Below, one piece after another: positions 1 through 62,594 of a stretch of DNA of 62,594 bases. Position 1 is the first letter of the stretch. Each line of letters starts with the position of its first letter. Location of the stretch: the NCBI GenBank assembly GCA_001938485.1, contig MQRK01245013.1, forward strand, positions 1-62,594. Reading direction: 5' to 3'. This DNA comes from Girardia tigrina. Lineage: Eukaryota. The notes beneath the pieces were generated by a model. The model made no database searches. It was not told where the DNA came from and was given only the letters and a program-made list of their open reading frames with translations. The position numbers were made by a program, and so were the translations under genes.

Positions 1-853
1 ATGCCTCAGAGTGGACACTCATTGGCTCTTCGGAGACAATTACAGTGTTGAGGAGTTTAAAAGAGACATTCAGCTGGAGAACCTGTCAACAACGGATGCG
101 AAGATGGAGAAGATCTACACACTCAAGAAGATCAGCAGGAGCGGAGACGAGAAGACACTAAGACTAGTGTTGCCCCGTCTAAAAGAGCACAGTTGCCCGA
201 TGGATGCCTGTTACAAGCAGTATGCAGAGGTGAAGGAGCTAAACAGGCATCTCAGAAGAGACCATGAAGGAGCAGATCCCATCCCGAGGAAACAGAGAGA
301 AAAGAAAGCCCAGCCGCGACAGAAAAAAGGAGTCTACAAATGCCTGCAGTGTCCCAAAGAATACAAAACTGCAGGTTTCCTGAAAATCCATATCCAGAAG
401 AATCACAGAGAAGAGTCGGAACAACCAAACGCCCAGCAAGAAGATAATTTGGTCATCGTGAGAGAGGAAGAGCCGACAACAATTCAATCCAACCCCCAGT
501 TACCGGAAGCAACTATGGGCACGCCGAGGATCCAGACAGAAGACAACACTACATACACTCGTGAAGAATTGCTGCACCAACAATACCGATTGCCAGCCAA
601 TTATGCAAAAGCAAAAGGACATTTCCAGTGCCCATTCAGAGGATGTTACGCGTCCACCGTAACCGCCAAAGGTATGTATGGCCATGGCACCAAATTCCAT
701 GGCTAGTCTTTTGCAACTGGAAAACCGATCGCTCGCAGGCAGAAGGACACTGACCCCGTAGGAGGCCTATCGGGGGGCCCTTAAGGACTTTAGTTTGGGT
801 GGACCCTCTAAAGAGCCTTTAGGCTCAATACCATTGAAAGAGATGGGAGGCCC
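1..853 (+). mobile_element. 3' end of an RTE-like non-LTR retrotransposon: C-terminal C2H2 zinc-finger coding region (ORF 11-706) plus structured 3' UTR
   Basis: The ORF has C2H2 fingers (CPMDAC..HLRRDH, CLQC..HIQKNH, CPFRGC..HGTKFH). The same 3' end recurs 5'-truncated at 53271-53495 (-) and 22399-22440 (+), and is followed here by an AT-rich tail. Confidence 0.7.
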
Positions 854-878
854 ATTATTTTAAATTATTATTTTAAAT

Positions 879-989
879 GGGATACAAAGTCGCTCGCCTC
901 CCCGTGGTGTATTCTGGGAACTAGAAAGAGGGTATCTTCCCCTTTCTAGAAATAGAAGGGGGTCCTTGATCTAGGTTAAATGAGTGGAC
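879..989 (+). ncRNA. HDV-like ribozyme fold at the 5' end of the LINE (catalytic C apparently lost)
   Basis: P1 GGGATAC/GTATTCT with G-U at position 1, P2 CGCTC/GAGTG, P3 GCC/GGT, L3 TCCCCGT, P1.1 GG, P4 closed by CTAGA/TCTAG. J4/2 reads TTAAAT with no C. Confidence 0.75.
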
Positions 990-2189
990 GGATCGACGGG
1001 GCTAGTAATTCTATCTTCCGCTAGTACACAGCTTTCAAAACTCAAACTAGGGGTCTGGCAGGACCCGAAGTCATTAAGCTCCCGAGAGGGGGATCCCTCG
1101 TTAAGGATTTCACTTGCAGTAGACTGAGGATTGAAACATGAAATGGTAGAGGCTTGACCGATGAAAAGATACTTAACATCGCAAGTATCTTTGAAAAACT
1201 TAAAATTGATATGTATATACTCACAGAGACGCACTGGATTGGAGCCGGTATTACCTCTTTCGGGGAGTGGAGGATCCATCATAGTGGCAGTACGAGTAGC
1301 ACAAGAGAAAGAGGCGTAGACATGATGGTAAAATCTAAAGATTCTATGAATATCGAATTCGAAGCGATCAGCGAGAGAGTTTTCCTCTGTCACATACCCA
1401 AAAGGTCGATCACATTGGTAGGGGTATACGTTCCGACTGACAACAGATACTCAAGTGAGGAAAAGGAGGAGTTTTTTGCATCATTGCAGGAACATGTCGA
1501 AATGGCGACGGCTGAAGCTGAGAAGAGAAAATTCGAATTGATAGTTGCAGGCGACTTCAACTGTCGACTTATTTGGACGGAGGAAAATTGCAAAACAGTT
1601 GGGTGTTACACTAGTTCAACAGTAACATCAGAAAACGGAGGTCTATTAATAGATCCGGCCGATGCGTGCAACTTACGAGTAGAGAACACCTTCTACAAAC
1701 ACAAGTTGGCGCAACGAACTAGCTGGACACACCCAGCAACGAAGAAAAGGCTATTATTGGATTTACTCCTGTCGCAAAAGAGCAGATGCAACAGAATAAG
1801 TAACGTCAAAAGTTATCCAAACTTTGACTGCGGCTCAGACCACGATTTAGTCGTGTTAACGATATGAATCACCAACAACAATAAGATACTCAAGTTGGCA
1901 AACGATAGAAAGAAGAAATGTAAAGGTAAAATTGATAGGTTCTCCTTGCAGAACAACAAAGTGGCCATCAGTAGTGACATAGGGCAGGTTTGTTCGAATG
2001 TCCAGAGTTGTGACGACATGGAAGAGGTCATCTTAAAGACCACGGAAAGATACCGAAAGAATAAAATCCCGCTCAATCAAAGGTGGATACACGGGTGATG
2101 GTACAAGAGCGGGCGCAGCGATTTTGTGGCTGCGGCGCGCAGGCGGCGGGGAGTGAACATCAAGTCGGGGGATAAAAATATTTTAATCT

Positions 2190-2568
2190 CACGTTTTTTC
2201 GATTCAACACTCGGAACGAATTCAAGAACGAAGTAGAGGACGATGCAGATGACAGTGACACACGGCAAGATCAGTCCAAGACTCACGAGAACTTGCACGA
2301 CAATCAACCAATACGGATTGATGTAGATCCACATCCCTTTAATCCAAAAAACGTCGGCATATAACTAAAAGTAACCCGAAAAACGATTGTTTTTTAATTC
2401 ACTGTTCTTCGATGTATTGAATGACGTTAACCAAAACGGGCTCGCAGAACCAATCGCATAGAACCTGAGTGATACAAAAACACAGATTAATGCCCCGATT
2501 AGGAGCATATCCACAACGTCCATAGATTGTTCGGATCTAATCATTTGAAAAAATATGGCGACTTTCAA
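2190..2568 (-). pseudogene. Claudin/PMP22-like tetraspan gene 5' fragment
   Basis: ORFs 2365-2568 and 2077-2334 are in the same frame, split by one stop. Pattern: TM1-ASPFW...GMW...WLIVVQVLVSLGLIL-TM2, typical of invertebrate claudin-like proteins. Confidence 0.55.
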
Positions 2569-2861
2569 TAATTTTTTAAAAGAAACTCAAATCACTAAGG
2601 AAAAAGACATTCGCTCCGTAACAAAATTTCATTTTTTTTTTAAATTCACAAAATTCGATTCGATTTCAATAACAAAAAAATGGCGACTTTCGATTTTCAA
2701 CAAAATCAAATTCGCGCCAAAAAAATCTCCCATGATCGATTTAAACAAATTCGATCGAAAATAATTAATAACATCGAATAAAAAACTGGCCAATCAGAAA
2801 GGCCGAATAAATAAATTTAAAAAACACACACACAAAACGTGACACATGAAACACCACTTGA

Positions 2862-3453
2862 TCAGGCATTCACACCAAAGCTAGAAACCACACTCCACTG
2901 CTCACCAAGACAACCGAGAATCGATTCACTAAACAAAGAAACGAGTTGATGAGTTCGGAACTGATGGAAACTGTCAAAGAGGACATCCGATAAACTGTTG
3001 TATAAATTCGAAATGTACGCCGATATTTTGATGATCATTGCTTTTTCAAAATTACCGATAAATTGCGAATCGTTGCAAGATAAAAGTTTCGAATGAGTCA
3101 CTACTGGTAATGAAATATACAATTCACTGAGATTCTCGTTTTCTTGATTTTGGCGTTTCTTAGCGGCAATACGAGATTTTTCTCGTTTACAACTCTGTCG
3201 TTCTCTTCACCATTTTTTCCACCGCCCTCAAAAATTAACGATTCGAAATTATTATTGGTTTTATTGATATAATTCAATTCGTAAAATGACGAATTTGTCA
3301 AATCGTTCGATAACAGTTTTTGTATAATGAGTTTTTTGTCGATTTGATCACGGCATTGTTGTTAGAATCGGCATATTGGGAAATGTCGTGATCAAAAAAA
3401 TCAAAATCGGCTTCGTTTTCTAAATTTGGTGGATTGTAACTGTAATTTGCCAT
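2862..3453 (-). pseudogene. bHLH (HIF/SIM/NPAS-class-like) transcription factor 5' fragment, frameshifted
   Basis: KREKSRIAAKKRQNQENENLSELYISLP...FEKAMIIKISAYI resembles the HIF/SIM bHLH motif (KEKSRDAARSRR...ELAxxLP...LDKASVMRLTISYL). Confidence 0.6.
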
Positions 3454-6217
3454 TTCAAATTTCCGATAAACATTCGTTTGTTATGTTGCTTTGACAACAA
3501 TCGTTTAAACAAACGACAAAATGAAATTGTTTTTTTATCGCGAAACGGGCACCTAGAAGAACTGAAACCACTACTGCAGGAGAAATGGAAACGGAGGAAG
3601 GAGTACATTCAGAATAGATGTGAAAGGACATATTCAATATGGAAGGCCTCAAGATTGAACACCTTGCGGCATCTGAGGAAGTGGAAAAGAGAGAGGATTG
3701 AAACAATCGGACAAGAGATAGAAGGTATTCTCAATAGAGAATGTATGGGCAAGACTTCTGAGTTATACACGGAACTCGGAGTCCTCTGCAATAGTGAAAC
3801 AAAGGAATCCTCTCTATGTACTTTGCAGAGCAGTGTGAAGGACGAAGTGTCAGCAGAGCACTTCTCACATCTATCCAAGAAGAGCGAAAGAGATTATATC
3901 GTGGATATCGAACAGAGCCAAACACTAGACATCGATTACTCACCGGACATAGGAGAAGTAAGTACCGCTATTGGGTAACTGAAGAACGGTACAGCTGCTG
4001 GAAACAACGGTATCATTCCAGAGCTATATAAGTGGGGCGGTCTCCAGTTAACTGAAAAGATCCTGCAATGCTTCGTGAACATATGGAGGGAAGAGCAGAA
4101 TTCCCGGAGGCTTGGAAAACGGCGAAGGTCGTGATCCTATACAAAGGAAAGCGGTCCAAGAAGGAACTAAACAATTATAGAGGAATATTCCTACTTGATG
4201 TAGGAGGAAAGATCATGGCCCGAATCATTGCAAATAGATTAATGCCACATTTTGAAAGGATACTGGATTGGTTTTAGACCAAAAAGAAGCACGGTGCACG
4301 CAATAGGTATCATATGAAAGATACAAGAAGAAGCCAGATACCGGAATATAAATGTTTTTGCTATCTTTATCTACCTTGAAAATGCATTCGACAGCGTACC
4401 CTGGAAAGTTCTCTGGGACTGCCTTCAAGGAATTGGAATACAGGATCAGATGCTGAGCATTATCATGAAGTTTCATGAAGGTTTCACGGGCAGCATAGGA
4501 AAGGATAAGTTCAGAATGGACAAAAGAGTCCGCCAAGGTTGCGTATTAGGACCTCTATTATTCAATCTTGTCTTTGATCATGCAATTAAGACCGCAATCA
4601 AAAAGGGACTATCAGGCGGTGTGAAACTGAACTACAATGGGGAAGAGCTGACCGTGAACAGGCTTGCTTATGATGACGACCTGTGCTTATTGGACGAGGA
4701 CTTTGGAAACATCGAAAGAAATCTCACGTGTCTCAACACTGCGTTCTCGAATATGGAGCTCAAAATCAACATTGGGAAAACGAAGATCCTGAATCTCAAT
4801 GGAGCAAAATACATTACGGCAAGGGACGAGTTGAATGCCGGAATTGAATGGGTGGACGAATTCTGCTACCTGAGATCTTTTTTGAAGTCAGCATTATTAA
4901 TTATCAGGATAAGAATGATTAGGAAACTTGAAATTCAATATTTATAAATTTTATAGTAATAATTGAATTTAATGTTAAATGTTAAATTATTCGAGATTAA
5001 ATTTAAGTGTATTTAATTTAAGTTAATATAATTTATTAGGTATTTTTAAATTATAGTATAGTAAATTATTAGCATTTATAATATTATATGGGTTTACAAA
5101 CTGATATCCTCACAAGAAAATATTTATAAATTTATAAACTTTCATTTTGTGTGTTAATAAAAAAAATGTTTGTTTAAATATTTATAAATTTGAAATTGAG
5201 TGTGTAAAACCGTATATCAATAAAGAACTATATTTTTCAAAAGGAATTAAATTTTTGATGTCTGAAGAACCTAACACAACCATCACCCTAAACTGAAAAT
5301 TCAATTCAGATCATAAGAAAAGTACCTTTCAAAATCAAAATATTTGCAGATATATTAACTATCACAAAACAGTTTCTTTATATGATGTCATTGGTGGCAA
5401 AAATTAGTTCCGCATTGTATTTCAGGACAGATCACTTAATGATAATTGAGTTGTAGTTTTAACTTTGTAAGAACATTAATTCTACTTGCTCCTACATCTT
5501 TATGGATGATAGAATAAGTTAGTAAAAAATTTATCAAGTCAAATAATTTATTTAGAAAATTTCATATAATTTCAAAAATTAAAAACACAAACTAAATTCA
5601 AAAATCTCAAAACTACATAAAATTTATTAGAAAAAGGATAATTTAAAATTACAAAAAATAAAGTATTTCTCATTCAAATTTTTTCAAAATTAAAAATTTA
5701 ATATAATATCACAAAAAATTGACGTATATTCAATTTAAATATTAGCATAAAAGTATAAAAAGTATTTTAAAACACTAAAAATGAATAATTCAAAAAAATT
5801 AAATAAATGTTTCATTTAATTCCACACAAAGAAATATAAATGCATATAAAAATATTAGTTTAAAAGAATTAGGAGTAGTACAATTACAATAATTTTATAA
5901 AATTTTAAAATAAAGATAAAGGTTTGGTGAAATGACTATCGATTTTTTAAGAATAAACAAAAATATCAATCAAAAAAAGGTTTTAAAGAAAAGGAGATGA
6001 AAATTTGTTTAAATTTATGTGTGATACCATTAAAAAATTGTGGCGATCACGACCTCAAGTTCTAATATTGAAGATAGCATAAACGCAACTAACAATCGTT
6101 ATCATTATTACTACTATGAAATGAAACATTATCCGATTGCGGAATCAGTATGGTATTTGTCTTGAAAGGAGGAAAGTCACAAAGATTGTATTATCTCTGA
6201 CTGATAATGTACATTTA

Positions 6218-7506
6218 TTAGGTGTACAAGTATGAAATGCGGATTAAATTTTGAAAAGAAATACGTTAAAAACAAAAGAACGATTAAAAAAGCTTTATTC
6301 AAATATGCTCCATTACTAATGATACATTTGTCCTATCTATATCTCAAATTGTGGATACCTCGCCAGTAAAAGTCTTCCTTTTTTTCCATGAACCATTCAT
6401 TGACCCATTTTTGCACATTTTCGTAAGAATCAAAGCGCTGCTGAGCAAGTGCGTGACCCATCGATGCAAACAAATTGTAATCTGAAGGAGCCAAGTCTGG
6501 TGAAAAAGCCGCATGATGTAAAACTTCCCAATTCATTTCCTCCAACATGGCGCGAACCGGTTTTGATGTATGTGACGAAGCGTTGTCATGAAGAAGAATA
6601 ACCTTGTGTTACCTTTTGAGGTATTCAGGTCTTTTTTGAAGCAGCGAACGGTTTAAATCGAGCAACTGTTGTTTGTAACGTAAAGTATTCATCGTTTCAC
6701 CGGGTTTTAATAGTTCATAATAAATTACACCCTTCTGGTCCCACCAAACGCAGAGCATTGTCTTTCTGCCAAAGCGATTTGGTCTGGCTGTCGATGTGGA
6801 TGNNNNNNNNNNNNNNNNNNNNNNNNNNNNNNNNNNNNNNNNNNNNNNNNNNNNNNNNNNNNNNNNNNNNNNNNNNNNNNNNNNNNNNNNNNNNNNNNNN
6901 NNNNNNNNNNNNNNNNNNNNNNNNNNNNNNNNNNNNNNNNNNCTCTCCATCTGCCTATCGTTCAATTGATATGGTACCCATCGGCCAATCTTATGAATCT
7001 TTCCCATCTGCCTGAGGCGATTGCTAACAGCTTGTTGAGTAACACTTAATTGCTCTGCCAGCTGGTTTTGTGTTTGTGAATCATCTTCGTCCAACAAAGC
7101 TTGCAATTCCACATCTTCGAAACCTTTTCGTGGTTTCCCATGGTCCTTATCTGCAACATCAAAGTCACCACCATGGAAGCGNNNNNNNNNNNNNNNNNNN
7201 NNNNNNNNNNNNNNNNNNNNNNNNNNNNNNNNNNNNNNNNNNNNNNNNNNNNNNNNNNNNNNNNNNNNNNNNNNNNNNNNNNNNNNNNNNNNNNNNNNNN
7301 NNNNNNNNNNNNNNNNNNNNNNNNNNNNNNNNNNNNNNNNNNNNNNNNNNNNNNNNNNNNNNNNNNNNNNNTATCAATTTATGAGTTACGTATGAGACAC
7401 TACATAATTACTCAATATTATGACATCATTGCTTAACCATTGACCTACTTTTTGCATTGTGCACAATCCGTTTTCTGAAATCCGCATTTCCTACTTGTAC
7501 ACCTAA
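6218..7506 (-). mobile_element. mariner DNA transposon, ~1.29 kb, defective
   Basis: TIRs TTAGGTGTACAAGTATGAAATGCGGATT with TA TSD. Transposase motifs [21 protein letters not shown] and FSPDLAPSDY. Confidence 0.95.
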
Positions 7507-8524
7507 TAGATATTTTGTTTAATAAAATTGGTGGATATCTTTGTATTTAAAGAATAAAAATTTAAATACACAACTTTTTGTTTGCATTTTAAGAGACAGT
7601 GATGGAATCGGAAAATTCTATAGATACAAGCAAAGTGAAATGCTTTATAAATAGATTGATTCAGAGGAATCTGGTAGTTATTCTAGTTCAATAGAAAATT
7701 GACTGTCTAACCTAATGACAAATAATTGTGACTAAAATATATAAATAATATTCAAATGTAAACAAATCCGACCCACCAAACAAGGAAGGGGGCGGTCGAC
7801 ACACAACCATATTCCAATGATGGTTAAGAGAGTAGATAGAGTAAAGTTTAGAGAATAGTAATTCTTTATTAATCAATTATATTGGCGTAAACATTTCGAG
7901 TTCTGGCTCGAAAACTAATTTCCAAAAGTCCATCAACAGATGACTCGGTATCTCTTACTTAATGGAACTATGAATAAACTCTATCAATATTTACCTTTAT
8001 CTTAAGATTCCATCTTATGACGCATTTGTCATTTATTTGACTGCTGTTCAGTTTACTAAGTCCATGCATTGTTTTAGTTAGCGATCGGGGATAATGGTTT
8101 GAAGAGGATGTACAGGGAATAGTTCCAAATCCTTCGAGTAGACCATCATACGAACCCATAAACCATCTTCCAAGTCACCCTGTTGTACATACCTGTGTGA
8201 CGCAGTTATAATATTCTAATGTCATCTCGATGAATAAATGATTCTAAACCACGTCAAAAGTAATGCAAATAGGATCAAATCGTACGGAACAAACTAAAAG
8301 TATCAAAATATAGATTCTGCAGTTATACAGTTCAAATATGTTGGGATAATTGAAGGAATTCTCGGTCACGATGGCGCAGAAGGATATGAAAAACAGTTAT
8401 TAGTAATCTTAGATAAAATTATTATAAAAATTCAAAAAACAATAAAAATAACCTTGAAAAAAACATGCGATTGATCAAAGGTCAATTAATCATAACATAG
8501 ATAAATAAATATAAGCAGACTCAC

Positions 8525-8607
8525 CCGTCGAAAAGACAACCAGATAATAAGAGAAGGTATTCTTGAAGTCGACCAAGTCCTCCATCATCTCGGGATAGTA
8601 GTAGAAA
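8525..8607 (-). CDS. TLC-domain protein (TLCD1/2-like), exon 2
   Basis: cag|...|gtgagt splice sites. Encodes (C)FYYYPEMMEDLVDFKNTFSYYLVVFSTG and is in phase with exon 1, which ends in TG. Confidence 0.85.
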
Positions 8608-9399
8608 CTGAATGAAAGAATAATCCCATGAAGGACACGTCATAAATATACTATTTATATACAAACGAAATACAGATCAAAAACAAAACATACCAAACAT
8701 GAAACCAATCAATTTAATAATGAATTTCAAAGTTATTTTAACAATATTACTTTTTTGATCTTCTTTGAAGATCATCAAGATGTTGACCTAAATAAATATC
8801 AGGAAAATATTTTTGAGCCGCCAGTTAAAATAATTAAAATAAATCTTACAAAATACTCAAAATGTACCATGTATACCATGAGAATGACATAAATGTCCGA
8901 CTGCGGAAACTGAGTTCGCATGTACAACGCCTAGGGTAGACAGTCTTTGTGCTAAAGGAAGTAAGCTCTTAATGATAATCAAAGAGAATTTACTAGCCTT
9001 TCATAACTGAATATGATTGTCAATAAAATAATTTTTAATTTTGCTTAAAAACAATAAAAATCGCTACCGAACCATACAAAACATAAATGAGATCCCCATT
9101 TCATGGGATAAGAGCACTGGCAAAATGATTATTAAGACATTGGCTATCATTACAATTAGTCATACCCTATTTGACTCTCAGAAGATCCTTCACCATTTGT
9201 CATCATTCTAATTAGTGCTATTTCTCGATTTTGATTATTCGAACAAATTTCTTCATTTTTCAATAACATTTATTATTTTTTTTAATTTTAAAATATTTAG
9301 ATAAGTTATTAAATTAATCTATTTTGAGCTTTTAACTTGAAAATTATTCCATTAAGTTAGCTAAAAAGTTTTATTACACCATAGAAAAATATTTTATTG

Positions 9400-9940
9400 C
9401 AAGATATTATTTACAAAATAAAAACTATTCAACAAAGTACAGGTCATCATTGTCCAAACCATTTTCCATCGATATACTAGTTAACAGATCTGCTCGAAGT
9501 AATATTCTGGCTTCTTTGAATCAAAGAACAGGTGGCATGCTTCATGGACTTTGTCAATTGACTGGAATTTGCAACCCTTCGTGAAATGCTGCATTGAACG
9601 GAAGAGACCATAATCAGATCGGGCACAGTATGGACTATAGTGTGGATGATGCAGAATTTCGACTCCATCCATTTCTTGGAATTAGTCCTTGATCTTTTTG
9701 ACTGTGTCCGGCTTAGCATTGCCTTGCTGCATCAAGACACACTTTCGGTTGATAAGAGCCGGATACTTAGACTTTAACTTGTTATAAACACGTTTTAGTT
9801 GTTGGCAATACAGTTCGGATGTGATGGTGTGATCATTCGGAACCAATTCGAAATATACAATTCCTTCAAAATTCCACCAGAAGCAATTGATGATCTTCTT
9901 GGCGAATCGAATGTGTTTAGTAAATGATGGCATTTGGTCA
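9400..9940 (-). mobile_element. Degenerate mariner transposase fragment (second family)
   Basis: CFWWNFEGIVYFEL, QQGNAKP, HHPHYSPYCARSDYGLF. Confidence 0.85.
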
Positions 9941-10530
9941 ATTTCCCTCTTGTATTTTGTTTTGTACCAACTAATAATAAATAATGTACAAAATATAAAA
10001 TCTATAAAAAAATCTTTCAAAAATATTAATTAGCATTACATTATGCAAGTGTATTAGTGTATTTGCAACTAAATGAACGGTGTATCAGAACTTCTTGACC
10101 AAATTGGTGATATCCCTGTGTGATAAAATATTGACCGTTAACTCGCCCAAGATATTTGATGTTTAACTAATTTCACATTTTATGTTCGAGTTTTAGTTGT
10201 TTTATTTTTTACTTCATTTTTTCACCCCAAATTTTATTTTAATGCAAGAAGTTGATGGTCGATTTGATTGCAAGCCTTTTTAATATCTTCTACAATTAAT
10301 TAATTTAATTTTAAATGGGGCGAAATGCTTTTGCGATAAAATTTTGTAACTATTTCATTATTTTAAAATCTAAAATTGAATTATAATTTTTCACTATTTC
10401 TATTTGTTTTATAAAAAAGCACATCCGTAATAACTTCTTTTATATTTGAATATCATCCAAACGAATTCTTTAAAATAATCATTCTTCAAATTCTTTATTT
10501 ATTTTGTTAATTATTAATTATCGACTAAAA

Positions 10531-10830
10531 ATGTAATGGTATAATAACACAAACGCGGTAAGTGACAACCACCCTGTAGAATGAAGCAGCTGAGTAGCAC
10601 ATCTTCTCGAGCATCATCTGGCACACCTAGCACATCTTCTAGCACACCTAGCACACCTAGCACATCTTGTAGCACACCTAGCGTGTCTTCTAACACATCT
10701 ACTCGCACATCACACAGAAACATTGAGTACAGCTCACTCAATTCACATTACTTTATAAATATAGAAGTGCGTGCATTCAATTTAGCTGTAGTTTTGCTTT
10801 AGCTTTGCTCTACACCGTATGACACCACAA
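10531..10830 (+). repeat. Possible short LTR remnant with internal CACACCTAG/CACATCTT tandem repeats
   Basis: TGTAAT...ACCACA followed by a PBS-like TGGCG, with an imperfect tandem array at about 10595-10710. Confidence 0.35.
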
Positions 10831-11329
10831 AGTGGCGTGATTTGAATTTGTTTACTTTTCTAATTGTGGAATTAAAACTTACATTGCTAAGTCGGCCCAA
10901 AAATATATTTCGATTTTATGTAACAGATGATGACCTAGAGAGGGGCTATTGAGCATTATTATTAAATGTTATATTTATTTTTTAATAAAAATGTTAAATG
11001 TATAACCTAGATAAATGATTTTTATTGTAAAACAATTAAGATCGAAAAAATCAATAAAATGTATCACAAATTATCATTTGAAAACAAATAAATATAAATT
11101 AAATCAAAAATTAATTTTGCAATACTTTAATTAATTTCTATTTATTTTATATTTCTTTATTTATGAGTAAATTTTAGACTGCTAATTGTATACTGTAAAT
11201 AATTTATTTCTAATCCGGTGAACATTGGACGGATATTATTCGAATTAATAATTCTTAAAGCACTTTTCTTAAATAATACTATTATAGAACATTTTAAAAT
11301 AATATAATAATAAAAAATAGAGATAAGTT

Positions 11330-12410
11330 GCAAGCTTGTTTACAAAGTAGCCATCGATGAAACTATGCAACTCGCTACACGGTCATGGGAAAGAGGGCAC
11401 AGCTTGAGAACCAGAAGCATATTCGTGCAGATGATTCGTCTGAAATGCTGATGTTTTGTTTCGCTTCGGAGAGAAAGACCGTGTTGTGATGGGCTCTCCA
11501 TTCCAGTGTCAGTTGATTCAATCTTCATGATGTTCATTGAAGGAATGTGCACAAGTATAATGGAGGACAACCATTTGTTTATAGATGTGTGTACACGATA
11601 TTCTTGGATTTCAAAGATAGATTTTACATAGAACCCTTTTTAAATTTCTTGAAAGCCATTCATCAAAATATCAATGGAGAATAATAACGATCTTCTATTC
11701 CTGGACCTTCTTGTAAAAAGATTAAATATTGGATATGAAACAGAATGGTGTAAAAATCGAAGAGACGCAGGACTTTATACACGCAAAATGTTATTGTAAA
11801 GAAAATTACTAAGATTGTATGATAAAAGGGCTAGTCCATAGAATTTTGATTCTTTTTTCTAACTATATCTAAATGTGTGGATATTCTCAGCAAGTATTCG
11901 TCTAATGTAGAATGGAATCCACACTCGAAAGATCAAACAGAATAAGGGCGAGCATTCTTAAGTCATAAAAGTAACCTTTTCCTAACTTTCATATCAATTT
12001 TAATGCTACGGAATATCATAACTCGCTGTCACTGGAAAAAAAATCTTCATTATACTTAACGGATTAGAATACATTCACAGCCCAGGCAATCAAATAAGGT
12101 TTTACATTATTGCGGTTTCAGCAAGCATGAAATCTTATTCATTTAAAAGGATGACTTCCTATTCTTCAAACTATTTATGATTCACTTTTTAAGGTGGTTT
12201 TTGTGAATCAATGTTAATCATTCAATATAACCAGTGCTATTGATTCACATCCAAAAATGGGAATAGTAAAGCTGTACCAATATTACTTTGGTCTTACAAA
12301 ATCAAACTGAAATATAAAACTTTATACTCGTATTTTTGTTACCATTTACCAAAAAAAATATTTGTTTTTATTTATATCTCGTGATGATGAATGTAGGTTG
12401 AAAAATGTTT
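11330..12410 (+). mobile_element. Highly degenerate Penelope-like element fragment
   Basis: RT C-terminal motif LFLDLLVKR..GYETEW, and a 3' region similar to other PLE ends in the window (CATCCAAAxATGGGAA, also near 18520). Confidence 0.6.
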
Positions 12411-13008
12411 TATAATTGTTAGATTCGAAATCATTAACTGAAGTCACAACACGTAAAAATATATTTCTATAACAATAACGATTTTTAAAACAATTTTTCG
12501 AGAAACTATATTCTTATTTTGTGAAAATCAGAAATAAATAAGTATAAATATAAATATGATTTTATAATCGTCATAAATTTATCTAAACATTTTTTTATTA
12601 AAATCTTATCGTAAATTATTAAATTAAAATGCTTAATATTTTAATTAAAACCTTACTGCAACTTATTAATTTTAAATTCTCATTTCTTATGAAAACGTTA
12701 TTTTACGTTAGTATGAATAGCTCAATTCTTGATCACATTAAAAATGCAGAAATAAAGTTAACTATAAAACTGAATTTACAGTTTTGAAGAAAAGTTTTGA
12801 CACATCAAGAGAGGACAGTCACTGAGGCATAATTAATTATCCAATCATATTAAAATTTTTTAATATTAAAAAAAGATTAATTATGCAATAGTCAATGTGC
12901 CATATAAATGATGTGTAATCCGAAATTACTTCGCAACTGAGGATGCAGTAATGGCGAAACATGTTTTGCACAATAAAAACTATTAAAATGACATTTTTTC
13001 TTTATTGT

Positions 13009-13059
<51 letters not shown>

Positions 13060-15459
13060 ATGGTAAAATCTATATAATAGGGATAAAAACAAGACGACGC
13101 GTTTCGAGATAATAATTTTAGCCACAATGTATATATTCTGACGTTAAAATCAATTATTTTTTGAACAACTTGGAAAGAACGAAGGAATTCAAAACAAAAT
13201 GTATTTTGTCGGTGTGCGATTGTTTTGCATTGGTCAAATGTGNNNNNNNNNNNNNNNNNNNNNNNNNNNNNNNNNNNNNNNNNNNNNNNNNNNNNNNNNN
13301 NNNNNNNNNNNNNNNNNNNNNNNNNNNNNNNNNNNNNNNNNNNNNNNNNNNNNNNNNNNNNNNNNNNNNNNNNNNNNNNNNNNNNNNNNNNNNNNNNNNN
13401 NNNNNNNNNNNNNNNNNNNNNNNNNNNNNNNNNNNNNNNNNNNNNNNNNNNNNNNNNNNNNNNNNNNNNNNNNNNNNNNNNNNNNNNNNNNNNNNNNNNN
13501 NNNNNNNNNNNNNNNNNNNNNNNNNNNNNNNNNNNNNNNNNNNNNNNNNNNNNNNNNNNNNNNNNNNNNNNNNNNNNNNNNNNNNNNNNNNNNNNNNNNN
13601 NNNNNNNNNNNNNNNNNNNNNNNNNNNNNNNNNNNNNNNNNNNNNNNNNNNNNNATATATATATATATATATATATTCTAACAAAAAATTATTTAAAATA
13701 TCACTAATAATTAAAATATAATATCATTAATAACAAGATTTTTGATCCAGTAATAAATATCTGAAATTTAATATCAAAATTATTTTTTCTATTATAAGAA
13801 ATGAATTAATTAACACAGAATATTCATTTATTAAATCAAATTAAATATGGTCAAAATATAATTATTTTATATATTATGTAAAAAAATGCGCTCAACATTT
13901 CAAAATCGATTTTATATCTCTTCAAACCAAAAATGGAGGATGATCAAAAATCATTTGTTTAATTATGCAAAAATTATATTTTTTGTAAAAGAAATTTCCC
14001 CAATTTTGTGTCATGGTAGAGAAGGAAATGTTTCCTCAAATATTATACAGTATCAAATTTAAATTAGAAAGATTGTCTGTAAATTAGTTCCTTCATATTA
14101 AAAATCATTCCCTCTTTTAGAACCAATTATTGAGATTTTAATTCTTTTTATGCCACAATGCTGACATGATTGTCAGAATAGGCGCTCCCTGATTTGAGAA
14201 TGTGAGGAATATTTGGAATGTTTATGTTTTGTATTTGAATGTTGTGTGTCGATTTGGGATTGTCTCTCTCCTACGCAGATGGATGATTAATATTTTAAAA
14301 CTTATTATCTGAAACTAATTTATTCACATTTATTTTTAATTTATTATGATTGTACATTTTAAATGATTTCATTAATTTTATTTTTAAATTTGTAAATTTT
14401 TCAATCAAATTGATATTTTTAAATGATTAATAGTAATTTTAATTTTAACTATTAACATTGTTAGTAAATATTTTTAAAAGAATATGTAGGTTCAAGTTAG
14501 TTCAGATTTTTGGATGAAAATTATGAAGCTTTGATCGGTGAATATGAGTGAAAGCTCTTTGTAGATTCTCAGAAAGATAATCCAAATGTAATAAATGTAG
14601 TAATAAATGTGTTAGTTCTATTAACAGAATACATTACTTATTTTATTATTTATAATATCCAATTATTTATTTATTTGATCATTCTCATTCAATATTTAAA
14701 TCAAATATCATTTATCATTAAGCCAAAAATTGAATTGTTTCCGCTTTCAGATATGATCGGCATTTACAAATTTGATAGTTTTTTACTTGGCTTGATCACG
14801 GACACGCAACTTATTTGTATGATGTTTACGGATCATTTGTTAATGTTTGTGAAACGGCATTATTCATTTTATATATCACAAACAATCAATTTTTAACATA
14901 CTTTAAACGTTGAAAATAAATGTACTAAAAAATTTTATTTTACAACTTTCAGTCCTACGATCAAAATGCTCCTAAAATGTTTGTTAAAAAGTAGAATTGC
15001 CTAAATAATCTTGAGTAACCAGTATCGGTGATCAGAGAACGACCCTGTCTAAAAGGAGTCAATCCTTATTATATTTATATACAACAAGGATGCCAATAAA
15101 CAATCTATTTTATGAGCTATTGCGTTGGCTTTCATAATACCAATAGTTCGTATTGTTATCCCACTTGTTTATTCATCATGGTATACTTAACCCTTGGAAA
15201 TATGGTAAGTTTCTGGTAATTTTAAGGTTATTCTAGTCCATTTTTTATGTAAAAACATTCAATAATTTTGATGGGAATGTCCACAAAGGAAGTTCTCGAT
15301 TCTCTATGTCCTTCCTTAGACTATTTTCTAATTCTTTGTGCATCATTTGCTCTAACAAAAATTGAGAGTTTCTGATTTTGCTTGCAAATTTTTTTGCGTA
15401 CATAATAATTTTTACTTTTTTTATATAAACAAATAAACGCCATTTAAAAATATATTTTA

Positions 15460-15500
15460 GGATAATTAATTTTGACGGTTTAACCGTCATCATCAGATCA
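15460..15500 (-). ncRNA. Type I hammerhead ribozyme, mutated (GAAA->AAAA)
   Basis: CTGATGA-T-GACGGT taa ACCGTC-AAAA-TTAA-TT on the minus strand. Confidence 0.7.
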
Positions 15501-16679
15501 CTGATTATGTTCTTTTTTATTGCTTTTATATAAGAAATGAATGATTATGTAATCACTTACGTAAGTCTAATCGAAAACTCTTAACAAATTAGTTGAGAGT
15601 GCTGTTTGAACATTGATTTTAGGATCACATGATCTTATCAACAATGCTTCACATGACGCTCTCTCCTAATAATTTTTAAAATGCTTGCAGAAAATCTTAA
15701 AATCATTTATGCTTATATTACATTTATGCGTTTTTTTATGCTCAGCAATATCACTCTTTCCCCCTTTTTGACTGTGTTCTTGGACTCGTTTGCAGAGATG
15801 ACGGGCAGTCTCTCCTATGTATGTGGCATTGCACCCATTACATGTGTATTGATAAACAATGTCCGAACACAATCCTAAAGGAGTATGTGATTTATTGCAA
15901 ACATATTCTTAACTTTAAATGATTGAGAAATAATTTTTAAATTTAAAATGTTATTTGTTGATTTCATTATAATCTTTACAGTAGAACAGGAAATAAATGG
16001 AAAATTACCATTCCTTGATTTGTTAATTGAAAGGAAAAATGATCATTATGAAACTGAAATATATCGAAAGAAACTGACACTGGTTTGTACACCTCCATAA
16101 ACAGTTTTTGTGAGTTTAAATATAAAAGGAATATGATCAAAGGTTTGTTATACCGCTCTTGGTCTCTTTCTTCCACGTTTTCAAAATCTATTAAAAGTAT
16201 TGATACATTGAGCAAGTTATTGAATAATAACGGTTACTCTAAGTCCATCATAGACAGACTTTAAAGTTGAGAATATGTTTTGCCATAAATCACATACTCC
16301 TTTATGATTGTGTTCGGACATTGTTTATCAATACACATGTAATGGGTGCAATGCCACATACATCGGAGAGACTGTCCGTCATCTCTGCAAACGAGTCGAA
16401 GAACACAGTCAAAAAGGGGGAAAGAGTGATATTGCTGAGCATTAAAAAACGCGTAAATGTAATATGAGCATAAATGATTTTAAGATTTTATGCAAGCATT
16501 TTAAAAATTATTGGGAGAGAGTGTCACGTGAAGCATTGTTGATAAGATCATGTGATCCTAAAATTAATGTTCAAACAGCACTCTCAACTAATTTGTTAAG
16601 AGTTTTCGATTAGACTTACGTAAGTGATTGCATAATCATTCATTTCTTATATAAAAGCAATAAAAAAGAACATAATCAG

Positions 16680-16720
16680 TGATCTGATGATGACGGTTAA
16701 ACCGTCGAAATATATTATCA
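16680..16720 (+). ncRNA. Minimal type I hammerhead ribozyme of the Penelope pLTR
   Basis: TGAT-CTGATGA-T-GACGGT taa ACCGTC-GAAA-TATA-TT-ATCA: intact core, stem I TGAT/ATCA, palindromic stem III region. Confidence 0.85.
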
Positions 16721-18199
16721 TAAAATATATTTTTAAATGGCGTTTATTTGTTTATAATAAAAAATTGCCATCTTTTTTCAAGTTTATTTTTTTATATGTG
16801 ACAGTTTATTAAAGGTTCTTTTGATATATATTTATATGTTGAACGACCAAAGTCATGAAAATGAACTTTAGTCCTCAAAGAATTCGAGTGTTTTTATTGA
16901 TAGATTTACAATTTATCAATTTACAAAAACAAGAAATAATAGATACTTTAGATTTTAATTATTTCCAAAAACAACTTATAACATAATTCTCCAACAGAAT
17001 AGATACAATTTTTTCATAAAATCTATCGCTCCATAATCGGTTGCGAAAATAGTGATACTCAAAGGGTCTTCCTACCAAACATTTGTACATCATTGCTGCA
17101 AACATTGCACTTAAAAATATTCTTCTGGTTAAAAGATTTCAGAAGCCTAAACCTTGTAAAATTCTAATATACAGTGGTTGAACAAAATAATGAAAACAAC
17201 TTTGAAATTATCAATAAAATATATTTTAAAATGGTTTAGGCCCGCCTTTTGCGACAGTCACAGCTTTAATTCTCCGATATATTGATTCATACAAATCTGG
17301 AATTGTTTTCAAAGAAATGATAGTTCATTATAATGTTGTTTACTCTTATTTCTTTCTTTTCTTTTTTTTAGTTCTTAGTCGTACTTTTACATTAAATTTT
17401 CTAAATATAATAATCCACTTCAAATTATTTAAATGTATCCATATTATTATTGTGAGGAATTTTGGTATGATGTGTCGCATGGTGTAAGGTATGTTGTCTC
17501 CCCCAAAAAAAATTCAAAACAATTAATTTTACTTTCAAATGGTTTGAAGAAATCTAATTAAATTCAACAAAAGTCAAATTTATTTAAAATGTATTAAATG
17601 AAACGAAATTAAAGTTTTTTTGAATAAACGAATTTGGCAGTTATTTTACAATATTCGAATTGACAAACGTTTGCATAAACCGAGAGATCCGGATGCAGAA
17701 GAAGATCAAGGATTTTTTTTCCGTGAATAAATCTTTAATAAATGGAGTCCAGTCTTCTTCTAGCAGTTATTACTATTACTAATTGATTTAATTATTTATA
17801 TTTGTTATTTCTGTCAAGTTGTTCAAGACGGTCGGATGAGGCTGTATAAAGTAGGACATTTAAAAAATATTAAACTTCATATTAATTTTAAATGATGACA
17901 CTGTTGCGCAACTTGATCCTGCCGTCGCAATCATGTCGTATTTTTAATTACATCTTATTCTTCTACATCCTACCGTGTGGAGCAACAAATTTAAAATGAA
18001 CAACACGTTTTGTTTTGTAAATTCCGGAAAAAAAGTCAGAATCAAATAAAATCTTTACATAACTTTATTAATTTTGATTTTGAATGATCTTCTTGGGCAC
18101 ATCCCCCACGAGATCGTTGCTAAATATTGGTGAAGGAAGACATATCTACAACTAACATTACGCAACATTTATCCAGTGTATTTTGTAATGCAGTTATGC

Positions 18200-18760
18200 G
18201 CCAAAGTGCCGTCTACAGGTTAGAGCAAAGATTCAAGAATTTTCGACTATAGTTAAAGGATTAAGTCTACAGCGGCGAACTCAAAAGCAATCGAGGAAAT
18301 AATTGACAGTTATCATTAAGAGATAGATTTTCATCTCAAAACTCGGATTAGTGAACACTTACAGTTGAGTAGATTGAGTAAGGTTCTTAATTACTGCATA
18401 CGTTACAAAGATAGAAATTCATCAATTTCAAAAGATTTTTTTATTCATATTATGAGAAGTAATATTGTTAATCATTGCTAATAAAACTATAGCTAATAAT
18501 CCATAATCCATTGATTACCATCCAAAATGGGAAAAGTAAAGCAGCCTCAATATCAAATATATATAAACAAAATTAAAGTTTAAAAATAAAAATTTTAATC
18601 AAAAAATTGTACTTTATTATTATTTTTCTTTAATTAGTTCCCTCATATTATAAAAAATATATGAAATTATTATAATAAAAATTAATTACAACTCTAATAA
18701 AGTTGCTGAAGATGATCAAAGATTGTGATTGAAAAATGTCCAAAGTTAATTTTTAAAGAA
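18200..18760 (+). mobile_element. Penelope-like 3' remnant with hammerhead at 18703-18743
   Basis: GIY-YIG remnant (HLKTRISEH), then TTG-CTGAAGA-T-GATCA..TGATT-GAAA-AATG-TC-CAA. Confidence 0.7.
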
Positions 18761-18827
18761 TGCTTTAACAAAAATATATTCTAAAAATTTCAAAATATTA
18801 TTATACATATAAATATATATATATATA

Positions 18828-19594
18828 TAGACATTGGGGTATGTAAATATGATTTTATTTGAACTTTATAATATGATAGGGACCCTGTTTATATTATAAA
18901 AATAAAAAAAAATAAATAATGATGTAAAATGGTCTATTGTACGCAAATCGCATAAAATTTGTTGTTTTGTGTAAAAATTGTCAAGTGCCCTTATCTTGAT
19001 TAATGTTTTTACAATATCACTCTAACAGAAAATATGGGCTCAAAATAAATCATCTATGTAATATTTTTGTATATTTGTAAAGATTAAGGGAATAAAAATG
19101 AGGAATGCTGTGGGTATAAAATATAATTTCAATTATTACTTTAGTATTTACCGAAATTTAAACTATACTTCAAAGTGTAATAATGATACATAAATACTAA
19201 TTGTACAACGGACCACTTTAATATATCTATTTAAAATGTGTAAATGAGTAGATAAATAAGTATACCCTTCAATTTTATTCGTTAATACAGCAAATATGCG
19301 TAGAAAAACATTTATATACATAAAACATATAACTTATGAGTCAGATCAATTAAAAATCCTAAGATTAACGTTTAATTCCTTAAGTATTTTCCACGAAAAA
19401 CTAATTGAAAAACAACTAAAATAGTTGAGAACATTGGAATTCTTTTTACTTAAAATGTTTAATTTTTGTAGAATTTATTATTTACCAATTTTTTTTATAA
19501 TTTTATACAAAAACATTATTGATTTTGTAAAATTATCAGCATTTTTACTCCGATCTTGCGTATAATATTGGGGCCCGCGTGGCCCCAATGTCTA
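18828..19594. mobile_element. Non-autonomous element with 12-bp inverted termini and a terminal palindrome (MITE or Helentron-associated)
   Basis: TAGACATTGGGG ... CCCCAATGTCTA. The right end lies within the hairpin ATTGGGGCC-cgcgt-GGCCCCAAT. Confidence 0.55.
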
Positions 19595-22398
19595 ATTGTT
19601 AATTAAATATGATTGTGATGAATATCTTAAATTGTATGTGAATGTAGTATGTTGAACCAAGAATGGTGATTCTCCCACTCGGATGGAAATTAGTATCTTT
19701 GTATTTACATATAAGTGATTATTCGAACATAATTAAAATAATAATAACGAAATGATACTAATCTAATAAGTTTGAATTTTTGAATTAACAATTAAAATCA
19801 ATTTTAATATCTCTATTTTTAAAGGTAATTTTTATTGTTTTAACTATTTAAATTGATATATCTTAAAATAATGAAATTTACAATATTTTGATTAAAGACA
19901 ATTTTATAAAATTTAAAAGTAGTTTTTATAACATATTTATGTCTCGAAATTTTTAATAAAATGAAATTTAAATTTAAGATATTTTTACAATTGATAAAAT
20001 ATTTTTTAAATAAATTAAAATAGGAATTTATTTAAAGTTCTTATAATAAAATGGTGTAAAAATAATTTAAACTAAGCTATGAGATTTTAAAAAGAAGCAT
20101 AAAGATTATTAATTTTATTAAATATTTTTGAAGTGAAAAGATAGTAAATATTTTATCACAAGATAAATAAAAATTGTTCGAATAATCATTACTAAAAAGA
20201 CAGAAATAAAATCTAAAGTTGTGATGACTCTAAATATGATGTTAATAAATGTTTTCAAATTAATTTTGTCAGCGTACTTAACAATGATCGTAGAAAGTGT
20301 TTCGATGTTTTTGAATTATAAATTTATAGAAGTTGTTATTCTAAAATATCAAAAAATAATTTAAATAATTTTGGTTAATAAAGGTCATTTGCATTTAATT
20401 AAAGATTTTTTGATTGAAGGGACCTTACTTGGCCCATTTGCATGTTAATTAATGGCTTATCAAAAGAAATATTCACAACTTAGTCGATCGAATACGTATC
20501 CTTTCCCTGATGGCTCAAAGAGTACCTTTGGGGCTAATTTAGGCCATTTCGGGCATCCGAGAAGTTTTTCGGATGAAAGAAGCATCAAACTTATTATGGG
20601 CTACACAAAAAAACGTTTCCACAATCCTTCTCGAAAGTAGCATTCCTTTAAGTATTGGATTTTAAACACAATTGTTACTGAGATATGTTTCAGTAAAGGC
20701 AACTTTTTTGCATTTAAATATAGAGACAGAATTTCCCCTATTTAGATTCCCAGGAATAATACGTGAAAGTATGTCTTACTAGCAAACACAGCGATCCCTG
20801 AGTCAATTGAGTAAGGTTCTTGAACTCAAACACAAAAATTATTCACATTTGTTTACCAGAATATTTTGATGGTCTCAAATATTGTTAAATAATAGGCAGA
20901 AACAAATTTAAATAGAGAAAAGTGTTCACTTAAAAAATTATATATTTATATAAAACGTATTTAAACTGTGGTTCAGAGGTGAATTATTTTAAACAGTAAA
21001 GTGAATATTGGGTGGAAATATTCCATAATCCTTTCAGTCGTCCTTAAATCCCCCAGTTCCTGTTGATTGTATTAATTTGTAGAATAGATTAAGTTTCAAC
21101 ATTTAATTTTTCTTTTTCGTTATCATTTGTTAATTTAAGGACTTTGTGACCCTTCGGTGAAGAAGAAGAGAGAGAGTATTAATTGATGAATCATAAAGAA
21201 GAAGCGATAGAATGATCTCAAGACAACTTATACGATTAACAATATTTTTTGTGGATATAAAATAGAAATTCAAACGCAGCTTCGAAATTTCCGTTGGTGA
21301 CAAATGAAGAGGAAGTGTTCGTATAAGTGTGTTGAAGTAACAGTAAATTGACTAGAGTATCAAGGACGAGACAAGGACACAGCGAACAGTCATTCTTTTG
21401 TCTATCTTCCTCGACTGAACTCTGATCATCAATAAATAATGCATCACTCAACTACAATAAAATATAAAGAAGTCAATTAATAAATGAAGAAACTATTAAA
21501 AACAATGTCTAAAACATTCACGCAGATAATGTTTCTGAAAGGTTGTTTTCTTTAGGAAGGCATTTATTAACCTTTAAGGTATAGAAATAAGGAAATGATT
21601 TTTCGAAAATTATAACTGATTCGAAATACTATTGAACTAAAATTTTAAGATCATTTCTTAAAATTTCCTTTAGGACTCACTGGTACATAAGCTATGAGTA
21701 TACACTTATACGAGTACATATTTTTTTATTGAGTTTTGGTAAGTTGTATGTTGAGAATATGCCCAAATTCTATATATTTTTTAAAATTAAAGTTTTAAAG
21801 AATAAATATGAATGATATAAAAGAAGTCCCCCTTTGACAAGACACCAAAAACCATTGTCCTTTGAAGGGAAGAAAGTATTACTCATAATTGTTACGAAAT
21901 CGCGAAGGAAGTCGTATATGACTGATAAAAGTGTTCCTTTTGTTACGACAAAGTCATAGAAACAGAGATGACGAAACAGAGCTGTACAGTTACTTATATT
22001 TCTGTCCTAAACAATGTCAGTGTCTTATTTTAGTGATAATCAAAGACATCCAAATAATTATTATTTATATTTTTATTATTATATTTATTCATTTATTATG
22101 TTTACAACGCGTTGTTAAAATATCTGTTTCAGTTAGTAAGGGTCACGTTTGACAAAATGGAGCTACAAAGATTTATCAGGAAGTATTGAACACAACTGCT
22201 CATAAGAAGTTCGAGGATACTATAGCAAAATGATACTGCCTGCTGATCAGTGTTTTCAAAAGTTTTGGTATTTCATTACCCTTCCATGATTTTCGTTCCG
22301 CTGCCTACTTCTCGCTAACAATCGCATATTGCTATTACAATGTGCAGATAGAATAAACATTGCTTTTAGACAGTGAGATTTACTTTAATAACAATAAA

Positions 22399-22440
22399 GA
22401 GCCTTAGGCTCAATACCATTCGAAAGAGATGGGAGGCTCA
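22399..22440 (+). mobile_element. Extremely 5'-truncated RTE insertion (terminal ~42 nt only)
   Basis: Matches 813-853 and is flanked by the direct repeat AACAATAAA. Confidence 0.7.
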
Positions 22441-23031
22441 TAAACAATAAAAAATACTTGTTGTCATTTTAGTACATATACAGAATAATAAGTGAAAATA
22501 CAAATCAATATATAATAAAAGGTTGAGAAGTTACCGAGCTTTATGTCTTGCAGAGGATGGAGGGAAGTGGAATGAGACTCGATGTCGGAAGGAGAAGAGC
22601 TGAAGGTGACGGAAGACAATCGAGAAGGAGAAGAAAGAGTTTCGAATTTTAATTTAAACGGTAGAGAATTTTTTAAAAATGTTAAAACAGTGACAAATAT
22701 GTCTTACAAATTTGTAAATATTTTTCAAATTATTTTTTTATTTGTATTTTACCAATCAAACATCGTTAAGCACACACGTGCACACATACACACAAACACA
22801 CATATGTACATGCATACACACACAACGTGACACATTGCAAAGTGCGAACTTTATCTTTGTGATCGACAGCCAATCAAAGTGAAAGCAAATAACAAATTAG
22901 TCAAATAAACACTTTCAAATTAATTTTTAAATTAAATAAAACAAATGAAAATTACGCGAAACTTGAATAAAATAAATAACGATAAATTCGTTTATGTGCA
23001 AGGCGTATTTCCTAGAGAGACCGTCAGCCCA

Positions 23032-23186
23032 ATAAATTATGTCAATGTCTCAGCAACACAATCATAAGATCATAAATTATGTCAATGTCTCAGCAACACA
23101 ATCATAAGATCATAAATTATGTCAATGTCTCAGCAACACAATCATAAGATCATAAATTATGTCAATGTCTCAGCAACACAATCATA
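23032..23186. repeat. 40-bp tandem repeat, about 3.9 identical copies
   Basis: Unit ATAAATTATGTCAATGTCTCAGCAACACAATCATAAGATC. Confidence 0.95.
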
Positions 23187-24879
23187 GAACACAGTGCAAA
23201 ATGTCTTTAGAGAAAGTATTACACGAATCAAACACAACTAACAAAAAGTTCATATTGTTTTTAGGACAGAGAAATAAGTTTTCCTAAATGGAACAAGTGT
23301 CGAAAACAGTCCGCAAATGGAGCAATATCGCGCCATACAACACTGAAACCACACTCCATGAGCCGGTATAATTGGTGACATTTAGATTGTGGTCGTACGA
23401 TTGTGTTCGCACTTGTGTAACGACGTGACGCAACGACCACCGTTATGACAACTATGGCTCCATTTTACACTAGCCTTTCTGATACAATACTCTTTCTAAA
23501 ATGGTCTTCACTGCTAAATCTAATATGCTTTAATGAATTATACTTTTAATTGAATGATAATTGCTATATCACCATGTGTCAATAAAGACGACTGACCTTT
23601 CACCAAAACTAGATTGCTCTGATCTCGAGCACATTCTCGACACTGTTGCACTGTCTAAGAAAACGAGGGGGTCGAGTGCTCATCGGGAGGGCATAATATA
23701 TAATGTCGGTAATTCTCTTCTCTTACAATATGAGAACATAATTTTTACAAAATTTGATGAATTTAGTTCATAATCAAAATAAACAGACATTTGTGAAAAC
23801 TATTATGTAAACCAGGGTTATGGAGGCCGGGTCAGGGTTTGAGTCACTTTTTAACCGCAGTTGAATAAAATTACTTGACTCTGACTTCCTATTAAAAATT
23901 TTATTAATCACATCGTTATTTTGTACCAGTAATTTTAATACATTATCAAAATGATCGCTTGTATTAAGAGCACTAATATGCCTTCCATAATTTTTATTAG
24001 CACAATTTGAATCGCCTTCGGGACAATTGCCAATAGAGCTTGCTCTATTTGTCTTCGTTCTAGATTGGCATTTCAATTTTTCTTGATTATTCCAACGAAA
24101 TTTCTATTATTTTCCGATAAAACGTAATCTTTGAATCTTGCAAAATTTATATATTATATGGAATATATTTAGAATATTTTCGTTAAAGCTTTTATAAAAA
24201 ATTGATTATTGTATATATTTTGGAAATTCATTGTCCATTGTCGGAATACATTGCCATACCATTAATGAAATGCCTAAGATTGTAAAATGTTATTTAATTG
24301 CGATTTTTCAGTAAATATTTTATTTTTCATGATTTTTTTGAATATTAATGTCAAAATATTTTATTTATTTTAATTAAAGATTTTAGGAACTGACAGCCCT
24401 TAGTTTGCCGATTTGAAAATTAATTAATAGGTTGTAGTGTCTTATTAATAATGATTAACAGAAACACCGCTCGTAATGCGAATCAAAAGATTTCTGTAAC
24501 ACAGAAAACTCATCCTTTGAAACAGAAAAGATTCTATCTTTGCAATGTAACCTATGATCAAGTACCTTACTCGATCGATTTGATTGTGAATGCTCAATAA
24601 TCCGAATTTTGAGATGAGGACTTGTCTCTTCAATGTACTAGTTTTTCCATGCGTGACCATTACTACATTCTGGCAAATACTCTTCTTAAATGCTTTAAAA
24701 CCTTCATTGATTTGTGCTCTTCAATGTTTTCTTCCTTTTAAATATTCTAAGAGGACGTTTGAAGGACAAAATATATACAAACAAATAAATAGATCAAAAC
24801 ATTAAGGTGACTGGACAAATTATACACACAATCACGGATTAAAAAAGGACCAACAAATCTATAAAATACCAGATTTTAA

Positions 24880-25400
24880 GGGTTTAACACATGAGCAAAG
24901 AGTATTTGCAAGAATAAAGGAAGTATCAATATAGTTTCAATGGTATCGAAAGTTCAAAGTCTCCTCTTCAATAAATGTAAAGCAACTTGTGGATCGCAAG
25001 TGAATCTGGTTTATAAACTCGATTGTCACGGTGTAAAAACTCGTATATTTGAGACAAATCTTCATCTCAAAATTACAATCATCTCATCATCACAATCAAG
25101 TCGATCGAGTAAGGTTCTTGACCATTGGTTACATTGTAAAAATAGAATCTCTTCTGTTTCAAAGAATGAGTTTTCCACTTTAGATAGATGCCTGAAATCA
25201 ATATTGATAAGATACTAAAATCCATTAATCAATATTCAAAGTCCTCAAAGTGCCATTAACATCCAATGATATCTTGATACTTAATAAATAAAAGTTCTCT
25301 CTTCTCCCATCGGAACCAGCACCCAAATGCTTCACAAATCAATTGCTGATGATGACGTATGAACGGTCGAACAAGTTCAACAATCAATTTCTGAAAGAAG
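24880..25400 (+). mobile_element. Penelope-like GIY-YIG remnant with a degenerate hammerhead (25343-25380)
   Basis: NLVYKLDCHG...ETNLHLK, then TTG-CTGATGA-T-GAC..GTC-GAA-CAAG-TT-CAA. Confidence 0.7.
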
Positions 25401-25624
25401 TTCTAGCTTAGTTAATTCTCATAAATATCAAATTGTCGTTCACAAACTCTAAAATAAAGAATGATTTGTTTGAAATCATTTTATATATTACTATTTGTAT
25501 AACTTTATATTATTTAATTATAAATTTTTGTTTAATAAAAATAAAATTATATTTAATTTATTAGTTATTAATTGGTGATATTTTTTATTCGTGTCAGCAT
25601 GAAGGGAGAGCGATGAGCACTAAC

Positions 25625-25842
25625 CAGAGCAGGTCCCAGGAGCCGACGATGAGGGCGTGCACCCAGGACATGAGCAGATTGCGCCATTTCCACGACTCGT
25701 CGGGTCCCTTGGCCCGGATGACGGGCGGCACGAACCAGAGGCCGATGGCCCTGTTCACCAGATGGAACCACCCGATCACCATGCACATCACGCCCACACC
25801 GCACCGATTGTCCACCCAATACGACTCGCTACCGTCAATCAT
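25625..25842 (-). CDS. TLC-domain protein (TLCD1/2-like), exon 1
   Basis: MIDGSES...WKWRNLLMSWVHALIVGSWDLL matches the TLCD start of the TLC domain (WRWxNxxVSxxHS). Donor gttagt at 25624. Confidence 0.85.
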
Positions 25843-26888
25843 CGATCGATTTCAAAATTATTTTTCAAAGTCGCGTAATTTTTAATCGATTAAAACAAAA
25901 AACGATTTCGCTTAAATTAGATTTTAATCGGCTTATTAATTTTGATTTTGTTTGATCACTTTTTTCAATATTATTTATCGACAAAAAATCGTTTTTTGTT
26001 ATTTTTTCTTTTCATGAAATGATTTATCAACGGAATTATGTGGAGGACGTTAAAATTTCATCTCGCCAAATAATTTATTTAGAAGATTATCAAATTTGTT
26101 ATCATAAAATTAAAAATTCAAAAACAATTTGTAAGTTATACGAAAACTTTCAAATTGAAATTAAAAATTAAGACATGATAATGCAAAATTTTTTAAAGTA
26201 TATATTAAAATTACAAAAAAAGTTAATTTATAATCACACAAAAATGGAAACATGTAAATTCAAAATTTTTAAAAACAAAAATTAAAAAGGTAATTTCAAA
26301 AATCACATAAAATTACAATTTTTTCTAATTCAAAATGTTTATTAAAAGCAAAACAAATTACATGCCATTTTCAGTTTTCGAAGTTTTCATATTATGATAA
26401 ATATTTATCAATATTGTTGAGGGAATATCTCAAATTATATAATTTATATGTATTTGTTGTTTAAATTAATAAATATTGACAAAAATATATAAAATTATAT
26501 TTTTTATATACATAAATAAGGGATTAAAGAGAAGTTTAAATAAATAAAAGAAGAAGGAAAGATAGATATTTATAAGAAAAGAGTAAATTATTTATTTAAA
26601 TTAAAAATAAAATTGATTTTAAAAGAAAGACCTANTATAAAAGGTCATTGTTAATTAAAAAGTTCAGAAGTTAGAAAGAAAAGGTTATTATTCTTAAGAG
26701 TTTAAGTTACAAGAATTTGTTTAAGAGAAAGACTCATTTGAATTTTCGACCAGACGTCGCATAAATTACCTGCTCAAAATTGTATTTAAGTGAGCAATAA
26801 TCAGAGTGATCACAGAGTCATTTTAAATTCACACCGGAAGAGTGCGAGTGGAATCAATTTATCTAACACTGAAATAGTGCAAGATTTA

Positions 26889-28520
26889 CAATACCGGACA
26901 GCCTAATTGGATCAAGGACATTTTCCTTCATAACTTTTTAGAATAAGGTACTATTGCACCCATTTTTACAACGATTGTTAACGTGGTCTATGCTAACATC
27001 ACGTGTAAATTTTAGCAAATTCTGATTATCTTTTGATGCATAAGTAGAGTAGAATTCATTTATGGGCCGACAGCCTAATTGGATCACAAGAAATAACTCT
27101 CCATGCACGCATCTATATAACTAGATGTTTTGCTTGTGCCGTCATTATTTACTGCTTATTCATCATGGACATATCCTCAGCACGCCGTCATTCGATAATA
27201 ACATTGCATCAAACTGGGAATTACACACAACGTGAGATTGCAAACTATGTCAAAGTTCCACAAAGCAGTGTGTCACGCATTATTCATCTGTAGCAGGAAA
27301 CTGGCTCAGTAGAGCCCCACAGAATTGGCCGGCCCCCAACTAATCGTCGTTTTTCTACTCATGATGTTCGTATGCTTGTTAGAGCCTCAAAACAAGATCC
27401 AAAGGCCACAGNNNNNNNNNNNNNNNNNNNNNNNNNNNNNNNNNNNNNNNNNNNNNNNNNNNNNNNNNNNNNNNNNNNNNNNNNNNNNNNNNNNNNNNNN
27501 NNNNNNNNNNNNNNNNNNNNNNNNNNNNNNNNNNNNNNNNNNNNNNNNNNNNNNNNNNNNNNNNNNNNNNNNNNNNNNNNNNNNNNNNNNNNNNNNNNNN
27601 NNNNNNNNNNNNNNNNNNNNNNNNNNNNNNNNNNNNNNNNNNNNNNNNNNNNNNNNNNNNNNNNNNNNNNNNNNNNNNNNNNNNNNNNNNNNNNNNNNNN
27701 NNNNNNNNNNNNNNNNNNNNNNNNNNNNNNNNNNNNNNNNNNNNNNNNNNNNNNNNNNNNNNNNNNNNNNNNNNNNNNNNNNNNNNNNNNNNNNNNNNNN
27801 NNNNNNNNNNNNNNNNNNNNNNNNNNNNNNNNNNNNNNNNNNNNNNNNNNNNNNNNNNNNNNNNNNNNNNNNNNNNNNNNNNNNNNNNNNNNNNNNNNNN
27901 NNNNNNNNNNNNNNNNNNNNNNNNNNNNNNNNNNNNNNNNNNNNNNNNNNNNNNNNNNNNNNNNNNNNNNNNNNNNNNNNNNNNNNNNNNNNNNNNNNNN
28001 NNNNNNNNNNNNNNNNNNNNNNNNNNNNNNNNNNNNNNNNNNNNNNNNNNNNNNNNNNNNNNNNNNNNNNNNNNNNNNNNNNNNNNNNNNNNNNNNNNNN
28101 NNNNNNNNNNNNNNNNNNNNNNNNNNNNNNNNNNNNNNNNNNNNNNNNNNNNNNNNNNNNNNNNNNNNNNNNNNNNNNNNNNNNNNNNNNNNNNNNNNNN
28201 NNNNNNNNNNNNNNNNNNNNNNNNNNNNNNNNNNNNNNNNNNNNNNNNNNNNNNNNNNNNNNNNNNNNNNNNNNNNNNNNNNNNNNNNNNNNNNNNNNNN
28301 NNNNNNNNNNNNNNNNNNNNNNNNNNNNNNNNNNNNNNNNNNNNNNNNNNNNNNNNNNNNNNNNNNNNNNNNNNNNNNNNNNNNNNNNNNNNNNNNNNNN
28401 NNNNNCGTGATGTTAGCATAGACCACGTTAACAATCGTTGTAAAAATGGGTGCAATAGTACCTTATTCTAAAAAGTTATGAAGGAAAATGTCCTTGATCC
28501 AATTAGGCTGTCCGGTATTG
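26889..28520 (+). mobile_element. Tc1-like transposon with long TIRs (mostly gap)
   Basis: Perfect TIRs of at least 115 bp (CAATACCGGACAGCCTAATTGGATC...), TA TSD. HTH N-terminus YTQREIANYVKVPQSSVSRII followed by GRPP, with a premature stop. Confidence 0.92.
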
Positions 28521-29084
28521 TAAGAAAAATTGTTAAAAAGTAATTGATTAAAAAATATTAAATAAATATTAAATACTATATTTTTTATATTTATAATAAT
28601 ATAATACCTAAACCTTTAAAATCTTAATCGACCCGAGTTGTCGCTAAAGACTCTTGGAGTTCAAATATAAAATCGGCCAGGGACCAAATAAACTTTGTTC
28701 TTTTTAACACCTTTGACTTATTAAAAATTGTAATAAATTGTGAATATAAAAATATATTTTATAAATAAAACCAGACTTTCTTCTTGAATAGAATAAAACA
28801 CAACTAACACTCAACAATATTACTTCCATTATCGTATCGAATATGCTCTTTATTCTCTTTGCAGAGATGAAGATATGTCTCCTCAATGTATGTTAGTGTT
28901 GTGTTTCAAAAATTTCAATTTTATATAGTGTTATAAAAAATAAAAACAACAAATTTTAGTGTGAATTCTTTTACTTGAAATTTCTGTGTGAATTTTAGAA
29001 TCCAGATGTAAAAACTTGATGTATTATTTTATCTTTATGTTAATTGTAAATTATCATAAGATTGTGAAAAATATTTGATAAGCA

Positions 29085-29790
29085 ACCAAGGACACGCTAC
29101 CCTTCCCGACAGACTGACAGAAATTACCAACATTCCAATTCCAACAACCGTCACTCAGCTCTGCAGTTTCCTCGGAACGGTGTATTTCTGCAATTGATAT
29201 TTACCAATCTGCTCCACCTTAACTGCTTTTTTATCCTCCATAAGCACGGGAAACAAGAACACTAAAATCCAATGAACGACTTTAACCTTCTAAAGAGTAA
29301 ACTTCAAAACTTAAAAATCCTGGCTTATCCGAATTTTACAGCTCAGCTTTTTCTCGCAACAGACGTCTCGACTATTGCCACGGGAGCGGTACTTCATCAA
29401 TTACATGAAAATGAACATCAACCCCTGTAATTCTTTTACAGAACATAACACACTCACATTCTTCATCTTATTACCCTCAATCAAATGGTTTAGTTGAAAG
29501 ACTTTTTCGAACAACAAAGGAGTTAATGGGATCATGCATGATGGCGAACAGGACAGATAACTGATCTGACATTTTAACAGTGATTGATTTGGACTACGAT
29601 GTTCAAATCAAAAGACAACAGGCCTTAGTCCATTTGAAATTGTTTACGGTAGAAACCCAATAGTTTTAACCACAACCAACAATGAGTTAACAGCAAGATT
29701 AATAAGTGATTATGTGATGTGGCTTAAACGAGAACAAGAAAAGTTAAACAAATTGATAATAGACAAAATGAAAACAGGTTTTGGTTACGC
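29085..29790 (+). mobile_element. Gypsy/Ty3 pol remnants (RT-RNase H and integrase)
   Basis: QLCSFLGTVYF, FLATDVS..ATGAVLHQ, YYPQSNGLVER, TGLSPFEIVYGR. Confidence 0.85.
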
Positions 29791-29819
29791 AGCTGTATAT
29801 ATATATATATGTGTATATA

Positions 29820-30468
29820 TGTCACGACCCATTTGTTCGTAGCAGTTTTGAACGCTCAGAGCCCCCAGTGACTGTTAAGGGTCAGTCACAACCCAGTCTT
29901 AATTTATTACTCAACTATGACTATATATATTACTTATACATTATAGGGTCGGACGCCTCTTTTCGCTCGACATCTGCCTGGCAGTGCCGAGTCTGAAGGG
30001 CCTGCGGGTTCGGATAAAGATGGGATGGGCTATGGGCCCCCCACCTAACTCAGAGCCGATCGGGGTATGTTTTGTACAAATATTCATCAGTAGATTTGGA
30101 TCACGTCTATGCTTAATAGGTATGCTGAAACTTGTTACACGGTTATGTCGATTTATAACTTGTGGCCTTGTGTTATGTGATGTTGAGCTTATGGCAATGT
30201 TGTGTAATGTGGCTTGCAGCACTGTTGGGTTTCTAGAAGTATTATCAACAACAGTATGTGTTGTTATCGTTGTGTAGCTCATTTATCTCGCAGCATATCG
30301 ACAATCAGTCCCTTTGTACCTTGCGCGGATTCATTGTTTCCATATAACAGTTGTATTTATATTCATATAACTTGTATTAATATCATTTATATTTATACCA
30401 AATATATTTATATCAATCAAAGTAATTATTAATATCAAAAATTATATTAATATCATGATTACGTCACA
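29820..30468. mobile_element. Solo LTR (~650 bp)
   Basis: TGTCACG...CGTCACA termini with a TATA target-site duplication inside a (TA)n tract. Confidence 0.7.
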
Positions 30469-33149
30469 TATATTTATATTCATTTAAATAATTATTAGTA
30501 TCAGACCTAAGTGAACTGATTAAATCACGAAATTTGTTCGATCACTATCGCGTCAAATTCTTTAAGATATCCTATTAGTTCGATTTGGTAACCTTACACC
30601 GGAATCAATTTGGAGTTTTTTAATAAGATTGAAAAACTAACCAAATCAGCGTTTTCAATTTTCCATTGTTAAATAACAATTTATTACATTAATAATTTCG
30701 CGATGAGTTAATTATCTCAGTGAATTCTCATTTATGAACTGCAATAAAAATATTAATTCATAACATTTCTTTACTAGGGATTCATTAGCTTGTAATTATA
30801 TTAAAAGAACTCCCAATTTAACTTGAGTTATTCCAGACAAAACAAAAGTCTACTAAGTTGATATTCATAAATCGATAAAATAGTTACGTTGATACAGATC
30901 GGTTATTATAGAAATTCTAGCTAATAATTTTAGTTAACAATTCGAGTTAATAGTTTGCAGGATTTCTTAGAAATAATTCACGTAATTAGATAATTCATAG
31001 AAATAATAATTCATAATCTAATTCAAAATCCTAAAATTAAAGTAAATGGTAAAATTAAATTAAATTACTCCTAAAATTCAATTATAATCCTAATTTTTTT
31101 AAAACTCGTGATAATGATAAGACTTAATCATAAAAAAATTATTTGTTTTAACGAAATAAATTGCATCGCAACCTTGGGATGTTTTTTCGATTTTCCCCAA
31201 AGAAATTTCTATTCTTATTCGCCTCGTTGGCGTTTTTCATGGCATGACTACATGGCCAGTCAAATATGAAGGTATCGGTACTGTGGATTTTAATTGTCGG
31301 AATTATTTACTATAGATAATCAACATTCGTTCATAAAATTTATAATTCACCCAGATTCTAATTTTCTTAAATTGACTAAATTAAACATTGCCTACAATTA
31401 GACATCACTGTAAAATTAAACACTTAATAAATAACTAATAACCAGCTGGGATCAATAACACTCTGAGATATTACATCCCTTACTATAGTAATCACTGATA
31501 AAAATAAGCAATAATAACAAGACGGTGACTAAAATCATAAGCTAAGGTATATTTAAAAGAAAGGGTTTCGTTCTAGTTACTCGGCCGTACGACACGGCCG
31601 AATTCACGACTCTGCATCCTCGATTGGTCATGGCTATCTCAGAGAAACAATTCGAGGGGCACCGAAACTACTTCGAGGATAATTGGGTCGGTGTGATTAC
31701 CGACGCTCCTCCAGCGCGCGTTGGAACGCAAATTATCCCGGGGCATAGTTGAAGGCGACGACGGCGGGGCGATGAACTGTGGCTAAAAGATTAAATAAAC
31801 GGTAGAAACACGATCTTCCGTGCTTAGGATGACCCTGTTTGATCTATTAAACGATATTAGTCTGAACGATTAATAACAACACTTTGGTCACGCTTTCAGG
31901 GCAATCACTTAAACTACGACATTGACACAGTAAAATCAAAACGTATAGAAAAAATAAAATAAAAAAATCGTAAGAAATTCACCAAAATACTTTTATTGTG
32001 TAAAACTGAAGAGTAAAATAAATAAAATTACATTAAAATCACGCGATGCGTGCAAGTGCCCGGAGGTCCGCTCGGTAAATCGCTCGTCGTTAACTCGTGT
32101 AGGCTCCTCTGTTCGTCGACGCGTCTCTGGATAGAAGCGTCCCTTTAGGTATCGTGGATCGATTTCGGTTGTAACGAGAGATTCGTAGATGCTACGATCC
32201 TCGTCTAAGCTCGGTTCAATTTCTTCTTGTCGAAGTCCTTCTCGATAAGTCACGTTCGCGGTTGCGTTGAAAATCGAAGTCAAAATCTTGCGTAAAAAAT
32301 TCGTAAGAAAATTGTGCAAGTTGAAAATTGTGCGATAAAAATTGTGCGTTTTTGTCTGAGTGAATGTTATATTTATAACACTCACCATTTCGTTTGTCGG
32401 GGTGTGTTCTCTTCGTGGCCGTTTCTGGTTGGCCAACAACGATGATTGCTTGTTTTGATTTGCCGGTACAGGTTGTTGTTAGGCCGTGTGTCTGACTCCA
32501 GACAGTGACTGCTTTGTCACAAGGTTCCTTGTCACCGATGACTATTCATCGCGTGACGCTGCTCTTTCTTTTGTGGGCTTGACTCACCGTAAGTTTTATT
32601 TACTATTCTTTGTCTGACTTAATTGGCCTTTGTCCTTCTTTAATTAATTTATTTATCTTTTCAGGGGTATAACTTTTCAGGGGAACGTGTCAGGACTTTG
32701 CGGGTGACCTTCAAGGATTTCTCGTCTTCGGGGCTACAAGTGGATGGTCCGTTGGTTTTATAACGTTAATGGCTCGTCCCAGAGGTGATTTAATTAATTT
32801 TGGTCTCTTTTTAATTAATTATTTTCTTTTTTAAAGCAATTAACTCCTTTCTCAGCGTTTTCGGGGTTCGGCAGTTCCATTCCAAAGACACATTATATTA
32901 TTTGGTTCTTCTCATCGGGTATGCTTTCATTTCACTTGTTTGATTTTCCTCATCTATCGTTTTTAGTTGTGATATAATGCTGCCTCTCAGACATGGATGA
33001 ACAAAGACGATCCTGGGACCCACCTTTTGTGTTAATAATGATTCAAATAAATGTATTAATCTCATGGGTCTTTCTTCTTTATATTCTCTTTCTTATTGTT
33101 TATAACTATATGTATTTTATATTATGTATTTGATTTCTCGACCGCAACA
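30469..33149. mobile_element. Long LTR-like non-coding segment
   Basis: Ends CGCAACA next to (TA)n, has a CpG-rich non-coding core at 31570-32900, and no convincing protein. Confidence 0.4.
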
Positions 33150-34399
33150 TATATATATGAAACACATGGTATAAGCAATTAAGTGTCGAAGACAAAGTAC
33201 TCGTTAAAGAAAGCGGAGAGAGTAGATTCGGTAAACCAATATAAAGTGGACCATATACAATACAAAAGATTTTAAATAAGTATACTTATATTCTTCAAGA
33301 TGAAACATCGTAGAAAGTAATGAGAAGAAATTATAATCAGTTAAAAAAATACAATTGGGAATTAAACGCACCAATAGATTATGAATCAAGTACGTCATTT
33401 ATATCCAGGAAAGAATCAATTGCCAGAAAGACGAGATACCCGATTAGAAGCACCAGGAAACCACTACCAAAATATTGTTGATTTCCAAAGGGGAAGTTAT
33501 ATTATAATTTATGATAATTATTAAAAATGAATAAAAAATAGAAATTATTAATAATAGGAATTTATCTTGTTTAAAAATAAATGTTTAAACATTGTTTTTT
33601 GTTAATAAATATTTAGTAAACCATCTTATTAATCTTTTAAGACTATATGTTTGATGATAATTAAAAAAATATAAATAAAGGAAGGAAATTAGTCGATTAA
33701 AGAAATTCGATTAAACGAATTAGATGAATGGCACTGATCTCGATCCTATTTTGGTATCTTTAGAAACCGGAGAGTTGTCATTTTGCAATTCAAATCAAAG
33801 TGCTTCAAATTCACTGAAACAGAAACGAAAAAAATCTCAACGAAAGAAAACGAAATCAGAAAGTAGAAAATCATTGAAAGAATCAATCACTACAGTTGTT
33901 GATCAAGAGTACTGATTGTGTTAAAATGTGTATACAATTAGGGTGAAGAAAGAGCTCTCAGAAACGGAAATTATTTCATTCAATTGTTTCAATTTCGTCG
34001 TATCATCCTTATTTTGCAATTCCGTTCTTGATTCATAAAATATTTTAAATGCTTTTTGATTATCTATAAAAAATTTATTTCAATCAATCAAGCGTGATAA
34101 AGTCAAAATAAATCAATCACCGTAATCCATTGGACATTTTGTGGTATGTTAATTTCGAAAAAATTCAAATTGTAATACGGAAAAATAATTCAAGGGACAA
34201 ACTAGTGGAAAAATCAATTTGAATTGAACGGGCGATTTTTTTGAGTATAAAAAACAAAAAATCGAATTTGTTTGTGGTGAATAATAAATCGAATTTGTAT
34301 GTTGATGTGCTTTTGTTTAAAACGATCATCTGTATGCGATAAATTAAAGGTGGAACATGGTTTTTGTAATCGATTCGAACTAAATAAATTATTTCGGCG

Positions 34400-34650
34400 C
34401 AAATTTTGTTGTTTCTTTTGAAATTTTGTAATTCACCATTGATTTTTTTTGAATTCTCGGAGAATATCGGATAATTTTGATTAAATGGGAGGATTTTGTT
34501 TTCGAAATGATAATTATTGCCGCCCGATCGATTGTGCGAATCGATTTTCAAACAAGTGTTTTATTTGCAGTGAACTCATCAGCTCGGAGGTTGTTTCGGC
34601 GTTGAGTCATCACTGTCACAATGATTGTTTCACGAATGTGATGGTGTATT
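34400..34650 (+). pseudogene. LIM-domain (abLIM/UNC-115-like) fragment
   Basis: GGFCFRNDNYCRPIDCANRFSNKCFICSELISSEVVSALSHHCHNDCF resembles the abLIM LIM1-LIM2 junction (GGFFIKNGEYLC..DY..YGTRC..C.EFVEGEVVTALG..YH..CF), with lost cysteines and an upstream stop. Confidence 0.65.
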
Positions 34651-35009
34651 TGCTCCTGGTAATCGAGTGACAATGAAAGATAAAAAATTCATGTGTAGTT
34701 ATTGTTAAAACAGAACTGACAAATTATCGGCTATTAAAAAGAGCTCCATACCAAATTCTAATGACGATGCGACTAGCGATCAAAGGTATATAGGATCCGA
34801 CGCAACATCCCTTTTATCTCCAACTGAAGCGGGAGTTCTAACGTTGGTAATTGTTTTTTCCTCAAGATCCGTAGCTCATCCCCTAACACCGGAGAGTCAC
34901 AGCTATGCATTCGCTGCGCAACACACTCTGTTATCACTATAACATTTTCCTTTTTTAATGTTTTTTGTAATGAAATTTAAGATAATAAATCCAACCACGC
35001 ACAATAATA

Positions 35010-36268
35010 TTAGGTGTACAAGTATGAAATGCGGATTAAATTTTGGAAAGAAATACGTTAAAAACAAAAGAACGATAAAAAAAGCTTTATTCAAATATGC
35101 TCCTTTACTAATGATACATTTGTCCCATCTATATCTCAAATTGTGGATACCTCGCCAGTAAAAGTCTTCCTTTTTTTCCATGAACTATTCATCGACCCAT
35201 TTTTGCACATTTTCGTAAGAATCAAAGCGCTGCTGAGCAAGTGCGTGACCCATCGATGCAAACAAATGGTAATCTGAAGGAGCCAAGTCTGGTGAATAAG
35301 CCGCTGGAGGTAAAACTTCCCAATTCATTTCCTCCAACATGGCGCGAACCGGTTTTGATGTATGTGACGAAGCGTTGTCATGGAGAAGAATAAACTTGTG
35401 TTGCCTTTTGAGGTATTCAGGTCTTTTTTGAAGCAGCGAACGGTTTAAATCGACCAACTGTTGTTTGTAACGTTCACCGTTTCACCGGGTTTTAATAGTT
35501 CATAATAAATTACACCCTTCTGGTCCCACCAAACGCAGAGCATTGTCTTTCTGCCAAAGCGATTTGGTCTGGCTGTCGATGTGGATGGCGTNNNNNNNNN
35601 NNNNNNNNNNNNNNNNNNNNNNNNNNNNNNNNNNNNNNNNNNNNNNNNNNNNNNNNNNNNNNNNNNNNNNNNNNNNNNNNNNNNNNNNNNNNNNNNNNNN
35701 NNNNNNNNNNNNNNNNNNNNNNNNNNNNNNNNNNNNNNNNNNNNNNNNNNNNNNNNNNNNNNNNNNNNNNNNNNNNNNNNNNNNNNNNNNNNNNNNNNNN
35801 NNNNNNNNNNNNNNNNNNNNNNNNNNNNNNNNNNNNNNNNNNNNNNNNNNNNNNNNNNNNNNNNNNNNNNNNNNNNNNNNNNNNNNNNNNNNNNNNNNNN
35901 NNNNNNNNNNNNNNNNNNNNNNNNNNNNNNNNNNNNNNNNNNNNNNNNNNNNNNNNNNNNNNNNNNNNNNNNNNNNNNNNNNNNNNNNNNNNNNNNNNNN
36001 NNNNNNNNNNNNNNNNNNNNNNNNNNNNNNNNNNNNNNNNNNNNNNNNNNNNNNNNNNNNNNNNNNNNNNNNNNNNNNNNNNNNNNNNNNNNNNNNNNNN
36101 NNNNNNNNNNNNNNNNNNNNNNNNNNNNNNNNNNNNNNNNNNNNNNNNNNNGTATGAGACACTAGATAATTACTCAATATTATGACATCATTGCCTAACC
36201 ATTGACCTACTTTTTGCATTGTGCACAATCCGTTTTCTGAAATCCGCATTTCATACTTGTACACCTAA
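35010..36268 (-). mobile_element. mariner transposon, second copy of the 6218-7506 family
   Basis: Same TIRs and TA TSD, near-identical sequence, YSPDLAPSDYHLF. Confidence 0.95.
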
Positions 36269-37589
36269 TATTTGAATTATAGAAATACTGCGTCATCCGC
36301 AAATTCAAACAAAGGCATTTAATTTGGCTATGAAATTCCCATTTTATCTTATTTTTGTTACCAAATATTTTCTTATCCATGAAATTAAATAAGATTAATG
36401 ATTGAGTATGATGAGCAGAACTACGAAACTTTTGTAAATAATTTGAATTTATGTAAAAAAATTCTGAAAGAGAATCTACTTTTTTATAAGTGTAAAAATT
36501 AAATTTGTAAAATAAATTTATGTTATAATGGAAAAAAATATAGCGTTATTTGTGTTAAAAGAAAATAAAAAACTACGAAATTGGTTTCGTTTTCAATGAT
36601 TAAAAAGGACATGATTTTGAATTTAGGTGGTACGTAGGAATCGAGTAATTCGTTTAATAAGTCAGATTTGGAAAACTTCAAGCACCTTTCGGTCATATCT
36701 GGATAGACCAGAAGTGCAGGGAGATTATTGAGGAATCTCGACAGATATGTGTCGACACTTTACAGATCCCATTTACTGGCAGCATTTTATGTGACTGCAA
36801 ATCAATTGATAAACAGATTAAATGGTCAAAAAATGAATCCAAAGGGAGCAGTTTATGCAGTTTTTCCGCGAGGAAAAGGTGATCGGTGAGATTGCTCTCC
36901 CTGAATTCTTCCCACTACGAATCAAAAATCCCCTAAAGGCACGAGATCATGGGGGCCGAGCTTACGCGTCAATAATCTATATTGGTAAATTGTTGCTTTA
37001 TATTCTGTTTGATTTCATAAAAATAAAATCTCGGTTTAATAATAATTGAATTTTTAATCATTATAAGTTACTCTTCAAATATATTGAAGTTGATGGAGGT
37101 TTAATTATTGAACTTTCTCATTAACAGCGACATTTTTGATACTCTATAGAGAACAATACTCTCGTCGGCTACCAGATCATCAATAATTTCAGCTGGTCCT
37201 GTGAGTACCTTTCATTATCTATCAACTGATCGGCTGTTTCAAATTCACTCTCAAGATCTTTTTCATATTCATTGCCTAAAAGTTAAAAGTCTGCGCTAGT
37301 ACAATGNCACCTGCCGTAATCTCTCTCATGATCGACTCCCAGAAATATATTTTAACATATTTCCAATATATATTTACACTCCATCAACCTTGTAAGATGA
37401 TTCCATAAGAATTGACAAGAAAATACTTTAATGAAAATTAATTTTTTAATTTTAAAATAACATGCTTTTATTATTATTATTCAAACCAAGTCAAGAGATT
37501 AATTTGAATATTCTGGATCCGTTATTGTATATATTTATATATTTAGTATAATAAAGATAATATAAATAATAATTCTTATTTATCCTACC

Positions 37590-38060
37590 ACCCCTCTTCT
37601 TTAAAAGGTTTAACCATTCGATATATCTGTGTATTATTCGACCCGTTTTACTACGTATCATCGAGGACCGATCATGTCCTTTATAATTAATTTCATAAGG
37701 TCTGTCATAACGATCCAAACCTTTTTATCCATTGTCTATTTTCCCTAATATTCAGTGTTCAACCTGAAAATCCAGTTTTATAGTAGTTTTCATTTGTTTC
37801 GCATTTTTTATTTTTTAATTTTATCAATGATTTTCTTGTTAACAACTCGTTATGTCGGGAGACATCATTAGTCAGTCATTTTCAAATAATTATATCCAAC
37901 CGAACTATATCCAATCGTGCTTTTTATTTGTGTTCGCACTGAACTCTATCTCCGGTAATAATTCTGCCCAAAGTTTAAGTTCCCTTTCTTTCAGTGTCAC
38001 GTTTGATGCATCTCGAACGGTTCGAGAGCGGATAACTATAGTTCCTTTAGAACTATAGTT
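37590..38060 (-). mobile_element. Gypsy integrase C-terminal remnant with polypurine tract
   Basis: WAELLPEIEFSANT, DRYDRPYEI (GPY/F-like), then AAAGAAGAGGGG followed by TG. Confidence 0.6.
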
Positions 38061-39899
38061 GTATGGACTTTAAAATTCTATCTTAATCAATACTATATAT
38101 GTCATTAATCTCCATCCAGGAGTGACGACTCTTGTGTCACCATTCAAGTTCATTATTTTGGTCTTTTTGATGCTTATTATGAAGTTTCGTAATTATATCG
38201 ATCCGATGTTGATGGTTGTCGCTGTGTTGGTGGCGGTATTGAGGACATTTTCCTGGTGGATAATTTGTCTTTCACGCCTCTTTATCTGTTTAAGTTCCAT
38301 GCCTGGATTTTGTAGACTGACGATTTGACATGGTCATTTTAATTCGTTCAAATTCGTCTTATGTAATTTTTCCAGCCAGTTTTTCAACTTCAACTACTGC
38401 TTTTTTGCAAACCACGAGGGGGAATGATTGTCTGACTCCCATTAATACTTTCAAAGCGTAATTGACTTTCTCCCCCAGAATCTCCGTGTTTTTTCGTTTC
38501 CATTGCCTTAGCTTTCGAATCAACTTCTTTCTTAGATCTTTACATCAGCTCATCTCGGTTCATGATGTAAAACTTGGTTTCTTGACAATTGCGTAAAGAC
38601 AATTGCGTACATGAAAATTTAATCAATAAAAATTTATTAATTAAATATCGATTGCTTAATATTATTGGGTATTAGAAATCTTTAATATAATTATTTACTT
38701 TTAAAACACAAATCTTGAATCTTTAATCGTAAATCTCTATTCTTTAATCTTTAATCAATAATCTTTAATCCGAAATCTTTAATCTGACTCCAATTATTCA
38801 GAAAGGACTTCCAACATCAATATATAGACAATGAACACAAATCCTTTTATGAAACTTTATTTCAAATAACAAAAATTAACAAGTCAAAAACAATAATAAT
38901 AATTCAATTCTTGATGAAAGAACACAAACACAAAAACAATGTTTCGTACGAGTTAACAGATTACAGTAAAAACTGTGAATCTCCAAAACGAACGAATGTT
39001 TAAATTTAAATTAAACCTTTTTCTCCCATACGGGCGGGATACTTGTGGTTTAAAGAATAATATTTTAAAAAGAATAATAAATAATAGAAATAATTTTGAG
39101 TTTACTTGCTTCCTTTTGTTTTTTTGATGAGAGAATTTTTGGGCAAACTAAAACTAAATTTGCTGCTGTTTATATAGTAATTTTCATCAGCCTTGAAAAT
39201 TGATGAAGTAAAACAAAGACTAAAATATTTATAATTTTTAATTCCAAGTTTTGTTAAACTAAATATTATTTTGTTTGAAATTAATAATTTTACTAAAAGA
39301 ATTATTTAAAAATTTTCCTATATAAAAGTTTAAAAAATCGATATCATATGTTTGATGCACATTTTGATTCTCTATCTGAATATGCAATTAGAATTTTCAT
39401 ATATTGATTACTTTTTCCTATGGTTTTGTGATAAAAGAAACAAAAAAGATTCCAGTGATTATTAAATCAAATAAAATAGTTAAACTAATAATCTCATGTT
39501 TTAAGAGATAAAAAGAACTCCATATCCATAGAAACATTCGATTTATTTTTAAATAATAAATTAAATTAAAATTTCCCTAAATTCTAATAAAAAAGTAACT
39601 TTTATCGATTTCAATGTTTGCCAGACGCAGTGAATCATTAGATGCAATAGAAATCGAAAAACTCGTCAATGCAAATTCGATTTATTTATTCGGAAAACCG
39701 AATCTCATCAATATAATTGAGAAATCACTTTTATCAGTGACGTTGATTTCGAAAAAGAAGGAGAAATTGTCGGTTATGCGTCTTTTTACGATTATCCGAA
39801 CATTTCCGAACTGGATTCGGGTTGCGATTGGAATTGCATGTGCGAATTGGAGGATTTCGAGCAAGCCAATCCTTTCAATACGCCTTTCATGTACTATTT

Positions 39900-40171
39900 T
39901 TTCTCACAATCCGATCCGGCATTGATTCGTTCAGAATAATATGATTTAAATTTCGGAAGATTTGTGTTACAAACTTTCAAATGTTGCTTCAATTTGTGTT
40001 CATAAACCGAGTGCTTATCATCGATCGAGCAAATAATAAGTTTCTTTTGTTCATTGGATTCATTAGTGACAGAATGTTCGTGGCAACATTCACTGGGCAG
40101 TTTGGTAAATTCTCGACAATTTCGTTTTTTGTGTGCGAAACAAAATACTTACATATGATAAAATCGGCCAT
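39900..40171 (-). pseudogene. TRMT13: tRNA m4X methyltransferase TRM13 N-terminal zinc-finger fragment, frameshifted
   Basis: CKYFV/KKRNCR...CHEH...KKLIICSIDDKHSVYEHKLKQHLKVCN...YYSERINAG matches the TRMT13 CCCH and CHHC fingers. Confidence 0.8.
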
Positions 40172-40174
40172 GGA

Positions 40175-40483
40175 ATGAAATTATGCTTTCTATAGATTAA
40201 AATTGAGTGAACTGTTGTCATGACCTTTGTTGATTGGCCCGTTTATGTGTGTTGTGAACTATATTGGAGTGTGTATGCGTATGTCTCGTGGAATTTTTGT
40301 GAGCGAAAATTGAATCGAATTTTTTGTGAACTGTTTTAGTTTAATTCGAATTTTAGTTTTTGTTTAATCGAGTGAATTTTAATGCAAAAATTTTTTTGGC
40401 GCGAAATTTTTTCTCGATTGTTTTGAGATTCACCATATTTTTTTGGTAATTTAAAAATCGTGATTTGGTGATTTAAAAATCGA
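40175..40483. promoter_or_regulatory. Bidirectional promoter-like segment between the TRMT13 and STIP1 fragments
   Basis: Lies between divergent start codons. Contains GATTGGC (reverse CCAAT), TTTTGGCGCGAAA (E2F-like) and CCATATTTT (YY1-like). Confidence 0.55.
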
Positions 40484-40950
40484 ATGCCGAAAGATTTAAA
40501 AAAATAAAAGCAACAAGGCTTTAAAGTCGGGAAAAATTCATGAAGCTATAAAATATTATTCGGATGCTATTAAAATTAATGCAGAAGAATGCATTAAATT
40601 TCAATCTGATTGGGCCAAAGGATGTTCTTGCACAGCTGCCGCCTTAGAATTCCTGGGACGATTTGATGAAGCAATTTTAGTGTATGAACACGTCTTATCA
40701 CTCGAACTGGATAATGAATACGTGTCTAAAAATCTCATGGACTTACGAAATCGAATCACTGAAGGTGGCGATCAGCGTTGGTTTTCATCGACCTCAATCT
40801 TTAATGTCGCTGGCTTTATGCAGAAGCTAGAAAATCATCCTCGAACTCGTGCATATCTCAATGATCCGGTATTTAAAACGAAAATGTAAATGATGAAAAC
40901 CAGTTCGAATTTAATCAATATGATGCTATAAGACAAACAAATTATGAATA
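40484..40950 (+). pseudogene. STIP1: STI1/HOP co-chaperone 5' fragment (TPR1-DP1), with internal deletion, frameshift and stop
   Basis: KSNKALKSG..EAIKYYSDAIK//DWAKG.S..AAALEFLGRFDEA ... LENHPRTRAYLNDP. The NHVLYSNRSAA segment is missing. Confidence 0.85.
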
Positions 40951-41129
40951 CTACTGAAGTTAGATTGAGAGGGCAATCCCGAAATGACGCTCCAACGTTC
41001 CGGAAGTCGGCAAAGTCCGGGTATGATAACCTCTTTTTCCTCCTAGCAACCCGTATTCCACCTCCCAACGCTAGCGCGCCGCAGCCACCAAACCGTTGCG
41101 TCTGCTTTGTTATCACTTATAATTAACAT

Positions 41130-42230
41130 AATGTGCAAATTTGCACAAAATGCACATCGATTTAAAAGGCACAATTAAGCAGAATATCAAAAAAGTGCTG
41201 ATGCACTTGAATAGAATAGATGTTTTTGTTTTTATTTCTTTCCATATCTGGAATTCCGAATTGAGAACCAGTTGCTGTTGCCTCACCAAAATTTCATCGA
41301 AGCTGTTTCTAGATGGTGGCAGAGCAACATGATCATGTTCGCTGCGTGGTTACGTCGTACACGCCTGTTCTGGGTTGTAAGTGTTCCCATTCATTGTCTC
41401 CGCGACTGGTTCCTTTATGAGATGAATTTCCTTCAGCTCGTCCTGAGCCTGTTGATATAATTGGGCTTTTTTTCCTTTGTTCCCGACGCTTTTGAGCTCG
41501 GCTGATAGTACTGGGGCAGGACAATATCATGTCGTCTTTTGTAGTTGACCGATAAATCAATCTACTCGACGTGGGGGTCTAATAACCCCATTCTCAGATA
41601 GTTTCTTTTTAATCTCATTAGCTGCCTCGATGATGATCTCAGGGTACTCCTGAGAAACAAGATCGACAATTTTTCGTCGATAATTATTGATGTTTTGTTG
41701 AATGCGGATATCTGTAATCTCCATTTGAAGAGATCTGACTTTCCTCTGGGCCTTTAAACACTTCTCTACGGTTGGTCTGTACACCAACAAAGGAACGGAG
41801 TTTCTTCTGTATTCTTCCAATTCTAATACTGCCTCTGTAAGATTGGCCTTTACCTTTCTGTATTTTTTCTTCCATTCTCCCAGCTCCTGGAAAAGGTTTT
41901 GTTTGTTTTCCATTGTTTTATTTTGGTTTTCTGGAATGATAAAATGATGACGACGGTTAAGAAAAAGAAAAATTCAAAAACTGAGCTGGATGGAGGTTGG
42001 ATATTCGGTTTAATATTTAATTTTCGACAAACGTTCTGGGTGTTTTATCGGAGCTTTACCTCCTCTTCTGCTGTCGGATCGTCACCAGTCACGAAAGGCA
42101 CTATGAGCACCTGCCGCTATCTATCAACAGATCTGCGGCCACCATTTTCTCCAAGTCTGTCTTCTCCAGCCATCCCAAAGAAAAGAAAAGAAAAAAAACT
42201 TTTTTCTTACCTAAAAAATTAATAACAAAT
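41130..42230 (-). other. Probable retroelement-derived region with an orphan coiled-coil ORF (41557-41913)
   Basis: 118-aa ATG ORF, helical and charged, lying among Gypsy remnants. No recognisable domain. Confidence 0.35.
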
Positions 42231-42670
42231 TTGTAAAAGTATTTATTAATTTAATCTTTCTAATATAAACTCGTCAATTTATACACGACTGAAGAACAAA
42301 ATAAATGACATTGAACAAAATACCACACACAAAGGACTTCCATCAAAATACAAAACGGTACACTCGTTATCTCATTATGATAGAAGTCTTAAAGAAAAAA
42401 TAACAGACCTCACACAGGGAGGCTTCCATCAAAACACAAAACAATACGCGAGGTATCGGTACCATGATGAAAATCCCGAGACCACCCAAGGAAAAACAAA
42501 TGATCAACAAACAAAACAATCAAACTTTGATTAATCGGTTTTGTCAATTAATGATTTTTTTGACAAATTAATTAATTAATAATTGTACTTTATTTTTTAG
42601 ATTCCAGAAGATTTCCGACCACCCCAAGCCGAACCCAGGAAAGGTCTCCAACCGCCTTCGCGCCTACGCT

Positions 42671-42960
42671 ATGAACGGGCCCTACTTCGAAAGGAGACCG
42701 ATCCCAACACATGATTTCAGCAGAGAGAAAGTTGCAAAGGAAAATTGGGTAATAGTCAAGGTAGATGCCAGAAATAATGGAAAAGAACAAAACCAAAGAC
42801 CACACACAGTTGTTGCAAAAATACATGATCAAAGATATGTATTTCAAAAGAGGATAGCAAGAAAGTCGACCGAGGTATGGGGAAGCTATCTAAATGTTTT
42901 GAAGGGAATGTAAGAAAGTTAAATATTAAAAAAATATTTTGTAATAATTTAATTAAATAA
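42671..42960 (+). mobile_element. Gypsy integrase 3' end, PPT and LTR start
   Basis: NWVIVKVDAR..QRPHTVVAKI (GPY/F-like), then GAAGGGAA followed by TGTAAG. Confidence 0.55.
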
Positions 42961-43199
42961 TTTTATTTTTTGAAAACAATTCTTTTACTTTTAATTTCAA
43001 ATAGAAGATAATAATTATCTGGAAATCGACTCAGTTAACAAGATCATTATAATTGAATGTTTTTTCTGCTTTATCAAAAGGTAATAATATTGCTTAACAC
43101 TTTGGGTTAATTGTTAAATAAGTTATGATGTGCTACTTATATTGATGTTTGCCTAGAATCATTATTAGTTTATTTAGAAATAAAGCTTGATCCAGACTT

Positions 43200-44766
43200 G
43201 ATTCTCGTGATAAATAAGTAACAGAAAGAACATTTGTACCGAAAACCTTTTAGAAGATGGTTAACTTTTCATAACATTATTCTCGCATCTAAACTTGATA
43301 AGAATAATTTTTATCAAATATTATTAGGTTGTCAAGTCAATGTAAAACCACATACTGCTCTTAAGACTGTGACAAAACTAAAGGAATTTAAGTTGGAACC
43401 ACTGCATCATCGTTAGAGGTGGGCACGTTTCGTGTTTAAACGTTTTCGATTTTTAAGACGTTTAAACGTTTAGCGATTTATAAACGAGCGTATAGTTCTG
43501 AAGTTCGTATTTCAAACTCACGATATGGGTTATAATTTTTTGAGACTTTTATCACACTACCTAAGGCCTATTCATTTGTAAAGAACACATTGTCCCAATC
43601 TATTGAGCTTTTTCGTGGGACTATAAATACAAAATATGAAAAGTGGCATTAATATCATATTTGAGAATTGCATCAAAATTTACAGTAAATTTTTTTGTTA
43701 GACGTAAAATTATTTAAATTACATTTGTTGATTTTCTAAATTTTTTCGAGTAAAGTTTTAAAAACGAGATGCATTGTATTGAAGAAAAGGTATTGGTTTT
43801 TGATGAAGCTTATAATTAAAATTTTAAACGTTTAATTTGCTAAACGAAGACCGTTTAAACGTTTAAAAAAATTTTAAAACGTGCCCAAGTCTAATCATCG
43901 TCCATATTCTCCAGACCTAGTCCCAACTGGTTATCACTTCTTCCTCAATTTGAACAAACTTTTAAAGGTCAAAATTCAATTCCGAAGATTGAATTTTTAA
44001 ATTATATTTCAGGAATTTATAGATTCTCGCTCATAAATTTTTATGCATGTGAGAAGTTGTTGCAACCTCTATATCAGAATTCATTTTTTTAAACACCAAA
44101 ATTTATTTTTATAACAATTCACATCTTTAAAACAAATTTTCCTGTTAATTTAATTTAATTATCTCGACCCAAATTAATCTATTAAATTCTTTTCGATTTA
44201 ATTTTTAAAATCCTGAAAATTTATTTCGAAAATTATTTAAACTTTATTTTCAAAATTTATTTCAAAGTTTTTTAAAATTACTTATTAAAAATATTTTTAT
44301 TAATAAATAAATATTTAATATTTTTGTTTTCTTTATATTTTTAATTTTAAGATATTTAATAGATACATTAAAAGATATTTTTTATTTTTAAATAGATATT
44401 TTATTTTTTATGATTTTACTTTTATTATATCATTTTTAATTTTTTAAAATATTTAAGAACACATTAAAAAATATTTTATTTTTAAAAACGTTTTTGATTT
44501 TTAATAGTTGTTTTATTATATAATTTTTAATTTTAAAATATTGAATAATCATATTAACATAAAAATATTTTACCCTTTAAATTAAAAAAATAATAAATTA
44601 TTCAGGCGAGATAAAAATTTAAATTAACCCCTCATAATTCAAATGGCCTCAACAAGCTGCTGCTAAAATTGCAAGGGTGTCAATAATATGGGTACATACT
44701 TTGATGAATGACATAAATAGTTGTATTGGTTAATTATCAACAAATTTCATACTTGACGACCTAATA
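43200..44766 (+). mobile_element. Old mariner remnant broken by nested insertions
   Basis: KPHTALKTVTKL..LHH[MITE]PYSPDLVPTGYHFF. The 3' end CATACTTGACGACCTAATA is related to 59770-60361. Confidence 0.7.
43414..43893. mobile_element. hAT-type MITE (480 bp)
   Basis: TIRs TAGAGGTGGGCACGTTT / AAACGTGCCCAAGTCTA with a perfect 8-bp TSD ATCATCGT. Confidence 0.9.
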
Positions 44767-44775
44767 ATTCGTTAA

Positions 44776-44836
44776 CCCTTTGAATGCGTAAATCGACTAT
44801 AGTCACCAGGATTTAATGTTTAACGCGTTCAAAGAA
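44776..44836. mobile_element. Tiny piggyBac-type MITE (61 bp)
   Basis: TTAA|CCCTTTGAATGCG...CGCGTTCAAAGAA|TTAA. Confidence 0.6.
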
Positions 44837-45344
44837 TTAAGACAACATTCCAAATACACAAAAATCGAATTTTACAATTGTTCAATTTGAAAATGAAAAA
44901 AAATCTTTGTTTTAATATAATACGATGATCAAAACAAAATAAGTATAAAGAAAAGAAATTAATTAATATTTGAATTTATATCCAAATAAAATTTACGTTC
45001 ATCAAAGAAAGTGATCAAAACGATATCAATAATATAGAAGCCATAGAATTTTTTGTTTTGTAAAATACATGAAATAAAAATTAAAATAAAAATATTTTCA
45101 AAATAAATAATCAAATGAATTGTAAATAAATGTGAATTATTTGGTTATGGATACAGAGACCGAGAAAGTGAGAGAGAGAGACATATAGATATAGATACAA
45201 ATAGAGAGAGAGGGACATAGAAACCAGAGAGATATAGATATAAAGATTTTTTTTATAATAAAAGAATTTTGGTCACAAAATGTGTGATCAGGAAAGAATT
45301 TCATGTCGAGAAAGAGCGAGGAAAAGCGAGAGATTATCGAAAAA

Positions 45345-47230
45345 TCAGCGATTTAGAAATTCTCGAATATTTTCGATTCCCTTAATCGAACAACAACAGT
45401 TCGCGCTGGCCGGCATAAATAACTGTTGCACGGACACCCACAAATTCGTCAAACTCGGTTGCCATTTTTCCACCAGGGCTATCGTCGAATTGGTCTCATC
45501 ACTCCAACCGCCCATCACGTAAATTTCGTCCTCTAGTACCGCTAGACAAAAGTTGCTTCTTTGCCTAATCATCGGAGGCATTGTTTGCCATCGATTAGTA
45601 ACCGGATCGTATCTTTCCACGGTTCTCAAACGCTGCAGTCCGTCGTTTCCTCCGATAGCGAACAAAAACTGTTTATGGGTGACAACACTTACACCGCTCC
45701 TGATATTCCCCATGGGGGCCACTGTCGTCCACTGATCGACTTTCGGGTCATACACCTCCACTGACGCATAGAAATGATGCCCGTCAAACCCTCCACAAAC
45801 GTACAACTTCCCCAACAGCGAGTCGCACCCGGCGTCACTCCTAACCTGTCTCATCGGCGACACAAACGACCAATGGTTCTGAAACGGATCATATCTCTCC
45901 ACGGAACTCAATCGATTTCTTCCATTATGACCGCCGATTGCGTAAATAAAATCGTCCAACAGACACGTCGTGATGTAGTTTCGTTTCTCGTGCATTGGCG
46001 ACAGATATTTCCATTGTTTCGAGACGAGATCGAACATTTTCAGAGTTTGAGTCGGTCCCGACGACACGTAGCCCCCAATCACGTACACCTTGTTCCTGTG
46101 TAAAATGCAACCAGAATACGCGTGCCCCTCGTCCAGACCCATGTTCTCCCCTACGATTCTTATCCAATTATTAGCGCGATTGTCGTACACTTGAATGGCT
46201 CGCGAAGGACCGAAATTCGGGTCGTCCTGATTGCCCTCCCATCCGCCCACGACGACAATCGCTTCTCGAGGCAATCTCGGTCGATGGAGATAAGCGAGCG
46301 TGTCATTTGATGTCGCAGAAGACGACACGCTCGAATTGACCTCCTCGGGAGTCATTCTCGCCAGCGCCAACAGATTACTGCAATCCTTCCAGCATTTCAC
46401 GACAAAGCGGTTGTTGAACACGCGATTCAAGTCCTCAAAACTCAGTCGGCCCAGACGCAAACAACCGATCAGATCGGCGCAGTGTTTTTGCCGGTCGGGA
46501 AAATCGTGATCGATCCACCGATCAACCAACGCCAACAACTTAATTTCGTCTTTGATATTCAAATAATCGTGTCTCAAGAACGATTTCAGATAATCGATAT
46601 TTAATTGTAGAATTTGATCGGAGAAAATTGCTGATGGGAAGTTTTCGAGAATGAACTGCTCGACGAACCTGTTGAGATCGGGGAAATCGGCGACCAGTTC
46701 AATGGAAATGTTCCAGTATTCCCAACAGTTTTCGTAGTTGATACTCGTTTGGATTTGCGTCATACAAAATTCCAAAACCGACGCGACTTTGAAGTGTAAT
46801 CCGGCTTTGAGGATCGAGACGGCGTTGGCGGTCGTTATCTTGAGGTTCGGGTGGTGGAAGTCGTCTTGACAGTGGATGAAGGACAGAATGTACTCTAAAC
46901 CGACCGTATCGCCATAATTCACTTTTATCCTATCATTATCGATTTCGCTGAGGCTTCTAGTGCGAGATCTTTGTGGCGGATTGGGGCTGATCTGAACGCT
47001 CGGCTCCTCTTTCGATTTCTGTTTGAATCGCTCTAACTCTTTGATTCTGATCTCTTTCAATTGATTGCAGAAATATTCGCTCGCTCTCGCCAATTTGAAC
47101 CCACTCACTTTATGCTCATGGTCTTTTCCGAGAATGATCGTTCGATCCAGCAAGTACTCAGGAAATGAGCTAACGAAACAGCAATTGATCATCAGACTCA
47201 CAATTCCCCATCACAACATGACAATGACAT
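45345..47230 (-). CDS. Kelch-like protein (BTB-BACK-Kelch, KLHL10-like)
   Basis: Intact ~618-aa ORF with BTB (LARASEYF), BACK and six GG-Y-W kelch repeats. A possible short first exon at 47202-47230. Confidence 0.93.
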
Positions 47231-47400
47231 TTTGTTTCAAATAATTCATTAAATAAATCGATTGAAAATTGATTAATTTCTCTTTTTGAATTTTTATAAA
47301 ATTTGTCGATTAAAAAATTTTAATTTTTATATTTCTGTATGAGATGATATTTAATTATTTTGTATTTTTAATTACCTCAATATGAATTTTATTCTTTTTA

Positions 47401-48818
47401 CAGGGTTTGTCAGCACATTTCAGAATGACACCATCACATTTAAGATTTTTGTAAATCAATTTAAGAATTTTGTAAATCAGTTTAAGAATTTTGTATTTCC
47501 ATTTAAGAAATTCGTCAATTCATTTATGACTTTGTGTAAATATTGCGAAANNNNNNNNNNNNNNNNNNNNNNNNNNNNNNNNNNNNNNNNNNNNNNNNNN
47601 NNNNNNNNNNNNNNNNNNNNNNNNNNNNNNNNNNNNNNNNNNNNNNNNNNNNNNNNNNNNNNNNNNNNNNNNNNNNNNNNNNNNNNNNNNNNNNNNNNNN
47701 NNNNNNNNNNNNNNNNNNNNNNNNNNNNNNNNNNNNNNNNNNNNNNNNNNNNNNNNNNNNNNNNNNTTTCCATTTCGAAAACATATTTTCAATCGGATTG
47801 AGGAATGGCGAATACGGTGGCAAAAACATCAATTCGCATATATTTGCATCCACATGCATTGCTAAAAATTTGTCTTTTATGGATTAGTGCTTGTGAAATC
47901 GGACATTATCCATAATGACCACAGAACGACAGATATGTTCATCTTTGATATACTGTAAAATTTCATCGATGAAATTAGCAAAGGTTGCTGTGTTGAACGC
48001 CGATGTTTGGGTCACATATTTTACTATTCCACCCTTATTCATTGCGCAACATACAGAAATATTCCTTGATCTAAGGCAATTCACGTTATGTACAGCTGGT
48101 GATCCAGCTAAAGATCGTCCTCTTTTACTTCTAATAGAAACATTAAAATCAACTTCATCAACGAAAAATAAATTATTTTCATCAAGATTGGATAAAATGT
48201 CCATGAATTTAATCGCATAATCGTATCTTTCATTCAAGGACTTCTCATCATTTCTACGTTCAGGGATTAATGTTGCAGACTTTAAGGTATAATTAAAGCA
48301 ACCAATATATCTGTCAATTGTTTTCAGACAGNNNNNNNNNNNNNNNNNNNNNNNNNNNNNNNNNNNNNNNNNNNNNNNNNNNNNNNNNNNNNNNNNNNNN
48401 NNNNNNNNNNNNNNNNNNNNNNNNNNNNNNNNNNNNNNNNNNNNNNNNNNNNNNNNNNNNNNNNNNNNNNNNNNNNNNNNNNNNNNNNNNNNNNNNNNNN
48501 NNNNNACTGTTTTATACTTCAAATTAAGAATTGAAGCAATTTCGATAACTGAATGGTTCGTCATATACGAGTCAATAATCATTTTCCTTATTTCATTACA
48601 AACTGCCATATCTAAAGAAAATATGTATGTAGTAAAAAATAAAAAACAGTTTACTCTACTTTAAAAATTTAAATAATTATAATTGTAAACTAAATGTATA
48701 TTTAAACAAATTCCTAAATTGACTTACAAAATTCTTAAATTGATTGTCAAAATTCTTAAACGAATTTACAAATTCTGACGTTGAATTACAATTTTCTGAA
48801 ATGTGCTGACAAACCCTG
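47401..48818 (-). mobile_element. IS630/Tc1-superfamily (DDE) transposon, defective
   Basis: TIRs CAGGGTTTGTCAGCACATTTCAGAA with TA TSD. FVDE, IMDNVRFH and LPPYSPFLNPIE motifs with an in-frame stop, plus ~21-bp subterminal repeats. Confidence 0.93.
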
Positions 48819-49199
48819 TATTATGATATAAACATCAAATTGTAAAATGATGGATAATACACATTTATTTGCAGTTATATATTATAATATTCGTTATAAA
48901 TTATTATCAAAGTTGGTAAAACTTCGCTTTTATATTTAAAATATAAATTTCTTTGAAAAATTCCGTTTATATATATAATTTTAATTTGCAGAAATTCTTC
49001 ATTTTTTAAATCACAAAAGGTCAATACACATTTGTTGTGTTGCGCTTATTTTATGGATTTTATTTATTATTGTATTTTTATTATTCAATTTTTATTGTGT
49101 TATTCAATTTTATTAATAATTGTTTTTGTTTAAATTTGTATAATTAGTTTCCTTTTTTATTCTTTTTATCAAAATTGTAGTCAGTGTTTTTTATTAAAA

Positions 49200-49912
49200 A
49201 ACTCATAACATTATGCATGTCAAATATGGGCCAACTACTGAACCCAAAGAAAGATTACTGGCATATCAGACGCATTCGGTCTGTTTCTAACAAAACAATG
49301 ATTGAAGCCATTGTCAAACATACGAATTCAGAGGGTCTGAAAACGAGGAATAATTGGAATTTGACAACCTAAGATTAAATACAAACGTTTATTGATCTAT
49401 TCATTTTTGCTGGAGTGTTTCGCTCCAATTATGAGTCACTTCTGAGCCTTTGTAGCACAGAAATTGGCCGCCCAATTTTTCGTAGCAAAAAATCTTGCAC
49501 AAAAGGTTGTCGAAGACCTCATAGTACCTGTGACAAATTCAGGAAGAAATCTCACAACAGATAATTTCTACACAAGCCTACCTCTAGCGAGCGACTTGAA
49601 AAGAAAAGGCATCAGCTTTGTGGGCACTATTAGAAAGCACAAGCGAGAGATCCCTGCAGCTGCTTTAGAAGTCAAGGAAAGAGGTATTGGCTCGAGTCAT
49701 TTTTTCTACAAACCAGAGGCAACATTGGTATCCTTTATGCCAAAAAGAACAAGGTAAACACTAAAAGGCTTTATTTGTAATCCAATCTTCTGTAAATGGG
49801 TGGAACCAGTAAATAGAATTGTAAATCATAATTTGCATTAGGTTGTCTTGCTGCTCAGTACCCAGCATGTTGGACAAGGAGAAGTCGACGACACTACAAA
49901 AAAACCTGATAT
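49200..49912 (+). mobile_element. piggyBac transposase fragment containing an intron
   Basis: GRNLTTDNFYTSLPLA...VGTIRKHKREIP, continuing as VVLLLSTQH...KKPDIV after a GT-AG interval at 49754-49841. Confidence 0.85.
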
Positions 49913-49919
49913 AGTCCCC

Positions 49920-51030
49920 CCAACTTAATAAAAATTCACAATGCCACAATAAAAAACTTCATAAATAACATAACCACCTCTTTAATAGAAAATGTATTAT
50001 TCTGTTTCTTGTAAATTTAATATCAGGCAAACAACCTTTCTAATTCTTTAGCAAAAACAAAGAAACATTAGCTAAATTGACAATATTTGCAACCTTTACT
50101 TTGAACCCGATTCTATTTCCAACCATTGCACCAGCAAAATCTGTATATACTCCAGTACTAATAATCCAAGACACATTATTCTCATTAAAAATAATCTATT
50201 AAATTGAAGATTTCATTGCCAGTCGCTTGACCTTCCATAGCTTGACAAAATAACATTTCCTCTACAAATCTATTTTCTTTGACATGCCTGACATATACTA
50301 TGAATTGCACTATATACTTTATATCTGTATTTTGTTAAGTTGAATAGTAAATTGAACAGATTCTTGTATTTGGCTGTTTTTTATGACATTTGAAAGTTCA
50401 ACAATTCTTCTTTTATCCGTATCACGAAATAATGGTATTTTTCTCAAACTTTCGGCATATTATTTAACGTGCAATATTTTCCCCATTTTAATTGCCGCAG
50501 GTCATTCTAATTTTTCAGCGATATTATACGAATTCATTGACAATTCTTGGCAATCATCAAGATACTTCAAAGGATGCTCTCTAAGCGTTTGATGAAACTG
50601 TTACATATTTTGTCAGGAATTTAGTCTTATCAGTTTGATTTTTTCAAATCGTTTGAAGAAATCTTTCTTTTTACATATTCATGGTGCTTTGTGCTTAAAT
50701 GTTGCTTGAGTTTAACTGTCTTCAAAATTTCATTTGCTAAAATTTCGGAACAAAATGCACAAATTGGCAGTTGAGTATCATTAACTATGGAGAAAAAAAC
50801 CATAGTTAAGAAATTCTTCGTTATATTTTTGTTTTCTTGTATATTGTAATTTTTTACTACAGGATTATGAATTCTTTGGGTTCCCATTCCTTGTAGACTA
50901 TTCGCATATGTATTGCTATTTTCATTCTGTTCTAGCACTTTTTTCTCACAGCTACTGTAATTACATATCTGATATTGAATCTGTCGGTCTTTTAGCTCCA
51001 CTCTTTATAAGCCACTTATCCATTTTACTG
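49920..51030 (-). mobile_element. Degenerate hAT (Charlie/Buster-like) transposase
   Basis: MDKWL start and BED-like PICAFCSEILANE..KLKQHLSTKH. Confidence 0.8.
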
Positions 51031-53270
51031 GGAGTTAAATATTTATAAATCAGTAATTCGATTTTTGAGTATTCTTGTAATTTTTTAATGTAATTACATA
51101 CAAAACATTCCCTTTGAAATTTAAATTCTGTGTAATCAGTTAAAATCACATATTTAAACAAATTATATTATCTGAATTAAATAAAACATTAATACATGTA
51201 AGTCTTCCATTAGATGTTTCATTAATTTAATTAATTTAATAAAAATATGAAATAAAAATGTAAGTATATTTAAGTTGTTGTAAGTATTTAAATTTGTTGT
51301 CTATCTGGTGTTTATTAAATTTAACAAAAAGAAATTCAAGTGATTTTATAAAATTATATTTTCGTATATTTATATATATTACAATCAGTCAAAATAAAAA
51401 CATTAACATATTTATGGCCCCTGGCCGATTTTTTATTTCAGTTACCGAGAGCCTTAACGACAACTCGGATTTTCTATTTTATTTTAAATAAGGATCACAC
51501 TTTTCATCGTGTTATAATAAAAAATATGGAAAATTTAAATACGATTCTATTTAGTTACTTTAGATTTTCAAATCAAATCTTGAGTCATCAATTTAGTTAT
51601 CAATCTATCTCTTTTTTATTTTCAATAATTTTCAATTGTTAATTTATACCACTCTTACTGACCGGGAGATAATCAATAGTTTGGACTTGTCTTATATATT
51701 ATAGATTGACTTATATATTATAGTTAAGTTATTTTATTTAACTTTATTTATTATTTCATTTATTTATTTACTAATTTGTTGTAATCAATCTACTTTATTT
51801 TTTCTTTTATCTACTTAAACTTTCTTTATTCTTTTTATTTATTTATATAGAAAATATAAGTTAGTATTTAGAAATATAAACTGTTCAGATTTATACTTTA
51901 TTTATTTTTATATAGGGTTTTTCGATCTATTTTCCAATACTAGCTATAATTTCTCCAATCTTAGCAATCAATTTTCCAACGAAGGTTACATAATTGTCTT
52001 TTTTTAATTTCCTTGCAATCATTTTCCAACATTTGCAATCAATTTTCAAATTATTGCAATAATTTTTCCACTGATATAATTTTAATCAATAAAAATTAAT
52101 AAAATCAAAATTGTTTAAAAATGTTTTTTGATTTTTTATACATGAAAATTATAATAGAAGTAACTACAAAATTATTATGAAATTCCATTATATCAATAAC
52201 ATCTCTAACATCAATAAAATTAAATAAATCAATAACATCAGAATTAACAATACAAAGTATATATAATATAGGGTTTTTCGATCTATTTTCCAATACTTGC
52301 AATCATTTTTCCAATCTTCGCAATCAATTTTCCAACGAAAGTTTCACAATCAAATTTTTAAATTTTAAATGAATAAATTAATTAATTTTAAATTTAATTT
52401 AAAATAAATATATAAATTCATTTTGGATTTAATCATTAATTTTGACATTGTTTAATAATAAAATAAGTAATTGAAAGCGGTGTTTTAATTTAGTATTAAT
52501 TAAAATTCTTTGGGTTTGCGGAATTTGAAAATGAAGAACCGTACATCTGAGTATCGTAAAACCGATGCTTTTTTTCAAAAAAGTCAAAGCAATCAATTGA
52601 AAAAGAACCAGTTGAACTCATTCAAATAATTGCTAGCACTTCAAGCTCAAGTTTTATAATTCCTAAGAAAACAGTGCTGCCCTCACCAGACGAAATCGTA
52701 TGTACGCCCATGAGCCTGTATATTTTTTTGCAGAAATTTGCAGTTGCCCTCTTATTATTATACATTTTTATAAAATAAATAGAAAACAAAGTAAATTCAA
52801 ATATAAAATTTTTTACTCGTCATAACTTTATGCAGCTCCACTATATTTTTAAAATGAATATATTTTTTGATTCCTTATTATTTACAGTATATTTGGTTAT
52901 ATTATCAGCATAATTTCATAATATAACCGTCACATTTTAAAAAGATAATATTACACTTTCATTCGCTTTTATAAATTATTTACAATATAATATTCTCTTT
53001 ATATATAAACAATTACATGTGTAAATGAAAACTTTCATTATAATCTATAAAATATTAATTTTTATCACAATAACCTGTTTTTATGTATAAATTACTAGTT
53101 TTCATTAAGTCTTCTATAAGTTTTATAATCTGGCTTAGAAGAAGCATAGCTCCTTCTCGAAGAAAACTTTCAGTTTTAATTTTACAGCGCCAACATTGTA
53201 AATTCAAATTCAAAGAAAATTCAATTGCGTACAAAGAGCTTGAACACTGCAATTGTAAGTTTACAAGAGT

Positions 53271-53495
53271 GGGCCTCCCATTTCTTTCAATGCTATTGAG
53301 CCTTAGGCTCTTTAGAGGGTCCACCCAAACTAAAGTCCTTAAGGCCCCCCCGATAGGCCTCCTACGAGGTCAGTGGCTTTCTGCCTCTGACCAGTCGGCT
53401 TTCCAGTGAAAATGACCAACCATGGAACTTGGTACCATAGCCATACATGCTTTTAGCTGTTACTGTAGACGCGTAACAACCGCGAAATGGCACTG
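53271..53495 (-). mobile_element. 5'-truncated copy of the RTE 3' end
   Basis: Reverse complement of about 626-853 (PFRGCYASTVTAK..FHG plus the 3' UTR). Confidence 0.9.
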
Positions 53496-54169
53496 AAATT
53501 TTCCTTTTGCCTTCAAGTCGGGTACGCATATCCTTCCATTGCAGAATTCTATTGCAGAAAATTGAAACTAAGATTAAAAGAATTCTCTTTGTGTTTCCAT
53601 AAATTTTAATATTTATAATAAAATTATACACATTATTTATTTATATACAGGATTCGGAAACCGTTTTGCTGGCCTGGGTCCAAGACAAAAAGAGCCGAGC
53701 ACTAAAAGCACACATAAAAGTAGAATTTATTAATTTCACACAACAACTACAAAAATTGATTTTATGCAATTAATTTTTAAAGGATTTTTCTTGCTTCCTT
53801 TTGGGTGAAGTCTTCAAGCGCTTTATCGTAATCCAGATGATTCTCCACCTCGATTTTAATAATAAAACTGCCAGAGGTTTAAAAAAGGCGAATACAATAT
53901 TTCTAGTTACACAGGTAATTAAATTTTTTACTAGCAAAGACGTTTTTCAATTCAAACTATTTAATATTCTTTATAAGATAAACAAGATTCATAATAATGA
54001 TAATATAGAACCAAGAAAGTTAAAATTTTGTATTTTTCAATTCATAATCCAGTTGAACCAACTACGCAGACATTATACTTCACAAATATATCTAATACCA
54101 ATCATAATACATCTAGATTAAAACATTTCAATATTTGGCTAAAATATAATAAAGATCATTTTAAGACAC

Positions 54170-55841
54170 TTAATTAAACATCAGATCTCGATAATCTCTC
54201 AACAGAGTCACGATGCTTGTAGTGTAGCTCGTGGTCGTCCTCACCACTCGGAACTTGTCAGCTCTTTCGAAATTTGATTTCACCATTTCATAATATTTTC
54301 CATCACTCAGAGTATACGTTTTTAAATGAGGGCATTTCAGCCTAAAATGATATTATTATGATATTACTATTATATTATTTTTATTATATTATTACACTGA
54401 TTAGGACTGTGTTCCTGGATTCTCTTACAGACATGACGTGAAGTCTCTCAAATGTATGTGACGTTACACCCATTACATGTATAGTGGCAAATGAAAATGA
54501 AGGTGGAAGTAACATTGCGGAACACAGAAGGAGAAATAAATTCATAACACTTAAAAATTCTGTGCACTCAATTTAAGAATTATTGGGAGAGAGTGACATG
54601 GGAAGCGTTATATAGGAAATCTTTGGATCCTAAAATTAACGTTCAAACTACACTATCTACAACTTTGTACGGAGTTTAAAATGATGTACTGATTACGTAT
54701 CGATTGCACAATCATTAACTGCACTATATAAGTAAATTTCATTTGAAAAATCATTTGTTCTGACGATGACGGTTAAACCGTCGAAATTAATACACTTTGA
54801 TTGGCTTCGAAAATTTTTTGTTTGATAGTTTGTCCATTTTATTCAAATTTATTCACAATTATGTAAAACAAAAAAATTTTAAATTTAAAATGTTAAGATT
54901 AATTTAAATCTAAATTTTTATTTTCTGTACAATCTCAGTCTGCGAATCGAAAATACTTTACAAAACAGAGTAGAAAATATTTTGTTCAACATAGCGATAA
55001 CAGACAGAATAAAGTCGATCTGTTCAACTTTCAGGCTAACAGAATGGATAGACTTACCGTTCAATAACCTGTAGCGTATAATATTTTCCGGCAGTGTGAG
55101 TGATTTGGTCAAATTTGGTTTGATTCAATGCTGAAAAACCATAGAGACGTCACTCCAGTAGTTGCACCACCATCTACTCTAACTGTATCACTTAGCCACA
55201 TTCCTTCTTTACTGAGAGGTTAGACCTAGATATCCTTCTCCACTGTATTTATATTAACACATTTTTGAGTGTCCAAGCCGGTTGTATCCGAAATGTCAAA
55301 TTTTGTTGTGAATTGTAGTAACCACTTCTTGGTTATGTTGCAGATGCGATAAATTTTTAACCATGTTGATTACACTTTGTTAACTACACTTGGCTGCACC
55401 TCTTTTTTAACTGTACAGGTAAGTTGTAAATGAACAACATTGAACAAAATTCGTCGATCGGATCATACCCTCCTACCACAGTCTTGGTCAGTTGTTTGAT
55501 TCCACCCGCTGAAACATCCAAACGATCACTCGGTGGAATTTTCTTTTTATCAAGCAGAAGGCATGCGTCAAATTTGTTCAAACGTTAAACTCAAAGAAAT
55601 TCACTTTTAAATTGCTTGGCATGTATTTGATAATCCAACCACAATGCCTTCCACATGTAATATGCCGACCTATCAACCTCAATGGTAAACTCAAATTCGT
55701 CGATTCTCCTTTGACATTCTCCTTACCATCGAATTTTTTGAGATTTTTATTACTTATATTACGTGAGCTGTTGATTTAATAATAAGATTTTTAAAAGTGA
55801 TTTATTTATTCCATTCTTTTTATTAACTTACTTTCTATATA

Positions 55842-55878
<37 letters not shown>

Positions 55879-58800
55879 ATGGTATTTAGAAACATATTTT
55901 TGAAAGCATTCTACTCAATCGATTTTCTTCAATCGTTGCGAAATTACTCATTCTCGATGACAATAAATGATTATGTAAAAAATTGATCGAAAAAACTTTT
56001 TACGATCCCAAAATGGGAAAAAAACGGAAAATTCGGAGTTCCCGAACAATATTAATTACAAGATATCTACTTATAAAATATAAGTAGTTTATATTAATTT
56101 TGAATGTGTTTTTTTAATTAAAATTTTTTAAATTTTAAAAACTTTGTTGGCAAAGTAGAGTTCTGTCTGTATAAAGAATGGATATAAAAAATTTAATTTT
56201 TTGAGTTACTAGTTTAAAATATTTTTTTTATTTAAACAAATATAATATCAAATATTTACTTACATTAAGATATTACAGTATTTATTATTACAATATTTTT
56301 TTCGTTGTTTAGTTTAATAACAATAGCAAATGTGTGACACGTGAAGCACTTGTTTTTTTCTTTTTTGCTTCGTAAAAATCATGCATTTTCATGCTGCGCA
56401 GAGCAATGTCATATTGAATATAGAGTATTTTAACCCCCAACAGTATCATTAAATAATGTATTAATATTTTACACAGAAAATAAATGAAATAATCTCCACA
56501 TTTCTATCTTTTCAATATTTCGCCTTCACAATTCGGCCCTATAATAAGTCTATATAGCAGATATAATATTGGTTTTGGCATCCAAATTCATTTTTTACCC
56601 ATCAAATTCATAATTTTTAATTTTCAATTCGTACTTTTACACATCGAATTCATTTTTTTCGAACTTCCAATTCATACTTCTAAAAAATAAAAAATTTTAA
56701 TTTTGAAAACATATGCTTACCTTCAATATATGTTCAAATAAAAACTTAAATAAAATTATTTTAAGATAATAATTCTCTTAATATCAGTGTAAATGAAATT
56801 ATGGAACTGAAATTCACTTTTTCACTGGGGTGTACCATTGGAGAATAAGGCAGGAGAAAAATTAAGTTCAATTAATTATATTGCATTAATAATGTACTTG
56901 TGTTAGCATCATTTAATCCATTAAATAGCCCCGAAGAAATAAAATCAAAATGTTTGAATTATGAGATGAGTTTGATATCGTTTCTTTACGTATAATTCCT
57001 TGAACATTTATTGCAGTTATGAATGATAAATTTCGTCCTCATAAAGTCGGAACAATCCTGTGTCCAGCAGTATTTACTCTTGATCTAGCTTTAGCAATGC
57101 GAAGGTGATAATTAAAACCGGACTCGTTAATAGGAATTATTTTCTTTCTTGTTTGCAGTGCGTTTTGGGAGCAGTTTAATGCATGTGGTATTCGTTGTAC
57201 AATTGTGCTGTCTAAATTTAGTTGATCAAAGTTGAGTGTAGCACATTCTAATGTAATTATTTATGACTTCAAAGCATTATTTACACAATTAGTACTAAAA
57301 CTAACATTGTCGGTTTCATAAATCTTGTTTTTGATATTTTTTTAGAGTTGAGTACATGTTTTGTTGGACAATATCTTCAATTTTCTGCAATATTACACAA
57401 ATTATTTTTACTTTTATTTTTCTACAGCGATTTTTATTTAATATTAAGTTGTTATCCTTTAAATATCGACTTATTATTGATGCAGCTATTTTTTATTTAT
57501 CTCTGCTATTTCCGCAAATTTGGCTTTAGTTTTAACTTCTTCATGAAGTTTAATAAATATTTTTCTTTGCTCTAAAGTGATTTTAGCATAAGGTGGCTAC
57601 GATGAATAAGTTTACCTGTTTGCTGTGATATATCCGAATCAATTGAAGATTTTGGTACAGGTAAATTTCTGTGACTATTTTCTCACTGCAATAAACTTGA
57701 TTTGTTGTACATTTGTGTTGTCAGAATTTAGTTGATCAAAGTTGAGTGTAGCACATTTCGATGTAATTATTTACATTGTATGACATATGTTAAGAGAACT
57801 CACATTTGACAGAACATTTATTACATTCACATTTCTTATCATCTTTATGATGATCAATAGTATTGCTTTCGCTTAGATCCATCAATCAATTTTCAATATC
57901 TCCCATTATAATCTGAACTATACTGGAGAAAATTATTTTATTAAAAAATATTTAATTTAAATTTTATTGGCTTAAATAAAATATTTCTATTGTCATTTTT
58001 AAACATTAATTTGATTTTAATTATTTAAAAATTTACAAAAATAAAATCAATAAAATTATTTAAAAGTTGCAATAATAAAAATTAAAAATTGGAATATTAA
58101 ATCTAAATTTAAATAAATTTGTTTCAGATTATAAGAATTAAAATATCGATCATCCATCTGGTTAGGAGAGGCACAATCGCAAATCAACACACAACATTTA
58201 AACATGCAAACACTACAAAAAACAATTATACACCCAATATTCCTCACAACTTATAAACATTCATTCTGTTTGTTACTTTAATTTATTTTAATTTAAACAA
58301 TTTTTAATTTTAACCAAATAATTTACTTTAAGATTGGTTTGATTCCGCGACAAAAATTGAGGCTAATCAAATGTTTTCAAAATAAAAATTTTTAATTTCT
58401 TATATGTATGAATTCTCAAAATTATGCATTTTATGGGTAAAAACTATAAAAATGTGACCAAAATCTCAAATGATAAAAATTTATGAAATTGTTGAGAAAA
58501 TTTCACATATTTTAAGATTTTAGTTTGACGGTGTAAATGTTGATCAAGTTTAGTTTATGTACGTTTATTTATTACTCTGTTGTTTCAGTAATTTCGTCCT
58601 ATTTCTAAAACGAACTGGTTTTCTTGATGACACTGGCAGAAAAGCGCAAAAGGGTTTTTACAATAGTAAGGTCCAAAATATTGAAAAACAATCTTACCGA
58701 ATATGATCAATAAACTTTCTACTTTTGTCGCTGAATCTAATAGTATCCGGATCCCACTGAATTTCTAAAGCTTCTAGATACGGACAGTGCTGAGCAAATC

Positions 58801-60718
58801 CTTGCACTATTTGATCTATATGAACTCTAGTGTTGTATTTGTAAAACCATCCATCAGCGGCTCCTAATACACATATTCTGTTCATGCATAATTCACTTAA
58901 ATTATCAATATATTAATACAAATTATACCGGATTTGTTTGAGATAATGAATAACATTTGTCCAGAAATATTCTGCCAAAGATGCTTTTCCCTGAAGCATT
59001 AACCCATGTAGCTGAGGTCCGTAATGACACAGAAATTTGAGCACTGGCGTCTCTGTCAGACTCGGGGTGTAACTGAGGTCGATTGCCCGAATTTGATTAA
59101 GATTGCCGTTCTCCATCATTCGTGCAAGAATCTTCAGAAAATATTTTACATTATAATAATATACAGATAATAATATTATTATATTTTATAATTATTAGAC
59201 ATACACGTATTATACATAGAAACTGTGGAAAATATTTTATTCCTTCTGACATTAGAGATATCATCAAAAAGTCAAAAGAATTCAGAATCCCTGGAGAAAT
59301 TAGAAAACATAAGAGAGAAGAAAAGAATAAAATCAGAACATAACATTTTAAATGAAACTTTTTTCGAAATGTTCGATATAAACATAACTTATATTAATAG
59401 ACTCATAAATAATTGTCTTCCCATTCTTCTCGCTACCTCTTTTGACATTTCTTAGTGTATTATTTTAAATAATTTATTTATCATTTTAATCTAATAAATA
59501 AATTTTAGAAGTTAAAAGAAACCAAAAAAAAATAAGAGATATTTTAAGAGATATTTATTGAGAAACTAAGTAAATAAAAGTGATGAACATTAAAACTTGA
59601 AAATATGAATATGTGTAGTAAACAATATGAATCATAAAAGGAAAGTAGGTAAAACGAAGTAGTAAAAAATCACAGAAAATCAAAGAAATAAAAGAGGGAG
59701 AGATCATTGACAAATCTAACTATAGGAATCCGAAATCCTGACAAAAGAGAGATTAAGTCTGAGAAATTAGAATTGAATCGTCACTTATGATGAAAATTTG
59801 GTCCAATATGACAATCTTCAACGTTCAGTAAACTGAATGGACATGAATGAAGCACCAAAATACAGTTCAAAGAAAAACATTTATCAAAAGAAGCTGATGG
59901 TGAGTGTTTGGTGGTCTACCATAGGTGTAATCCATTATGGCTTCATGAAACCTGGTTCATCGATCACAGCAGATGTCTGTTGCAACCAATTGAAAGATAC
60001 GCTGCGGAAACTCAAAGAAAAATAAGTCGAATCCATTCTTGCTCTACGACTTTCAAAAACCACATACTGCGCTTAAAATAGTGACAAAATTACAGGAACT
60101 TCTGCATCATCCTCCATACTCACCAGACGTAGCCACTTTTTGATAGGAAAAAAATTCAATTCCGAAGATGGCTTAAAATGACCTTTCAGAAATTAATAGA
60201 TTCTCACACACCAAAGTTTTATTCAAATGACGTCAATAAGTTGCTGCTCAAATAGCAAAAGTGTATCGCTAATATGGGTGCATACATTGATGAATGACAT
60301 AAATATTTGTTTTGGTAAATTATCAATAAACTTTGACTTTAGTTCATACTGGACGACGTAATTTATTTATCATCATAAAATGTAAAGGTTTTTATAATAT
60401 TTCTGTCATAATTTTCATATTAAAATCAAATATTCCTCTCTTAAAATGTTTTTCAATTTGAGGAAAAAGGATATTCTATTAATATTGGTATTATATTTGT
60501 GTATTAAATCAATTTCAGTTTAGATGATAATGAAGTATTTTAATAACTTACCTTGTCCGTGAAAAAGTCGCAGTGTCCAACTGCCAGATATTTCAGATGT
60601 TTGATCCTCACGAGAATGTCTTCCAGACAAGCGCTACTCAATTCAGTCGACGTTATATCTAGTTCTTCGATCTTCGCCTTCTCCCAATTGACCGCCACCA
60701 TATGACTATCTTGAAGTC
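54170..60718 (-). CDS. Leucine-rich repeat (F-box/RNI-like) protein, last four exons: 60552-60718, 58929-59131, 58698-58877, 54170-54341
   Basis: GT-AG junctions keep the frame. LRR motifs IEELDIT, LKYLAVGHC, IRAIDLSY, CPYLEALEI and CPHLKTYTL, ending RDLMFN-stop. The 5' exons are not found in the window. Confidence 0.88.
54400..54800 (+). mobile_element. Penelope pLTR remnant with hammerhead (54756-54795)
   Basis: Homologous to 16380-16720. CTGACGA-T-GACGGT taa ACCGTC-GAAA-TTAA-TA. Confidence 0.8.
54950..55760 (-). mobile_element. Degenerate piggyBac-like C-terminal fragments
   Basis: GGYDPID..CS..VQLKK, RLIGRH and KFDQITH-type motifs. Confidence 0.45.
59770..60361 (+). mobile_element. Degenerate mariner fragment inside the LRR gene intron
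   Basis: IVTYDE, KLMVSVWWSTIGVIHY, HPPYSPD. Confidence 0.85.
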
Positions 60719-61299
60719 CTGTGGGAATAGATCACATTAACAATCTCTGTTAGTAACCAGCAACACTTACTTTTGATCGGATAACATACTCTATGTTAAA
60801 ATATTTATGTTAAAATATTAGTTATCACATTATTTTGAAAAGTAACTTTATAAATAGTGGAGCTAATATGTCCTTAATGTGTAATGAAATTGTGATGAAT
60901 GTTTGGTATGATGTGTCGTATGTTGTAAAGTATGTTGTATCTCCCAAAAGTAATTGCCAAAATTATAATATAACTTTTAAATGGTTTAAAGAAATTTAAT
61001 TAAATTCAAGGGTAGTTAAATTTAATTAAAATGTATTAAATGAAAATAAAATAATGTTTGTTTTAATAATCGAATTCGGCAATCATTTTAAGAAGCATTC
61101 AATTGTGGACAATGTATCGAAGATTCAAAGATCCCAAATGCAAAAGAAGATCACAGATTTTAATCTTAATAATAAATGTTTGTCAAGCGAAATTCCGTCT
61201 TCTTCTAACAGACATAAAAGAGTGAAAAGATCAAAATGACATATTTAAACCAAAGTAAGTTTATTTTTTCAACCTACTTTCCCTCAATGTTTTTCCTCC

Positions 61300-62095
61300 A
61301 ATTTGAATAGTATCACAAGAAGTTTTTGTCATTGTTTATTTTTTTTGTCCTTCAGTTTTTAAAATTTTGTATAAGAGCACGAAAGGTGTTTCCATCTCTT
61401 ATCTTCCTTGAAGGTATGACAAAATAAATATCTTCTTTGACGCTTCGTATATAAGTGTAGCTGACAAATACAAAAGACTTAGCTAATTTAGTATAATCAA
61501 ATGTCTCATCCAACCTAATTGAATATTTAGGGTTTCTTTATTCCTTGTACGAAAGTGGTACAAAGTCATCCTTGTTGATTGAAGGAATTCATTTTGCTAC
61601 TGTGTTCTTCGATAAAGGTAGTATCCGAAATTCTTCCTTATTTCCTTCTAATTCTTTTGAGTTCTTCCATCTTCATAGCAACAGATAATACAATACCTTC
61701 TCCAATATTGTACAGCTTTTTATTTTAGCAATCAAGTATGAGACTATATTTGACGCGAGTAAATATTTTTCATTAACGACAACAAACATGTTTCTTTATT
61801 TGCAGATTGAAAGTCTTTCGAGATATTCTTTTGATGTAACGAAATTCTAAGTATTCATTTTATTCCAAATACCTTGTTGATTTTATGGTTTCATACTTTC
61901 CGTAGCCTAAATTTCACAGCAAATCATAACATCAGAATTTTTAAATAACATAAGATCAAATTGAGGAAAAGACCCAATATTCATTTTGCACCTTAACTGC
62001 ATGTTTTTAATTACTACTCCTTCTTAAAGGAACTTTGTAAGATCGTTTTCTGCGTCATTAACCCTTCTATCCTCCAACCATTTATCCATCCTGTT
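61300..62095 (-). mobile_element. Degenerate hAT (Charlie-like) fragment
   Basis: MDKWL, KYLLAS.IVSYLIAK, LPLSKNTVAK, SIRLDET. Confidence 0.65.
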
Positions 62096-62594
62096 ACATT
62101 AGTTCAGCTATATTCCCGTCTCGTCTGACAAACGCAGGACGAGAGGTGAGATTGGATAATCAAACTAGTGTTCTTGCTAAATCTTCAATGTTGTCATGAA
62201 ATACTTAGACTTTTCATTACGTAGTTTTTATAGCTCGACACTGTAAGCACTAAATAAATTGTAAGTATTTACAATTTTGTTGTAACAAATGTAATATAAA
62301 TTATTTATATTACTTTTTGACTTATGGTTTTATAAATTCATGTATCTAAATAATCTAAAGTAAAATGTTGCGACCCAAAGATTTCGTTCAGCGATCACAT
62401 CTAAGGTAACAACCATGGATGAAGTTACACTTCTCAAAATAAAGTATGTGCCTAAAAATCATAAACTGTGTGAAGGTCGGGCTCAATTTCAAAATTTTTG
62501 AAACAATTAATTTTTATAAAGAATTTCTAAAATAATTAAATATTTAAAATCAAAAGTTTTTAAAGTAATTTTAAGTTATATATATATATATATA

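Follow-up and report, generated by a model that had tools for sequence, protein, structure and literature searches.

A repeated mobile unit with variable gene pieces around a promoter-like core, inserted in a LINE of Girardia tigrina

In a window of 62,594 nucleotides of the Girardia tigrina assembly (the whole of the analysed stretch, from contig MQRK01245013.1), we found that cassette A, which was inserted in a LINE with a 5-bp duplication, represents one copy of a repeated mobile unit. Cassettes A, B and C form a family in which a common scaffold of head, promoter-like core and conserved end carries variable cargo in one orientation (Table 1). It is reasonably probable, in our view, that the three cassettes are solo LTRs and that the terminal repeat of their LTR-retrotransposon family took up pieces of host mRNA by template switching.

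Table 1. Positions in the window of the host LINE, cassette A and the sibling cassettes
Feature	Position	Strand	Basis
Host LINE, decayed	2-4947	+	Pfam zf-C2H2, Exo_endo_phos_2, RVT_1
LINE zinc-finger ORF1	2-706	+	Pfam zf-C2H2
LINE endonuclease	1142-1867	+	Pfam Exo_endo_phos_2
LINE reverse transcriptase	4318-4947	+	Pfam RVT_1
Target-site duplication ACGGG, left copy	2091-2095	+	Flank reading and run contigs
Target-site duplication ACGGG, right copy	3545-3549	+	Flank reading and run contigs
Cassette A, whole element, 1449 bp	2096-3544	-	Limits set by empty-site joint in 4 of 4 runs
A: conserved GC-rich end, closing ...CATCA, putatively U5-like	2096-2220	-	Common to B and C; depth
A: gene piece 2, fragment of a membrane protein, claudin-like by eye	2200-2544	-	P0005 match; Claudin_2
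A: promoter-like spacer	2545-2911	-	Aligns with spacer of B; profile matches
A: AAxATGGCG sites (CGCCAT/YY1-like)	2552-2560 and 2677-2685		Motif reading
A: TTCGCGCCAAAA in spacer	2711-2722		Motif as given by the first-pass annotation
A: TTGGCGCGAA in spacer	2711-2720	-	Motif reading
A: initiator-like motif in spacer	2740-2749	-	Motif reading
A: CCAAT box CCAATC in spacer, reverse	2790-2795	-	Motif reading
A: gene piece 1, 5' part of HIF-alpha-like bHLH gene (weakly supported)	2912-3453	-	Pfam PF23171 E 0.017-0.024; P0004; X3/X4 contigs
A: TTTGTTTAAA, match to putative planarian initiator	3504-3513	-	30 nt inside element, upstream of gene piece 1
A: short head, about 13-20 nt, resembling starts of B and C; first letters TT instead of TG	3525-3544	-	Head comparison
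Sibling cassette C	33648-34936	+	TG...CA ends, exact CTATA duplication; shared end
C: coding-like piece without identity	33724-34035	+	Reading of sequence
C: promoter core	34355-34452	+	Alignment
C: abLIM-like LIM piece	34485-34705	+	abLIM2 LIM domain E 7e-5
Sibling cassette B	39422-41115	+	Flanked by CCTAT / CTTAT; shared end
B: CFAP61 N-terminal piece	39617-39936	+	CFAP61_N E 1e-7 and 2e-5
B: promoter core	40350-40450	+	Alignment with cores of A and C
B: STI1/Hop 5' piece, 26-aa internal deletion	40500-40967	+	STI1 matches

The first-pass annotation had described cassette A as a single unit that arrived after the LINE and is flanked by a 5-bp ACGGG repeat, and our results agree with this description. 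Once the insert is removed, the flanks of the LINE lie in the same frame, as had also been proposed (PLNQRWIHG, then HLEELKPLLQEK), and stop codons are found in the LINE both to the left and to the right of the cassette. The comparison with other LINE copies was made with contigs of four sequencing runs (X1-X4) among 24, and in all four runs contigs without the insert join position 2090 to position 3545 through a single ACGGG. This joint was found in three contigs of X1 and five of X2 (5 shared letters in each run), in one contig of X3 (3 shared letters) and in one of X4 (4 shared letters, with a short side of 219 letters); record 28 of X4 covers 1872-2090 joined to 3545-3952. These contigs represent other copies of the LINE family and not the orthologous site, and their joints support the arrival of the insert as one unit. 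The search of the runs returned 17 rows with part of the searched stretch, none with half of it and none recorded as RNA; the habitat labels of rows with a small share outside the four runs were left aside.

Cassette A has no poly(A) tail, from which it had been concluded that it does not look like a processed pseudogene. This conclusion holds for a pseudogene made by a LINE, a candidate that we rejected on the missing tail and the presence of only 5' or internal gene pieces, where the 3' end of the gene would be expected. It does not hold against an RNA origin as such, because retrocopies made by LTR elements also lack the tail, according to the parts of PMC5131818 consulted here.

Two unrelated gene parts had been proposed for the insert, and two pieces do lie around the spacer, both on the minus strand; the bHLH identity of the first is weakly supported and the claudin-like identity of the second is a lead only. 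Gene piece 1 has a candidate ATG at 3453 and a coding sequence broken across frames, with the bHLH region within 2967-3206. It matched Pfam bHLH_HIF1A (PF23171) with E values of 0.024 and 0.017, under the curated cut-off, and is 41% identical over 86 aa to protein P0004, which itself scores E 2e-5 on this family. Contigs of X3 and X4 match the piece at 96-97% and diverge from the window at 2912, and loose ends of run contigs were found at 2912 and 2223. Gene piece 2 contains an in-frame stop at 2365-2367, probably carries an internal deletion and had Atlas feature matches of 0.77-0.80. We treat its claudin-like identity as a lead and not as a result because the match to Pfam Claudin_2 reached E 0.21, and only when read through one stop. 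The piece is identical at 47 of 55 residues to the database protein P0005 (Claudin_2 E 0.079), in which it stands behind a different, weakly ODR4-like start (E 0.0014, below the cut-off). As a query, this start gave none of 30 candidates and no Atlas match, so that the ODR4 call was not confirmed, and P0005, a single assembly protein, could be a misassembly. Searches for the parent genes found neither: the bHLH piece returned two proteins, P0004 and P0003, the latter an unrelated repeat protein, and the claudin-like piece returned one of six candidates. The PDB sequence search gave no match for the bHLH piece and none that was meaningful for the other. With its stops and frameshifts, this copy of the cassette is decayed and probably does nothing now.

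The spacer between the two pieces is promoter-like by sequence and represents a candidate promoter; all of the motifs previously named in it (CCAATC, TTCGCGCCAAAA and two AAxATGGCG sites) are present. Its core is partly duplicated at 2548-2665, and record 19 of X3 spans the bHLH piece and the spacer (2782-3218). The cores of A and B aligned with a score of 53, which was matched by none of 200 shuffles and none of 621 window tiles; those of B and C also scored 53, with none of the 621 tiles close, and the pairwise comparison of A and C was not significant (20 of 200 shuffles as good). The initiator motif matched by TTTGTTTAAA is the putative planarian one, taken from Table S3 of PMC10558129. 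In one of the likely host genes of the window, a CG-rich word comes after an initiator-like motif.

A search for further copies had been suggested, and the window holds two siblings with the same end and promoter core and with other genes. On one strand, A, B and C share the same layout: short head, gene piece, promoter core, second gene piece and conserved end. All five identified pieces follow the orientation of the element, the protein matches to CFAP61, STI1 and bHLH contain no intron-sized gap, and the abLIM piece is an internal part of its gene and not the 5' end. The region at 22520-23480, which contains two short motifs of the A spacer, was rejected as a sibling for lack of the end and the core.

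Conservation within the family is one-sided, with about 130 nt at one end and less than 20 nt at the other. The long end is common to A and B (0 of 300 shuffles as good), and a profile built on these two found C at E 3e-5, while the pairwise similarity of A and C was not significant (27 of 300 shuffles). Within the window this profile found only the three units; a pattern scan for the shared end gave no match in metagenome contigs or in viral contigs, and no shared poly(A) signal AWTAAA lies near the end across the units. At the other side, the first 12 nt of A align to B at 39425 and differ from it at 2 positions, and the heads as whole segments were no better than shuffles (70, 169 and 94 of 300). 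The start boundary of B is tentative (12 of 200 by chance), and a head following the duplication as in C was reached by chance in 0 of 200 (post hoc).

All 30 bins were covered in every run, and the interior of cassette A was covered end to end in both DNA-type runs. Depth, which is not a copy number, stood in the bin at 2120-2261 at 294,000 (X1) and 274,000 (X2) against 5,000-29,000 and 2,300-14,300 inside, about 10-19 times the value of the next interior bin. The greater depth of the end therefore suggests that it is common to many elements and that the bHLH and claudin-like cargo is common to fewer. Single interior contigs had depths of 1873 (X1) and 2082 (X2), against 160-228 and 77-268 for the other 7 of the 8 long pieces listed per run.

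Target-site duplications of 4-6 bp and an end in CA are traits of LTRs. In the 5-bp reading, all three units close with ...ATCA, and the 5-mer after it is found again at the start, exactly in A (ACGGG, with its empty site) and C (CTATA) and at 4 of 5 letters in B (CCTAT / CTTAT). Because all three duplications start with C on the element strand, the duplication may also be read as 4 bp, with the units ending in CAC. The units start with TG in C, TT in A and GG in B, that is, with TG in one of three. No full-length element, primer-binding site, polypurine tract, gag-pol or paired direct repeats were found within the window. If the cassettes are solo LTRs, the conserved GC-rich end would be U5, ending in the CA joined by integrase. 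Reverse transcriptase would switch from the element RNA to co-packaged mRNAs and back, mostly after reaching the mRNA 5' end, and would thus leave sense, mostly 5' pieces without poly(A). Over repeated rounds the cargo would be swapped, so that subfamilies would arise with a common scaffold but other genes; in the LINE, a full element would have integrated and its two LTRs recombined to leave one. The consulted parts of the respective papers document template-switch mRNA capture by LTR elements in animals, including multi-gene chimeras without poly(A) (PMC5131818), and flatworm solo LTRs with 4-5-bp duplications (PMC4558846).

The main rival, which we regard as unlikely, is a Pack-type non-autonomous cut-and-paste DNA transposon with short imperfect inverted ends and a 5-bp (or 4-bp) duplication, whose cargo was captured as DNA, through gap filling or fork switching, before a transposase in trans spread the unit. 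This explanation fits the form of the cassette as a single unit that has a duplication and lacks an internal repeat, and it fits TGATAA, the reverse complement of the ends of B and C, 7 nt inside their starts; the initiator-like motif before gene piece 1 might come from a captured host promoter, and multicopy Pack-TIRs are known in animals from what we consulted of PMC8277862. However, the 25 longest of the 51 inverted pairs of A include no terminal inverted repeat, and B and C show only the offset 6-mer. Moreover, one-sided conservation argues against this type of element, and a shared internal core with all-sense cargo free of intron-sized gaps is unexpected from DNA capture.

The one-sided conservation, the far deeper end and the sense cargo would also suit a 3'-anchored non-LTR unit (SINE-like or Penelope-like), in which a reverse transcriptase acting in trans recognises the end, and template jumps in target-primed reverse transcription produce the variable part. 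We find this improbable, since there is no A-rich or simple-repeat tail, the three units have equal duplications of 5 bp and similar heads at the far end, and no Rfam family, ribozymes among them, reached its gathering score in the window (two sub-threshold matches in the insert were at chance level). A one-off repair patch or copied genomic segment, with the parent genes and a host promoter as neighbours and ACGGG as microhomology, is very improbable: the core does resemble general host promoter grammar, as in the host gene mentioned above, but the upstream regions of two likely host genes scored at shuffle level against the cores, and the interior looks repeated, with a deletion variant (joint 2363->2424, short sides of 18-28 letters) in three of four runs. 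The copying of neighbouring parents of A in one genomic piece is unlikely because B and C share the scaffold with different genes. Helitrons are not known to make a target-site duplication, and the duplication of cassette A already largely refutes a rolling-circle element with captured fragments and a 3' hairpin. That very remote explanation could draw on the GC-rich end of A with its 6-bp stem and on multi-gene cargo, typical of Helitrons in the consulted part of PMC6431247, but TC...CTRR ends are lacking and the hairpin was rejected, the ends folding no better than shuffles (z -0.77, -0.06 and 0.11).

Mobile elements that capture genes are known, but the captures are usually scattered single events that lie between two repeats. 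In this stretch of 62 kb, each of the three units has different cargo at the same positions, which suggests that the process is routine in this genome. If the cassettes are indeed solo LTRs, they would amount to a large natural supply of chimeric gene fragments that bear promoters, and possibly of small RNAs directed at host genes, in an animal whose stem cells are germline-competent; they would also confound annotation and read mapping of the parent genes. We put forward more tentatively, as a possibility we rather doubt, that the terminal repeat itself is built from host mRNA, with a fixed core and ends and two slots repeatedly refilled with unrelated transcript starts (HIF-like, claudin-like, CFAP61, STI1, abLIM and ODR4-like). 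In that case, two-gene chimeras driven by promoters would be spread over the genome by thousands of solo repeats, which would also keep a record of the mRNAs entering the particles of the element.

This architecture was not described in the literature that our search reached, with most subscription papers, Repbase and the 2018 planarian genome paper outside its reach. Gene-capturing Helitrons resemble the cassettes in multi-gene fragments and a conserved GC-rich 3' end; the cassettes differ in having a duplication, no CTRR end and a hairpin not above chance. Pack-TIRs and Pack-MULEs, such as Ssk-FB4, are likewise multicopy and non-autonomous, with host gene pieces and target-site duplications, but Ssk-FB4, in the consulted text of PMC8277862, has inverted repeats of about 700 bp, 9-10-bp duplications and genomic cargo with upstream sequence and introns, whereas the cassettes have no clear inverted repeats and a 5-bp duplication. 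Flatworm solo LTRs (ta-TRIM and lennie, PMC4558846; planarian Gypsy/Burro, PMC6431247) are also single units with 4-5-bp duplications and promoter-like content; the consulted parts of these papers describe no host-gene cargo within the LTR and place the captured domains of Burro in its polyprotein, a distinction drawn from descriptions and not from sequence. The LTR-mediated retrocopies of Tan et al. 2016 (PMC5131818, with maize Bs1 cited there) share partial mRNA pieces of at least one gene, inside an LTR scaffold and without poly(A), and in the parts consulted they are able to spread as non-autonomous elements, with template switching proposed. In those retrocopies the cargo lies between two LTRs, in place of part of the internal ORFs, whereas that of the cassettes would sit within the putative repeat itself, in two slots around the core, with genes that differ by subfamily.

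Cassette A, a 1449-bp minus-strand insert at 2096-3544, lies within a LINE (2-4947) and is bordered by ACGGG at 2091-2095 and 3545-3549. The LINE frame is in register on either side, so the sequence bears out both the direct repeat and the continuous frame after removal of the insert that were claimed in the first-pass annotation. The host LINE is decayed and carries zinc-finger ORF1, endonuclease and reverse transcriptase domains; further fragments of its family lie at 53260-53513 and 22395-22441. The GC content of A is 36%, and its observed/expected CpG ratio is 1.76, whereas that of the LINE is 0.75; the window sequence is AT-rich, and its CpG is not depleted. Together with the initiator match in A, this composition suggests a planarian flatworm as the host. 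The empty site expected in other LINE copies was sought by comparing four of the 24 public runs listed (X1-X4) with 700-4950 of the window at 80% likeness. It was recovered: contigs joining 2090 to 3545 were present in all four runs, with 5, 5, 3 and 4 letters, respectively, fitting both sides of the joint, the shorter flank being 34-219 letters long. These contigs represent paralogous LINE copies, from possibly related species, and not the orthologous site, and they thus indicate a LINE family that is devoid of the insert and has one ACGGG.

Parts of cassette A, in order along the minus strand
Feature	Position	Strand	Basis
Short head	from 3544 downward	-	
Match to putative planarian initiator TTTGTTTAAATA	3513-3504	-	
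HIF-alpha-like bHLH 5' piece	ends at 2912	-	sub-threshold Pfam and likeness to P0004
Spacer	between bHLH piece (to 2912) and claudin-like piece (from 2544)	-	
Claudin-like piece	2544-2200	-	by eye
GC-rich end	last part of A, after claudin-like piece	-	

Both gene pieces of A are on the minus strand. The first is a putative HIF-alpha-like bHLH 5' part, as suggested by two sub-threshold Pfam scores (E 0.024 and 0.017) and 41% identity to P0004, a database protein that matches bHLH_HIF1A at E 2e-5. The second appears claudin-like by eye, with a Pfam E of 0.21, and the Atlas feature matches for a relative were under 0.9. The initiator-like 10-mer, proposed for planarians in the available text of PMC10558129 (including Table S3), has two sense occurrences in A; none of 300 shuffles contained two. 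The promoter core of A is partly duplicated in tandem at 2548-2665 (profile match E 1e-4 to 1.5e-3; a 21-nt repeat), which could be the mark of a repeated template-switch site. The region 22520-23480, which contains CCAAT boxes, TG repeats and a 40-bp tandem array, is not clearly a sibling cassette, its likeness to the spacer of A being limited to a common 14-mer and a 21/23 match.

Contigs of X3 and X4 matched 2912-3190 at 96-97% and were then unlike the window for ~650 nt, while X3 record 19 passed from the bHLH piece into the spacer; position 2912 is therefore a junction, the partner being either a parent gene or a sibling. Because the RNA type of X3 is a guess, its matches are no evidence of expression. 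In the DNA-type runs X1 and X2, all bins of A were covered. Summed depth over 2262-3539, which is not a copy number and was taken, like the other depths, from the contigs listed, was 5,000-29,000 in X1 and 2,300-14,300 in X2. Single interior contigs reached 1873 and 2082, and the other 7/8 long pieces among those listed per run had depths of 160-228 and 77-268, respectively. The bin 2120-2261 reached 294,000 and 274,000, comparable to the LINE, and loose ends at 2138 in X2 revealed other sequences that have only the outer part in common with A. Since such depths are no copy number and come from listed contigs only, our reading is limited to this: the interior of A is multicopy, and the conserved end is far more so.

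The search for further cassettes was rewarded by B (39422-41115, plus strand) and C (33648-34936, plus strand), which share the end and the promoter core with A and differ in cargo. The end of A recurs at 41115 and 34936 and nowhere else in the window. The A-B end alignment scored above all 300 shuffles; the A-C and B-C alignments did not, being reached by 27 and 44 of 300. A profile built from A and B only found the end of C at E 3e-5 and its core at E 0.001. The core comprises an initiator-like motif, a TTGGCGCGAA-like word and CRCCAT 36-41 nt further on. It scored 53 for A-B and B-C (0/200 shuffles and 0/621 background tiles per query) and 33 for A-C (20/200 shuffles); against the cores, sequences upstream of two probable host genes scored 23-35. 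The host-promoter control included the region of a GC-rich, coding-like exon (25590-25900, minus strand) with an initiator-like motif upstream; a Pfam search of this exon, which is putatively TLC-domain-like, gave no match.

Unit-to-unit comparison found no similarity among the cargo slots of A, B and C. B carries a CFAP61 N-terminus and a 5' part of STI1 that is internally deleted, 26 residues of its first TPR region being missing in frame. C carries a coding-like piece of no assigned identity and an abLIM-like LIM piece. C has exact CTATA at both borders and TG...CA ends; B is bordered by CCTAT/CTTAT, its start being tentative (12/200 by chance). By eye, both are embedded in other mobile-element debris, C apparently within a Gypsy-like remnant, inside its 3' end. 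Elsewhere in the window, a 3.3-kb stretch with TG...CA bounds (29820-33149; possible inner end at 30468) lies in TA repeats within Gypsy-like remnants and may be one long ordinary LTR or two nested ones. Two mariner-like copies (6216-7508 and 35008-36270) are about 96% identical, and an intact, intronless BTB-BACK-Kelch ORF of 621 aa (45345-47210, minus strand) is far GC-richer than its surroundings.

P0005, an unnamed assembly protein from an 862-nt ENA contig, is identical to the claudin-like piece at 47 of 55 positions from about 2382 on, and its continuation, read by hand, fits the loose end of X3 at 2223. It begins with a putative ODR4-like stretch (E 0.0014, under the cut-off). If P0005 is real, the second-slot cargo has been swapped; it is possibly a further subfamily, or a misassembly.

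A solo LTR with variable U3 and R is consistent with the constant 5-bp duplication, the CA end, the single strongly conserved end and the internal promoter-like core, and we lean slightly towards the cassettes being solo LTRs of this kind that gained cargo by template switching onto mRNA. A switch onto a co-packaged mRNA would give sense orientation, mostly 5' pieces and no poly(A); according to the available text of PMC5131818, such switching is documented for animal LTR elements, including multi-gene chimeras that still transpose. Counting against an LTR are that no full-length element was seen, that TG starts only one of the three cassettes, that the heads are short, that a search revealed no poly(A) signal common to the cassettes and that the abLIM piece is internal, not 5'. 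A Pack-type DNA transposon, with a precedent in the accessible part of PMC8277862, seems unlikely because no terminal inverted repeat was found among the 25 longest of 51 inverted pairs in A. A 3'-anchored non-LTR unit is less plausible still, and a Helitron, given an end hairpin no better than chance, and a one-off patch are both highly improbable.

As for the solo-LTR reading, no description of cargo slots within a terminal repeat was found in the literature, of which coverage was incomplete. In the portions available, the planarian papers (PMC6431247; PMC11410931; bioRxiv 10.64898/2026.01.28.702291) report giant Gypsy elements and nothing resembling an A-type cassette. Already known, from the available portions of the respective sources, are LTR-mediated retrocopies (PMC5131818), Pack-TIRs (PMC8277862) and flatworm solo LTRs (PMC4558846).

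What the first reader, a model, noticed from the sequence alone, without database searches (positions are those of the whole stretch)
2096..41128. Three host-gene mosaics each end in the same GC-rich hairpin motif: candidate gene- and promoter-capturing element family
Seen in the sequence: three unlinked blocks of decayed host-gene pieces (A 2096-3544, C ~33700-34944, B ~39600-41128). Each abuts a diverged copy of one motif, with the host DNA always on the same side. A (reverse complement of 2096-2140): cgcagc-cacaaaatc-gctgcg-cccgctcttgtaccatca. B (41080-41115): cgcagc-caccaaacc-gttgcg-tctgctttgttatca. C (34898-34936): cacagc-tatgcattc-gctgcg-caacacactctgttatca. All keep a 6-bp stem (imperfect in B and C) with a 9-nt loop about 15-18 nt from the end. 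B and C align further upstream (ttttcctc..ccgta..ca.c.c.aac). On the opposite strand C reads AAAAAAGGAAAA|TGTTATAGTGATAAC, like a PPT followed by an LTR start, and B reads TGTTAATTATAAGTGATAAC. A starts TG directly after a 5-bp direct repeat. Inference: these are termini of one element family (LTR U3-like, or Helitron/Pack-type) that picks up promoter-proximal host DNA, with different cargo in each copy.
Basis: partly seen in the sequence, partly recalled or inferred. Interest (0 to 1): 0.9.

Follow-up and report, generated by a model that had tools for sequence, protein, structure and literature searches.

The report
Mobile elements carrying host-gene fragments
Three 1.3-1.7 kb stretches of a flatworm genome hold broken pieces of ordinary genes, share one end sequence and sit between 5-base duplications, so they look like copies of a small mobile element that carries host gene pieces; which kind of element is still open.

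Summary
The motif is the core of a 95-120 bp module (T). Its three copies are homologous: leave-one-out profile searches recover the omitted copy as top hit (E 6e-8, 1e-6, 1e-4). There is no fourth copy in the window.

Each T ends a gap-free block of decayed host-gene fragments: Hop/STIP1, a CHHC zinc-finger gene, CFAP61, a LIM protein, a small membrane protein and a bHLH-PAS-like gene. No host domains were found in 229 ORF pieces elsewhere in the window.

Block A (2096-3544) is a clean 1449-bp insertion in a LINE with a perfect 5-bp target duplication. C (33648-34936) has a perfect 5-bp flanking repeat. B (39422-41115) has a 4/5 repeat and a 5' end like A's.

My reading is a non-autonomous mobile element family with defined ends and a fixed 5-bp duplication, most likely integrase-type (solo-LTR-like).

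- Helitron is excluded.
- The hairpin has no covariation support.
- The PPT-like run lies outside the element.
- B and C are not independent. Both precede the same host landmark at about 865 bp, and B abuts a host pseudogene on its "empty" side.
- Part of T also follows an intact gene in a related genome.
- The class and any autonomous partner remain unknown.

The parts
2096..3544 (-). Element copy A: 1449-bp insertion inside a LINE. It has no N and no ORF for a transposition protein.
   Evidence: Flanked by the 5-bp repeat. The open LINE frames on either side are in phase only if the insertion and one repeat copy are discounted (coordinate arithmetic).
2091..2095 (.). Target-site duplication of A, left copy (ACGGG on the + strand)
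3545..3549 (.). Target-site duplication of A, right copy
2096..2215 (-). Terminal module T of A. It holds the quoted motif and ends ...CATCA.
2196..2379 (-). Cargo: fragment of a small membrane-protein gene, 91% nt identity to L003 328-511 (protein P0126). It is decayed, and about 91 bp between it and T are missing relative to L003.
2540..2810 (-). Module M1 of A, promoter-like: reverse CCAAT, an E2F-like GGCGCG site, then 39 nt to TCGCCAT plus a T run. The last unit is duplicated 125 bp apart.
2865..3452 (-). Cargo: decayed 5' part of a bHLH-PAS-like gene (weak evidence)
   Evidence: bHLH_HIF1A, E 0.024; no PDB hit
33648..34936 (+). Element copy C (1289 bp). It starts TG and ends CA.
33643..33647 (.). 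Flanking pentamer CTATA, left of C
34937..34941 (.). Flanking pentamer CTATA, right of C (5/5 match to the left copy)
34215..34470 (+). Module M1 of C
34485..34667 (+). Cargo: internal fragment of a multi-LIM protein gene (end of one LIM domain, start of the next), decayed
   Evidence: abLIM2 LIM domain, E 6.8e-5
34815..34936 (+). Terminal module T of C
39422..41115 (+). Element copy B (1694 bp). Its 5' end resembles that of A, and it ends ...TTATCA.
   Evidence: (P about 0.004 with A's 5' end as the only template)
39417..39421 (.). Flanking pentamer left of B (4/5 match to 41116-41120)
41116..41120 (.). Flanking pentamer right of B
39721..39936 (+). Cargo: CFAP61 N-terminal domain fragment
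   Evidence: E 1.6e-5
39897..40148 (-). Cargo: CHHC zinc-finger (zf-U11-48K) gene fragment, divergent from the Hop fragment across M1
   Evidence: E 2.7e-6
40215..40490 (+). Module M1 of B. It lies between the two divergent gene fragments, and the Hop start codon follows it.
40484..40975 (+). Cargo: N-terminal third of Hop/STIP1. It is broken by at least one frameshift, one internal deletion of about 22 residues and premature stops.
40995..41115 (+). Terminal module T of B
41158..41973 (-). Neighbour, not part of the element: pseudogene of a conserved 289-aa protein of unknown function (X). It is split into three stop-free pieces, and its 3' end lies about 40 bp from the end of B.
41976..42151 (.). 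Patch R next to B: the native 5' flank of gene X, 82% nt identity to a related species' contig
37077..37252 (.). Patch R next to C. It lies 873 bp from the end of C once the mariner is discounted (861 bp in B).
35006..36272 (-). Neighbour: mariner copy inserted 70 bp right of C. It contains the gap 35592-36151.
1..4950 (+). Host of A: LINE with C2H2 ORF1, endonuclease and RT. It is decayed and interrupted once by A.

Best explanation
T is the conserved 3'-terminal module of a family of short (1.3-1.7 kb) non-autonomous mobile elements in a flatworm genome. Each copy has a related 5' end and the T end (...TTATCA or ...CATCA), and is bracketed by a 5-bp target duplication. It encodes nothing for its own movement. 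Between the ends it carries a patchwork of decayed host-gene fragments in both orientations, including at least one complete bidirectional promoter with the first codons of both genes.

Shown:
- homology of T in all three copies;
- the insertion nature of A;
- the host origin of the cargo, and that it differs between copies.

Inferred:
- The same 5-bp duplication length at two independent sites, the invariant 3' CA and the TG start in C point to insertion by a DDE integrase-type enzyme supplied in trans. The most economical reading is solo LTRs, or LTR-like units, of a retrotransposon lineage whose LTR interior has been repeatedly rebuilt from host DNA.
- Interiors could be exchanged between family members by recombination anchored in the conserved ends.
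- B and C descend from one insertion about 40 bp downstream of host gene X, and that insertion was later duplicated together with the X locus.
For: - T is homologous in all three copies and unique to them in the window.
- A: perfect 5-bp duplication, with the LINE frames on either side in phase only when the insertion plus one repeat copy are discounted.
- C: perfect CTATA on both sides, with TG...CA ends.
- B: 4/5 pentamer, followed by a 5' end like A's. That configuration is reached by 0.4% of random positions.
- A post hoc 5' pattern occurs 10 times in 125 kb of both strands, three of them at the predicted ends in the right orientation.
- There are no N's in the blocks.
- Cargo is identified by Pfam, PDB or a near-identical gene.
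- Cargo is not shared between copies.
- No host domains at the thresholds used in 229 ORF pieces from the rest of the window, only transposase, RT-type RNase H and integrase domains.
- T copies differ by 25-45%, too much for assembly collapse.
Against: - Only two independent insertion events are documented, because B and C share pentamer, gene X and patch R.
- The 5' dinucleotide is TG only in C (GG in B, TT in A).
- There is no terminal inverted repeat beyond a subterminal TGATAA/TTATCA.
- C's 5' boundary is not significant on its own (P 0.14-0.4), and profile searches do not recover the 5' ends.
- No paired LTRs, PBS, adjacent gag-pol or autonomous partner were found. The one pol scrap (29266-29839) is 3.8 kb from C.
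- If B and C are duplicates, their different interiors need a second process.
- In contig L003 the first 84 nt of T lie 36 bp after an intact gene and stop in the hairpin loop. Much of T may therefore be captured host 3' flank rather than an element-specific end.
- M1 similarity is modest (E 1e-3 to 0.08) and could be shared promoter grammar.
Confidence: 0.5

Rival explanations
1. LINE-dependent retroposon. T is a 3' tail recognised by the reverse transcriptase of a LINE that uses no poly(A). Transcripts that start upstream and end at T are copied into new sites by target-primed reverse transcription (5' transduction, as in SVA), which places varying host DNA on the 5' side only.
For: - The 3' module is conserved and everything 5' of it varies.
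- The end is precise in three copies.
- There are no terminal repeats.
- A lies inside a LINE-rich region.
- A G-U-compatible change in B's stem fits an RNA on this strand.
Against: - The duplication is 5 bp at both independent sites rather than variable.
- There is no A-rich or simple-repeat tail.
- A and B share a 5' end, whereas such retroposons usually have variable 5' truncation.
- The cargo includes a promoter and an oppositely oriented gene start, so it is genomic rather than mRNA-like.
- No LINE with this tail is in the window.
- C's stem change fits the other strand.
Confidence: 0.15
2. Non-autonomous cut-and-paste DNA transposon of an undescribed or unrecognised superfamily. It would have minimal, asymmetric ends and a 5-bp duplication, and would carry transduplicated host fragments (Pack-like).
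For: - The duplication length is fixed, both ends are defined, and the cargo is genomic-type DNA in both orientations.
- TGATAA occurs at positions 8-13 of the 5' end in B and C, mirrored by the 3' TTATCA.
Against: - There is no real terminal inverted repeat.
- The termini match no superfamily I know of with 5-bp duplications, such as Transib, whose ends start CAC (my own knowledge, not tested with a tool).
- No matching transposase is in the window. Only mariner, Tc1-like and piggyBac remnants were found.
Confidence: 0.12
3. Not a transposon family. T, M1 and R are conserved host cis-elements or gene flanks, and the blocks are patchworks made by segmental duplication and template-switching repair. 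A would be ectopic DNA captured at a staggered break.
For: - R proved to be the native, strongly conserved 5' flank of a host gene (82% nt identity across species).
- Part of T lies directly after an intact gene in L003, with part of M1 30 bp further on.
- B and C are neighbouring copies of one larger unit.
- M1 looks like ordinary promoter grammar.
Against: - A is a clean insertion with a perfect 5-bp duplication ending exactly at the T end.
- The same T end is a junction in three different contexts: a LINE, gene X and an unknown flank.
- T is absent downstream of X in the relatives.
- The left flanks of B and C are not alignable.
Confidence: 0.15
4. Helitron or Helentron: a rolling-circle element whose 3' subterminal hairpin is the motif, with host fragments captured by read-through.
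For: - A GC-rich 6-bp palindrome lies 15-18 nt from the end.
- The cargo is a multi-gene patchwork in both orientations.
- In B the motif is followed by more host DNA, as in end-bypass capture.
Against: - There is a 5-bp duplication at A and C.
- The ends are not 5' TC and 3' CTRR.
- The insertion sites are not A|T.
- No Rep/helicase is present, and the hairpin has no covariation.
Confidence: 0.03

Closest known systems
Solo LTRs and non-autonomous LTR elements (LARD/TRIM type), and LTR retrotransposons that transduce host gene fragments (for example maize Bs1; reviewed in PMC6431247)
   Same: 5-bp target duplication, 3' CA (with TG...CA in copy C), kilobase size, no coding capacity, one isolated copy inside another repeat, and host-derived sequence carried along.
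   Different: - The 5' TG is not conserved.
- There are no terminal inverted repeats, no partner LTR, no PBS or PPT, and no adjacent gag-pol.
- The host fragments would sit inside the LTR itself and differ between copies, whereas known transductions lie between the LTRs (my own knowledge).
Pack-MULEs, Pack-CACTA and other transduplicating DNA transposons
   Same: Short conserved ends around a mosaic of genomic host fragments in both orientations, including promoters. The units are non-autonomous.
   Different: No long terminal inverted repeats. The duplication is 5 bp, not 9-10 or 3 bp. The ends are asymmetric.
Helitrons
   Same: A subterminal GC-rich palindrome near the 3' end, asymmetric ends and multi-gene capture.
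   Different: Helitrons make no target duplication, insert between A and T, and end in CTRR. None of these is met here.
SVA-type composite retroposons with 5' transduction (for example the MAST2 exon-promoter group)
   Same: A conserved 3' part with host promoter-proximal DNA added on the 5' side. Movement is non-autonomous.
   Different: No poly(A) tail, a fixed rather than variable duplication length, and cargo that is genomic rather than spliced.

Membership tests
LTR retrotransposon LTR (solo LTR) | Target-site duplication of 4-6 bp | tested here: met
   A 5/5, C 5/5, B 4/5 pentamers
LTR retrotransposon LTR (solo LTR) | Termini 5'-TG...CA-3' with short terminal inverted repeats | tested here: inconclusive
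   The 3' CA is present in all three copies. The 5' dinucleotide is TG in C, GG in B and TT in A. Only a subterminal TGATAA/TTATCA match was found.
LTR retrotransposon LTR (solo LTR) | Related full-length element: two LTRs around PBS, gag-pol and PPT | tested here: not met
   There is no second T or block copy near any of the three. No TGG-type PBS follows T. A purine run occurs only beside C and lies outside the repeat-bounded unit. Flanks of B and C have no RT, IN or gag domains. The whole genome was not available.
LTR retrotransposon LTR (solo LTR) | U3-R-U5 organisation with promoter and polyadenylation signal | not testable with these tools
   A promoter-like M1 module is present, but no transcript data are available.
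Helitron | No target duplication; insertion between A and T; 5' TC and 3' CTRR | tested here: not met
   Junctions read
Helitron | 3' subterminal hairpin | tested here: inconclusive
   A 6-bp palindrome lies 15-18 nt from the end. 0 of 6 pairs covary, and fold z-scores are unremarkable.
Pack-type TIR DNA transposon | Terminal inverted repeats and the superfamily-specific duplication length | tested here: not met
   No TIR in A. The 5-bp duplication does not fit MULE, CACTA or hAT.
LINE-mobilised retroposon (SINE/SVA-like) | 3' tail shared with a partner LINE; A-rich or simple-repeat end | tested here: not met
   No other T is in the window, including at the LINE that hosts A, whose 3' end is missing. 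No A-rich tail was found.
LINE-mobilised retroposon (SINE/SVA-like) | Variable-length duplications and variable 5' ends | tested here: not met
   The duplication is 5 bp at both independent sites. The 5' ends of A and B are related.
Known structured RNA family | Match to an Rfam model or a tRNA | tested here: not met

The most novel reading that the evidence does not exclude
A so far undescribed kind of non-autonomous element in flatworms. It would have asymmetric conserved ends and a 5-bp duplication, and its interior would be repeatedly rebuilt from host genomic DNA, including whole bidirectional promoters. Different copies would then carry different gene starts between the same two end modules. 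If the units are LTRs, this would be an LTR lineage that replaces its own promoter region with host promoters.
Probability: 0.2. Interest if true: 0.8.

Novelty: new variant of a known kind. Interest (0 to 1): 0.55.

Why it matters
Transposons that pick up host gene fragments are well documented in plants and, for Helitrons, in a few animals. As far as my literature search and my own knowledge go, no such family is described for flatworms, whose large repeat fraction is poorly classified. My one search on planarians, transposable elements and gene capture returned two papers. The one I read (PMC6431247) discusses planarians only for the giant Burro elements; I did not open the second.

A family with defined ends that moves promoter-bearing pieces of housekeeping genes would be a source of pseudogenes, chimeric transcripts and ectopic promoters. 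It would also mislead gene prediction in these genomes.

If the units are LTRs, promoter replacement inside an LTR by host DNA would be an unusual way for a retroelement to renew its regulation.

For annotation, the practical gain is a 100-bp signature that flags such mosaics.

Tried and rejected
- **Helitron and Pack-TIR readings.** Rejected on the junctions.
Comparable purine runs occur about 0.8 per kb. Only C has one, and it lies outside the pentamer-bounded unit.
- **Hairpin as a structure.** No covariation and ordinary folding energies.
- **Known RNA families and tRNAs.** Nothing, including permissive scans of the blocks, of R and of the related contigs.
- **Hidden common cargo.** tblastx between blocks finds only M1 and T.
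- **'T is the 3' UTR of gene X'.** T is absent downstream of X in L001 and L002. L004 ends inside X, so it says nothing on this.
- **LTR internal region beside B or C.** No TE protein domains in 51 ORF pieces. The pol scrap at 29266-29839 is not adjacent.
- **Paralogy of the left flanks of B and C.** None found.
- **More copies elsewhere.** A length-limited protein search with the Hop piece found nothing. A degenerate T pattern in metagenome contigs gave 0 hits. A search for loci related to P0126 found nothing.
- **Organism from run accessions.** Not found in the literature.
- **5' ends by profile search.** Not recovered. Only the pentamer-plus-similarity test gave a signal.
Full report
**Setting**

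- The window is AT-rich (31% G+C) and crowded with transposon remains:
  - a LINE with C2H2 ORF1, endonuclease and RT at 1-4950;
  - two mariner copies;
  - Tc1-like, piggyBac and BED-finger remnants;
  - a scrap of LTR-retrotransposon pol.
- The one long intact gene is a 618-aa kelch-repeat protein at 45345-47201 on the minus strand.
- Its best named relatives are 'Kelch-like protein 10' of trematodes and cestodes, at 53-57% identity. An unnamed contig reaches 81%. I therefore take the source to be a flatworm. It is not human.

**The motif**

- They are the core of a longer module T of about 95-120 bp.
- A profile built from any two copies finds the third as the best non-training hit in the whole window on both strands (E 6.1e-8, 1.3e-6, 1e-4). 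Background starts at E 0.3, and there is no fourth copy.
- The copies are old. Local identity is 63-77% and 48-59% in a four-way alignment. This is too diverged for the junctions to be assembly collapses.
- The 6-bp stem is kept, but not by compensation. Four pairs are invariant, one changes to G-U in B, one is broken in C, and none changes on both sides. Folding energies are ordinary (z -0.9, -2.6, +0.9).
- No Rfam family or tRNA matches.

**Gaps**

- None of the three blocks or their flanking pentamers contains an N.
- The gap 35592-36151 lies inside a mariner copy (35006-36272) that sits 70 bp to the right of C.
- The sequence on both sides of that gap matches the other mariner copy (6216-7508, itself holding the gaps 6803-6942 and 7182-7371) in the same order, at 96-97%. 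This fits one element across the gap, but the join cannot be proven.
- The gaps 13243-13654 and 27412-28405 lie between the blocks and enter no argument.
- I filled none.

**Cargo**

- B carries, from left to right:
  - a CFAP61 N-terminal domain piece (E 1.6e-5);
  - a CHHC zinc-finger gene start on the opposite strand (2.7e-6);
  - a promoter-like spacer of about 300 bp;
  - the first third of Hop/STIP1, beginning at its start codon (TPR and DP domains; PDB 7kw7, E 3e-26). It is broken by at least one frameshift, a deletion of about 22 residues and premature stops.
- C carries an internal piece of a multi-LIM protein (abLIM2, 6.8e-5).
- A carries a weak bHLH-PAS-like start (0.024). Next to T it carries 184 bp that are 91% identical to the gene of a 167-aa membrane protein, P0126, on contig L003.
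- tblastx between the blocks finds nothing but the two shared modules, so the cargo really differs.
- As a background check I scanned 229 stop-free ORF pieces from the rest of the window. Length cut-offs and E-value thresholds differed between the three batches. They gave only transposase, RT-type RNase H and integrase domains plus weak chance-level hits. Host fragments are therefore concentrated in the blocks.

**A is an insertion**

- The 1449 bp from 2096 to 3544 lie between two copies of ACGGG (2091-2095 and 3545-3549) inside the LINE.
- The open frame that runs up to 2095 and the one that resumes at 3550 are in the same phase only if the insertion and one repeat copy are discounted.
- This is coordinate arithmetic.
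- A has no terminal inverted repeat.

**Bounds of B and C**

- Using the pentamer that follows each T end, I looked 0.9-2.2 kb upstream for the same pentamer followed by a sequence like A's 5' end.
- C has a perfect CTATA at 33643-33647 and again at 34937-34941. The unit between them starts TG and ends CA.
- B has a 4/5 pentamer at 39417-39421, followed by a 5' end that matches A's first 18 nt with one gap.
- With A's end as the only template, B's configuration is reached by 0.4% of random positions. C's is not significant (0.4).
- With B as the template, C's best candidate is the one with the perfect repeat (P 0.14).
- A post hoc 5' pattern occurs 10 times on both strands of the window, three of them at these ends.
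- Profile searches do not recover the 5' ends.
- I rate the bounds of A as firm, of B as likely and of C as plausible.

**B and C are not independent**

- To the right of both lies the same patch R: 41976-42151 and 37077-37252. They are reciprocal best hits in the window (E 2.7e-5 and 4.9e-8).
- R lies 861 bp from the T end in B and 873 bp in C, once the mariner is discounted from inverted repeat to inverted repeat. That figure does not depend on the gap length.
- In B the space between is a pseudogene, in three stop-free pieces, of a conserved 289-aa protein X. It reads toward T and ends about 40 bp from it.
- R is the native 5' flank of X in three contigs of related organisms, at 82% nucleotide identity even though X itself is only 45-49% identical.
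- T is absent from the 440-500 bp downstream of X in L001 and L002.
- C keeps at most a faint X remnant (BLASTP E 0.001 in a single comparison).
- Together with the near-identical pentamers, this says that one element inserted just downstream of an X gene, and that the unit [element + X locus] was later duplicated.
- Only two independent insertions are therefore documented: A, and the ancestor of B and C.
- This does not explain why the interiors of B and C differ, nor why B's T is closer to A's than to C's. Exchange of interiors between family members through the conserved ends is my inference.

**The fourth T copy (L003)**

- L003 is an 862-bp metagenome contig. In it the intact P0126 reading frame is followed 36 bp later by the first 84 nt of T (79% identical to A; profile E 6e-12).
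- The similarity stops in the hairpin loop, and a different 8-bp palindrome follows.
- Thirty bases further on comes a 37-nt stretch that matches part of A's M1 region at 84%.
- The order in L003 is therefore gene, T, M1 piece. In A it is M1, gene fragment, T.
- Either L003 is another, rearranged family member, or most of T began as the 3' flank of this gene and only the last 30-35 nt are the true element end.
- I could not decide between these. It is the main caution against treating the whole of T, and the hairpin in particular, as a functional terminus.

**M1**

- A second collinear module lies 400-640 bp upstream of T in all three blocks. It has an E2F-like GGCGCG site, then 39-44 nt, then TC[A/G]CCAT and a T run.
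- Leave-one-out searches recover the omitted copy as top hit each time, but only at E 1.4e-3, 0.075 and 4.4e-4.
- In B it is the spacer between two divergent gene starts, and so probably a native bidirectional promoter.
- A similar ATGG-type motif sits at the start of R.
- M1 may therefore be shared promoter grammar rather than an element part.

**Classification**

- Against Helitron: a target duplication is present, and the ends and target are wrong.
- Against TIR transposons: there are no inverted repeats and the duplication length does not fit.
- Against a LINE-driven retroposon: the duplication length is the same at both sites, A and B share a 5' end, there is no A-rich tail, the cargo is genomic-type, and no LINE carries this tail.
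- For an integrase-type insertion: the 5-bp duplication, the constant CA, the TG in C, and the size.
- I therefore file the finding as a non-autonomous mobile element family carrying host fragments. This is a new variant of a known kind. Solo-LTR-like insertion is the leading but unproven mechanism.

**Limits and record**

- No eukaryote genome could be searched by DNA, so the genome-wide test was not possible. My two metagenome scans found nothing.
- Steps left out on purpose:
  - joining the LINE halves across A;
  - joining fragments of any gene across breaks;
  - any consensus of the copies.
- Possible slip: in notebook entry 1, I wrote the few LINE residues to the left and right of insertion A side by side, separated by a bar.

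Noticed in passing
window 41976-42151 and 37077-37252; L001 413-586; L002 2-114; L004 2-45: Patch R, just upstream of gene X, is 82% identical at the nucleotide level to contigs of related organisms, although the X protein is only 45-49% identical. It has no Rfam match. It may be a conserved first exon plus intron, a regulatory element or an undescribed small RNA.
   Followed up: partly
L003 64-567 (protein P0126): An intact 167-aa membrane protein with no Pfam family. Its gene is 91% identical to the fragment in A and is followed by a partial T module and a piece of the M1 region.
   Followed up: yes
window 6216-7508 and 35006-36272: Two mariner copies, 96-97% identical, with 30-32 bp inverted ends. 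Both are interrupted by assembly gaps. A third, older mariner-type transposase remnant lies at 9682-10020.
   Followed up: partly
window 45345-47201 (-): An uninterrupted 618-aa BACK/kelch protein (KLHL10-like) in the middle of transposon debris. It is 81% identical to an unnamed contig and 53-57% to trematode and cestode proteins, which identifies the source as a flatworm.
   Followed up: partly
window 29266-29839 (+): A scrap of LTR-retrotransposon pol: the start of an RT-linked RNase H domain, the end of an integrase core, and an integrase C-terminal stretch, with most of the gene missing between them.
   Followed up: partly
window 15417-15919 and 16260-16764: A 500-bp inverted repeat at 96% identity around a 340-bp spacer. 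It could be a foldback element or the ends of a DNA transposon. Related pieces lie at 54405-54791.
   Followed up: no
window 23032-23186: A perfect tandem duplication of 75 bases, separated by a 5-base spacer.
   Followed up: no
window 11-706 and 53260-53513: The LINE that hosts A has an ORF1 with C2H2 zinc fingers. A second fragment of this ORF1 region (84% identical) lies inverted at 53260-53513.
   Followed up: no
window 44200-44600: A stretch of only 8% G+C, similar to other extreme AT tracts at 33505-33672 and 38615-38769.
   Followed up: no
window 47884-48609, 49464-49757, 50630-51001: A Tc1-like transposase ORF interrupted by a gap, a piggyBac-type transposase fragment and a BED-finger ORF lie side by side.
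   Followed up: no
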